From: Syncephalis fuscata S228
Lineage: Eukaryota > Fungi > Zoopagomycota
Length of the DNA stretch: 64,000 nt
Direction: 5' to 3'
NCBI GenBank assembly: GCA_025786725.1
Contig: JAHLTZ010000051.1
Location: 48,797-112,796, forward strand
In this document: positions 1 through 64,000 of the stretch, one piece after another
Layout: every line of letters begins with the position of its first letter
Position numbering within the stretch: position 1 is the first letter of the stretch
Position numbers and translations under genes: made by a program
The notes under the pieces: model-generated
What the model saw: the letters and a program-made list of their open reading frames with translations, nothing else
What the model was told of the DNA's origin: nothing
The model's database searches: none

Positions 1-85
1 GCCCCATGTTCAATAGATTGAATGTGCAGTTCGATTGCGCGAATGTTATTAAAATAGTCATTTGACCCCCAAGTTATGTTAAATA
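1..85 (-). repeat. M-family terminus, reverse orientation, truncated by the window start
   Basis: Reverse complement (..TTGGGGGTCAAATGACT..TAACATTCGCGCAATCGAACT..TCTATTGAACATGGGGC) aligns with 12024-12105 and the other M copies. Confidence 0.8.
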
Positions 86-803
86 GGTAATAAATTGTTT
101 AATGGTATAATAGAAATAAAGAACTACTAACTGATATTATCTGTAATAAACTATAGTGATATGAGGCGTGCTGCAATAAAACCGAACAAAAAGAGCATTG
201 GGCGGTCCAGTCGACAAGATCATGTCGCGTTTCGTCACGCGCAGCTCTTTCCTCTTTCCGTTTCTCGTCTCATCCACCTTCGCACGCTGTCAAATTCTGT
301 CCCTCATTCACACGCTGTCAGCTTCTGTCACCGCACCTCATCCTCACTCCCGTTGGTCTCTTCAATTCCGCTAGTATGTTTGGTACTGTTAGCATCTTTC
401 TATTAATTCTGCACAATGCCTTCCAAAGGACCACGAAGCGCACTAAAAGAGGTCTTGTACAATCCAAGATAAGCTTATCCCGGCAGCAATAGACACATGT
501 TTCTCCGCATCATATACCTTCTATCTGCTCTGCACCTATTGTGACATCTGCAGGGCGTCAAAGAGGGAACTATGAGCCATTCCATGTCTCACATGCCTCT
601 TTACCTGTCATTGCTGTCAAGCTGGCGCATCATGAGTCTACGTGACTCTGTCGCTCTCTCTTTTATCTATCTTTTACTTGCTTTCTCTTTCTCGGCCTTC
701 TCGTTCTTACTCTACTACTACCTGACCTTGCCATTGTCTGTAACCTTGTTACTTTCTTTTTGTTGCAGATCAAGATCAACCAGTCTCAGCAGCACCTGAA
801 GTG

Positions 804-3669
804 ATGTCGGCGGTCTGGGTCAAGCTTCTTCAAGCTGCACCGAACAGTTCACGATTTGCAAAGCTAGGCATTGGTAAAGTCCTAGTCGAGAGCAAGATCT
901 CCAGCCGAAAACTCAATGTTGCTGACCTTCGCAAAACACTTATCACCAATGTTGCTTTCAGAAACAAGCTGGTGGGCATGGGCTCGTCCGAACTCCAAGT
1001 CTACAAGAATGAGGCTGACGCCGGCGATCCGGGAAAAGCTATCAAGTTAAGCAAGAAACTCAGCGAGCTTATAGAAGAAAACGGCTACGACAACCCGCTA
1101 ATCGTTGTAACGCCACCCAAGCCTGGTAAGTAGTTTTGCTCTAAAGACCAGCAGTCAATATAATTCCTTTCTCTGCTGTTCCCCTTGCTTTACATCTAAG
1201 TATGTAGTGCTAATATTTAATTCATCTTCCCATTACTCCGATATAATCCATGTGTCTGTCCTCTCTCGTGCCTCTACTTCGCTTTCTGACCATTTTTCAG
1301 ATTGATTACGTCCTAGTGAATATAATTAACCTTTTCTAAATACTCACTTGTGTAACCTTGTACTGATTACCTAACGTTATTTTTTATTACCTTTTTTGAT
1401 CATGTAGCAACATTTATCCAGCAGACGTCTGTTCCGTATGATCACATTGAGAAGGAATTGAGAATTATTTTCCAAGGCCTCAACCATCATTTCACCCGCC
1501 CTGTCGATCCAAAGGATGTTGAAGCTTCGCAAAGAAGTATACTAGGACCCTTTTACAAAAAAAGTCTACCATATCGCCAAACAGCAACAAATATAAGTCT
1601 AGTGATGTTAGGAATTAAATTGAACAAGCAAGCAAGCGACAGTAATGGCAAGACTCTTCGTTCAATTGTCGAGAACGACATCGGAAAATTGAGTAATTAT
1701 TGTACAGTGGCCATGGTTGCCCCGTCCGCTTCAGGAAAGACTGCAACAGTCATTGACCTTGCAAGCAAGCATTTTGTCATTTATTGTGTCTGTTGCATAC
1801 CGAATTTAATCGCTGCGGAGTTTATGGACCAAAACTTTATTACGCTTGTAGAGGATGTCGAGGAAATATACTGGGCCATTGTTAACAGGAATCAGGGAAG
1901 TTGGTACGGGCCACAGGACATTGATTCCGAAGTAAAATCACGAGTGGTAGAACGCGTCAAGCTCGAATTCCTTGCACGAATGCTCTTCCTTCAGTATCTC
2001 CTGGAAAACAACCCTGATTTAAAGCCGCAGCAGTTCTTCCATGAGCAGATTACTGCAGGTAGCTTGACTATCGGCGAGCTAGTTAGCAAGCTGCGGAAAT
2101 ACGACAACTACACAATCCAAGCCATGCTTAATAAAGTCCAAACCAAGCTTCGGTCCCATTTATCTTCCAAAAAACTTGGAATGGTAATTGCTCTGGATGA
2201 AGCTCAGGTTGCGGTGACTAGGATCTTATCCAATAAGCTTATTTCTCCGTCCGCTTTGATCAAGAACAAAGATACCCTTTTTGATGACAAGAATCAAATA
2301 CAACCTCGCTTCCGCCGCGGCTTTCTTACGCTTTTATCAGCTACTCTGCGCAATATGCAGGCGACACTGGTAATACTAGGCACAGCAACCTCATTGCAGG
2401 ATACCGAACATGTGTACTCGGCCATCGCCAAACAAACCAATTTTTTGAGGATAACGAACTTTCCGAGCTTCGATGAAGGCGATGTGAGCAGGCTATACTC
2501 GGATCTAATCGACATGTCAGGCTGTGAAATTCCGCCTGCCAAACTCCGCCTGCTAACAGGACGACCTCGATTTTCCATTTTCGTCATCAACCGTCTCGCC
2601 GCGTTTCGCGCTTTTCAAGACTCTAAACAAGCTACTTTGGAGCACGCTATTTACAAGTCGATTGAGTATACGATGAGTGGTCTTCGGGCCATGATACACA
2701 CCATTCTTGACAACGATCGAACAGGCGAGGCAACTCGGCTTCTCTCTCGGATGGTAATGGCTTATCATCTTCACGGTGGCAAAGTATCCTTCTTGAGCAA
2801 GGGCCAGTTTGACTTTGTGGACAAGGCTCTGTGCAAACTACGATCACATTACGGTACATTCACTTGGTCATGGACGAGCCAATAGTTGTTGAGACAGTGC
2901 AGGAAGAGCTAAAGGCTTAGACAATAATCCGGTGTTCTTGGAGCACCTAAATCAGATGTACCAGGTTGTCACCAACTTTGGCATCACTTCAGCTTCAAAA
3001 AGAGATGCGTTGGGGCCACTTGTTCGTCAATCACTTCAACGCTTCAATGGCTACCGTCTTGTTGGTCTTCCTTTTCTTCAAGGCGTCACATTGCCCGCCT
3101 GGTGCAACAATCTCCAGCTCCAAATTGATGAGATTAACACTGCCAACGGATTTGGATACACCGACAGTGGTGTCCGTGCAGATCTCGCCTTCCTCACCGA
3201 ATGTCCTCCGAATAAGATGCTTATTGCAATAATGGCACATGTCCGGACGGAGTCTGGTTTTTTTCTGACAAACGTTACGCCGGCTCTCTTGCGATCAAGC
3301 TCCGCAGCGACCGTCTGAAGCAGTCCACCCACGAATCAAACGAAACTTCCAGCAATATTCGAAGTTGCTTTTTGAAACAGAGTCGTGCCAACGTGATTCA
3401 ATCACTGGCAGACATTCGACATGACTTTGAGGCTTCGGGTACTCCGTCCAACCTCAGGGGCATCCTCCGCATCCATCTTGATTCCCTGGCGTCCGGACGG
3501 TAATCCAGTTACCTATATCAAAAAGGACCCTGCGACTGGTATTGAGGATGTAATGGTGTATATAGACCTTTCGAATCTGGACGATTTTTTTTTCGAGGGC
3601 ATCGCAGAAAACAAGGACGATATGGTCAAATTGAAAAAGCTGATCAAATTCGTCTCCATCTCAGAGTAA
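804..3669 (+). CDS. Crinkler (CRN)-type effector: N-terminal ubiquitin-like header, P-loop NTPase, C-terminal restriction-endonuclease-like domain; several frameshifts
   Basis: Exon 1 MSAVWVKL..VADLRK..LQVY..NPLIVVTP resembles a CR-Ubl header; GT-AG intron 1126-1407 joins in frame to the 1458 ORF; Walker A APSASGKT and Walker B IALDEAQ; PDGVWF..SLAIK near 3245-3300 fits a PD-(D/E)xK-like motif; frame breaks near 2855, 3230-3270 and 3480. Confidence 0.75.
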
Positions 3670-4369
3670 AGATCGTTTAGAAATAACACTACAATTTCTA
3701 ATTCGAATTCTCTACTTTTTTGTCCATATGCCTTACGTTCTAGCGTTTCTTCATTGTTTTATACGACTTTCGAGCGCTGCCAGCTGTCCTACTGCAACGC
3801 GTGTTAGACGCGTCGAGACTAATTTTTCACGCCGTCAACTGGTCATCGTATACATCCTACTTGTGGTAAATACAACTCAAAAAACGCAATACAAAAATAT
3901 GCTCTGTAAGGATTAGTACTAATAGTATTGAAACAGTAGTTGATGTCGAAATAAACGTTTTATTGAAGAGTAAATACAAATTACTAATGAAACAGCTATA
4001 CGAAAAGAAAGCGTATTGTTATAAATAATAACATAACATGATGAACATGTATAAATATGGCAGTATTTACTATCGATATATTTATACAGATACTGAGTGT
4101 AATATTATATGATAAAAACAAATAATGAAAAATGAATATACAACGTTAGGTAAAAGTATAAATGAATACATTTATTTAATAGTAGATATTATAGTGTACA
4201 TTTGTAAATATATAAATAATTATTTAATGTAGTATAAAATTGGAAAATTAGAAAAATAGACAGTCGCTAAATTTAATTTTATTAATTTTATTTAATAAAT
4301 AAAATCTGCCAAATATCTACTAAACTATCTAAAAAAGCTATATTTAACAGTATTAAAAAACTGAGAGCC

Positions 4370-5962
4370 GCTGTTGACGAGTTTAAGCTTGTTAGCGGCT
4401 GTGATTTTAATAGGAAAAATAGTGATTCAACAAGATTGCAGCTTATTTGTCCTCATAAAGACCGTTACAGCAACAAATATCAGTTTATTTTGACTGCCAG
4501 AAAGCAGAAAACTGGCCTAATAAAGATTATCCAGTGCAATATTAAACATTTTAATGGTTGTTCATATGATTTGGCAATAATACTATTAAATTTATTATTA
4601 AGTCCATTACAAATGATGTTACTACACTTTCAAATATGAAATTAAAAGATGCACAAGTGAAAGTATTAAGTACATATTTAATTATTTAATATACACTAAC
4701 AATTATATCAGCTATTTATTTATTAAAGATTACCTTGTCAAATTCAAACACTTTAATACTGACTCTGTTCAGCACTTTTTGCAAAACTAGTCTGGTAATT
4801 TTGAAAGAACATTTTTATGTCATTTGGCATTTATCAAAGCTTACCAGTATACTCGTAAAGTACTGGTAATTGATAGCTGCCATTTAAGATATTCTTATAA
4901 CGGTGTTACTCTTGCTGCAGTTGTTAAATATGGAAATAACAATATTTTTCCTTTGGTTGGTGCTATAATATCTCATGAAATAAAAACAACTGGGTTTATT
5001 TTTTTAAACATTTATTAGATTTGATACTTGAATTAAAAGAAAAAACCAAGCTATTGTTAGCGACAGAAATAAAAAAATACATTCTTTGGTAAAAATTGTA
5101 TTTCTCTTGGCGCGCCACTCTGCATGCATTGCTCATATCGAAAAAACAAATGCTGAATTTAAAACAAAGCTTTAACTAGTAAAGAGGTTGCTGCTATTTA
5201 TATTTATTTAAATTACATTCAAAGTACTAATTTATTTTCTAGATTTAATGAAAATGATACGGTCATTAAATGAGCCAGCCTATAACAATCTAATAAACTC
5301 AGCAAAAAACTGGGCTAGATTGTTTTTTAAATAGCCAAGATTCGGTTGAGTTTAGATTCATCAGAACCATTGAACTCGTGGATGAATGATCCTTGGAACA
5401 AATCCCATTATCAGTTTTTCACTGGATTTGTCATTAAAGTTGGAACTTTATTAAATAGCCGTAGGATTAAGTATCCACAAGCTCAAGAATTGTTATCTAA
5501 TAATACCCGATTGTTGTATAATTCAACGTTAACTGACGCCAATAATTATATAGTTGACAATTATTTGGATACCAAATTTTAAGTTAAAGATACTAAGTCC
5601 GGTATTGTCAGAACAGTATATTTAACTAAAAAACCTGCACGTATGGGTACTGGGAAAAAATAAAGCTTGTTTGTAGTCATGTAGCAATAATTTTGAAGAA
5701 TCTTAAGCTTTTATTAAATAATTTTATTGATAAATCTTACACCATTGATTATTTAAGCAAATTATCTGTTTCATATATTTGTCCGGTTGAAATAGAATCA
5801 ATTACCGCAGATATTTTGTGTTTGCCACCGAAAATAACGAAAAAAGCCGGTAGACCAAGAGTTAAAAGAATCAGATCTTGTGGTGAAGCTTTGGAAGCCT
5901 CGCAACGATATGCTTGTCGTAATTGTAGCTCAAAGGACACAATACAAGAACATACACTGTAA
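4370..5962 (+). pseudogene. MULE/MuDR-type transposase relic (MULE DDE domain, SWIM finger, C-terminal Zn knuckle)
   Basis: VLVIDSCHL..NNIFPLVGAI; IVSDRNK; SSEPLNSWM; CTYGYW..LVCSH; PPKITKKAGRPRVKRIRS..CRNC..GHN.RT; many stops and frameshifts. Confidence 0.85.
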
Positions 5963-6179
5963 ACGCTAGAATTAATAATGTTGAAACAAGCACCTTTATT
6001 GAATAGCAACTACAAATTACTAATGAAACGGCTATAAAAAAGAAGACAAGTCATTAAAGAATGTTTAATTTGTAATGAACGCCATTAGAAAAAACAAAGT
6101 GTGGAGCAAATAGAGAATGATTTTATTAATTAATAAATTTAATGAATTTTTAAAAAGAATTTATATGATAAAATTAGAA

Positions 6180-6560
6180 ACAATGTATGGCAAAGACTGC
6201 ATATGAATAAATTGCAGACGCTTCGGGCTTTTCTAAAGAATTGTTCCAAATATGCATATGGCGGCTCGAGGGCAAGGGGGATTAAATAAGGCGTCGGCCA
6301 CCAATGGCCTTCAGAGTCCATAAGAATATGGCGTGGAGAGGCGAAAGCCGTCCTGGAGATTGTAAGTAATACGTACGCAAATGTACCAAGAAAAAGCAGG
6401 CGTGCTTGTTGGATATTGAAACAAGCGGGAAAATAAGAAATGGTAATTGATTTTTGTACAGCTGATGAAATAATGTATTGTATTCATAAATGCTACATAG
6501 CAACGGAAGCTGGCAAAAAGGGGGAGACGAGAACTCAACCTAAAGCGACGACCAGGAGTA
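6180..6560 (+). pseudogene. Possible integrase H2C2 zinc-binding domain relic
   Basis: Fragments GVGH..VSNTYANVPR and EMVIDFC resemble the GH..Y.N.PR..V..F..C..C pattern; broken and short. Confidence 0.2.
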
Positions 6561-6715
6561 TATTTGGAAAATCTATGTTGAAAGTTGGAAGTTGCGTAAG
6601 AGTTGTGTGTCCCAGGAAAGAGTGCACTTTATCCATCTTGGTGGAAGTGCAATTCGTTCAGTTCATTGTCCACCAAATTTAATTTTTTTAATTTTGCGCA
6701 GTTATCAAATTCAGC

Positions 6716-7370
6716 TCAAATAAGGTTACATTCTTGGGCATAAGCTTCTTTTAGTCTAGTCAAATTAAAGCAAAACAGCTGTTCTATCATATCCATATAA
6801 CAATATAGCTTTTCTAGATTGGGAAAGTCTTTAACATTCAAAGCTCTAAGGTTATTGTTATTACAATAAAAAGTTTTCAATCCTTTGCAATTGGCTATCT
6901 CTAACTCTTTTAACCAATTAAAAAAAACATAGATGCGCTCTAATTTGGAAAAATTATTGAGTTTCAATGCTTCAATCTCGTTGTTGCAGCCTTGGATATT
7001 GACTAGATTAGGGCAATTCTCAATGATGACACCACTCAATCCGCAGCCATCAAATTTAACAACCTTTAAGTTGGGACAATTTTTGATGACTAGTGTTTTG
7101 CCCTTTCATCCTTTATCATTGTCGTCCAAGCATATACAGTCTCCCTCTTATCCATCAGATTCATTTTGAACAGCCTTTATGTTTTGATACTGCTCTTCTA
7201 TTTATACTACATTTCTCTTTTGGTTCTTAATGATATCAGTAACCTCTTTCAAATAAGCTTCATAAGACCTGCGAACTTCGCCGGAGATACTACTATCTCT
7301 TCAAATACCTTTCTAACTTTTTTGTAAATTTCGTTTTGTTCTACAATAATAATTGGTGATATGATACATA
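6716..7370 (-). pseudogene. Leucine-rich-repeat protein relic, intronless
   Basis: Repeats IKNCPNLKVV, IENCPNLVNI..NN.I..L, IANCKGLKTFYCNNNNLRAL, FPNLEKLYC; in-frame stops upstream of 7039. Confidence 0.75.
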
Positions 7371-8459
7371 ATCGTGAGCAATAGAAAGAGAGAGCAAATT
7401 GTCAACCAACGCTCTATCTATAATATAGTTTTAGCATAAAACTGATGCTGCAGTACCAAGAATGTGCGAAAACCGACAGCCATGCCTAAAGTTAACACTG
7501 TAAGGCGAATATTGACTCATTAAAACAGCGTGGAACGGAAAAAGAGCCAGAATGAAATGCTCGAAACTTGATTCTTGAACAATGTTAAATGTTCACTTTG
7601 TCTGGTTTTATTGCAGTGCGCCTCATATTATTAAAATACAGTAACAAGTATAAACATATGTAAATGTATAGAATATGAATAGAAATAATTTACATACTTT
7701 CTATTATTAGTAAAATCTAACTAGTTATATGGCAGTTCTCCATGTAGGCAAAAAATAGCATTTGAAATATGACAAAAAGTGTATAATTTAGTGTGGGAAA
7801 ATTAGAAAATTATAGTTACCAAATATGGTAATGGCACAAGTAAAAAACAGCTATTACAACTACACTCTGCAACCTGGCGCTTTAAATAATAAGCGTATAC
7901 TATCCATTGGCTTTTTAGTACTTTTATTCAATAAAATATGGTGCTCAACACCAGTTTAAACAAAAAATGTCTTTTATCGTTTCAGTCTTATTAACATTTG
8001 TGTAACACTTTGGAGTACTTGCCTCATCACGCCATTGGACGCACAGTCGGTCCAGTGCATTTTTCTTTTGCCGTCGCAGCTAGAGGGTAGCACAGCAGAT
8101 TTTTTGGCTATTGCTCATCAACGACCAATGGCAATACGACGATGTTTAGTAGAATGGGCAATAGAGATATGGCATTCTCATTGGGGCGATAGATAAAATA
8201 TGAAGATCATCTAGAAAAAAAACGGTGTATGTATCACATATTGTCTTGCCCACGTTGTTCCAACTGAACAAGAATAGAAGCACTTTTGCTACTAGTACCG
8301 CTTTTCCATTTTTCGCACGAACTCTCTATTTAACCGACGTGCTCGTGACCCCACGACCGTTGCAACGTTCGTTTCAACTTTTCCTATTGACACTCGTTTG
8401 CTATTGTAGTTCACACATACTACTGCTCTACTCCTCCATTACTACTACGCCTGACTCCT

Positions 8460-10615
8460 ATGAGTATACTCCTAGCCCGTTCGCTTGCACTTACTGGACG
8501 TCGAATTGGAGAACGCGCTGTGCGTGCTTCAGATATACGGGCATCGCCGCCATCGTTCCCAAGTACACATCGCTTATTGTGGACTGGCCAGCAACATCGT
8601 CGCATCCTACATACGGCCAACGAAACAGTTACGCAGCAACTAAGCCACCGTTCGAGCAATACTCGCCACTCGACTCGCCTATCAAGCACCGCCCTTTACG
8701 CTGCATTTGGTATCGGTGTAGCGGCTGTTCTACTTGATCCAGAGCCATTATTTTCAAATCGAACCGATGTTATGGCAGAAGCTGCAGATCCTAGCGACCA
8801 GGGGCGTCGTTCGGACGCCAATCTGGCGCTGATACACCGTACATTTGATGAGCGATCCACTGTATCGTTGCTTCGTTCACTACTCATTTATGAGATGTGT
8901 GCCTATCCACAGCTTGTCTCACTTGCCTCTAAGGTAATCAGCCTTGCCGAACGACTACCGCTACTCAATCTACCGGTACGGTTTGCGGTGCGTGAGACGG
9001 CCTTTCGCCAGTTCTGTGGCGGCGAAACCGTCGAAGAAACGCTACCTTTACTTATCCGTATGCACAGCCAAAATATTACAGGTATTTTGGATTTATCAAT
9101 TGAGGCGGACGTTGGCGAAGCCACACGTAATATGTCGGAAGATGCGGCAGCTACAGCTCGTCGCGAACCAGACACGTATTGGCAAACGAACCGACAAGGC
9201 CAAGCAGCGCGTGCTGACCATGTGATGAAGTTGGTGGAGCGCGGAATCCTTGCTGGCAAAGCGGCACCCGGCACGTTTTTCGCCGTTAAATGTACAGCAC
9301 TTGCTTCTGATCCTGAGGTGTTTGAGCGATGGAGCGCGGCACTTCGTAATGCTCGGCTAGAATTCGACGAACTTACCGGCCGACCCGTTGAAAAGTCGGC
9401 CGCTATCGATCCACCCGTTAATCCAAGCGAATTCGACGCTAAACAAATACGCCAGCAGCTAAATGAATATACTATCGATGAATCTGATTTCATTGCACTT
9501 GCTTGGCCTTATTTGTCGACAGATACCGGCTCTGATGTACCAATGAGTGCACCACAGACAGAGCGTCAATTAAAAATGCTTTTTCAGCAACTTGATAGTC
9601 AAAAACGTGGCCGATTAGACTGGGCCGATTATGTACAACTATTCAACAGTGAACGTCTACGCAGTGGACAAATACGTTTATTACCCGATGAAGCTGACAA
9701 CTGTAAAGGATTGAAGCCAGCCTCATCGGCTGACAAAATAAAACAAAACGAGATTTACTGCTGTCTGCATCCAGATACGCAGGTCGAAGTACTTGAAGCA
9801 CTTGATCGTCTTGAACGACTTTGCGATGCATCAATTGCCAAAGAATCGGGCGAAACTTCAGTTCGATTAATGATTGATGCGAACAAAGTTATTTACAGCC
9901 GGCCATTGCTTACCTTGCTCGTCAAGTGGCCATTAAATATAACAAGTCCGGCGTTGATACGCCGCAGATCTACGACACCTACCAGCTTTATCTTCGTCAT
10001 GGATTAAGACATCTTATTGAAGATATTGTTATGGCCGAACGTAATGGATATCGTTGGGCTGGAAAGCTTGTACGCGGTGCTTATGTGTCGACTGAACGTC
10101 GATATGCCGAGGAACAAGGTCAACCGAGTGCCATTTGGCCATCAAAGCCAGATACCGATCGTTCGTATGATGCGGGCGCGGCGGTTGCTATCGAGCTAGC
10201 CAGCAATGATGCAGCTCATGTTGTGGTGGCTACCCACAATAACATTTCGGTGGTCAAGGCAGTTCAGCTGATGGAAAAGCTAAATACTGATGGCAGTAGC
10301 CAATCTCTAAAGCAACGTATTCATTTCGCTCAGCTACTTGGCATGGGCGAATTGATTTCTGCACGTATTACCGAACAAGGCTACCAGTCGGCCAAGTATG
10401 TGCCTTATGGACCGGTCCAGGAAGTTGTGCCATATCTTTTACGTCGTGCCGAGGAGAATGGTGCGATGTTTGTCAGCCCAAGTGCCGCACCCATCGAAGA
10501 TACTGAGACGGAGAACTTTGGCGACAATGGCCCAGGTGAAGACCGTAGCGCAGTAATCCATGTTTTGCGCGAACGTCTAGGCTGGCGCCGCTGGGTCGGT
10601 CTGCGTCAAGTGTAA
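8460..10615 (+). CDS. PUT1: Mitochondrial proline dehydrogenase with EF-hand-like insert, intronless; one frameshift at about 9880
   Basis: FRQFCGGET, GILDLSIE, AVKCTAL, MIDA-EQSYLQPAI, TYQLYLR, KLVRGAY, ATHN, FAQLLGM, KYVPYGPV.EV.PYLLRRAEEN; Arg/Ser-rich presequence; DSQKRGRLDWADY. Confidence 0.93.
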
Positions 10616-10831
10616 TTGTTTACCGCGCAGTAGAACAAACATCTCATTGACTACCAAGCCAACAGTCTCCTTGGCAATTAAAACGTATCCATACTACATC
10701 CAGCTTTATCTTTGTTTATGTATCCAAGAATAGCCAATTACATATAAATAAATTGCTATATCATGTCCATACACTTTATTAAATTGTTCTACATTTTGCT
10801 ACTTTACATTAATTACAATTGTTTTTTTATT

Positions 10832-11857
10832 ATGCAATCCACAGTCCGATCTTTAATGGCCGCGCTTCTATTATGCGCTTTGGTCGGTAGTGTCACGGCT
10901 GTTGCCGATACTACCGCATCTGACGCTAAACAGAAGCCAAGCCAGCCACAAGCCTCGAATACGCTTTCCGGCCCATTGGGATCGATCGATATTAGCGGTC
11001 TGTACATGCCTGTAGGTAGCAGTGTCGCCGGTGACATTATTGTTACAGTGCCTGATGATATTGATGGATCTATTGCTCATCAAATGTTTTCAAAGGAAAC
11101 AAAATTAAATGGCGCAGGAAATGAGCCACGGCCCATCATTCGTGCCATTGTCGATGGCCATGGCAAGGAAGAAGTGACGTCGGAGCATGCTGCGAACGAA
11201 GGAGCCAAATCTAATAGCAAGTCTCAATCGGAACAGGCACAATCTAAGCATGGACAGTCGAATGATAAGCAAGGTAACAATGATAAGCATGCTGAAAATA
11301 AACATGCTGAAGAGAAGCATACGGAGGAGAAACACGTGGAAGAAAAGCACACTGAAGAGAAGCAATCTCAAGCTGCTGCCAATACAGTAAAGCCCGATGC
11401 TGAATCTTCAAATACAAAAACACAAGCAGCCAAACAAGCGGCGGCCACATCTACTGCTAACGATAAAGCATCGGCACAGTCGAATAATGATCGCAAAGCA
11501 CCGTCAGCTACTAGTGCCACGACTACAGATAAGCCCGACTTGGATAACATTATTCATTCGATGATTCATGAACAAGGTACGGCTGAACCAGCTGCTACTA
11601 AAGCTTCTGAAAAGTCGGCATCCAGTGATAGCAAGTCATCTAATGCCGACCAAGCAACATCAACTGCTTTAGCTTCACATCCAGCGAGTGCTTCAGCTTC
11701 ATCACGTACCATTTCGCCATCGTCATCGCCGCGTCGTAGCATCACCTCGAATCAAATTGATCCAACAGGTGCCGCTAATACGCTTGTTTTTGGTACGGGA
11801 GCACCTGTAGTTGCAGGATTTGCGCTGTTATGCTCAACGCTTGTCTTTCTATTTTAA
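10832..11857 (+). CDS. Secreted Ser/Ala/Thr-rich, probably GPI-anchored cell-surface protein with (A/T/V)EEKH repeats
   Basis: Signal peptide MQSTVRSLMAALLLCALVGSVTA; low-complexity body; C-terminal TGAA plus hydrophobic tail VVAGFALLCSTLVFLF. Confidence 0.8.
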   Translation: MQSTVRSLMAALLLCALVGSVTAVADTTASDAKQKPSQPQASNTLSGPLGSIDISGLYMPVGSSVAGDIIVTVPDDIDGSIAHQMFSKETKLNGAGNEPRPIIRAIVDGHGKEEVTSEHAANEGAKSNSKSQSEQAQSKHGQSNDKQGNNDKHAENKHAEEKHTEEKHVEEKHTEEKQSQAAANTVKPDAESSNTKTQAAKQAAATSTANDKASAQSNNDRKAPSATSATTTDKPDLDNIIHSMIHEQGTAEPAATKASEKSASSDSKSSNADQATSTALASHPASASASSRTISPSSSPRRSITSNQIDPTGAANTLVFGTGAPVVAGFALLCSTLVFLF

Positions 11858-12023
11858 TTGCCAATAAAGACTCAGTGGTCTCTTATTATATTGACCACTT
11901 TACTGCTGATTTGTTCGATAATACTGCTTTTTGGTATCAAATGACATGCTTTATTACATTAATTACTCCACTACTCTTTCTATTATTGCTATTGCATCGA
12001 TATTAACTAATTGATTGACAATA

Positions 12024-12165
12024 CATTATGATTTGGGAGTCAAATGGCTAAACTCGATAACATTTGCGCAATTGAACTATGCATTCGTTCTATTAAATAT
12101 GGGACTGGGCGGTGAATGGCATCAGTAATCTAAACACTCATTATTATAGATTTATTATCCAATAT
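12024..12165 (+). repeat. M-family terminus
   Basis: ATTTGGGAGTCAAATGG..CTATTAAATATGGGACTGGGCGGTGAATGGCATCAG..ACTCATTATTATAGATTTATTATCCA. Confidence 0.8.
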
Positions 12166-13602
12166 TTATTATATTGTATACTGATTAAACATGTAATGAG
12201 CGCAATCTATTTACAGGTAATATTGTTTGCTACTAGCTTTATTTGTTATATGTATTAATTCATTGTGGTTAATCGTATACGCACAGCTTCACCATTGCTA
12301 TTCATGTTATTTATTTTATCCATTCATTCCGCTTTATACTATTCTATACGCTATTTATAATGTTTTGTTAATAAAACTCGTTTATTTGCTGCTGTTTATA
12401 TTATTTGTAGATTCGACTTGGTTACTTAAACATATATGCACATACGCATGTTATACTTTTGTTACTAATATTTTTATAGATTGTAGAGCATGTAACTGTT
12501 GATGATAAGGATCAAGTAGCAGCATCTGCCCAAATACACCACAAGCTACAAAGCTAAGCGTGTTAGATCTTGCACTAATTGTTACATTTGAGAACACTGG
12601 TGCTCAGAAAAAAACACTGATGAACAAAACTGTTTAAGCAATGAAGTATGGCAAAAAAGATGAACAGCAAAGAGTTAACAGAGCATATAGCCAATGTAGT
12701 CATTATACTGACAGTTGTACACGACAGCTGCAGTGGCTATATGTTGGCAAATCACTGTATACTTTAGTTTGCCATAGATTGTCATTACAGTTCGTGCTAA
12801 CAACGGCTTTTACAGCTTCTATAGTAGCAGATCACACTGCCACTGTTGAAATATTAAAGCAGTTGCCAGATGACCCGTAGTGGCAATCTATAGCAAAACA
12901 TAGCATATGCTTAACATAGCATAAAAGCAAGCCAAAAATGTGCTTACTATGCTAATAAAGGTGCCAACATTAATGATCAGAGTGAAAAAGCTGATTTGCA
13001 AAAAGGGTCAGATTACAAAAAAGCGATGCAAGTACATAGTGTAAATAGTGTTTGTACATAACTAGTAGTCATTCAACTACTAACACTATCTAATTGGTAT
13101 ATATAGAGTGTACAAGTATATGCAATGGATATATGCTATCAAGTGTAAAGAAAGAGAAAGGGGAATGCGATGACGTAGATTGTGAGCTGTGGAGCCTGTC
13201 AGTCAATATTTATAAACAGCCAAGTTTAATTGATTAATAAATGGAGCGTGAAATAATAAAAGTCAATCCACCCAACATGTCGGTACATCATAGAACAACA
13301 AGTGAAGCAATAATGCATTAAGAATAAAGGTCATTCGCACCCAAAAAACACTCATTATTATAGAACATGTTGTCAGTATAATAGCGAATGTAATAAAAGA
13401 ATAAAAGTCATTTGACACCAAAATCATTATTATAAGACATATCAATTCTCACCACATTAGAAAACAATGCTTTATATACTAAATAAAAAACTATATATTT
13501 ATTCAAATAAACAAACGAGTAATAAACAAACAATATACTGCCATCTAAATATTTAAACGATTAGTATGATGATTTGTTTATTTGTTAGCGATTGCTTACC
13601 TT

Positions 13603-15922
13603 TTATCTATAATACTTCTTGCCGAGACGGGCCTGACGATGTGGCTGCACCCGCTTCTTAAATACCGGCTGCTGTTGCACTTCTGCAACTGGTACTGCTT
13701 CTTCCTCCAGCGGCGCCTTCACTTCTGTCGCTGGCACTACTTCTTCTGCCAGCGGAGCTTCTACCGCTACCGCTGGCTCAGATGGCATTTTTATTGCACC
13801 ATCTACTACTTGAGCTGAACCTGCGCTTTCAAGCGGTACAGCGGTACCGACTTGTTCTTGTTCTTGCTCTTCATTAAACCAATCGTGGTTTAGTGCTTGA
13901 TCGGCGGTATAACGCGTTCTACTATCAATATCCAGTAGACGCTTTACAAGATCGACAGCTGCACAATGTTAGCTATTATTAATAATATGTATTCGACTTA
14001 CCTTCATCGCTGGGCCGATCTGTTTCTTGGCCAAAATTGAGAGGCCACGTTAACATATTTTGAATATGATTGACCAGCTCCTTTGATTTGCCATACGGAA
14101 AATGTTCTAATTACATCAATTAATAGTTAGTATAATATGTTTATTTTGTTTGTACTTACGCGTTAACATCGCGTATAGCGTGGTGCCCAAGCTCCACATG
14201 TCTATGGGCTTGCTGTACCCATTCACATCGAATGGCGGCGATGTCAACCGGCGATGGATAGCTGGAAAGGCTTCCGCACTTTTCAGTATACATCTCCGTT
14301 GATTGCTGTATAGCACCATTTCTGGTGCCATATATGGGATGGTGCCGCAGAAAGCGAGCACCATCGATGGATCTAGCACCTGTGCTGTCCCAAAGTCGGT
14401 AAACATGACTCTGGGATAAGCACAGTGTGTCGACAATAAAATATTTTCAGGCTAGCCAAGTGTTAGTAATGGTGTCTAATATTAAATAAATACATTACCT
14501 TAATATCTAATCAAACAACAATAGTTAGTAATTACATTAACGAATAAATAAATATACTTACCACCGTGAATAATATTTTTGTCGTGTAAATGCTAATACA
14601 ATGTTAGTGTTGTAATTATTAGATTATAGCAATACTTACCTTAATGCCTTTAAGCAACTGTTTAAAAATATGTTTTACTTCCATTTCTGAAAGGGGGGAG
14701 TGGCGCCCAATGTGGCTGCTCAGATCACCGCCTGTCGCGTACTCGATAAACAAGTACGTGTTAAGGTCGGTGAACTCTGCCTTTAATAATTTTACTACAT
14801 GAGGGTGGTCCCCCGCCTCATGCAGCGCGCTGACTTCTTTGCTATAGCTTCTGAAGTTGCGATTACGCGGTGAAATTTTGACCGCAACACGTTGTCGTGT
14901 GTTGCGGTTCAATCCTACACGCACCACGCCATACTGTCCCCTATTATACTTGATTAATTAATTAATTATTGCATTCAATTTAATACTTACTGGCCAAGAG
15001 TTCCATTAAGAATTATATAATGCTGATGAACCTTCTATAGTGGCAATAAATATGTTATTTAACATCCAATTATATTTATAAACTTACTTGTTCATATTCA
15101 GCACTATCCTCTACTGGTGTGGAACCAGTAAGTTTCAAACTGTGGGCGGTGAAAGTTGCTATATTTTATAATTAAAAACAATAGTAATAAATAGCTAGTA
15201 CTTACTTTCACACCCAGGAATTGCAATAAAGCAATTATCGGCATGCTGCTCGGTTGAATTCTTAGCTAAAGTAAAACGATTTACTAAACCAAATGTTAAT
15301 GACAATGCCTATAATTTATACAAACTAACCTTTAAGCTCTGCCAAACCCAGGTTCTAAACTAATAATTAGTAATAAAAAATCAAATTGACATTTACTCAC
15401 CGTGCATTTGACGATGCTGTCGTTCTATGATAATTTATGGTTAGTCTAGCTCATTGTAGTATATAGTCTACTTACTGCTGAAACTTTAAAGCAAACTTGC
15501 GGCAAACTATCCGCGTTTAATTGATAGTTGCTAGTTGTCATATGGAATATTGTTAGTTTAATACTTTATGTAGACATTAATGCTACTTACGATTGTTGGC
15601 TGGCCCCAACGGTAAATTCTTGACTAGCAGCCAAGATAAACTCTAGACAGCTATTGTTTAGATGGATGTACGCTCAATACTACTTTAACATACCTTGTGG
15701 TGTAGTGCCATACACTTCCACCCAGCCAGTAGCGCTTTGGCGCTCTTTTTCTAATAAAGCATCCCAGCAAGCTGGAAGCTTTGCATGAAACATGCCATCA
15801 TCTTCTAAAGAGTTTGATGGCGCTTCAGTAGGGGCTACAGCCGCAGCTGGCGCGGCTGGCTGCGGCGTAGGAACGAGGATCGTGGGGGTAGCATTGGGTA
15901 GCGTTTCAATAGTTGAACTCAT
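13603..15922 (-). CDS. Chk2/Mek1/Dun1-like Ser/Thr kinase with probable degenerate N-terminal FHA domain, about 14 exons (kinase 1)
   Basis: LG.GQYGVV, VAVKI, HPHVVKL, EYATGGDL, HG-DIK-PEN, DFGTA, CGTIPYMAPE, GYSKPIDMWSLG, RYTADQALNHDWF; canonical GT-AG introns. Confidence 0.85.
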
Positions 15923-16549
15923 GGTGCTGTGAGTATCAAGTAAAAACGATAATAGCTGTTCAATAAAAGAGTAAAGCTTAAAAGTAAAATGAAAAGAACA
16001 AGTAAAGTAAAAAGACTCAACGTATTGCATATTCATAAATTTAAAGACACACAATAATACAATATCAGTCAGTATTGAAGATAATATAACGATAGTATAC
16101 TTTATGGTACAATTAATAGCATTATACTTGTAGTATGTTCTGCTTACTGATGCTATAGCTCAGTCCTAAGTTGTATAGCAAACTATTGTGCATATCGGTA
16201 TTTTATATAGTCACTTGGCTAAGCATGCATGTGCCACATCATACTGGTTTTCATGTTGGCCTTTGCAGTCGATATGGTTACGTGTTTATTCCTGTTTTTA
16301 CTTCATAGCTTTAACGGACTTTGTAATGTAATATGACAACGTGTATTTTATTTCTATTTAGTAGCATTGAAACTCAATCGGTGAATTATGTTATAGACCA
16401 TATTTCTAAAGAAAAGTAGTCATTTTTATTTAACTAATACAGTAATAAATTGTGTGGATCGATTATCTAATTGTGTGCGAATGGCAAGAATACTTGGGGG
16501 AAAGCAAAAATACCCGCTAGACCCTGAAATATTGATAGCATTGGAAAGA

Positions 16550-18580
16550 GCCGCTATTATAGTGGTACAACTGATTAAGAATGGTTGCATTTGGCTATGT
16601 TTCAGTTGCATTGGCCAATTGATCCAACTAGCCAGTGTAGATATGCTGATTATGCGCGGAAATGACCGGCAAATGGAAGGCAAAAAGTGATTGAATATGG
16701 AAATAAGGAAGGGATTATAATCCAATTTACTGATAAGATGGTATCTGACATTAGAAGGTTTCAGTCAGTTGCAATACGCCAATGAACAGTTGTTACATAC
16801 TATTTACCAATATTGTCCATTCTAATTGGTAGATATGTTTTGAAGTTTATAAGGTTGTGTTGAGCTTACTTTTGCTCATTATCTCGCCTTCTCCTGTTTC
16901 TAGTTGTTAATGTGCTGTAAACCGTTTGTTAATGGTTAGCATTAAATCTAGTAGTTACATCCAGTGGTGTGGGGTCCCCTTGTTGGTTGATCACGATATA
17001 CTGTGTTCTTGCTTTTGAGCTGTGTTGAATGTGCAATACAGTATTTGCAGACTGCTGTATTATACTGGCTCAACAATTATATGGCTGCCCGTAATAGGCG
17101 GCTGTATACTAGTGTAGTGCGGAGATATGTGGGATGCTGGAGCGTGCAGTGATAGGACATAAGTCGGTATTGCTGCACGCTCTCTCATGGGGGACGCTAG
17201 GGCGCACAGTATTAGCTTAATACTGCTCTATGCTCCCTCCTGTAAAGGCTAGAGCGCGCAGTAACAGTATTTAGCAAGTCAGTTATTGCTGTGTGTTTCC
17301 CTCATATGGATGCGGCGACCTGTGATGGGTGGCCATATGTTAGTGCTCACCTGTTTGTAACGCGCGCTGGAGGTGTGTTGGTATTGTTCAACTTGCTGAA
17401 CACTGCCATCACACACTAGATTGATGTGATATGTAAGCACCTATAATAGATAAACATGTATCATACTGTTTACTTGTGGGTGCTGTTAAAGGATTGTGAT
17501 ATAGCGTTAGTCTCAAATATCATATAAAATGCATGCGTCAAAGGCTGAAGGGTTGTACTGTCTGAGGTTGCCTTCTTGTGATTAATTGTAATATGATATT
17601 TCTGCGGCTGTCTACAACGTAGCAAAAGCTGCGTTATTTTGCAGCTTTAATAGCGCATCAGCATTTGACATGTGTTGTTTAGTTGTAATACACTGCAACA
17701 TCTATGTGTGCTTAGCTTTATACATTAGCTACAATTGGGTGAACCAGTAGTTTAGTGATGTTTATTGCTGCACTTGAATTGCTACATTGCATTATAACAT
17801 TATTAAATAACATCGTCATCTTGACGGCAGCTGGTAGAAAGCTATGTGCTTCTGACGAATGTTACTTATGCCCGAGTTGTAGTACTATCAGTATTCCAGG
17901 TGGACATATAGTTTTTTTATCGGCTGTCATCTCGATTAACAACTTTCAACAACTTTTTTAGTTTAATTTTTATAATGTTTGTATAATACTTAGTAACAAT
18001 AGCCAAACAACAAACAATCACATCACATGTGCATTATAGACTACATATGAACAACGGCCAACTAAATGTATAATATTTATTACTACTAAACAACACTAAC
18101 AAATCTTGTTATAGTCCTTCAAATATTAGTGCCAAATCGACAAGTTATCTGGATCGCATTTATCATCATTTTGCATGCAATTTACAATACCAATTATTGC
18201 TTTCATCAGCACAAGTATTAACAGTAGTATTATGCATTGTTGTTGATGCTATCACTTGACATGGTTTTCCAGATGGAGGGAGTGAATATATACCCATTTG
18301 GTTTTTTATCCGGTCAAGTGTCAATTGATATTGTTATTGCATGCCTGTTAAGTTTGTTAGCTAATAAATGAAGTGGCAGTGACAGCTGAGAGAAAAGAGA
18401 GTTATATATTGAACTGAAAGGATTTAATAAAGTGTAGGAGTGTTTATTAAAGCGACATGATATTATGGTAATGATTTTATTACTGTTGTTTATTTAGTTT
18501 TATGTTTAATGTTTGTTTTAAGATTAAAGTAGCATCATTTGTTTAATTAAAAAAATATTATGCTTAAATAACTGCATACT
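16550..18580 (-). repeat. Family B duplicated segment (decayed multi-exon gene-like), inverted copy of 30880-32760
   Basis: Collinear reverse-complement alignment, e.g. 17840-17931 vs 31503-31594 at 73/92 without gaps; 16800-16920 vs 32400-32522. Confidence 0.85.
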
Positions 18581-19194
18581 ATCAAAAATCGTTTGCTTAT
18601 TACTAACTGTATTTGCTACAGAGGCTGATTTATATCGCTCACTACGCTCTTTCAATTGCGTATACGTACCTTTACCATTATGACATACTGCTATTACCAG
18701 ATATAGCAATAAAACATATATTTCTTCCTACGGTTCTGTTTCTTGAATGGAGTGTTCTACTTGTATTTCTGTCGTTATTCTCTACTTACATAGCGAATAA
18801 ATAATGAAGCATTTTTTAATCCTACTTAGGCACATAAGTATGTTTTATCATTGTTATGTTATTTTATCAGAACACTATAATTAATTCAATCAATTTTACT
18901 TCAGATCAGAAATAACTGCGTAAAAGTTACAGGTATTTGGACAGCCAAGTAAAACATGTCCTATTACGACATTTGTCGTAATTATTATAGTATAAGTTTA
19001 GTTTGAATGCCCTGAATGATGCTCTTCCATCTTATTCCTTTCTTCCGCTTCTACACCTGCCTTCCAACATTGTAGCTCCGACTTTCCAACCGCTTAACAA
19101 GCGCGTTGACTCTTGTGGTTTATTAATATATCACAAGATAAGCTTGCCACGTGTGTTTATATTATATGTATAACCTTTTCAGTGTATTACTATA

Positions 19195-19345
19195 GGTATA
19201 CTGGTGCCGCCTGGTGCCGATATACCTGTGACTGTCCGGAGCCGTCCCTGGAGCCGTCTCAAGTCGCGTCAAGTCTCCCGGAGCCGCGTGGAGCCGCCCG
19301 AATTCTTTTGATTCGTCCCGGAGCCCTGGAGTTACTTGGAGCATT
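19195..19345. repeat. GC-rich GGAGCC array with about 41-bp period
   Basis: Five GGAGCC and two GGTGCC hexamers; unit CCGGAGCC..TGGAG occurs three times. Confidence 0.75.
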
Positions 19346-19349
19346 TAAT

Positions 19350-19765
19350 AGCTTTAACTCAAGGAGATTTTTTAGTGAACACTTATTTTTATGAGTTTTT
19401 CACTAGGCTTTCTCCTATGAGTTGTTGCCAGCGCCGTACCGGCTTCAACTCAAAAGGTTTTCCTACTGAAAGTCCATTTTTATGAACATAATTTCTTAGG
19501 TTTTTATCCATGAGCTGTTGTCGATACGGTTTCTGGCTTTGATTCAAAGGATTTACCTAATGGGTACTCATTTTATGAGTTATTTCATTAGACTTCCTTT
19601 TAAGAATTGTTGCCAGCGCTGCTCATGGCTTCGTCTCAAAGGTGTTTTTTACCAATGAGTCGCTGTTAGTGCCAATCCTGGCTTTGACTTGAAGAGCTTT
19701 TTAATAGAAATCTAGTTTTATAAGCAGCTTTCATTATAGTCCTTCTTATAAGTCGTCGCCGGTAA
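19350..19765. repeat. Degenerate tandem repeat, about 93-bp unit, about 4.5 copies
   Basis: Units begin GGCTT(T/C)(G/A)ACTCAAA at about 19350, 19441, 19535, 19627 (short) and 19680, and share TTTTATGAG and GAGTTGTTGCCAGCGC-like blocks. Confidence 0.8.
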
Positions 19766-20255
19766 TTCTGTGGTTGTCATTTGTTATATTAGGATTTGAT
19801 GTACAACAATAATCGAACCTAGTAATCTTTGAATTACAATCATTACAAAGTGAGCAAGCACTACTTGACGAAGATTTCTTACTGATCACCGATTATTGGT
19901 TATCATTAAGTGAACAACATTTGACGACTTCGACTAATGGGACGAAATAAAGCGCACTAAGCAAAATTAGCAAATCGTTAGCAAAACAAGCGCTTTATTG
20001 GTCTATTACAGTTTTTTATTTGAATTATAGCATATATATTACAATGGCCTATATTATGCTGTACTGATACGGACTAATCTAGTAGATACTGCTACAAATT
20101 CTCATGTTGAATAAAAATATTATTTTTATACTTAAATGGAATATTATTTATAAATATATACTATCGTTTATTGTAAACTTTTGATACTTTATCAAGTTCT
20201 TAATTTTTATATTATATTATTACTATTGTATTAATATAAACAATTTGTTAACAAT

Positions 20256-20745
20256 TTAATTATGATTTAAATGCTAAGGCACTACATTTAATAAATTTTA
20301 TTATATCGAACATGGAACTAGATGGCGAGTTACATCAGTCATCAAAATACTCTATTATAAATTTATTATTATTATTATTATAGATAAATATATATCACAA
20401 ATACCTTCATATCATTGCATTCTCATAGTATTAAGATATTGTTACTTACATAGTCCTTATTATTAGCTTTTCTTAATTCCATTAAGCTATTTAATGTTAA
20501 ATAGTCTAGCCATATTTAATTATAAATAGCCGACTTAATACGTACCTTTAAAAAACAATAGATTTACTCATATTAATATTATTTGTTTTTTTCTGTCTGT
20601 ATGGCTTAATAAATGATATAAATCATAGTTTATTAGTAATAAAGTCAAAGATAATTAAAGAGCAGTTATAAATAAAGCATAATTACTAAAAACAAAACTA
20701 TATAGAATAAAATAAATATAAAATGAAAAGTGTACGATTAACAGC
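20256..20745 (+). repeat. M-family terminus plus remnant of an opposite-orientation M interior
   Basis: TCGAACATGGAACTAGATGGCGAGTTACATCAGTCATCAAAATACTC at about 20306; 20635-20740 resembles 30403-30490. Confidence 0.7.
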
Positions 20746-20766
20746 GTTGATTTTATAGTTTATAGA

Positions 20767-22166
20767 ATTTTGCCATTAATGCGTAATATTCATGGACATT
20801 GCAAGCTTGTATTATTTGTTATTTTAATGCATATAAACATTATAGAAATGTATTATTTATTTCCAATAGCTATGGCTGCAGCAAATAATTCGCCTTCATC
20901 TGTACTCTTTAAAATACCGATAGAAAGCTAATTTACAAATTTAAGCGTAAATCACTGTGTTAATACTATAACAGCATGTAGTAGTATTAAAATAATGGGT
21001 CTAGTGTAATTATGCGGTAAAAGACAGCAACATTTGAATTAAATAATAACAGCAATAATCTAACTAATAAAGCATTACTAATATCGAGTATACTTTTATG
21101 TAGAATCAGGCAAACTGCATGATATGATGCATAAGTATGGGTATAACATATAGGTAGCTATTGGCAAACTATAGTGCAACTGTATTGCGCATTGATGCAA
21201 TGGTTGTAGCAATACGCCATTAAATATGTAAAATAGCAGTTTTTTACCAATCATGGCTGTATAGCTTAAATACAGCAAAATGATCACTAGATTCGAGTTC
21301 AGCATGCTAAGCTGAATCGTTTGGTATAAAATATAGAACAACAATTTTTGCAAAAAAGTTGACCAAAATGCAAATTACGTGTAAGTTAGCTAGTGGAATA
21401 TAATTCAGCTTATGTTACAATCTAATGTAAATAAAAATGCCAAGTAATCGAATGTTTTACAACTGCAAATATATCAGTGTTAAAACATATCGATACTTGC
21501 GCGGTGTATTTATATACATATATGTATATGTAAAACCACTAACTAACTTACACGTAATTTGCATTTTGGTCAACTTTTTTGCAAAAATTGTTGTTCTATA
21601 TTTTATACCAAACGATTCAGCTTAGCATGCTGAACTCGAATCTAGTGATCATTTTGCTGTATTTAAGCTATACAAGCCATGATTGGTAAAAAACTGCTAT
21701 TTTACATATTTAATGGCGTATTGCTACAACCATTGCATCAATGCGCAATACAGTTGCACTATAGTTTGCCAATAGCTACCTATATGTTATACCCATACTT
21801 ATGCATCATATCATGCAGTTTGCCTGATTCTACATAAAAGTATACTCGATATTAGTAATGCTTTATTAGTTAGATTATTGCTGTTATTATTTAATTCAAA
21901 TGTTGCTGTCTTTTACCGCATAATTACACTAGAGTCATTATTTTAATACTACTACATGCTGTTATAGTATTAACACAGTGATTTACGCTTAAATTTGTAA
22001 ATTAGCTTTCTATCGGTATTTTAAAGAGTACAGATGAAGGCGAATTATTTGCTGCAGCCATAGCTATTGGAAATAAATAATACATTTCTATAATGTTTAT
22101 ATGCATTAAAATAACAAATAATACAAGCTTGCAATGTCCATGAATATTACGCATTAATGGCAAAAT
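20767..22166. repeat. 1.4-kb near-perfect palindrome P1, copy 1
   Basis: Arms 20767-21396 and 21536-22166 are almost exact reverse complements; the centre is imperfectly self-complementary around 21470. Confidence 0.97.
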
Positions 22167-22518
22167 GCTTATACAACTGCCCTGATTATAAATAAACAAG
22201 CAGATATTTGCATTATAGGTATAGTTAGTGGGAAGTGAGGCATGTGTAACTAAATGGATTATTTTGAATGCCGGTCATAGCTATTGTAAACCAATAATAA
22301 TGTGCTTATATAAGCTCTTGTCTATAAGCAACTAAACTGATGTTTTGCATAATGTCATAATTGGTTAAGAATGATATGTATGTGCAACTAAAGTAGCTAT
22401 AAACAAGTAAACTTTGTTTTCAAATGTTACTCATATTTATCAAAAGCAATAAACATTATTAACTGTATAGCACATTTACAGCTATTAGCATTGTCAATAC
22501 CACTATTATTAATTAATA

Positions 22519-23459
22519 GTGGCTATTTAGTGACCAGAAGTAATGTCGCATAATATGGTCTACCAATAATACTGCTTATGCTTACTTCACATTACCATTG
22601 ATGCTGATAAAATAGGCGATATACATGGCTAGCACATTGTTTATAACACGCATAGTCAACGATTTATCAGTGTAGGCTATTGCGTTATTATATAGACACT
22701 GTAAATATATACAATACCTACCACTAATATATTTGCTAATAATTGATACACTTTTTATTAGTATTTGTGTAGGCTTGTACTGTCAAATAGCAAAGGAGAA
22801 ATTATTACCGCTTTTTTATTAATCAAGTAATTTTCACCAATTTTTAATTCCATCATTAATATATCTAGGAATACATGATGTCATTCGTTATGACCGCATA
22901 GTATTGGTGTATTGACACATATAAGTCATGTATTTTTTTAAAATTATTGGAAGTTGCCACAAATAAAAACAGTAATATTATTATTAAAAATACCATTTTT
23001 AAGTACTTTTTAACTGTTAGTACTTTTTATAATTTTTCAATAATACATGACTTATATGTGTCAATACACCAATACTATGCGGTCATAACGAATGACATCA
23101 TGTATTCTAGCTAAGTTACTGATGGAATTAAAAATTGGTGAAAATTACTTGATTAATAAAAAAGCGGTAATAATTTTTTCCTTTGCTGTTTTGACAGTAC
23201 AAGCCTACACAAATACTAATAAAAAAGTGTATCAATTATTAGCAAATATATTAGTGGTAGGTATTGTATATATTTACAGTGTCTATATAATAGCGCAATA
23301 GCCTACACTCATAAACCGTTGACTATGCGTGTTATAAACAATGTGCTAGCCATGTATATTGCCTATTTTATCAGCATCAATGGTAATGTGAAGTAAGCAT
23401 AAGCAACATTATTGATAGGCCATATTATGCGACATTACTTCTGGTTACTAAATAGCCAC
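22519..23459. repeat. Inverted repeat P2, copy 1 (arms about 415 bp, loop 22935-23041)
   Basis: GTGGCTATTTAGTGACCAGAAGTAATGTCGC.. pairs with ..GCGACATTACTTCTGGTTACTAAATAGCCAC; inner ends GTCATGTATT / AATACATGAC. Confidence 0.95.
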
Positions 23460-25249
23460 GATCCAAATGTATACTAATAACAGCTATTAGTATATTACTA
23501 ACCATTGGGGCGCACGTCATATCATTGCTGTTGTACAACATCAAATCTCGTGAACAGTCATCGGTTGGTAGCAATGCATGTCATGATGCCACTTACTAAA
23601 CAAGTAGACATTTATGCTAATTTATGACGGCAGTAGGCTGATTGACAGCTAGCGGTAAGTATACACCAAGTGCTCATGTTATCTGTAGGTATGTTGCAGA
23701 TTGGCCAATACCACTAATAGCTGCATCATTTCGGTTGCTAACTATTTAGTAATAACTGGCATACTATTTTCAACAATCAATAGTAATATTCATGCTTATG
23801 TTGGTAACTAATAATGTATAAACAATAGCTTTGGTTAAAATATTTTATTAAACAAATTATACCATTGCCGTTGTCAATACAAATGGCATTTTTCTAACTC
23901 TTAGTTGTTACACTGTAATACACATCATTACCTTATAGTGGCATTAAGTTGTATAGATAGCACTTGCTGACTATTAATATCAGTGGCTATATCATGCCAA
24001 TGATTTACGCAGCATATTTAACACTAACTGTATATTAGTGACTAGTGATGCACAATAAATAGATGGCGTAAATACAATCAAATAATTAGCTGATAGTGAT
24101 GTTACATGTTCATTAACGTATAACTAACTGTTATCAATACTGTATTTCATTTGATTAATAGACATCTGGCTAATATAATGATGGCTATCGAGTTATAAGA
24201 TATTGATGATATGTTGGTGCTGATCCGCTATTACTAGCATATTTACTTAATAAAACACTGGCATAGCAGCATATTGATTATGACTAATCGGTTAATACAA
24301 CTAGTCAACAGCATTTGTAAATACTGCCTAATCAAACCATCAGTAATCAGTGCGGAATACTAATACTTAACTAGCTATATATACTAGCGCTATAACTAAT
24401 GGTTATTTGGTCATATGTCAATAATAGTTTTGCTGTGAGTTTCTGCTATTTTTATCGTTATTAGTAGTATAGCATTGTCAATTAAGTATTATAGACTTGA
24501 TAACGGTCATGAGTAATATTAAAATGGTGTTATTGCCAACTAATACGTCTGCTTATATGTTGATGACAACAGTAGTTTAATGTTTTTGTGTTCACTGCTA
24601 ATCATTGACAATTGTTTAATTGTTGATTTATATTTATATACACCATACAATTATACATATCAAGAACACAGCTGTTTACATATTGTGCCCATTATTGACA
24701 CTAACTACATCCGTATACAATGTGTTTATTAGTCATAATGCCGAATAAACATGCTAATGCATTGAAATAAACAGCCAAAGTATTATGGCATACACTAGCT
24801 GCAACCAGTAGATGTATACCGCGTTAGTTAATGATAGTAATATTATTGCATTTATTATTAGCCATCGGTAATTGTATAGCAATAGCAACATCTATTATAA
24901 CTTAGCCAGTTATATTGATGCCATGTGTTTAACCAGTTTGACAATTGCTTGTTGTTATTATAAGCCAACGGTATATCAGCAATATTAATATACACTATGC
25001 ATGATTGACGTATAACTAGGGGTATATTTAGGACTGATTGTATGGTAGTTTATACTGTTATGCCTACTAGCTAACCAACATTGTTGCAAATTGCTCTATG
25101 GATAGATTGTACATAATTTAATAAACATTATTTATACCTTTTATTAATAATTGCGTATTTATTTATTATAAACACAACAAATAATTAATAAAATAGTACT
25201 AAAATATAATTTTTATTCAAGTAATATTAATTTTAATGCATCCATCAAT

Positions 25250-27445
<2,196 letters not shown>

Positions 27446-27739
27446 GTTTACACAAGTAAGATAAAACAAAATACTCTTCAAAGGCGACACTAAGTGGCGT
27501 ATAACCTTTATAGACCGCGAGAAAAAGAGAAAGGTTGATAATGGCATGCGCATACCTGCATGTACTTGCACCCATTATTAATGATACATCATCATGTTAG
27601 ATTATAGGCTCAGTGCACGGATACCAAATAAGGAAGGAATCCCTTGTAATATATCGTGGGAAAATGCCAGTTTTAATGTTATTTAAAAACTGGTCTTATT
27701 AAAACTAGCACTTCCCACGATGTATATGCTTCCAATTGT

Positions 27740-29800
27740 TTTATTGAACATGGAACTGAGTGGTGAATGATGTCAGGGTCCATAATACTCATTATCATAG
27801 ATTGACTATTCAGTATGTATATATCCTCTATCTATCCACATCATTTCCATTGTATGCTCATACTACTATATATCACTACATCATACACTAAATACATTCT
27901 ATTTGTTATAGTTTTCAACACACGCCACTCATTTCACTTATTGCATCACATGCACTATAACTTCAACACTAATATTCATACATCCTCTTGTTTTATTTTG
28001 CCTTATATCATTGTATGTTTAAATGGCTGTTTATTTCTCGTTAGCTGTATTGTCACAGCTTAACTCTGGTTATTTCTTTACTCATGATTCACAAACACCC
28101 AAGTATAATAGCTTCCTCACCACCATTCATGCTTTTCTACTACTTTCTAGTGCTAATATGTCTTAATTGTATGAAACGGGCCAGTGATGAGCTGGTACAG
28201 CTATCATATTAAATAAAGTTAGCTATTGTAAGATGTATATTGTTTATTGTAGAATAAGCATCTATTAATCTACAGCCAATTGAATATAAGGACAAATTAC
28301 AGGCACATATACAATGTGGCTGTAGATCGTGTCGATTACTTTACTATCATTACTTTAATCACATTAAATAGACTTAACCAAGTATAAGTTGGTATAAAGC
28401 TATTCTTAGATGTGTTGCATTAGCATATAAAGTATAAGCCATTAGTATTCATCATAATTATTAGTTTAAAGCTAATCCCAATTAATTATGCTACAGGCCA
28501 TATAAATGATCGGCATTGTTTGAAATAAAGTCATAATTGATACTATCAAATAAACAGAGCTACTTGGTATGTTATATGTAAAGTTTAGTGTAAATCATTT
28601 TTACGCTTAATTGGTTAAATCGTGTAACCTAGATTTAATCCATCAGTTTATCGCACTGTAAAGATCTTGCTGATATTAGTGTTTGGTTAGTATGGTGGAT
28701 AGTAGCAAAGATTCTTTATACAATAGGTGAGCAGAGTGCTTTTTAGACAAGAAGATAAATGGCTTATCGCATACTAAACTAACAGGTACGTATACTAAGA
28801 TTCCTACTAGAGTGATGATGGCCATTTATACGGAAGACTACGATAATTACGTAGTATATTGGTCATATATGGTTTCAGGTGACTATGTTTTATTACATTT
28901 TCTGCAATTGCCGCAGTATATAAGCGACTTTACCACTCCTCTAAACCAGCATTGCCTTTTATCTTCTCTTTCTACTCTTTACCACTGGACATACGCTACA
29001 CTCATTCGCTCTTACTGTCATTAGTTGTTTAATATGCTTTGCACTCGCTGGACGTCTAATGATTACAGGATCGCTGCTGCTCATTATTTGGCATATTTAA
29101 GATAAGTAAACTAGTGTGTGCGCAGTGTAATACAGTCACTCTGTTAGCTATGTTGACATCGAGAGATATATAGTCACTAGACACTATATGATTTTGCGGA
29201 TGCATTCCAGCATGCTGCGAACGGTGTTAGACCACACTTAGCTGATTAGACTTCTGAATAGCGAATATGGTTATTGCTATGTGCTTGCCTGTTGTAATTG
29301 CATTGATGGTATTTGGGGGTATATGCAATATATAGTCTCTGCTTGGAGATATCACCTGTGCTAAATTCAATATGGAAGTGGTGATAAAGCTATGTTGTTT
29401 ATACAGCTTCCGCTATCTGGAACTTGCATGAAAGTGCATAGGATTTATACAATACAACGTATACAAACTGCCTCCATGATCATGCAGGGAATAGTAGTGA
29501 TGGGTGCAGTTGGTTGAATAGTTTATGCGCGCTAGTAGTCTTGGTCATGCTCACTGCAGAAGGCAAAGGAACTTGTGTTTTGTGGCTATGACCAACAGCT
29601 GTTCTGAATTCATATCAGTGTAATTGCTCAACAAACATTATTGCGGCGGTTAATTTGCATGCTAGTTTACTTATTTTATTTTAACTGATATAGATCCAAA
29701 AAATAGTTAAATTCGGCAAGAACAAGGCCACAATGCGCCACTAGTTACTTGGTTTGTATTATTATATTAGTGTTATGTAATTTTGTCAACTAAATAAAGG
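27740..29800 (+). repeat. Long M-family unit (M terminus plus about 2 kb body)
   Basis: Direct similarity to 61710-64000 (28960-29080 vs 63497-63615) and inverted similarity to 53350-55780 (29685-29765 vs 53385-53467). Confidence 0.85.
28990..29660 (+). pseudogene. Decayed secreted EGF-like-repeat protein gene inside the M unit
   Basis: TATATAAG, then a pyrimidine-rich leader, then a signal-like RYTHSLLLSLVV-ICFALAG; Cys fragments CIPAC-ANGV, CNCIDGIWG, GKGTCV; the paralog at 63530-63850 has CSCAF-GYG, CTPAC-VEGAC, CVCLRGY. Confidence 0.5.
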
Positions 29801-29914
29801 TAACGTTTTCTTTTGCAAATATTAACATATTACAATCAATTGTATTCAATACAACTACATCATACTAAATATTTAAATAAAATACCAGTGCTTTATTTTG
29901 CTAATTAAATTAAA

Positions 29915-30830
29915 TATTTCTATTACTGCTATTTAATAATTTATTAATATTTAATGTGATTTAGTGGTCAAATGATTGTATTTGATAATATTTATACATT
30001 TAAGTTAAACTTTCTTGCTATTGAACATGACGATGGGTGGTGAATGATGTCAGACATCAAATACTCATAATTGTAGATTTATTATCCAGTATGTATATAT
30101 CCTTTATTCACCTATATCATTCTCATTATATCCCACACTACTATACATCACTTTATAATATAATAAACAGTCCATTTGCTATAAATCTCAAGTATATATA
30201 GACTAACGAGTAAATGAACTGAGCTTTATCAATAATACAGCTAGAACCAGACGGACAGCGACTTTAGTCGGTTCGTAGCTCTTGTGTAATAAATCAATAA
30301 AGTTGTATAATGAATATCCAAACTAAAGTGACGATTAGCAGTGTCAAAGTTGTTGAAAATATATGCATGACCAATGAGCAGAATTAGTCAAGATTTATTA
30401 ATAATAAAGCTAGAACAAACATAAAAGCAGTTCTGGATAGAGGAAGACTAGGCGAGTATAGAATAGTATATAAAATGGTAAATGTACGGTGAGAAAGCAT
30501 ATAAAACGATGTCAAAGCTATAGTGTGTATAGCATAATGAGTGGTGTGAATAAAGTATATTGAAACATATAAACAATAGAATGTGTCTAGTATGTTATAA
30601 AATGGTATATATCATTATAGAATAAAATAGAATGATATAGGTGAATAAAGTATATGTATACTGAATATATGCATACTGGATAATAAATCTACATTGATGA
30701 GTATTTGATGATTGATGTCATTCACCATCAACTAGCATGTTCAATAGATTAGATGTTGTTAAATGTAGCCATTTGACCATTGGATCATGTTAAATGGCAA
30801 TAAATAAGACAGTAATAAATAAATCATTGG
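29915..30830. mobile_element. MITE-like unit bounded by inward-facing M termini
   Basis: M forward at about 29950-30200 and M reverse at about 30340-30795; no ORF; target-site duplication not identified. Confidence 0.6.
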
Positions 30831-30879
30831 CACTATTATTAAAATAGTTGGCGTAGATGCAGTATTGAATGTAGCTACT

Positions 30880-32760
30880 TGTAATCTAGCCATTCAAGTA
30901 TCAGTGACTTTAATTGAATACATGTACCAGTATTTTAGTTTTATTAAACAGAATAAGCACAACTTAGACAAACTAGTAATGGAGTCACAGTGTTATGTCG
31001 ATTCAGCAAACACCTCATGCGCTTCTTTATTAAATCTACCATTTCAATGTAATATATGTGTAATGCCCACCACCTCCCTCTTTATTACCACCACTTCAAT
31101 CAAACCAAAGCATTTAGCAGATGCGCAATAGCAATGCCAGTTAGTGTTGGGTAATATAAACCAGATAAGTATATGTCCCATTTAGAATCCAGTCCAAACA
31201 ATAGTACCAACGACAGTATACAGTATTGTTGTCGATGCTTGTGCCAACGAATTCTATAGTTGGTATTGTAAGTTGCATGCAAAATATTTGTGCCCGATAA
31301 CAAATGCAGTTCAGATATACTTGTTGATCCGGCACCAATGGTTGAATAGCTATAATAAAAGTGCGTTAGTATTGTTTAGTAGTAATAAGCACCTACATCT
31401 AGTTGATTGTTTCTTGCGTATAGTTTATAGTGTACACGAGTGTAGTTGTTTGTGTATTGTTGTTATTTGTTATACAAATAAACTAGAAATGTTGCTAAAC
31501 AAGATAGCAGCTAATACAGAAACTATACGTCCACCTGGAGTACCGACAATACTACGACTTGGGCGTAAGTAACATTTGTCAGATGCGTACAGCTCTATAT
31601 TAGCTGCTATCTTGATGGCGATGCTGTTCAATAAATGTTACAAGATGCCATGGCAATTCAAGCGTAGCAATAAGCTGCACCAAACTATGGATTCACCCAT
31701 TTGTAGTTGATGTTTAGAGCTGAACACATGAACACCACAACATATTACAACTGAACAACACATCGCCAATACTGATATGTTATTAAATAATTGTAATATA
31801 GTAACCAGTCTACACTAAGACATTATCAGTAGTAGAGATGCCATTTGTTTTCGGCCGCTAGTCCTTGTTTATGTCAGTGTTGTAAAAATTAATAAAAACG
31901 GCAGTTGAAAACTAAAATGGTATGGCGACTAGTGTTCTATTACAATCGTTTAACAACACCCACAAGTAAACAGTGTAATGCATGGTATTCAGTACGAATA
32001 AGCCACATATCACACCAGTCTAGTGTGCGATGATAGTATTCAGCAAGTTGAAGGCTATCAAACACACCTCCAGTGCACGTTCAATACAAGTGAGCACTAA
32101 CATATGACCACCCATACGGGTCGCCGCATCAACATGAGGGAGTGCACAGCAATACTGACTTGCTAAACACAGTACTGCACACCCTGTTATCCCACATATC
32201 TCCGCACTATGCCAGTATACAGCCGCCTAGTACAGGCAACCATATAGTTGCTGAGCTAGTATAGCACAGTAGTCTGCACTACTGTATTCTACATTCAACA
32301 CAGCTCAAATGCATAACGCAGTATATCGTGATCAACCAACAAGGAGACCACTCACCACTGGATATAGCTACTAGAACAGATGCTTCCATTAACAAGCAGT
32401 TTACAGCATATTAACAACTAGAAACAAGAGAAAGCGAAGTAATGAGCAAAAGTACGCTCAGCACAGCCTTATAAGCTTATTCCAAAATATATCCACCAAT
32501 TAGAATGGACAATATTGGTAGAGTACATGACGACTGTTTATTGGTGTATTGCGCCTGGCTGGACCATTTTGGTGCACGGATGCCATTTCACCACTAGATC
32601 AGATGATAGTCCCTTTTTTATTCTACACTTGTCCACAAAACAATCATATCTGCACCAGTCGGTTGACTCGATTGTCCATCCAGCTATACTGAAGTGTGCT
32701 TCCATGTCAATTATAAATACAGGTGGCAATAAATATTTTATTAGCAGTTTATGTCTATTC
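30880..32760 (+). repeat. Family B duplicated segment, inverted copy of 16550-18580
   Basis: Collinear reverse-complement alignment; retains splice-like GTAAGT..TAG signals. Confidence 0.85.
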
Positions 32761-32989
32761 TATAGCAGAATGATAAGCATGTGAATGAATAACAACATCG
32801 CAATTGTATTGCTAGTGATTTAATAAAATAAATGGTTGATATTTATAAATAACAAAATAGTGTCAAATGAACAGCAGTTTTAGCTAGCGCATATCTAATG
32901 TATTATACAGTTATAGAATATCATAAATATACAATGAGAAAGTATAAATAGCAATATTGAAGCTATATTATTTATTAAGCAATAAAGCG

Positions 32990-33212
32990 ATTTAATATAT
33001 ATAACAAATATATTTGTCTGTATATCATAGAATAGTATATATTGTATGAATATACAATGGAAATGATATAAATGGATAGAGGATATATGCATACTGGATA
33101 ATAATCTACATTGATGAGTATTTGATGGCTAATGTCACTCACCACCCATCATTATGTTCAATAGATTAGATGCTATTAAATGCAGTCATTTGACCACCAA
33201 ATCATACTAAAT
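32990..33212 (-). repeat. M-family terminus abutting the CCP1 3' end
   Basis: GCATACTGGATAATAATCTACATTGATGAGTATTTGATGG..TGTTCAATAGATTAGATG..CATTTGACCACCAAATCAT; close match to 30670-30795. Confidence 0.85.
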
Positions 33213-33267
33213 GATGTAACTGATATTTATTGAATTAACACAATCAAATTCAGATTGTTTATTTTTA

Positions 33268-34622
33268 TTAACTCAATGGTTCAAAAAGATATGTCTTTGT
33301 ATTAGGCGGGAAATTTACACCGAGCTCTTCCAGTTTCTGGAATGCTTTGGCAAAGTCTGTAAAGAATCGCTTCTCATCTTTAGCGTAGATCTTGGACCAT
33401 TTGGCAAACTCTTTGTCTGTAAGCATGGTCATATCAGTCGGTAGCATCATTAGTTTGCCGGTACTCTTATCAACAAACTGCTTGGGTCCATTCCACTTCT
33501 TTTCAACCCAGTCTTGATCCAATAAGACTGTGAAGAAATCGTTGGTGAATACAGTAGGAGAGAATGTCCATGGACCTATTAACATTTTGTATATCAGTAA
33601 AATAAATAGACATAATCACTTCACGGCTACCTTCAAAGCCCGATCGATTTGCGTGGCAACGACCCAAGGCATGAGCACCCATAAGCGCAACAATTTCCTG
33701 GTCATTGAATCCCATGCGATAGAAAATATCGCGGACATGTTGTGAGCCTTGAGCAGCATCGGGTAGACGGCCATCTGGTGTACAGTCAGCAGCCAATTTG
33801 TCGGCACGACCTGGACGCCATGGGATTTGTGGACCACCCTAGAATACATAGATAGATACACAGATAGTTGGATAGATTAGTGAGTCGGTAGTTAAATAAA
33901 CAAGCTTAACATACCATCTCCTGTATTGCCACTACACCACCTAATGACCATAGATCGGCATAGCTAATACCTGGGAATCGCTTCTTAACTTGTTCGATAT
34001 GATTACGCGCGTATTCAAGACCGGCATTGGCACCATGTGATGACTAGAATGCACAATATTTGACAGTGAATAAAGATGACGTGATTATTTCCTTTTCCTA
34101 TCTACTTACCTCAGATTTAAAGCGCATGGTAGCGCCGTCACTACCACCGGTATTAGTGTTCTTATCATAAGTACCAGCCGCATGCCAGGCCAATCGCAAT
34201 AGAACAGGAGCGTAGCTACCATCATCGTAGTCATTATCCTCAAGAATCTCTGCAATAGCCTTATAGACAGCATAGTAGTCTACAGAGCCAGCTGCAGCTG
34301 CGCTAGCTCCAGCCTTTGTCTTGCTATTGGAGGATGACGGTGGTGCATTAAGAAAATAGGCTACACCCGCTCCAACGCCAACCAATAACGCGGTATAAGC
34401 AAGAAAGTTGGCCCGTTTTGGTGGCGGAATATTGTGGCCCTGCTCCGTCGACGAATAGTGACGAAGACTTAGAAGGGAGCGAGCAGTAGCCGCTTGGCTA
34501 TTAACGGCCGCGCGTTGAGATGCTACAGCAGACGAGGGCGTGAAACGACTTGCTAGTGCAGCCGACGATAGACTGCGCGAAGCAGTGGTCGGTGCACGTA
34601 GAACAGTACGAGTAAATAGCAT
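33268..34622 (-). CDS. CCP1: Mitochondrial cytochrome c peroxidase, 4 exons
   Basis: [78 protein letters not shown]; presequence plus hydrophobic segment. Confidence 0.95.
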
Positions 34623-35190
34623 ATTGATATCAATAAATATGAAAGAAAGTGAGAGTGCTACAGTGAATCGATGTGATAGACAAGGCGCGTAGGGATGAGT
34701 AGTGAATGGGAGAGTGCAAGAGATACGTACGTACTTGTACATCCATGTTGCTCATTAGAGGTGGGCTTTTAAATCCAACACGGCCTGAGCTTTCGTCATT
34801 CCTCTCACCATACGGTCACTAATGCATGTGCACAGTGTGTGGGGGATTGTTTGCCAAATAGCAATATGAATAGTAACTACATGTGGCGTGTAAAGATTAA
34901 TAGGAAAATAGCGGTAACACATAGAGTGGATCGATGACTAAAACTATCAAAGTAATTAACAGTTTATAATATGAGTCAAAACAACTAACTATGTATAAGA
35001 ATGGTTGATGGAATGAATAAAGAGAAGAGATAGTGGTGGCACTATTGAGAGTAAAGCTCATTGCCAATATTCACCGACTGTGTCTCCATTTCATAATTAC
35101 TATTGCTACTCGTTAACCATCTATATCGTTGATAGTACAAACCCTGGTTAAGTATATATATATAGTTTTATATATATATGTATAGATATC

Positions 35191-38100
35191 ATGGAGTGGA
35201 ACGAATTCTGTGAAGAACAGCAGTTGGTGACGCGACTATTAAGCGCCCAGCTTACTGTCAGAGCTGAGCTGTTCCGCAATCAATTATTGCCGCGACTACG
35301 CCATGAAGGTAAAGCGTTGTACTGTTAGCAATAGACATGAGGCGGTTGGATCTAACGCGTCTCTCGTTATTTGTAACTGAATAGATGTGTCACCGCAAAC
35401 ACTCGTAACGCTATTGCGATTATTGACGTTTACGGTGCCGCGTTACCATGATAGCCAATCGCGACGATTGGTTATGGAAGTGTTGGAGGCGCTATCACGC
35501 GTTGAAGGATTTGATAACGTAGCTACTGCCATACTTGTTGAGGCCAGTGCTAAAGCAGGACAAGAGTCAGCCATGTAAGTTTCATTCATACTATATTCAT
35601 GTCAAAGTGTAAATTAATAACTGTTGAATTAAATTAAATAGTGTTGCAGCCACTGATCGATATGTTTTATTAACATGGGCAAATCATTTATGTTCACTTA
35701 TTCTATTGCGTTCTTCTAAGGATGGTGACAATGATAAATCAATTAAAGTGGATGAAACAATTTGGCAATCCCTTGTAGATTGTCAAGCAAGTCTACTTAA
35801 TGCACTACTCGTTGACCAACTAGCACGTCGTCGTGTACAGCAAGCGGCCATTGCTTCAGTACGACGCACTCTACGTCAAGTAAGTAGTGTTGACTAGCTA
35901 GTTAGTTAGCTAGTTAATAGTAATTGGTTTACTAATGATCGTAATACTAGCATGTAAAAGATGCGCCACTATGGATTCAATCTTTATTAAATAAAGTGAC
36001 ACCAGCTCATCGTAATCTGGCACTATTAGGCATTGTATTGGATGTTGTTGGCAATAAAGTAGAGAATAAGGTAAGTAATATGGATAGTACAAGTATTGTA
36101 TACTCAAAATATGTATAAATATGTGTATATATATAGACAGCGATAATTCAATATTATGTGGATACCGTGTTATCAGCCAAACAGAAATTACCCAATTATG
36201 TTTCAGTAAGTTACAAGCTATACTGAATTATAAAGATAATTGCTAACAATTATTATAAAGACGGCTTTATCTGGATTCTTTTCGCAAGCATTGACAATTG
36301 AAGATACACAACAGCTGATTGTGCCAGTATTAGAAAAGATGTTACTTCGATCGCCAGAAGTAGCATTAGCCTGTAAGTAATTTAATCTACTAAATATTCT
36401 ATACTATTTACGCTAATGATGGCCTTAATATAGCATTACAAGAACTGACTCATGCTGTGTCATTTGATGTGTCGACCATGTTTAAAGATAAATGGATGAA
36501 TCCATTAAAGACACAGCTAGTATCTACATCAGAGAAAGTACGAGCTGATGCTGCTGCGGCGTTTGTTACATTAATTCAAAAGTCTGATGATGAAGAAGTG
36601 ATTGAAGCCATTGTAAAAGATCTGCTTAGTCTATTGACCACTGGTAAGTAGATGGCATTAAATGACTAGTAATAGCTATTGATTGATTAATAGGTAAAGT
36701 GTCTACATGGGGCCATCGACAGATTTATTACACGCAACTATCGCAATTTATGGATCGATTTGACCATATTGATGATGTATTGCTCCAAGGTGCTGTGACT
36801 ATGCTGCCTAAAGAGAATAATGAAACAGCATTTGGTTCTCTAGTTCAACTCGTTGTTAAAGGTGTCTTTTTACGAGCATCCACGGATAATGGAGATGTGA
36901 ATAAGACAGCAATACAAGCATTGTCTAAGGGATTGGAGAATACGAAGCCGGCCCTTCGACAAGCTTGGTACATTGCGCTTGGTCAATCTGCACTCACTCA
37001 ATCCATATCGCCGGAGTCTAGTTTGGCCCATCATTTGTCGGATATTATAGCGATTCTTATTAAGCACGTGCAACAACAGGCATCGACTAAAGCTACCGCT
37101 GCCACTACTGGTACTAGTACTGGATTACTGGATGCGTATATTGCTGTTACTATTATTGAACGGGCCCGATCCTGGTTTGTCACCTCCACTGACCACGAAG
37201 TAAATGTCCTATTGGCCAAGTCTCAATACGAAGCCACTCTTCTTAAAGAAACGTCATTTTTATTTGCCGAAAAGATAGTACTCAAACTAACGGGTGAATC
37301 CATTCAATGGTATTTACAAGCGATTACGGCATTTACTGCCAACAATTACGTGTTACCCGACACCTTACAGTAAGTGTTTAAAGGTCATTATTCAATAATT
37401 AGTGGTAATTAATACTGGTGGTGGTGGTGGTGATGATGATGATGGTAGATTGTTGTATGGTGGTGCGTTTATTCACTTTATGTTACATGGCACAATGGAG
37501 GAGCGTCGATTGACTGATCGTGTACTACGTCAATGCACAGAGTCTAATCCCCTACTAGTTACCGAGTCTATTCAACGGGCCCTATTACACTGGTTACCTC
37601 AAGTAATTAAGAAGATTTAATAACTAGTCAACTACTTACTTGCTGTTTATTTATTAGATGGAAAAGGGACAGCGAGTGGAGGGATTGCGTTCAGATCAAA
37701 TTACTTACCGCTTAGTGCGTATATTAACAGCAGCCACTACCTTTACCGCTACATGTGATGCTTCTATTAGAAATAAGGCACTAGTACACTTTTTACTAGT
37801 GGCCCACTATCCACTACTAGGTAAATAGCAAGTCTATTGTATTATATTATTTAATTTATCGTATCTTATATATATTATATTATGAATGTGTAGCGATGAA
37901 GGCAGTAAATACACTTGGACTACACTTGCTCAACGAGCCAATTTTGACTTTTCCGTACTATCAGGCCATGTAACACAACTAATCGATCAAATCATTGATG
38001 GACTCTGTGACTCTGATAAAGCAAGTATAATGACCTATTAATGATATATTAATGATATATTAATACCAATCTATTATGTTATATAATAGAAAACTGCCTG

Positions 38101-41100
38101 TTTACGTATGGTGCCTACATTAATCTTTGTTGATGCAGACACTTTTGTACCTCGTTTGTCAGAATTAACTGTTTGTTATTTAAAAAATCAAGATCCAAGA
38201 AATGATACAGCATCAACATCAACCTCCATCCCAAGTATAACCGATGATGATTTAGCTATATGGCGTACAGAACCTGGTACACTCTATGTTGATGGTAAGT
38301 CGAATATCCCTACTCTAACCTATACCAATACGAACATCTATGTTATATAATAGTATTGCGTCGTGGTCCTAAAATAGCTGAAGATAAGAATCGTAAAAAC
38401 TACAACGACGAACAATGGGAAAGAGAACTTAAAAAGGATCTGGCCAAAAGAAAGGACAATCAGTTACACAGAAATTGTCTAAAGAAGAACAAGCACTTGT
38501 TGATACTCAGTTAAAGAAGGAATCAACGATTCGTGCTTATGTTCAACAATGGTACGATCATTTAACCCGAGGATTAGACCTTGTACAAGCATTAATGAAT
38601 GGCAAGACTAAAGTTGAAGCTTCATTGACTCAATTGACACCGATTCTATTAACAATTCTACAACAAAATGGAGAAGCATTAGTAGGCAGTCAACTGGCCG
38701 ATGCCTTTATAGTAAGAAGTGGCCATCTATCTATTGATACATCTATTAACGTATTTGTAGGCATTGAGTGAAGGTTTATCAGATCGATTGGGTCATGCCC
38801 GTACCACAATTGCCCGTGCTATATTGCGTGTATTTAATGCCCAAATGATTCATGAAGAATGGCAACGTGAACCACTTAAAGGTAGCTATATGTTATAGTA
38901 TATAATACATTACACTAACATTTGTTGGTAGAATTGGTTATTCGTGCCCTGTATCGTATTCGATTTGCTACTGAACAGAAACCATTACTGCCTGGTTCAT
39001 TCTCGTATGGCTATCCATTAATCCAACGGGTTATTGAACATAATGGTATTGGTTATCCGGAAGGATTTGTTGAAGTACTGGACGATGAGACAGGTGTTAC
39101 TGAGAAGACCACCGAACAAACGATGGTGTCTATGGACATTTTAAGATTCCATGCTCAATCAGGTAATTAGGGCTATTAACTAATGGATTACGGTGTATTT
39201 ATGTAATGTGGTGTAATTAGGTGATCAGTCATTGATGCCACGTCGAGAAATACTTGCCTCATTACTTGTAGTCATTCGTGATTATTCAAAGTTGATGCAT
39301 CAAGCCAAGGTAGATTAATAGTTATAATACAATGGCTATAACCCAATAGTAATGTGTATGTATATATATATTGATTAATAGGAAACATTGGAGACATTCT
39401 GTGATGGCATGGCTGAAGATGTGACACGTTATGAGATTGATACTTTGTATGAAGCATTATTATGGTCATCTGAAATGGTGCGCATGGCCTGTTTAGATGC
39501 ATTATCCGTAAGTTGAATAGATTATATGTAATTATTAGTATTGGTGCTAATACACTGTATAGTCATGGGACTTGAATCCATTTGGATATAGTCGTGAATT
39601 GTGGACTGCTTGTCATGATGAAGATAGTACCATTGCTGCCACAGCTACAGCTTGTTGGACTGAAGCACAACTAAAAGTACCAAGTAACTATCTAGATGGT
39701 CTACTAGATTTAATAAGTAAGACTAGATATACTATAATATATATATATATATATACTAATTATATATTATTAATAGTTCATGGTGCATCGGTTATTAGAA
39801 AGAGTGCTGGACGAGCACTAGCAGATGCAGTGCAACAATATCCATCTACACTTCAATCTACGCTTAATGCCATCTATAAAGAATATGCAGAACTAGTAAG
39901 CAGTTAATGTTAGTCGTAATTATTAGTTATATTAATGTTATTATTGGTATTTGATAGGCAGTTGCGGCTATTCCAAAATATGATAAATTTGGTCTAGTTA
40001 TTCCAGAGACGGTGGATCAAAAGGATCCATGGGAGGCCCGTGTGTCATTAGGCCATGCCATTAAAGCGTGTGTGCCTTTATTGACCAGTACTGAATTACA
40101 GTCACTATTTTCATTTTTATTAGCCGGTGAAGCACTTGGTGACAAGGAAGAAGGTGTCCGTCAATCCATGCTCGAGGTAACTAGCTACAATATCAAAGAG
40201 TGTGTATATTAATTGCCTATTTTAATGGATAGGCGGGTAATACGGCGATCAAGTTACATGGTAAAGACCAATTACCATTAATGACGGTATTTGAAAAGTA
40301 TTTGAAGTCACCGGCCAAGGCGAGTGAAGTCCATGATCGTATTCGTGAAGGGGCCGTTGTTTTATATGGCAGTATGGCTCAGTTCCTCGATAAGACCGAT
40401 CCACGTATTCGATCGGTTGTTGACCGTCTAATTGACACGCTGAAGACACCGTCCGAGTCGGTACAACTAGCCGTGTCAGAGTGTATTTCTCCACTAGTTA
40501 AGAGTATGAAAGAAACGGCACCAGGTCTAGTGGATCGATTGGTGGATCGCATGTTACATGCCAAGAAATACGCTGAACGTCGTGGATGTGCCTTTGGTCT
40601 AGCGGGTGTGGTTAAAGGCTATGGTATATCATTATTAAAGGAGTGCCACATTATGTCTACGTTAAAGGAAGCGGCTGAAGATAAGAAGCACATCTATACA
40701 CGACAAGGCTCTATGCTGGCCTTTGAAGCATTCGCCCAGCTACTTGGTCGTCTATTTGAGCCATATGTCATCCAGGTTGTTCCACTGTTGCTATCTGGAT
40801 TTGGCGATAGCAGCAAAGATGTACGTGATGCCACAATTGAAGCAGCCCGTATGATTATGAGCAAGATCAGTGGCCATTGTGTCAAATTAATTATGCCTTC
40901 ATTAATGATGGGTTTACAAGATCGACAATGGCGTACACAACGTGGATCAGTGGAACTGTTGGGTGCCATGGCCTATTGTGCACCTAAACAACTATCGGTA
41001 TCATTGCCGCATATTGTACCACGTCTAGTTGAAGTGCTGAATGATGCACATCAACAAGTACAAGAATCGGCGAAGGAAGCGCTACTAAACTTTGGCCAAG

Positions 41101-44100
41101 TCATTAGTAATCCAGAGATTCAAGATTTGGTACCGACTTTGATGGTTGCCCTCTGTGATCCAGATACTAAAACGAATACAGCACTATCTGCCCTATTAGA
41201 AACATCATTTATTCATTATATCGATGCACCTTCTCTTGCTCTTGTAAGTAGCAAACAAACATATATACATATTATGCGGCGATACTCATAACTATCCCTT
41301 AGATTATGCCTATCATTCAACGTGGTTTGTGTGAGAGAGGCACACAAGTAAAGCGAAAGTCAGCCCAGATTATTGGTAATCTTTCATCGTTAACGAGTGC
41401 CAAGGACTTTACACCATATCTTACGCATCTTATGCCTGGATTACGTGAAGTATTGGTGGATCCAGTGCCTAGTGCTCGTGCCACTGCGGCTATGGCCTTG
41501 GGTGTATTGGTACAGCGTTTAGGTGAAGAACAATTCCCTGAACTAGTGCCACAGCTATTGCAGACACTTAAATCCGATACAAGTGGTGTGGATCGACAAG
41601 GTGCTGCCCAAGGTCTTAGTGAAGTTATTGCCGGTCTAGGTATTCAACGACTTGACGAACTACTACCGGATATGATTGCCAATACATCAAGTAGCAAGGC
41701 TTATGTTCGTGAAGGTTTTGTTTCACTGCTTATTTACTTGCCTGTCACCTTTGGTACACGATTCCAACCGTATTTGGGTCAGATTATTCCACCTATTCTA
41801 GCTAGATTGGCTGATGAGTCGGATTATGTACGCGAAGCTTCTCTAAAGGCGGGTCAAATTATTGTTGATCACTTCTCGTCGACAGCGGTCGAGTTGCTAT
41901 TGCCAGAACTTGAACGAGGCCTATTTGAGGAGAATTGGCGTATTCGTCATAGTTCAGTGCAGCTAATGGGCGATCTACTCTATAAGATGACGGGTTTGCA
42001 AGTGAAGTCATTAACGGCCGTTGCCAGTCAACCAGTAAATATGGCTGCCTCGAGCAATCCAGATGGCGAGGCCGAAGCCGAAGAGGAAGTAACGGTAATG
42101 ATTACCGAAGAAGGACGTAAAGCACTTGTCGATGCCCTTGGACAGCAACGCAGAAACTCGGTACTGGCTGCCCTTTACGTTGTGCGATCCGACAGTAAGT
42201 AGTCATTTATAGTTGTGCGTCTATCCAATACATCTAACCTATTTTGTGTAGTATCGTCTGTTGTACGACAGGCAGCAGTTATGGTGTGGAAGTCGATTGT
42301 ATTCAATACACCACGTACAATTAAGGAGATTCTACCTAATATTATGGAAATTGTCCTTAAACATCTGGCCAGTCCTATTGAACTGCTACGACGTGAAGCA
42401 GCAGCCACTTTAGGTGATTTGGTGCGCAAACTAGGTGAAAGTATTCTATTGCGTATCATTCCACTATTGCAAACAAGTCTGGCCTCTGATGATAGTCATC
42501 AGCGACAAGGGGCCTGTATTGGATTGTCGGAAGTAATGCAAACTGCAGGCAAAATCCATGTATTAGAGGAAATCGACACGATGGTGCCTATCATCAGATC
42601 AGGCGTATGTGACACGACACCACAAGTACGTGAAGCAGCCGCCCAAGGTAAATAGACGATAATAGACATTAATAGATATTAATATGTTGTTTGATAGCGT
42701 TTGATGTGTTGCATGGATTGGTGGGTCCACGGGCGGTTGATGACATTATTCCCGCGTTGTTGAATCAATTACATGCGGGCGAGTCTCATGCCCTTGAAGG
42801 ATTGAAGGAGATTATGACGGTTCGAGCCAGTGTCGTATTCCCTGTACTCGTGCCAACACTGGTCCAAGTACCAATGACCGAGTTTAACGCGAATGCCCTT
42901 GGTGCACTGATATCTGTAGCAGGCAATGCCCTAAGTCGTCGACTAGATCTAGTATTGGATGCACTAATGGCTTCATTGAATCAATCGGATGAATCTGCCG
43001 TATCTGCCGTGCAAAACACGATTGAAGTACTTGTAACGAACATTGAAGATGAAGATGCCGTTCACGCTCTTATGATGCGTCTATTTGAAAAGATGCGAAA
43101 GCAGCAGGATATTGCTGAGGAAAGTGATGAAGATACTAAGGCGGTGGTTGACCATAATAGTGTAAAACCGGCTACGTGTCGTGTATTGGCTTCATTCGCA
43201 CACTCTAATCCAGAAGGTGTTGGTCGCTACATCAGTGACTGGTTGCGTATACTGATCGACTTTTACGTTGTCGATAACGAATTGACTAAAGCAGCGTCGA
43301 ATGCTGTCGATGCACTTATTAAATCACAGCCTAAATCTGAACTTGATAGATACATTAACACGGCGCGTGCATCCATAAGAAGAGCTGTTGAAGCACTATC
43401 AGAGACATCATCTACCCTTCTACCTGGTCTATGTCTACCCAAGGTAAATATTATGGATGTTATGGATGTTGATATTAATAATACATTAATAGGGAATTGC
43501 ACCTTTCTTGTCTATTTATTTGCAAGGATTAATGAATGGTACAGCTGATGTGCGTGAAGTGTCGGTTCTAGGCATAGGTAAGTCTTAGTTGTGGATTCAG
43601 CACATAAATATTAATATATTGAATATATAGGCGAGCTTATTGAACATACGAGTCAATCGGCACTAAAGGCCTATGTCACCCAAGTAACTGGTCCATTAAT
43701 TCGAGTCATTGGTGAACGTTACCCAGCACCTGTAAAAGCGGCCATTTTACAAACCTTGGGGTAAGTAATTTGTAGCTTTACATAGTAACTGATTAACCAA
43801 TACATCCTATTAGTATTTTGTTGAATAAGGTGTCGATTCTACTTAAACCATTCTTGCCCCAACTGCAACGTACATTTATTAAATCATTATCGGATACCGA
43901 TGGTGCTGTACGATCACATGCAGCATCGGCATTGGGTATTTTAATTACCTTACAGACCCGTGTGGACACGTTGATTGTAGAGTTGTGTACGGGTATTCGC
44001 ACGACAAGTAGCCATGGTATTCGTGAAACAATGTTGAATGCTCTCTATAGCGTCATTGCCAAGGCGGGAGCAGCTATGAATGAAACCTGTCGCCAATCAG

Positions 44101-45130
44101 TTGAAAAAGTAATTGCCGAGTGCCTAACCGATAGTACAAGTAAGTAGGGGCGGGATCAGTTATTAGTTGTTGATAGTGTGCTAATACTGATGTTTAATGG
44201 TAGCGACGATTCAAGTGGCGGCTGCCCGTTGTCTAGGTGCTTACGGAAGTACAGTTGAACCGGCACAATCAGAGCCACTATTCCGGTAATTGAAGCTATA
44301 ATAGGATTTACAATAGTGTATCTAATGATTTGTTTGGTTTATAGCGCGCTTATTTTGGCGGGTAATGAAGAGGAGGCGTTTGATTTACCGGCTATTCTCG
44401 GTATTGATGCACTACTCATTGAAGAACCGGTCTATTTTGAACAAGTTAACGTAGCCGATGCAATAATTCGTCGTGTACTATTGACGGCCAAGGATGCTGA
44501 TGTAAGTAGCTAACAGATGATTATCCAAATATGACTATTAATGTATTAATAATATGTTACAGTATCAAGTAATAGAAATGACCGCCTATGTACTTGGCCG
44601 TCTGCTAGCTTGTCCGGCTTATAGGCAAAATGATTCGGCTAAATTGCTATGGGATAGCTTAATTGCGCTTATTACCGGCCCATATGGCAATGATGTACGT
44701 CAAGCGGCGCTCGTAGCTGTGAAGCGTGTAGCGAAACATCATCATCAAGAAACGATTACGCCCGACCTACTTCAGCTTATTGTGCCGGCCGTGTTAAGTC
44801 AGCTGAAAGATCGTAGTACACCGGTGAAACTAGCAGCGGAGCGCACTTTACTTTATGTATTGGCACTGCAAAATAACGATGACGTATTTGAAGTAAGTGG
44901 AACATAATAATAGCTTGAAGTTTATTAATGATGACGTGTAGCGCTTTAATGAAACGGGCGATGCAAATATCGTAAAGACGCTTGCCGACTATCATCGTCG
45001 TGTTTTGTCCAAAACAGCCATTACTGCTCGTGAAGATGGTCAGAATAGCGGTGATGAAGGCAACGAGGACGGCTTATTGCGTCGTGGTAACAAAATGACT
45101 ACCCCAAGTCATGCTGATACATCTACTTAA
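35191..45130 (+). CDS. GCN1: Translational activator GCN1 (HEAT repeats), more than 20 exons
   Basis: [113 protein letters not shown]; last exon 44942-45130 is open. Confidence 0.95.
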
Positions 45131-45696
45131 TAGTGATGAAAAAGATGATGATGATCATTATGATAACGACAAAATGATTTTACTAATTAGAACTATTGTT
45201 TTATTTATTAAATAAATATAAGCAATACTATATAATGGCATGTTTACATTTTAGATATTATTATTTATTAATGTTACTATTACTATTTAAATTGAGTGAT
45301 AGTATGACTAAATGGCCTATAGATGCATCTATAGTATATAATAAATGAACAATATGGTATTGAATAATATACAATTTGTACAAGCTGTGGCAATCATATT
45401 AAAATAGTGTAAATTGAAATTATATAAATAAAATGGATTGTTAGTATGGTTAAATAGCAATATTAACTACCCAATACGCTATATTCTAAGCGTTGAATAA
45501 AGATTTCTAAGCACTAAACGATAAAGTTGTAATATTGGAATAAAGTATTGCTTTTCACCTGATTTAAAACCTTTAAAAACAAAGGCATAATGACATTATT
45601 TATAGCTATTTCAGTTGTACAAATGTCTTTTAATTAGTTATATTATCATTCAAAGCATTGTTTATTTATATATAGTTGAAATATTATTAAAGTACT

Positions 45697-48130
45697 TTTT
45701 AATGCATATAAACATTATAGAAATGTATTATTTATTTCCAATAGCTATGGCTGCAGCAAATAATTCGCCTTCATCTGTACTCTTTAAAATACGATAGAAA
45801 GCTAATTTACAAATTTAAGCGTAAATCACTGTGTTAATACTATAACAGCATGTAGTAGTATTAAAATAATGGCTCTAGTGTAATTATGCGGTAAAAGACA
45901 GCAACATTTGAATTAAATAATAACAGCAATAATCTAACTAATAAAGCATTACTAATATCGAGTATACTTTGTGTAAAATCAGGCAAACTGTATGATATGA
46001 TGCATAAGTATGCATATAACATATAGGTAGCTATTGGCAAACTATAGTGCAACTGTATTGCGCATTGATGCAATGGTTGTAGCAATACGCCATTAAATAT
46101 GTAAAATAGCAGTTTTTTACCAATCATGGCTGTATAGCTTAAATACAGCAAAATGATCACTAGATTCGAGTTCAGCATGCTAAGCTGAATCGTTTGGTAT
46201 AAAATATAGAACAACAATTTTTGCAAAAAAAGTTGACCAAAATGCAGATTACGTGTAAGTTAGCTAGTGGAAATATAATTCAGCTTTATGGTTTTACAAA
46301 TCTAATAGTAAAATAAAAAATTGCACCAAGTAAATCCGAAGTGTTTTGCAACACTGCACCAATCATAATAACAAGTTAGTATAAACAAATATCGAGACAT
46401 TGCAGCGATGTATGTCATATAATATATGTATATGTAAAACCGCTAACTAACTTGCACGCAATTTGCACTTTTGGTCAACTTTTTTTGCAAAAATTGTTGT
46501 TCTATATTTTATACCAAACGATTCAGCTTAGCATGCTGAACTCGAATCTAGTGATCATTTTGCTGTATTTAAGCTATACAGCCATGATTGGTAAAAAACT
46601 GCTATTTTACATATTTAATGGCGTATTGCTACAACCATTGCATCAATGCGCAATACAGTTGCACTATAGTTTGCCAATAGCTACCTATATGTTATATGCA
46701 TACTTATGCATCATATCATACAGTTTGCCTGATTTTACACAAAGTATACTCGATATTAGTAATGCTTTATTAGTTAGATTATTGCTGTTATTATTTAATT
46801 CAAATGTTGCTGTCTTTTACCGCATAATTACACTAGAGCCATTATTTTAATACTACTACATGCTGTTATAGTATTAACACAGTGATTTACGCTTAAATTT
46901 GTAAATTAGCTTTCTATCGTATTTTAAAGAGTACAGATGAAGGCGAATTATTTGCTGCAGCCATAGCTATTGGAAATAAATAATACATTTCTATAATGTT
47001 TATATGCATTAAATAACAAATAATACAAGCTTGCAATGTCCATGAATATTACGCATTAATGGCAAAATGCTTATACAACTGCCTGATTATAAATAAACAA
47101 GCAGATATTTGCATTATAGGTATAGTTAGTGGGAAGTGAGGCATGTGTAACTAAATGGATTATTTTGAATGCGGTCATAGCTATTGTAAACCAATAATAA
47201 TGTGCTTATATAAGCTCTTGTCTATAAGCAACTAACTGATGTTTTGCATAATGTCATAATTGGTTAAGAATGATATGTATGTGCAACTAAAGTAGCTATA
47301 AACAAGTAAACTTTGTTTTTAAATGTTACTCATATTTATCAAAAGCAATAAACATTATTAACTGTATAGCACATTTACAGCTATTAGCATTGTCAATACC
47401 ACTATTATTAATTAATAGTGGCTATTTAGTGACCAGAAGTAATGTCGCATAATATGGTCTACCAATAATACTGCTTATGCTTACTTCACATTACCATTGA
47501 TGCTGATAAAATAGGCGATATACATGGCTAGCACATTGTTTATAACACGCATAGTCAACGTTTATCAGTGTAGGCTATTGCGTTATTGTATAGACACTGT
47601 AAATATATACAATACCTACCACTAATATATTTGCTAATAATTGATACACTTTTTATTAGTATTTGTGTAGGCTTGTACTGTCAAATAGCAAAGGAGAAAT
47701 TATTACCGCTTTTTTATTAATCAAGTAATTTTCACCAATTTTTAATTCCATCATTAATTATCTAGAATACATGATGTCATTCATTATGACCGCATAGTAT
47801 TGATATATTGACACATATAAGTCATTTATTATTGAAAAATTATAAAAAGTACTAACAGTTAAAAAGTACTTAAAATGATATTTTAATAATAATATTGCTG
47901 TTTTTATTTGTGGCAACTTCCAATAATTCTTTAATGTCATCTATATGCGTCGATGTGTTAATACTAAGCGGCTATAATGAATGGATTACGTATTTATAGA
48001 TACATTACTGATGATAATAAATATTGATGAAAATTGTTTGATTAATAAAAAAGCAGCAACAACTCCTTCTTTGCCACTTTGATAATAAAAGCATATGCAA
48101 ATACTAATAAAAAATATATAATGAATTAAT
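45697..48130. repeat. Second copy of the P1+P2 double-palindrome module
   Basis: P1 arms about 45697-46270 and 46440-47012; near-identical direct repeat of about 20822-22930 up to about 47825; P2 loop inverted; P2 right arm 47940-48130 diverged. Confidence 0.95.
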
Positions 48131-49169
48131 AGTCAATTATAGCCTTTGTTTATATCGCCTAATTAGTCTTGCCAATATTGTAGCTGGTCTGTTAACATTC
48201 ATTAGTAGCATACAATCATGCATTGCAATATTGATATTATTCGATACATAATGGTTGCTGACATGTATTTGATCAAAATGAATAGCAAAAATAATGCTAG
48301 CTATTGCATGTCCACTAGCATATACTTCAACAACTGTAGATTGCTTAACTACATTTTTTGCTAACACAGCATCTAACATGTGCAACCTATTAGTGCGTAT
48401 TAGTATTAGTCATCATTAATGTCGACTAGCTGCTACCAACTTTACAAGCATACTAAGCAGCAGTTACTATACTTTTATTTGTTACTTCCCAGTACCAGTG
48501 GTGCTATTTTGTATAAGCACAGATAGCGCAAATCTGTAGTATGTCCAACAAAGCTAACTATATCTACAGTGCCATACTGTTAGTGCTAGCTATTTATTAA
48601 TAAACAGCTGTTTAAACATTAAGCAATTACAGTAGTGTATATGTTTATTTGAGTGTATAGCAATAGCTGTAATAATAAGCTAGTACGCAGCATTTTATTA
48701 TTGCTAACGTATTAAAATTAGTATTATATTAATTAAAAACCAATCAGCATACTAGACAGCAAGCCATACTTTAGATGGCATGTTGTTAGCCGTATGGTAT
48801 ATACATAACTGATGTATATACCGTTTTATTGGTATATCATACATAAACATGTCATATTCATTGATTTCCATCGTGGTATCATGTTTATTTTGACTATAGC
48901 ACTAGCAAATACGGTCAATTTATTATAACTATTTCAACATTAGCATTTGTATAAACAAGTTGTTTACGTTATTGCAAAATCAATAAAACTAGAATGCTGG
49001 TAGCTGTAGAATATCATTTATTTACCTGAGTTGTATTGTATTACTAAACATTATAATCTTTTATATTTGATATAGCACACCAGCGTTATGTATGTAGTTG
49101 ATAATAACACTAGTTTATTTGGAATGTATTTGTATTAAATTTATTAAATTATTATTGAGCAACTTATCA

Positions 49170-49760
49170 AAATATAATGCAATGGAGCTTGAATAATTAC
49201 ATTTAATAGCATTCGTGTAGTTAATCTACATATTGGTATATTGAACATGAAACTGGATGGTGAGTGACATCAGCCATTAAATGTTCATTATCATAGATTT
49301 ATTATCCAGTACACATATATCCTTTATCCAATATATCATTTCTACTGTGTACTTTATTACTATATGCAATTTTATAGTATCTAAACGTATTTTATTTATT
49401 ATAATTTGCAATGCGTTTTACTCATTCCGCTCATTGCGTGACATGCACTATAGCTTCAAACTGCCGATTTTGTAAGTATCGCTGTATATTAAATATACTA
49501 CATATTGTTCTAGCATATAAAAATGCATATTATCTATAAATTGTTGTCAGTTCGGCCCTAGATTTATGAATAGTATATCGCAACTCACATGTTTATAGAA
49601 TGTTAATAGTATGTGTTGCTAGAGATATATGCATATGGATAGTAGATCTATGATATGAGTATTTTGATGATTGATGTCACTTGCCATTCAGTTTTAAGTT
49701 TAATAAAACGAAAATCTAATTTAATTACACAGGTATTATTAAATATAAACATTTAATTTT
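49170..49760. mobile_element. MITE-like unit bounded by inward-facing M termini
   Basis: M forward TTGAACATGAAACTGGATGGTGAGTGACATCAG at 49241; M reverse TGAGTATTTTGATGATTGATGTCACTTGCCATTCAG at about 49656. Confidence 0.6.
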
Positions 49761-50393
49761 CAAACATATCGAATCACTGGTGAGTCATTTATAAATGTAA
49801 GCGCATAATAACAAACGCAATCTGGTAACATATAATGATGTAAAATGGCCATTGCCATATAGTATACTTAGTTAGTTACTTAAATAAATCAAATATGAAT
49901 ATCGCGTAATAGTTCTTTGTGTTAGTTAATTAAATATATGAATATAAAACTATCCCAATAGCTTTTAGTTTAAATATAATAAACAGTATTAATTAGGTGT
50001 AAATATTAATATTCAGTAGTATGTTACTTATAATAAATGATATATTAATTTAAATCGATTAGTAGTTTAGAAATGGCGCTGTTGTATTTTATTGCCTAAA
50101 TAGTTGTTGTCTAAACATTAGTATTGGTATTCATTTGTAGTAAATTTTAATAATTATAAACTGATTTATTGGTGCAAAACCTATAAAACAAAATAAAACA
50201 AAATGTGATTCGGCAAAAGTGGCTAGCCCACCAAAAAGACAAGTGGCTACTGTTCCCAGTCCCTGTCAAGTTCTATAATTGAACAACAGAGCCCGGTGTA
50301 CAGTGCCGCTTGTCTGCTGGTCCCGCCTTATGGCAATGATGCCTAAATTAGTATTAGTATTGCTCTATTTAATTTATATTCTACTTACTTTGC

Positions 50394-50991
50394 CTATGCT
50401 TCTTCTTCGTCGCCATCAAAAGTCACTGTGATAATTCGTGGCCCTGGTGCAACTACTTCTTCGAGTTCTTCTCTCTCGACCGGCTCCTCCTCGGCCACAT
50501 CCGCCTGTTTCTTCTTGTCATCGCTAGCACTAACTGGTGCTTTCTCGCTAGCGCGGTGTACAAGACTGCGGCGCGACTTTGGAGCAGCTACTTTTGAACC
50601 GCTTCATCCTCGCTTGATCTTGCCTCTGCAGCTTGGGGCGCGCTGGTGTACTCAACACCTTCCATTGGCATTGCCTTGTTGGCAGCACCGCTGGGCGAGT
50701 AATAGTGCGACCGAAAGTAAAGGCATTGCTGTTTAACATCTTCATTGGAGCTGCATCGCTGACAGCCCAATTTGACGAGTGGTAATTTACAAAGAAGTTA
50801 AAGACAGGCGTGGCAAAGGATGGCGCAGACGAAGCAAGTATTGGCCGCGATATCAGCTTCGTCACACGGACCTTTTTCAAGGTCGTCTTGCAGCCTTGCA
50901 TCATATACACCTCAGAGAATGTGCGTTTACGATTATGCATAGGCTGCTTGGCAGTTTGAGAACTACCGCGCGTATGGAATGGAGTAGCCAT
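50394..50991 (-). CDS. Orphan low-complexity protein (basic N-terminus with RKRT, acidic C-terminus); two frameshifts
   Basis: Three overlapping frames join: MATPF..FGRT / SPSGAANK..EDEA / KVAAPKS..DGDEEEA-stop; GC-richer than flanks; 5'UTR intron at about 51262-51008. Confidence 0.6.
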
Positions 50992-52599
50992 AATAAACTA
51001 CTTTTGCTGTAGCAAATGCACAACATGCAATTAACACCATTTAAGCAATATACAAAACGCAAGCTCTGCCACAGTACAACAAGCCAAACTATCCGTTCAA
51101 GTGGATGAATGGTAATACGTAAGTGCTAAGGATGCATTGCGCAGCCAAACAAACAAATATGCACAACGCAAAGTGCTACGCAACAAACCAACTTGGCACA
51201 GCGACTATAGTATCATTCACTATCCAGTGCAAACGCAACTACAAAACGCAACACTTGCTTACTTTTAAGATACTTTGTAAACTATAATAATGTAGTGAGT
51301 GAGTAAACGAAGTTGTGGAAGAAAATAAACAGAAAGCGTTATAGAGCACTACAGATTGATCTTGCGCGGCTTTTACACAGTAAATAACTAAACTATTTTA
51401 CATTTATACCCAGTAGTTTGTATTGTCGTTTTTTGTATTGGGTATTTGTATATACAACATGTAGTATCACTATCGTCTTGTGCAGCTCAATACGATCTCA
51501 CTAGCCAAAACAGGCCTGCATCGGAATGAATATCAAATGGTCTGTGTACGCCTTGCTAAACCGGTAAATAGTCGATGAACTGGATGGCGTGGTCACAACA
51601 ACAAATAGACACTTAATACGTGATCTTGTGTTTACTTTTCATAAATACGCCACCACATGATTATGTGTATTAATAACGCGTGTAAACGACTGAAACAATA
51701 GCAAATCATTTATACAATACATGTAGCTGTAATAACATATAATGGTATTTATTCAAGTCACTTGTATATATTCCAATATTCATAATATACGGTGTATTTC
51801 TATTTATACGATTACTTCATTACTTATTTGATTGATTTATATTCCAGTATATCTGTATCTTTTAACACCATAAATAATGTCAATGCTTTATACAGCACGT
51901 TTATATTGAAACTTGGATTTAAAGGTGATTTGTTGATAGGTGCGTTGTAATCACCGTAGTCTTGTTACTGATGCAGATACATATCAGTTAGCTTATTGTA
52001 GCCAGTTCATTACTACAACAGTTTGTAATAGCTTGCTGTTTTACATTATCAATAGCTGATGGTTTCTGCTATATGTAAAATACATGCATGGATGTGTATA
52101 TCAGTGTACTCGGTAGGTATGGTTGTAGTTTACTAGACATACTAGACACAGTATTGCACAAGTACTTGGCAGAATACGACAAATAGTAATGTATATATAT
52201 ATATCTAATTGTACACGTAGCTATACTCGGCAACATTATAAGTAAAAGCTGCACCGCTTCAAGTGCTGCAGCATAAATCACAAGTTGTCTGGCGATCAGT
52301 AATCTATTGCGCACCAAGGACTTAGCTGTTTGAACGCGCTGACATCCGTATCGGTTGATACTATGCCAAAACATTCAGCTTGCTTAATAATCTCAAATGC
52401 CCAAGCATATCTATAATTTACTGACATTGTATTCTAAACAACATATGTTTGTTACGCTATGTATACTGTAGTAATATGCAAATTGCACTTAACTGTCGCT
52501 GTAATGTAGTAGAATCAATAATCAACGTGCATCGCGCAGTATTATTACCGATTCTATTGCTACTGTGTCTGTGCTTTATTATTATGCTTGAATAGCTAT

Positions 52600-53215
52600 A
52601 AAACACTGTGGTTACTTTTCAATAAACAATATAGGATAATTATAATACTTATATATATGCTACATCCTTGGCCAACACTCATCCTGCAATAGCTAGATTT
52701 ACTTTAAATAATACATGATCTTGATAAAGTTACTATGCATACACTCAATAAGCAATAGAAGCAGTAGGAGTTGAATTTTTAACAAATACAGCTAGCGACA
52801 AGCAAGCAACTTTTACCAATAATGCTAGCTATTAGACTATGCAACGATATAAGACAAAACAAAACAAAACAAATGTGTGTAAATAGTAGTATTAACATTA
52901 TAGCGTGTATATATATGCATGAACAAATGAGCGAGATAAACAAAAATAATAACGAGCAGAACTAACATCAGACGGCAAAACAGTTGCAAATAAATCGTAA
53001 TTACTATAATATAGAATAATATATAGTAGTATGCGATAATAGACGAATGATACAAGTAAATGGTGGATATAAGCGTACTGGATAATAAATCTATGATAAT
53101 AAACATTTTAAACTTTGATTCACGCACCACTCGTTATTATATTCAACAGAGCAATTGTTTAGTTCAACCACATAAATGCATCAAATTTAATCATTTGCCT
53201 TAAAAGCACATTCAA
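52600..53215 (-). repeat. M-family unit in tandem with the 53350-55780 unit
   Basis: TACTGGATAATAAATCTATGATAAT at about 53076; body matches the reverse complement of 27950-28260. Confidence 0.75.
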
Positions 53216-53470
53216 TGGCTTAATAAATTGTTTATTATCAGTGTAATAACAATAGCAAAAACAACTAGTACTATTATTAAATGGGAAGATGTCTGTATTT
53301 ATATGAACGCAACTAATAGTAGTATGTTAATAAATAAGAAATGCTACATTTATTTATTTAAACAAAGAAATACATAAATAATGATATACTAATACAAACT
53401 GGATGACTGTATAGCATATTGTGGCCCTGTTCTTGCCAAATCTAAATATCTCTTAAATCTATATCTATTG

Positions 53471-55983
53471 AAGAGGGTCAGTAAACGAGATGAGCCATAT
53501 GTGCCAATGATGTTTGCTGCTTGACTACACTGCAATAAGTAGTGGTTGTCCAAACAACATTTGCTCTGCACCATCAGATATCAGATATCTTCAAGCGCAA
53601 ACCTTATGTCGCCTCAACAGCCAGATACTCCGCAAGGTAACCTCGCAAACAAACACATGGTAAGCGTACCAATGTTACTATACAAAAGACCAATCAACTA
53701 TGTGCAGACAAGCGCCTTCTACAGCATGCTGGAGTACACACTGCGTGATATATAGCTTCTAGAACACTACATATCCAGCGCTCCATAGCCAAAAGGCACA
53801 ACTGCATCGCACCACCCACGCCCGTTTACCGACCTTAGTACATATAGCAGCAACCAGCAGCGATCTTGTAATCATTAGACGTCTAGCGAGTGCAAAGCAT
53901 ATTGGACAACAAATGGCAGTAAGAGCGAATGAGTGTAGCGTATATCGAGTGGTAAAGAGTAGAAAGAGAAGATAAAGGTGCAATGTTGGTTTGGAGGAGC
54001 GGTAAAGCCAGCTTATATACTGTGATAGTTGTGGAAAATGTCGTAATAAAACATGAGTCATCTAAAACCGTCTATGACCAATGTACTACATAATTGCTTT
54101 TAGTCTTCAGTATAAGCAAATACAGCTGTTTCAATAGGATCTTCAGTGCATGTAACTATTAGTGTAATATGTAGTAAACCATGTGTTTTCTTGTACACCT
54201 ATTGTAAGAGTCTTTATTGCTATCATTATTTTGTCTGAACATTAATATTGGTAAGCTCTTTACAACGCGATAAACTGATGGATTAAATCTGGATTACACG
54301 GCTTAACCGATTAAGCGTATAAATGATATATGCTAAACTTTACAAATAACATAGTAAGTCCGTTTATTTGGCAATATCAAGTATGGCTTTATTTTAAACA
54401 ATGCTGATCATCTAGGCAGCATTCAAAGCAGCTAAATGAGATCAGCTTCAAGCTTGTAGTTACAGTAAATACCAATGGCTTATATGTTGAATACTAATGC
54501 AATCCATCTAATAAGATCTTAGGGCAAATTATTTTTGGCCAAGTTTATTATTGCTTTTAATTGCGTCGAATAGAGTAACCAGCACTGTCTACGGCCACAT
54601 CGTAAATATACGTACACTTTGTCCTTATGCTCAAGTAGCTATAGCACAATACATGATTACTCTGCAATAAGCTATACGACACTTTTAGACCACGTATACA
54701 CAACACCCATAGCGAATATCTATTTTGTAATAACGAGCTTTATTTGGTGTAATAGCTTATACCAGTTCATCACTGGCTCGTCTCATACCATTGCAACATA
54801 TCGGTGCTGGAAAACAGTAAAAAGAGCATTAGCGGTGTAAGAAGGTTATTATACTTGCGCGTTTGTGTGGAATAAGTAAAAGAAGTGCTCAGAGCTAAAC
54901 TTTGCAACAAACAGCTAACAAGAAACGTATAGCTTCTGCAAATAAAGCATAGCCATTAAGCATAAAATAATATAGAGCAAATAAATACCAAAAGTAATTG
55001 TATGATAGCAGCATTAAAGCTATAGTGCGCCTTGGGAAGGAATGACTAAGCGAAACAAGTCAAACTTGTCAATATTAAAGCTGGCGTCAAGCTGACAGTA
55101 GTTATTGATAGCGCATAGTAACTATACAATACAATAGCATAACAGCCATCAGTTATGCTAATTAAAAGACAACTAGCTTTGTTAAAGCTATCGAGCATAT
55201 ATGCATGAGCAGATGAGCAACTTGCGTAAACTTTTATAATAACAATGCTAGAATCAAACACACAACGGTAATAGCTAGCGCGTATTTACTGAATAATAAA
55301 ATAATATACAAATTAAAAAGTATGGACAGCAGTGGTATAGTTACTAAGCATATATGCATGATCAATGGCCGACATTAGTCGAACTTTATAAATAATAAAG
55401 CTAGAACAAAAATAAAAGTAGCATTGGATAAAGGAAGAATAGGCGAGTATAGAATGACATATGAAGTAATAAATATACGTAAGAAATCATAAAAGTGGTG
55501 TTAAAGTTACAGTGCATATAGTGTGATGAGCGGAGAGAGTAAAGTTTATTGCCGCATATAATAATTAGAATGTGTCTAGTATATCATATAACGGTATATA
55601 GTAGTGTGGAGCGAAATAGAAATGATATAGGTGAATAGAGTATATATGCGTACTGAGTATATGCATACTGGATAATGGATTTATGATGATGGGTATTTGA
55701 TGATTGATGTCATTCATCATCTACCATCATGTCCAATAAATTAAGTGTTATTAAATATAATCATTTAACCACCAAACAAACAGTATGATTAAACGATTTG
55801 AGCATTGAATAAAACTCACCACCCGTCCCATGTTCGATAGAACAAATATCTAGTTTAATTACACGAATACTGTTATACTTACTCATTTGTTCCCAAATTA
55901 CATTATATAGTTAATAAAATGGTATAGAATAGTTTATGACAACATACATAAAATATGTTAATCACGTTGTATTGAAATTTAAT
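53471..55983 (-). repeat. Left arm of a near-identical long inverted repeat (two stacked M termini plus the M body)
   Basis: Reverse complement of 61510-64000; identical 100-aa ORF translations at 53759-54061(-) and 63409-63711(+). Confidence 0.97.
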
Positions 55984-57428
55984 GAATAACATGGTCCACA
56001 CACTTTTATATTACAACTAAAAGGAATAGCACACAGCACACATTTATTAGTATAAGCAATACAGCTAACTAAATAAATTACTGATATTGCTGCTAATTGG
56101 ATGCTATATTTGTAGTTGTACTAGCATGCTAGCTTATTATTCAAAAAGTGGCATTGTGACATTACATTGTCTACAGATGCTATAGAATATAACTAAAAAT
56201 AGCTTTATTGTATTAATAAAGATATGGACCATGGCAAAAAGAAAAGTCTAGAATCCTAGTTTACATATACATCTCCAGTACAAGTAAATAGAGTCAAAAC
56301 AGTATCGAGTAAAACGCATAATTTGCGTTGGCTCAAGTTTCCAGTAGTGATCATATTAGATTGCTGAACAGTTAGTAATATATTGATTCTTACGACCCGT
56401 GCATGTTAGTACAGTATGCATAATCGCAATTTCAGCAGACATTCGCTAATGTATGTTATTTCGTATTAGTAAGTGTTCAGTAAGATACAATAGTATTTAC
56501 CTTTATAATGGTCACTACGTCGTCTTGATAAATTTAAATAAATATCTATAGCATTCAACAGTACACATGCAATCATAGCAAAACAACTGCATCAGGAATG
56601 GCCTATTTGATGTATGTTGACGACCTAGACTCCCACCCATCAGCGTCGGTCTATACGGTCTTCAGCTATCATAATCATGATGTGCCGTGGTTGCTGTTTT
56701 ACCATTGCTTATAACACAAGCAATATCAGAAAACTATTCATCCAGGCGACATACATGACTAGATAAACAGAAACGAACAACCAATAACGCTGAGCCCATA
56801 CCCACGTCTAGGCCACCTATAACAAATAAGAAATCTAAAATGCAATAACAGCAGTGCAATAGCACACTGTTGCGATATTATACAGCCAACACAACTACAC
56901 CACCATTCTAGACAGTTAAAGACAACAGCTTAGATGGCACAAACAGTATAGCACCTTAAACCAAAGTTGTGCCAATTAAGGCGCTTTAACTGCTAAAACA
57001 ACAATACATTATGACAACTGCTTAACATAACCCACAAGCAAGGAATAGTGATATGTATATACGCACACCTGAGTGTATATACAAGCACCACCATACAATA
57101 CACATAGTGTTCTACAGCATAGATTAGGTTGTTTGACGTTGTACCATCGATCTTCTCAGGTTATAACGAGTGAGTACCTTCTAGACAGCTTAAAGTATCC
57201 CGAGCAGTTGCATATTGTATGGTTCACAGCAAGCAGTTTACAGTGTGCCATATAAATATTTGAATAATACTTAGCATTCCAGTCTACGAATGTACAGAAT
57301 GACGGAATGTGTTAGTAATTAGTTAAAGAATAGTGTAGAAATAAAAGGCGTAGTTGAGGTTATGGATTCAGTGAGTAATGCAAGTGCTTTATATAGGCCA
57401 TTGTATGTATTAGTGCGAAAGCAGGCAT

Positions 57429-58337
57429 TTAATACCATCCAATGAATTGAATCCATCGGTCACAATGAGACAGACAAAAAAGCGGAATAAACCAGCTTAA
57501 AGAAGGGAATGCTGTGTGATATCGTGTAGCGTACATGGCTAACTCACTAAGAAAGCACGTCATTGCAAGACAGAGTGCCACTTTATCCAATTGAACCGTG
57601 CGATGGTTCGGCGAAACAAAAAATGTTCGAATGCGGATGTAGAGCTTACTGGAAAATTGTTCAGTGTGTGTGGACAGGCAATGCCGATACGAGTTGCCTA
57701 TCATGGTAGTACAATCGCGGAACTAACTGAATCAGGGTAGCTGCTTTTGAATCGGGGTAACACCTTTTTTAATGAGCGTGCATATACTAGTGCCAGCAAA
57801 TATACAAGCTAATTAGAAAGATTAGCACACTGTGTGTATTGTGTATTAGAATTTAAAAACAATTATGCTATTTATAACATCATCAGTTGATGAATATGCA
57901 TGATCAACTTAAAATTAATTAATACCTAACATATTAACCGGTATTTAGTAACCTTAAATAAAACCAAACACTTTGTTTTTCATAAACCAAATTTCTGGGG
58001 TTTTTTCAAAGTTGCGTTCCCGAGTACGTGTAACCGTCCATTTACGAACAGTTTCATCCAGCTGACGACTTTCTTTGTCAAAAAGCCGCTGTTCAAATCG
58101 GAGTTTAAATTGCACCAATGTTGCAACATCGTCCATGTTCATAATCAATTTATCGTACACCATCAATAGTATATGTTTATATAATTTCATATAAGCATTC
58201 TGCCACATTGTGGCTACAAAATGAGACTAATAAACACTATTTAATATTCAAATGAGCTGTTGTCTCGTATTGCTTATATCTGCAACATTTTCATAAAATT
58301 GTTTGGTATTCAAACTCCGATACAAATAATTCATCAT
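57429..58337 (-). pseudogene. Possible small or decayed gene divergent from kinase 2, no family recognised
   Basis: Coding-like ORF 57954-58208 (..FEQRLFDKESRQLDETVRKW..) preceded by a TTTTGTAG acceptor; further GC-richer block at 57430-57790. Confidence 0.3.
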
Positions 58338-58867
58338 TGGTGCACAGATGATACTTAGAATGTTAAGACCGGAAGTGGGTAAATCGCGCTAGTGTATGTG
58401 TGCGCACTGTCCGTATCCTAATCGGTTGATGGCGTTATCGCGGACAAAATCGCAAGTTCAGCTACAGTAGCTGGTGGTGTATGTTTCATATACTAGCCAA
58501 TTAAAAATTTTAAAATACATCAATGCCCTCAATCAGAGTTACGCAAATATACTCTGAATTACATGCAGTATTTGCCAGTGTAGCGATATTATCAAAAGTA
58601 AAGTGTGTGCGTCAGTTGAAACCATGTAATACTATATAAGCTTTTTATTTTGTGTAAAGACGCTGTACTTGCTTTTATCATATTATACTTACATTCTGCC
58701 TTTATCTTGCAGTATTTAAACAATTCTGAATATCTAAACTTATATATCATGGACAGCCCAAGTAATTCACTTAGCTGTAGCATACTACTTGTCTTTAAAT
58801 GATTCCCCTCCTTTCATTACCACCTTTGTTTTACCACCTTAGCTAAAACTGATACACCTCCGCTAAA

Positions 58868-61409
58868 ATGCTGTTGCTTGTGAGTTATCTGTAGCCGCTC
58901 AAGCAACAGCAACAGCACAACTGTCTACTCTTGCTTCACCACCTATTGCGTCCAACAACTCAGTAGGAGAGATTTACGAAAGACTCCCTACTGCATGGGC
59001 AGAAATGAGTGAAGCAGAGAAGGCAGAAACAGTAGGCTGGGTTGAGGTATTTGGCGTTGAAGGCATGGGTAAGTAAACACATTATTAATGAATAGTTAAA
59101 TTAACTATATATCTAAAGAGTTCCTGTTAAAACGGAACAAGCCGTTTACCCTTTCTCAAGATAACAAGTAAGCTATACAGCGCATAATAATGAGCTTTCA
59201 TTGCTATATTATGGTTTGCTATTGTATAGCAAATGTATACATTCAAGCTGCTTCTGGTTTGATTCGATACAACACTAATATATAACATTCTACAACTTTT
59301 ACTGATACAATGATTTATGTTATTTAGCACAGAAGAAGGTCAGGGGCCAGCAAGACTGAATACTTTGCATATTCATGGTAGTAGCATATAAATTTGTATT
59401 AAATAGTAACAACAATTATAACACATATTTAGGAGGAAATACCATGAATTAAGAGTAAGTAATTGCTATGCTAATCAATATTAGTACTAAATATGCTATT
59501 AGAATTTGATGGTCAACAACATCATTGGTAAATACAGTCATTAATAATTATACACAGCGCTGACTATGTATTTAGTGGATGGTAGGGAAATTCGGCAAGG
59601 AGCTACGGCTATTATAAAAAATAACAGCTACGTCCGGCTTGATGAAAATAATAGTTTTATTAATCTACAATAAACAAGGCTAACCATTACTAATACTAGT
59701 ACTTATGGTATACAAGATCAATAAGCTGGAATTGAGAATTAGCGACAAGAGTTGTGATTTCGGCACAGTAAGCTAATAGTATTTAGCTATAATAATTTAT
59801 GACAACTAACACAATGCTAGGTCGTCGGCATCAAATATGCTGTAACAGAGCAGTTGCTTGGCAGGTGAGTATTTGTCTAATTTAAACCATATTGTTTATA
59901 ACTTAGTTTAGTGGCTCTTTTGGTGACGTCTATTACAGGGAAACACGCGGTAATAAGACGCCCATTGCCGTTAAGATCTGCAATAAGAAGAAAATTATGA
60001 GCGCGATAGAAAATAACATTTTAAATGGTTTCAATGAAAAAAGGATGTAATCACCACTGCACAAAGCCACTCGAACATAATCAAGCTAGTTGATGCATGC
60101 GATACGGAAATGCACAACTACTTGATGTTTGAGTATGCAGCTGGTGGCGACCTGTTCGATTATTGCGTGCGCTATGGTCCGCTATCCGAACAGGAAGCCA
60201 AGCATATTTTCAAACAAGTGCTCGAAGGAGTCAAGGTAAGCAACAACTATATTTACTGATTTGTTACTAACTCTAAACCAGCATTTGCATAGTAAAGGCA
60301 TCGTACATTGTGGTAAATTAAAGATGGTATTTATTTACATAACTAACAAAACTATTGTTGTTGCAATGGCCATCGTTTAGATTTGAAGGTAATTAGCTAT
60401 GTTAATATATGTTAGTTTAATTCCAACCATGCACTAGCCAGAAAATGTCCTGGTTCGGCGTCCAGTCAAGTATCCGTCTATTTTAATTACGGATTTCGGC
60501 ACAGCGCGTGAACTTAACGCAGAAGCGCCCATGCTTGATAATATGTGTGGTACCACTAGCTACATGGCACGGATGTCATTCTTAGATCCAAGTTTGGAAA
60601 TCAGCTGGTTAAAAATATAGAAAAGTATGATGCTGATCTGGCAACTATGTTGAATGACAATTCCATGAGCAAGGCTATGGAAAAGAAGCCGACCAATGGA
60701 GTCTTGGTCTTATATTGCATTTTATGCTCACACGTAAGTATTTGCAGATTTGGTAGTTTTGTTAACTTATTGTTTGAATCTAGGCACTCTTCCATTTGAA
60801 ATTAAAGTCAATAACACATGTTTGATCCATATCATCAATATATTCAGCAATACACTAGATTTGACGATAGCTGGAATGGCATATCAACTGAAGGTAAGTA
60901 GCTTTATTCTAAAGTTACAAAAGAAACTAATGCAATTTATAGCGCAAAACTTAATTGGTGGTCTTTTAGCTATCGACCGTAACTTGCGCCTGACAGCCGA
61001 ACAGGCTTTAGAAAGTGCCTGGTTTACTGAATTGTCAGAAGAATTCAGTGAGTCAGAAGTGAGTCAAAGCGTACAAGAAGAAGAGGAAGAAGAAAAAGAA
61101 GTAGAAATAGAAGAAGAAGAAGAAGAAGAAGAACAAAAAGAAGAAATAAAAGCTGATAATGCAACAGAAGATACAACCACGAAGGTCGAACAACAAGAAG
61201 AGGTGGCTATAAAAGATGAAGCATCAGCCAAAGAAAAAGAAATAGTAACAAGCGACGCCGAAAAGAAAGTAAGCGAGAACTTAACTGCAACAAACGCGGA
61301 AGATAAAGCAGCCCAAGATCATGCTGTTGTCCCTATGGATCAACATGACGTTAAACGGTCCCACTCAACAAGTAGCGACCAACGTCCTGCCAAAAAATCA
61401 AAACTGTAA
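58868..61409 (+). CDS. Chk2/Mek1/Dun1-like kinase, paralog of kinase 1, with Glu-rich tail; several 1-bp frameshifts (kinase 2)
   Basis: LPTAW..GWVEVFG matches kinase 1 LPACW..GWVEVYG; LG.GSFGDV, IAVKI, HSNIIKL, EYAAGGDLFD, HC-DLK-PEN, DFGTA, CGTTSYMA, GYGKEADQWSLG, RLTAEQALESAWF; shared intron positions. Confidence 0.85.
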
Positions 61410-61509
61410 GTGTTTATTGACATGATCTGTTACACGTACTAATTCAACAATTGTCAGGCAATATTTTGTAAATAGCTTGTTCTACTCAGTATTCATATGT
61501 TAAATAAAT

Positions 61510-64000
61510 ATTAAATTTCAATACAACGTGATTAGCATATTTTATGTATGTTGTCATAAACTATTCTATACCATTTTATTAACTATATAATGTAATTTGG
61601 GAACAAATGAGTAAGTATAACAGTATTCGTGTAATTAAACTAGATATTTGTTCTATCGAACATGGACGGGTGGTGAGTTTTATTCAATGCTCAAATCGTT
61701 TAATCATACTGTTTGTTTGGTGGTTAAATGATTATATTTAATAACACTTAATTTATTGGACATGATGGTAGATGATGAATGACATCAATCATCAAATACC
61801 CATCATCATAAATCCATTATCCAGTATGCATATACTCAGTACGCATATATACTCTATTCACCTATATCATTTCTATTTCGCTCCACACTACTATATACCG
61901 TTATATGATATACTAGACACTTCTAATTATTATATGCAGCAATAAACTTTACTCTCTCCGCTCATCACACTATATGCACTGTAACTTTAACACCACTTTT
62001 ATGATTTCTTACGTATATTTATTACTTCATATGCATTCTATACTCGCCTATTCTTCCTTTATCCAATGCTACTTTTATTTTTGTTCTAGCTTTATTATTT
62101 ATAAAGTTCGACTAATGTCGGCCATTGATCATGCATATATGCTTAGTAACTATACCACTGCTGTCCATACTTTTTAATTTGTATATTATTTTATTATTCA
62201 GTAAATACGCGCTAGCTATTACCGTTGTGTGTTTGGTTCTAGCATTATTATAAAAGTTTACGCAAGTTGCTCATCTGCTCATGCATATATGCTCGATAGC
62301 TTTAACAAAGCTAGTTGCTTTTAATTAGCATAACTGATAGCTGTTATGCTATTTATTGTACAGTTACTATGCGCATCAATAACTACTGTCAGCTTGACGC
62401 CAGCTTTAATATTGACAAGTTTGACTTGTTTCGCTTAGTCATTCCTTCCCAAGGCGCACTATAGCTTTAATGCTGCTATCATACAATTACTTTTGGTATT
62501 TATTTGCTCTATATTATTGTATGCTTAATGGCTATGCTTTATTTGCAGAAGCTATACGTTTCTTGTTAGCTGTTTGTTGCAAAGTTTAGCTCTGAGCACT
62601 TCTTTTACTTATTACACAAACGCGCAAGTATAATAACCTTCTTACACCGCTAATGCTCTTTTTACTGTTTTCCAGCACCGATATGTTGCAATGGTATGAG
62701 ACGAGCCATTGATGAACTGGTATAAGCTATTACACCAAATAAAGCTTGTTATTACAAAATAGATATTCGCTATGGGTGTGTGTATACGTGGTTTAAAAGT
62801 GTCGTATAGCTTATTGCAGAGTAGTCATGTATTGTGCTATAGCTACTTGAGCATAAGGACAAAGTGTACGTATATTTACGATGTGGCCGTAGACAGTGCT
62901 GGTTACTCTATTCGACGCAATTAAAAGCAATAATAAACTTGGCCAAAAATTTGCCCTAAGATTTATTAGATGGATTGCATTAGTATTCAACATATAAGCC
63001 ATTGGTATTTACTGTAACTACAAGCTTGAAACTGGTCCCATTTAGCTGCTTTGAATGCTGCCTAGATGATCAGCATTGTTTAAAATAAAGCCATACTTGA
63101 TATTGCCAAATAAACAAACTTACTATGTTATTTTTAAAGTTTAGCATATATCATTTATACGCTTAATCGGTTAAGCCGTGTAATCAGATTTAATCCATCA
63201 GTTATGCGTTGTAAAGAGCTTACCAATATTAATGTTCAGACAAGTAATGATAGCAATAAAGACTTTTACAATAGGTGTACAAGAAAACACATGGTTTACT
63301 ACATATTACACTAATAGTTACATGCACTGAAGATCCTATTGAAAAGCTGTATTTGTTTATACTGAGACTAAAGCAATTATGTAGTACATTGGTCATAGAC
63401 GGTTTTAGATGACTCATGTTTTATTACGACATTTTCCACAACTATCACAGTATATAAGCTGGCTTTACCGCTCCTCCAAACCAACATTGCACCTTTATCT
63501 TCTCTTTCTACTCTTTACCACTCGATATACGCTACACTCATTCGCTCTTACTGCCATTTGTTGTCCAATATGCTTTGCACTCGCTAGACGTCTAATGATT
63601 ACAAGATCACTGCTGGTTGCTGCTATATGTACTAAGGTCGGTAAACGGGCGTGGGTGGTGCGATGCAGTTGTGCCTTTTGGCTATGGAGCGCTGGATATG
63701 TAGTGTTCTAGAAGCTATATATCACGCAGTGTGTACTCCAGCATGCTGTAGAAGGCGCTTGTCTGCACATAGTTGATTGGTCTTTTGGTATAGTAACATT
63801 GGTACGCTTACCATGTGTTTGTTTGCGAGGTTACCTTGCGGAGTATCTGGCTGTTGAGGCGACATAAGGTTTGCGCTTGAAGATATCTGATATCTGATGG
63901 TGCAGAGCAAATGTTGTTTGGACAACACTACTTATTGCAGTGTAGTCAAGCAGCAAACATCATTGGCACATGTGGCTCATCTCGTTTACTGACCCTCTTA
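61510..64000 (+). repeat. Right arm of the long inverted repeat, runs off the window
   Basis: Starts ATTAAATTTCAATACAACGTGATT, the reverse complement of sequence ending at 55983; the match continues to the last bases (to 53471). Confidence 0.97.

Follow-up and report, generated by a model that had tools for sequence, protein, structure and literature searches.

Two palindromes, P1 and P2, which stand side by side in the genome of the fungus Syncephalis fuscata and occur twice in the window (the whole 64,000-nt stretch of DNA that was analysed), are real, non-coding members of genome-wide families of fold-back repeats. The two arms of P1 evolve together within each locus, and in this respect P1 clearly exemplifies a process already known and is not a new self-copying element. 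We consider it probable that both palindromes are fold-back-type repeats of two families, that the arms of P1 take part in ordinary recombination, and that the second copy of the module was patched at a palindrome apex.

The module is present as first described, with P1 at 20757–22178 and 45697–47080 and P2 at 22516–23462 and 47415–48141 (Table 1). Its duplication in direct orientation was likewise borne out: 20822–23250 aligns with 45697–48141 at 93% identity overall, and at 97–100% from 20822 to ~22900. The assembly was taken on trust, and no contig of the public sequencing runs compared over 3.6 kb spans a palindrome. P1 has arms of ~640 nt and a loop of 139–169 nt, while its relatives have arms of 400–940 nt and loops of 130–190 nt. 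In copy 1 the arms are 99% complementary across 495 nt plus 139 nt, and in copy 2 they are 100% complementary over 545 nt. As a correction to the first description, the outer ~66 nt of the right arm of the second P1 are missing from its left arm. The P1 loops of the two copies are homologous by side, being 78% identical in direct comparison versus 60% in inverted comparison. P2 of copy 1 is a palindrome too, but a nested one, in which a 499-bp core lies inside outer arms. P2 of copy 2, as a further correction, is a poor palindrome: its arms are 73% alike, its outer right arm is absent, and the right half derives from a different lineage of repeats. Four of the six differences between the two spacers are 1-nt indels, and a genome search found the part of the spacer that follows flank A in the two module copies only.

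Table 1. Features of the two module copies and their flanks (positions in the window).
Feature	Positions	Strand	Basis or remark
M-type MITE inverted-repeat end, outer edge of flank B	20282..20370	+	matches ~10 such ends in the window, 70–80%
Flank B, non-palindromic, conserved across the P1 family	20292..20756	+	~67–70% alignable with L049, L021, L019, L007
P1 copy 1, left arm	20757..21396	+	palindrome search, four-arm alignment
P1 copy 1, asymmetric loop	21397..21535	.	same-side counterpart is the copy 2 loop
P1 copy 1, right arm	21536..22178	-	palindrome search, four-arm alignment
Spacer, copy 1	22179..22515	+	begins with ~70 nt of flank A, which the P1 family conserves
P2 copy 1, outer left arm	22516..22739	+	palindrome and arm comparison
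P2 core, 499-bp palindromic MITE-like element	22740..23238	.	two-part loop at ~22931–23045
P2 copy 1, outer right arm	23239..23462	-	palindrome and arm comparison
Repeat E, contiguous with P2 right arm	23463..25089	+	sharp end at 25089
P1 copy 2, left arm	45697..46270	+	without outer ~66 nt
P1 copy 2, loop	46271..46439	.	many 1-nt insertions relative to copy 1 loop
P1 copy 2, right arm	46440..47080	-	palindrome search, four-arm alignment
Spacer, copy 2	47081..47414	+	99% identity to copy 1 spacer
P2 copy 2, copy-1-like half	47415..47872	+	left arms (outer and core) plus one loop half
P2 copy 2, other loop half and diverged right arm	47873..48141	-	different lineage
Repeat F, contiguous with diverged P2 arm	48142..49337	+	~95% identical to C320

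Both palindromes belong to dispersed families. In the 29-Mb genome the P1 arm has at least 60 matches at 70–78% identity, often as inverted pairs, and the P2 arm has at least 63; the window pair aside, identity to P1 nowhere in the genome exceeds 78%. The arms of the P1 family carry a tandem 335-bp unit, which occurs once in the window copies, in 1.9 copies at 75% identity at locus L050, and up to three times per tandem array at other loci. In 14 of ~21 P1-family palindromes the arms are at least 94% alike, and between loci the identity is 69–78%. Decayed arms are found in other members of both families (72–89% alike in the P2 core, 77–88% in the P1 family). Some relatives have longer arms (2.2 kb on contig C224, 2.7 kb on C35), and these reach different distances into the flanks; from one palindrome centre, arms of 222 nt, 475 nt and 2.7 kb extend.

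The P2 core has the characters of a MITE, as it is shorter than 800 bp, non-coding and present in many copies with sharp, conserved inverted-repeat ends. Its boundaries (TAATTAATACAC...GTGTATTAATTA) are sharp and identical in at least nine independent copies, and its terminal motif gave 37 matches versus 3 in the control. The core ends in TAATTA-rich sequence, and the flanks of several copies are inverted copies of each other, which masks any short direct duplication. The arms of P1 adjoin the conserved but dissimilar flanks A and B; neither 20757 nor 22178 shows a visible target-site duplication, and the search for an empty site found none. At the relatives L049, L021 and L019 an M-type end also lies ~390–470 nt outside the palindrome. 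A P1 unit delimited by a pair of such ends was considered and rejected, because the M-type end stands on the flank B side only. Copies of repeat E that are 96–99% identical occur on C35 (two, inverted around a P2), C168, C328, C24, C320 and C180, and repeat F is 84–88% identical to sequences at C320:30 kb, C1:979 kb and C304.

The earlier statement that the module has no credible ORF holds, with none above 85 aa, and neither an Rfam family nor a tRNA was found in it. Neither the 2-kb middle of the C224 copy nor the stretch fetched around the C35 palindrome contains an ORF of at least 110 aa. The palindromes are situated inside a 112.8-kb chromosomal contig, with host genes on either side. As for the genes reported between the copies (ALDH7A1, CCP1 and GCN1), the matches to aldehyde dehydrogenase and GCN1 were recovered, and that to the peroxidase is weak. 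The idea that the two modules delimit a giant element, in the manner of long terminal repeats, was rejected, since the interior of the window holds host genes. On C24 a comparable pair of modules stands 18.6 kb apart, and no DNA similarity was found between the window interior and that region except repeat E beside a module. Annotators are advised to mask these elements as repeats and not to treat the 25-kb interval as a mobile unit with ALDH7A1, the peroxidase gene and GCN1 as its cargo.

The central observation concerns the P1 arms. In the four-arm alignment, all four sequence differences listed in the original prediction are mirrored in both arms of each copy. Across 577 columns, eight sites group the arms by locus, one groups them by side (it adjoins the apex) and none crosswise; there are eight singletons, most of which adjoin the apex. 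The loop sequences themselves group by side between the copies. At five other duplicated P1-family loci the counts by locus, by side and crosswise are 13:0:0, 5:1:1, 7:0:0, 9:3:1 and 33:1:0, the last including a 13-column terminal block and amounting to ~20 independent sites. Arms also group by locus in a tree of 28 arms, as had been anticipated, with 13 label changes (the minimum) versus 23.4 in shuffles, and the copy 1 arms form a clade with support 97/95. Arm homogenisation is therefore general for the P1 family. States were polarised with nine outgroup arms, which are only ~70% identical to P1, and mirrored derived states were found in both copies; those of copy 2 are mostly 1-nt deletions, present in both arms. 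The proposed re-symmetrisation after duplication thus stands for P1. It fails for P2, whose outer arms lack the pattern of conversion: the copy 1 arms keep at least six differences that predate the copying. P2 is not homogenised, and its diverged arms simply decay. Within P1 of copy 2, the truncated outer 66 nt of the left arm were not restored. No GC bias was detected, as AT-to-GC versus GC-to-AT changes number 13:11 among mirrored sites and 35:30 among singletons (p = 1), so the conversion signature known from mammalian palindromes is absent here.

It is unlikely that the mirrored variants are unreal products of assembly or polishing, with arms collapsed or cross-polished, or with fold-back chimeras arising from amplification or missed adapters. 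The same palindromes, their loops homologous, are present at many loci and also in paralogous pairs, with arms from 77% to 100% alike, whereas each chimera would be expected to be unique and its arms fully identical. The loops, which are conserved within the family, do not visibly resemble adapters, three unmirrored sites in P1 copy 1 argue that its arms were not forced to identity, and cross-polishing should blur the two copies no less than the two arms. Against these points stand the resemblance of the copy 2 loop, which differs mainly by 1-nt insertions, and of the spacer differences to long-read consensus indel noise, and the position of several family copies at contig ends (the start of C168, the end of C328, C140 and C351).

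The loops suggest a second product of exchange between arms. They are flipped in three of nine comparisons: that of L006 matches that of L013 at 100% inverted versus 66% direct, L049 matches L050 at 97.7% versus 56%, and the P2 loop of copy 1 matches that of copy 2 at 91% versus 65%. These flips point to ordinary homologous recombination between inverted arms, comprising gene conversion plus crossover. Non-crossover events would copy a new mutation from one P1 arm to the other, and as a result of such conversion the arms of one locus would evolve jointly and drift away from those of other loci. A crossover between the arms would invert the loop. Conversion would halt at the heterologous loop, and would fail when the arms are too diverged, as in P2. 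The special self-homogenising or rolling-hairpin element that had been suggested does not agree with the absence of coding capacity, the patchy pattern expected of homologous recombination and loops that would flip by crossover. Active maintenance against instability, which had also been invoked, is not needed. All palindromes here have asymmetric spacers of 110–230 nt, and work in yeast and E. coli indicates that such spacers strongly reduce hairpin or cruciform formation.

On the other hand, symmetry might have been regenerated by snap-back copying of the first arm, through a rolling-hairpin process or a fold-back template switch, and not by continuing gene conversion. The complete identity of the copy 2 arms over 545 nt, a left arm that ends 66 nt short, mirrored 1-nt deletions of the kind fitting error-prone repair synthesis followed by snap-back, and the unequal reach of arms into flanks on C224 and C35 would all suit such a process. 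We nevertheless regard it as improbable, given that copy 1 holds mirrored derived states alongside unmirrored ones, that homogenisation in the five other pairs is graded and patchy with many singletons, and that flipped loops require reciprocal exchange. Furthermore, the module, its surroundings and the fetched relatives that were inspected yielded neither a replication-initiator nuclease nor a hairpin-resolving enzyme, nor indeed an ORF of any kind.

Copy 2 is not the simple duplicate that had been assumed, but a recombinant. Its agreement with copy 1 ends at the P2 apex; beyond it (47873–48141) the sequence is 98–100% identical to a different repeat at C320:86.6–87.4 kb and only 48–85% identical to copy 1. 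Within P2, identity to copy 1 is 100% in direct orientation to ~47730 and then 97–100% in inverted orientation over 47809–47870. Copy 2 is truncated at both ends. Around the P2 centre four left/right combinations all exist: E|E on C35, P1|E in copy 1, P1|F in copy 2 and E|F on C320. Under the recombination reading, a resident "P2 core plus F" palindrome at 47.6–49.3 kb would have received a 2.2-kb patch from copy 1, extending from P1 to the P2 apex. The likeliest route, suggested by this one mosaic, would be a break at or near the palindrome apex, repaired from the homologous element 25 kb away, with the far end of the patch joined at 45697 without homology.

The four combinations, the flipped loops and arm growth would also be explained if the palindrome centres were themselves active, with structure-specific cutting at the apex followed by rejoining or recopying, and if "P2 arm plus E" came from the ends of a ~23-kb unit; we hold this to be quite doubtful. 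Such a multi-copy double-palindrome unit of ~23 kb is found on the small contigs C26, C99 and C313; under this reading it might represent an inverted-dimer or hairpin-ended replicon, parts of which would insert into chromosomes. Its identification as mitochondrial DNA is unsupported, with no COX1 match anywhere in the assembly. Loss of palindrome-processing nucleases as the background of a palindrome-rich genome was rejected, because matches to Sae2/CtIP and Mre11 are present.

Selection for a functional hairpin, for instance an RNA interference precursor, a replication origin or a boundary structure, could in principle keep the arms complementary. The pairing is indeed very long (the whole P1 copy 1 palindrome, folded as single-stranded DNA, gives a single hairpin of −764 kcal/mol), and the order P1, flank A, P2-like core is common to the window and C24 at only ~72% identity. 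This explanation is very improbable, however, as mirrored changes are exact copies that include indels, with no merely compensatory changes such as G-U pairs seen, as many family members have decayed to arms 77–88% alike and P2 of the same module is decaying, and as the module has no Rfam match. Finally, although P1 and P2 both come from multi-copy families, it is extremely unlikely that the modules arose by separate insertion of two subfamily members that were symmetric beforehand, with no symmetrisation at these loci, in view of the 337-bp spacer common to both copies and found nowhere else in the genome, the loop asymmetries common by side, the nearest other genomic copy at 78% or less to P1, and the truncated, mosaic copy 2.

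These palindromes provide a compact natural case of the concerted evolution of inverted repeats, with by-locus homogenisation in six of six independent pairs of duplicated, sub-kilobase, non-coding palindromes. The flipped loops would be the reciprocal product of the same arm-to-arm recombination, and the limits of the process are visible in diverged arms such as those of P2, which decay. Nested palindromes, and mosaics whose joins lie at palindrome centres, appear to be unusually abundant in this genome, which could therefore serve the study of palindrome origin, growth and breakage in a wild eukaryote.

Flip-flop inversion between inverted repeats is familiar from the plastid inverted repeat and the yeast 2-micron plasmid, and here too the segment between the arms occurs in both orientations among copies. 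Unlike those systems, no site-specific recombinase is indicated, and the isomers are those of paralogous or allelic copies. Breaks provoked by palindromes and fold-back inverted duplications have been described in yeast. The present case resembles them in a recombinant junction exactly at a palindrome apex and in arms of different lengths from one centre, and differs in that the events are natural, fixed and small, in a wild genome, and that we infer the apex break. Among the features of a rolling-hairpin replicon, flip and flop loop forms are present and the enzyme and terminal hairpins are lacking; crossover between arms explains the two loop forms equally well.

Arm-to-arm gene conversion is known from the palindromes of sex chromosomes in mammals and willow, in which, as here, arms are 99–100% alike around a unique, unhomogenised spacer, and arms group by locus or species and not by side (PMC8600007, PMC8327919, PMC7023750). 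Those arms measure 10 kb to over 1 Mb, in contrast to 0.4–0.9 kb here, where the palindromes are non-coding, form a dispersed multi-copy family and carry no GC-biased signal. The fold-back transposons of Drosophila (FB, Galileo and Tetris) differ from the present repeats in three respects: no target-site duplication was found here for P1, and no coding partner in the longer relatives inspected; P1 is embedded between the conserved asymmetric flanks A and B, so that the repeated unit does not end with its arms; and the present host is a zoopagalean fungus. The likenesses concern architecture and variation. In both cases the element consists largely of long inverted ends, which enclose a short non-coding middle, and the inverted ends contain tandem sub-repeats (335 bp here versus ~220 bp in Tetris, which combines internal tandem repeats with a non-coding middle; PMC4079207). 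In both, structure is highly variable: the inverted ends take up flanking DNA, some copies are chimeric and conversion is suspected, as reported for the fold-back-like Galileo (PMC3573991).

The module of two long palindromes, P1 and P2, is present twice in direct orientation in this contig of Syncephalis fuscata, a zoopagalean mycoparasite, and both the palindromes and the direct duplication were confirmed by repeat finding and BLAST. The genes between the copies match an aldehyde dehydrogenase, a peroxidase (a weak match) and GCN1, in keeping with the original prediction; a proline dehydrogenase ORF is also present in the window. The module had been described as devoid of a credible ORF, and it was found to have no ORF longer than 85 aa and neither an Rfam match nor a tRNA. 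As single-stranded DNA, P1 is predicted to fold into one hairpin (−764 kcal/mol).

Positions of the palindromes and adjoining repeats, and match sources along copy 2
Feature	Position	Particulars	Found by
P1, copy 1	20757-22178	arms ~640 nt, loop 21397-21535	repeat finding, BLAST
P1, copy 2	45697-47080	arms 100% complementary across 545 nt	repeat finding, BLAST
P2, copy 1	22516-23462		repeat finding, BLAST
Direct duplication	20822-23250 vs 45697-48141		repeat finding, BLAST
Flank B	20292-20756	begins with M-type MITE inverted-repeat end at 20282-20370	
Flank A	22179-22246		
Repeat E	23463-25089	1.6 kb, right of P2	
Copy 2, first source	47380 to ~47730	copy 1 read directly, 100%	
Copy 2, second source	47809-47870	copy 1 read inverted, 97-100%	
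Copy 2, third source	47873 to beyond 48400	C320:86.6-87.4 kb (diverged core arm and repeat F), 98-100%	
M-type MITE ends	12088, 20282, 27736, 30018-30768, 33098, 49237, 49639, 55672, 61733		
Complete M-type MITE	30018-30747	~730 bp	

The central claim, that differences between the P1 copies are mirrored in both arms of each, is borne out by a four-arm alignment, in which all the strings first quoted were found. Over its 577 columns, eight sites group the arms by locus, one by side and none crosswise, and eight singletons mostly adjoin the apex. Polarised with nine outgroup arms, mirrored derived states are found in both copies: in copy 2 these are deletions at two sites (20917 and 21094 in copy 1 numbering) and one A>G change (21098), and in copy 1 a G at each of 21103 and 21140 and one deletion, at 21351. 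We estimate a chance match at the mirrored position at ~0.5% per site, so that eight such sites are not coincidence, and the proposed arm-to-arm symmetrisation of P1 after duplication is thereby upheld. The loop shows the opposite pattern, left grouping with left and right with right; hence the palindrome and its asymmetric loop already existed when the copies separated, and the arms became symmetrical later.

P1 is a member of a dispersed family. The genome-wide search that the original prediction had proposed, run on the assembly of 29.4 Mb in 371 contigs, gave at least 60 matches to the P1 arm at 70-78% identity, typically inverted pairs with loops of 130-190 nt; the alignments continue through the loops, which are therefore homologous across the family too. 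The palindrome is flanked by two conserved, mutually unlike sequences, flank B and flank A, and in relatives a 335-nt inner part of the arm is tandemly repeated (1.9 copies at 75% in locus L050, up to three units per array at other loci). Unrelated loci are 69-78% alike; the two arms are at least 94% alike in 14 of ~21 distinct palindromes, 84-91% in four and 77-78% in three. In one relative, L051 (C224:150781-157302), arms of 2.25 kb that are 99.5% alike enclose 2 kb of non-coding sequence; as flank A lies on both sides, this palindrome has spread outward across the stretch that corresponds to flank B elsewhere in the family. A second composite pair, of P2-core-like and P1-like palindromes, lies at C24:36947-40178 (L049) and C24:55595-58719 (L050). 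These modules are 18.6 kb apart in direct orientation and 96-97% alike, with the P1-like loop flipped between them, and they repeat the window's order of P1, flank A and P2-like core at only ~72% identity.

Arm homogenisation is general in the P1 family. Five more duplicated pairs have homologous flanks and are thus paralogous or allelic; their sites divide by locus, by side and crosswise as 13:0:0, 5:1:1, 7:0:0, 9:3:1 and 33:1:0, the last count including a 13-column terminal block, which leaves ~20 independent sites in that pair. In a maximum-likelihood tree built from the innermost 330 nt (28 arms, 14 loci), the arms group by locus, as had been anticipated, with 13 locus-label changes, the minimum possible, against a mean of 23.4 in shuffles, none of 200 of which was as low; the arms of P1 copy 1 form a clade (support 97/95). 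On contig C350 the arms are split, which shows that homogenisation can fail or be overridden, and the 35 private changes of one arm suggest import from another family member rather than point mutation. Among private changes of single arms in six locus pairs, 107 are transitions and 29 transversions, C>T is as frequent as T>C, and few lie at CpG; conversion showed no GC bias.

The loops of some pairs are inverted relative to each other. This is so between loci L006 and L013 (100% identity inverted, 66% direct), between the two C24 modules (97.7% and 56%) and between P2 copy 1 and copy 2 (91% and 65%); the loop is not flipped in four other P1-family pairs, window P1 among them. The position of the P2 loop halves with respect to repeat E also differs between copy 1 and C168. 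Loop inversion and gene conversion would be, respectively, the reciprocal and the non-reciprocal outcome of recombination between arms.

Self-homogenisation had been ascribed to the module as a whole, but it does not extend to its second palindrome. P2 is nested, with a 499-bp core (22740-23238; ends TAATTAATACAC...GTGTATTAATTA) whose sharp boundaries are identical in at least nine independent copies, and in most other copies the core arms are just 72-80% alike (maximum 89%). The left and right arms of P2 copy 1 differ at six or more sites where the left-arm state is common to copy 2, and at four or five of these the right-arm state is common to the copies on C35 and C168. Being shared with other copies, these differences are older than the copying and were never converted.

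Copy 2 of the module is a mosaic of three match sources in succession, and the switch of source falls at the palindrome apex. P2 and repeat E recur at 96-99% on C35, C168, C328, C24, C320 and C180, and at C35:521777-527184 (L054) two inverted E copies around a P2 make up a palindrome of 5.4 kb whose arms are 97.7% alike; further copies of repeat F lie at C320:30 kb, C1:979 kb and on C304. All four left and right partner combinations at the P2 centre were found: E with E (C35), P1-spacer with E (copy 1), P1-spacer with F (copy 2) and E with F (C320). The left end of copy 2, at 45697, adjoins unique sequence. We infer that a resident palindrome of core plus F may have suffered a break at its apex or close by, mended by leftward copying from the homologous element 25 kb away, and that copying would have stopped within the P1 left arm, where the end was joined with no use of homology. 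Copy 2 could owe its perfect arms to snap-back copying of the nascent right arm in the course of such repair synthesis; however, this fails to explain the mirrored derived states of copy 1 and the five other P1-family pairs.

All structures were read from the assembly, which was taken on trust, and the very small contigs of public runs span none of the palindromes. That the palindromes are artefacts is unlikely, since many loci share these structures, their arms being alike to graded degrees and their loops conserved. The P1 loop of copy 2 (46271-46439) is ~78% identical to that of copy 1 within flanking arms at 97-100%, the differences being mainly single-base insertions, and four of the six spacer differences between the modules are 1-nt indels. 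These loop and spacer differences resemble long-read consensus noise, and the loop divergence reflects either poor consensus at the palindrome apex or a mutation hotspot. Several contig ends (C168:1-2864, C328:835446-837042, C140:201-1155 and C351:7-643) fall within repeats of the P1, P2 or E type, and the assembly appears to break in these repeats. A 2019 run under the same species label (X5) shows C>T in eight of nine changes against window 20586-20771, a pattern resembling that of a bisulfite-treated library or of a heavily deaminated relative of the window repeat. A rolling-hairpin replicon is unsupported, as an ORF is lacking and the palindromes lie in the interior of a chromosomal contig.

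Other repeats were noticed. The window holds ~10 copies of the M-type MITE's inverted-repeat end (~90 nt). Several small contigs (C26, C99, C313, C123, C206, C220, C217) carry single P2-core-like arms followed by E-like sequence at 67-72% identity, and on several of them these arms form inverted pairs ~10.3 and ~12.3 kb apart (for example C26:1828-2070, 12364-12606 and 24857-25099). Such pairs point to a multi-copy unit of ~23 kb, its two unique parts set between inverted repeats; a mitochondrial origin is not supported, because no COX1 match occurs anywhere in the assembly.

The more promising lead is the wider pattern: nested palindromes abound in this genome, as do mosaics whose parts meet at the centre of a palindrome. 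As the genome has matches to Sae2 and Mre11, its richness in palindromes is not accounted for by a simple loss of hairpin processing. In the flanks and relatives inspected, P1 and P2 showed no target-site duplication, no empty site and no coding partner, and membership of the P1 family among transposons is not established. The family nonetheless resembles the fold-back-type transposons Galileo and Tetris: its inverted ends are long and contain tandem repeats, its middle is non-coding, its arms vary in length, and it includes chimeric copies. The long inverted ends of Galileo have been proposed to attract recombination and conversion and to recruit flanking sequence (PMC3573991), and an anatomy corresponding to that of the P1 family has been reported for Tetris (PMC4079207). 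The homogenised palindromes are best accounted for by known processes at work in repeats of the fold-back type.

Follow-up and report, generated by a model that had tools for sequence, protein, structure and literature searches.

The protein kinase gene in the right-hand part of the window (the whole stretch of 64,000 nucleotides analysed here) lies between two nearly identical inverted arms, each at least 2.5 kb long, and this cassette appears to be one of at least seven segmentally duplicated CAMK-type kinase cassettes carrying an old inverted repeat. Probably, in our judgement, the locus belongs to a duplicated kinase-cassette family in which recombination keeps the arms alike, that is, it is a structural palindrome and neither a mobile element nor a demonstrated switch. 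The features on which the argument draws are listed below in window coordinates, with contigs of the assembly designated by C and a number.

51395 to 53011, unstranded: left flank co-duplicated with the arm (51395-55780 at 95.8% in C46; 51395-60622 at 95.9% in C182)
53012 to 55917, reverse strand: full dispersed repeat unit of ~2.9 kb, within the left arm (86-90% matches in C216, C26, C313, C334 and C363)
53012 to 54098, unstranded: conserved outer module (1.1 kb) of the ~2.9-kb unit, a member of a very abundantly transcribed RNA family (94-96% in all family copies)
53471 to 55983, reverse strand: left arm, the portion pairable with the right arm (98.17% to 63999-61510; contig-internal, with ordinary flanks on both sides)
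55984 to 61509, forward strand: spacer, the body of the multi-copy kinase cassette (94% in C134 and C3, 96% in C182, 93% in C337; partial copies in C235 and C330 at 92%)
55984 to 57638, unstranded: part of the spacer from another dispersed and tandem repeat family (many matches at 71-85%, some of them in tandem, as on C329, C7 and C335)
58867 to 61409, forward strand: CAMK-group protein kinase gene, spliced exons (58867 is a putative 5' limit, the start codon not being fixed)
60233 to 60983, forward strand: near-invariant zone, 98-99% in all cassette copies by sliding identity, where the assembly graph apparently collapses
61503 to 61508, forward strand: AATAAA just 5' of the right arm, read from the sequence
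61510 to 64000, forward strand: right arm, truncated where the contig stops and assembled as a blended consensus

Self-BLAST of the window aligned 53471-55983 with 63999-61510 as an inverted repeat over 2514 columns, with the identity given above rising to 98.9% when substitutions alone were counted, and a repeat search broke the arm pair into blocks that were each 97-100% complementary. The arms enclose a distinct spacer of 5526 bp. A reading of the locus made earlier from the letters alone (hereafter the sequence-only reading) had reported this near-identical inverted repeat around the kinase as well as the AATAAA, which does stand immediately before the right arm and downstream of the kinase stop codon at 61407-61409. 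It had also noted a far more diverged copy of the repeat body at about 27740-29800; self-BLAST placed that copy at about 28034-30779, only 70-78% alike. Base 64000 of the window is the last base of contig C319 (112796 bases), and the left limit at 53471 is a mere mirror of that base. Therefore, the repeat owes its outer limit to the assembly and not to biology, and in other family members the repeat unit extends beyond 53471 to 53012.

The enclosed gene was assigned to the CAMK-group kinases: an exon-by-exon Pfam search located a Pkinase domain (PF00069) at 60038-60232 (E 1.5e-12) and at 60438-60569 (E 3.3e-6), and the closest relatives of solved structure are the kinases MARK, AMPK and CaMKII. 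Its transcripts are spliced, but the contigs from RNA run X3 may come from paralogues 95-99% alike. The X3 contigs define GT..AG joints for introns 1 to 5 (59068-59117, 59168-59327, 59527-59574, 59654-59699 and 59768-59820) and introns 6 to 9 (59863-59909, 60234-60279, 60734-60783 and 60892-60940). Four apparent frameshifts in the kinase exons were undone by reads.

The spacer, described as unique in the sequence-only reading, is unique within the window and not in the genome, where it has at least six other copies, all with an inverted repeat starting at the same two inner points. These inner boundaries (here 55983 and 61510) are common to C134, C3, C235, C330, C337 and C182 within about 16 bp; the comparison was confined to this set, with the more distant kinase cassettes on C190, C130, C370, C197 and C305 left out. 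The question raised earlier, whether other paralogues of the kinase also sit inside inverted repeats, could thus be answered affirmatively, as the arms reach at least 2.17 kb (99.2% identity) in C134, 642 bp (95.8%) in C235 and 312 bp (87%) in C3. From these comparisons, the shared ancestral inverted repeat would have been merely about 300-750 bp long, and its outward extension would vary by cassette.

When the innermost 400 bp of the arms of seven cassette copies were placed in a tree, it grouped both window arms with the left arm of C182 (support 100/97) and both C134 arms with the left arm of C337 (100/100). The two C235 arms were mutual nearest neighbours, and the arms of C3 and C330 were diverged. 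For window/C182, C134/C337 and C235, the arms therefore cluster per cassette and not per side; in the window and in C134, which are the clearest near-identical long-arm cases, one of the two arms lies where the contig stops. The window and C134 share only ~80% identity in their inner arms compared to ~94% in their spacers, while the two arms within each cassette are ~99% alike. Farther out, the arms of the window and C134 are unrelated. Clustering by cassette points to arm-to-arm gene conversion, a mechanism suggested here by the shape of a tree from one assembly, and it upholds the proposal of the sequence-only reading that the arms are being homogenised or were so very recently.

The identity of the window's own arms has to be read with care. 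We compared the right arm with the left arm and with the arm of the sister cassette C182 at the 40 columns where the latter two differ by substitution, and it carried the C182 base at 21, the left-arm base at 9, a gap at 10 and a third base at none. Overall the right arm differs from the C182 arm by 15 substitutions and from the left arm by 28, and derived bases specific to the left arm (62198, 62356 and 62357) are finely mixed with C182-type bases. Of the 15 deletion events private to it, eight coincide with the 1.6% of columns that are discordant between the left arm and C182. Because deletions sit exactly at these discordant sites, the fine-scale mosaic of left-arm and C182-type bases marks a consensus artefact: the assembled right arm is a collapsed consensus of the right arm of the window cassette and that of C182, whose right end is absent from the assembly. 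Read evidence, taken from Logan short-read contigs, restored or removed the right-arm private indels at 62373, 63787 and 63925. Private short deletions number 20 in the window cassette and 35 in C182, and 0-3 in C134, C3 and C337. Therefore, the apparent 1.8% arm divergence and the 1-bp indels are largely artefactual, and the scattered single-base indels between arms that the sequence-only reading had described turn out to be mostly right-arm-private deletions absent from the public short-read contigs. The 98% figure, coming from a mixed consensus, is no gauge of the age of the arms, whose true identity is probably above 99.5%. Both sister cassettes would then have long right arms. More generally, where a palindrome arm runs to the end of a contig, it can be assembled as a blend of two copies, and the arm identity, 1-bp indels and kinase frameshifts recorded here should not be taken for biology.

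One rival reading is an assembly artefact in the strict sense. The long right arm could belong solely to C182, or the contig could have left the collapsed 3' zone of the kinase onto the wrong arm, in which case the 2.5-kb palindrome would be unreal as drawn. We consider this unlikely. It would account for the position of the right arm at a contig end, for its closer similarity to the C182 arm than to the left arm and for its private features being missing from reads. C182 and C337, moreover, both terminate at the equivalent of window 60622, inside the zone that is 98-99% alike everywhere, and junction read support is never specific to the window cassette, as no cassette-specific read or contig bridges its position 61510. 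Two contigs were considered as proof of the right junction and rejected: that from X4 (61371-61561) crosses 61510 and continues with the alleles of paralogous cassettes, and a contig from X1 that matches the junction exactly has the same sequence in C134. The link from the kinase to the window-type arm crosses about 1.3 kb that is near-identical in all cassettes and so comes from the long-read assembly alone. However, the left-arm-specific derived bases amid C182-type bases fit two collapsed right arms. Beyond about 61560, the right arm has window-type sequence that is only ~80% identical to C134-type arms, so reads joining the 3' end of the kinase to a window-type arm must exist. A right arm also occurs at the same junction in every fully assembled paralogue, and long inverted repeats of the ~2.9-kb unit were assembled within the 150-kb contig C313.

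Two further readings would have the kinase moved or flipped. A fold-back or other long-TIR transposon with the kinase as cargo, spreading the kinase family by transposition, would explain why long terminal inverted repeats flank a gene, why there are multiple copies on different contigs and why C134 has another copy of the entire arm-spacer-arm core (55233-62254), bounded symmetrically at 750 and 745 bp. However, the limits of homology vary by copy pair (55233, 55650, 55525 and 55584) and the repeat runs past them into cassette-specific sequence, so there are no common termini; among the compared cassette copies we found no shared termini in unrelated flanks. In C182, C46 and C334, the arm was copied along with its flank (51395-53011), as segmental duplication would do. 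Tandem Repeats Finder (TRF) detected no tandem sub-repeats in the arms, and Pfam searches of arm and spacer frames returned no transposase, integrase or recombinase: eight frames gave just sub-threshold noise, and the kinase was the sole family above threshold. We regard a transposon as very improbable, and the fold-back element with cargo, which the sequence-only reading had offered as one option, finds no support in these searches or in the comparison with C134 and its unrelated outer arm. Inversion of the kinase spacer by recombination between the arms, programmed or not, with both orientations coexisting in the population, is a reading that we find quite doubtful. Flipping of this kind is established for plastid inverted repeats and for the yeast 2-micron plasmid, and two arms about 99% identical over 2.5 kb or more offer ample substrate for homologous recombination. 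Against this, the C182 spacer is oriented to its left flank as in the window. The comparison of C337 with C134 gave no inverted isomer, but their homology stops 1052 bp into the arm and so speaks neither for nor against inversion. No recombinase gene was recognised by Pfam in frames within 53.4-61.4 kb, a search that intron-split genes could escape, and with symmetric arms and the gene's own flanks moving along, a flip would bring no obvious change in expression.

On the reading that we prefer, a recombining palindrome in a duplicated family, an old inverted repeat would have surrounded a CAMK-type kinase, with inner ends at the same two points in every cassette. In the window copy, the repeat spans at least 2.5 kb and includes a copy of the dispersed ~2.9-kb unit with its very abundantly transcribed outer RNA module. 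Recombination between arms (intrachromosomal gene conversion) probably keeps them alike, and gene conversion, or repair synthesis that overruns the homologous stretch, would have pushed the repeat outward into cassette-specific flanks. A bolder version would take the old short repeat as a seed that repair between the arms holds identical and lengthens outward time and again, so that it captures hyper-expressed RNA genes nearby, joins kinase and RNA-gene palindromes, and flips the kinase segment. This seems to us a long shot; if true, it would amount to a recombination engine both expanding and reshuffling the kinase family.

Palindromes maintained by gene conversion are familiar chiefly from the sex chromosomes of animals and from organelles. 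The human and ape Y palindromes P1-P8 and the X palindromes resemble the present case in having kilobase inverted arms, ~99% identical or more, around a non-duplicated spacer. Their arms likewise bear a transcribed multi-copy gene, and the two arms of one palindrome show concerted evolution, whereas arms of related palindromes diverge from each other. However, the arms of those palindromes measure 10 kb to 1.5 Mb compared to 2.5-4 kb here, and the protein-coding gene lies in the arms of the Y and X palindromes whereas here it lies in the spacer. Those palindromes are also from animals, whereas the window comes from an early-diverging fungus in which conversion is deduced from one assembly. Long inverted repeats that drive genome rearrangement in fungi, such as the long repeat sequences of Candida albicans, and those of plastid genomes and the 2-micron plasmid offer a further likeness as kilobase inverted repeats that recombine, and inversion of the enclosed segment is an expected by-product of such recombination. 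Flip-flop isomers are known in plastids and the 2-micron plasmid, whereas in the short-read contigs used here, each too short to span an arm, no isomers were seen, and no dedicated recombinase was found. FB-type and long-TIR cargo transposons share long inverted termini around cargo and several copies, but the window cassette differs from them in having no sub-repeats, transposase or common termini and in having co-duplicated flanks. In an early-diverging fungus that parasitises other fungi, a kinase-palindrome family would display such dynamics in a genome as small as ~29 Mb, and arms extended to differing lengths would provide a natural series on palindrome growth.

Finally, we examined the dispersed unit that makes up much of the left arm. 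At least 40 genome copies of the ~2.9-kb unit were scored, and across them the outer module is far better conserved (94-96%) than the entire unit (~86%). Inverted repeats of the unit also occur elsewhere: those in C313 have arms of 4.2 kb at 97.4%, well inside the contig, and those in C26 have arms of 3.4 kb at 98.6%. Over 63401-64000, the mirror of the module, RNA-contig depth was 6000-9000 compared to 10-20 over the kinase, where depth is not equivalent to copy number. Rfam returned no family at gathering score for the whole window or at E up to 1 for 52800-56100, and a tRNA scan found no tRNA. Folding of 53400-54090 on both strands gave z-scores of -0.46 and +1.0, with no sign of unusual stability, and a 100-amino-acid arm frame compared with the ESM Atlas reached a best score of 0.81, with low recognition and no family. 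A literature search by species name retrieved no work on these repeats. In repeat-unit coordinates, contig C304 begins exactly where C319 stops but with a different unit subtype, an observation that we counted against our main explanation.

The near-identical inverted repeat described in the sequence-only reading is present: in a BLAST comparison of the window with itself, 53471-55983 (the left arm) pairs with 63999-61510 (the right arm) at 98.17% identity over 2514 columns, and repeat finding in the window resolves this pairing into a chain of 97-100% complementary blocks. The kinase stop codon (61407-61409), the AATAAA (61503-61508) and the start of the right arm (61510) all lie where they had been placed, and the older repeat copy, at about 28-31 kb of the window, reaches only 70-78% identity in the self-comparison. 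Contig C319 ends with the window (window base 64000 is contig base 112796, the last one), and the right arm is therefore cut by the contig end; the left limit of 53471 simply mirrors this last base. In other family members the match to the left arm is unbroken from 55917 to 53012, which gives a repeated unit of about 2.9 kb.

At least 40 matches to the arm were scored across the 29.4-Mb genome; the closest lie on the 12.7-kb contig C182 (99%), in the left arm of the window itself (98%) and on C46 (97%). A further large group, with about 86% identity, makes palindromes of its own (C216, C26, C313, C220, C206, C225 and C159), with the 53012 ends pointing inward and about 1.3-1.4 kb of spacer between them. 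The window units are oriented oppositely, with their 55917 ends toward the kinase. The three of these palindromes that were examined have arms of 3.4-4.2 kb with 97.4-98.6% identity; the one on C313 lies deep within a 150-kb contig.

Palindromes of two RNA-gene units (loci mutually about 98% identical)
C216, 1-8843
C26, 14990-23145
C313, 14243-23995

The C216 and C313 palindromes are edged by a short-period satellite with many shifted matches, some by 22 bases or multiples of this. The window itself also holds a perfect palindrome of 545 nt around a loop of 226 nt (45698-46242 / 46469-47013), and a second copy of this whole region, 45698-47013, lies at 20764-23250 with 92% identity.

The spacer between the arms (55984-61509) had been taken as unique, which fails genome-wide. 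It recurs on several other contigs, with copies on C182 (96%), C134 and C3 (94%) and C337 (93%) and partial copies on C235 and C330 (92%), and its left third belongs to a further dispersed and tandem repeat family. The suggestion that kinase paralogs might also sit inside inverted repeats was borne out, as cassette copies are flanked likewise (the arms are paired on C134, C235 and C3) and the inner ends of their inverted repeats coincide with those of the window within about 16 bp. The cassettes vary in the length and identity of the repeat.

Kinase cassettes and their arms
Window (C319): arms of at least 2.5 kb, 98.2% identical as assembled; right arm cut by the contig end
C134: arms of at least 2.17 kb, 99.2% identical; left arm cut by the contig start
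C235: arms of 642 bp, 95.8% identical; within a 313-kb contig
C3: arms of 312 bp, 87% identical
C330: arms not paired; right arm 82% identical to the window arm over 383 bp

Comparison of C330 with itself gave no inverted repeat of 250 bp or more. Arm homology between cassettes is limited to the inner 300-750 bp: the inner arms of the window and C134 are about 80% identical, as against about 94% for their spacers, and farther out than 750 bp the arms of C134 show no relation to those of the window. Identity between cassette copies falls to 62-79% over 60983-61232, and the kinase tail, a poly-Glu stretch coded by a (GAA)n run at 61075-61145, is variable in length.

In a maximum-likelihood tree of the inner 400 bp of the cassette arms, the arms cluster by cassette. 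Both window arms group with the C182 left arm (100/97), both C134 arms group with the C337 left arm (100/100), and the two C235 arms are each other's nearest neighbours. The claim that the arms are recent or actively homogenised is thus supported at the level of the family. An inverted repeat ancestral to the cassettes would be the simplest reading of the common inner boundaries; given such an ancestor, clustering by cassette would mean that the cassettes duplicated first and that the arms were then homogenised within each. The outer arm sequences differ, which suggests that the repeat grew outward independently in different cassettes. The structure is probably a palindrome maintained by gene conversion, an already known kind. 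A fold-back element carrying cargo is not supported: the copies have no common termini, Pfam searches of arm and spacer frames gave no transposase, no sub-repeats were found in the arms, and the flanks were duplicated alongside the arms. Inversion of the kinase segment through the arms would be plausible in principle.

We also aligned the right arm with its left counterpart and with the arm on C182. The latter two differ at 40 substitution columns (1.6% of the arm), where the right arm has the C182 base at 21, the left-arm base at 9, a gap at 10 (8 events) and a third base at none, and it switches between the two states within a few bases (e.g. 62353-62374). Eight of its 15 private deletion events fall on these 40 columns (chance probability <1e-10 by our count; 5e-21 in a column-wise hypergeometric test that also counted gaps shared with one copy). 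No repair process known to us removes bases at mismatches; a consensus caller given reads of two templates does exactly that. The right arm is a blended consensus of left-arm-type and C182-type copies. The arm substitutions and 1-bp indels noted earlier are present in the assembly, but short-read contigs undo some of the indels, restoring a C after 62373 and after 63925 and removing an extra base at 63787; they break at the remaining right-arm indels. The spacer is affected likewise: its private short deletions number 20 in the window cassette, 35 in C182, 2 in C134, 3 in C3 and 0 in C337. Both C182 and C337 end at the position equivalent to window 60622, within a zone (60233-60983) that is 98-99% identical across every cassette, and the C182 cassette lacks its right end in the assembly. 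Reads from that end would have been polished onto the window right arm, and two sister cassettes, each with near-identical arms, would yield the blend observed. Since the blend holds only bases of the two types and gaps where they clash, we infer, rather than measure, a true arm identity above 99.5%. Transitions dominate the differences between close copies (46 transitions and 13 transversions separate the left arm from that of C182), a bias also seen in the read tables.

Does the long right arm belong to the window cassette? Window-type left arms occur in two cassettes only, the window and C182, and the arm could belong solely to the sister C182 cassette or have been mis-joined. A contig from the public short-read run X3 spans the left junction, and its loose end at 61510 continues as the reverse complement of 55984-56013. 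The right junction at 61510 is crossed by two short-read contigs, neither specific to the window cassette, which leaves room for that alternative. However, from about 61560 on the right arm follows the window type (only about 80% identical to C134-type arms), so there must have been long reads that link a kinase 3' end with an arm of this type. We consider it likely that the window cassette truly has a long right arm, and the alternative rather improbable. In repeat-unit coordinates, C304 (1-5000) begins exactly one base past the end of C319 (window 63990-64000). Its unit, however, is of the 86% group subtype, and beyond this come a 1.4-kb spacer and a unit in inverted orientation. Either the two contigs are neighbours that became separated, or the break divides what was a chimeric contig.

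Searched individually rather than as a joined protein, the kinase exons match Pkinase (PF00069; E 1.5e-12 and 3.3e-6), and the nearest solved relatives are MARK, AMPK and CaMKII, kinases of the CAMK group. Nine GT..AG introns are supported by X3 contigs, which may derive from 95-99% identical paralogues; these joints identify X3 as RNA. The assembled gene has 1-bp deletions in or near exons after 59345, 59363, 60036, 60569, 60656 and 60859, which short-read and RNA contigs fill. Reads restore the base after the last four, within exons, and that after 60569 recovers the frame through the A-P-D motif; the frameshifts are therefore probably consensus errors rather than signs of a pseudogene. The stop codon overlaps a consensus 5' splice site (GTAAGT, 61404-61412), and low RNA depth returns at 61601-62000, within the right arm, which could reflect an alternative last exon or a read-through transcript.

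Finally, identity among all family copies is 94-96% over an outer module of 1.1 kb in the unit (53012-54098), as against only about 86% for the whole unit. Over the mirror region of this module (63401-64000) summed X3 contig depth is 6000-9000; the kinase has 10-20, and 62001-63400 has 0. This RNA module family is hugely expressed, and the deep signal comes from copies of the other unit subtype (C216 type) at the sites checked: at 63656, 63687, 63691 and 63701, all depth carries its alleles. The window's own copies may be silent. The module matched no Rfam family and gave no signal in RNA folding. It contains one 100-aa frame, which had no relative in Pfam or the Atlas.

The 100-aa frame in the RNA module
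53759-54061, minus strand, left arm
63409-63711, plus strand, mirror copy in the right arm

Twelve of its 20 variable columns are at codon position 3, and in most family copies the ATG is ACG and a stop lies at codon 93. TTTTAG stands immediately 5' of the frame, which might be an exon.
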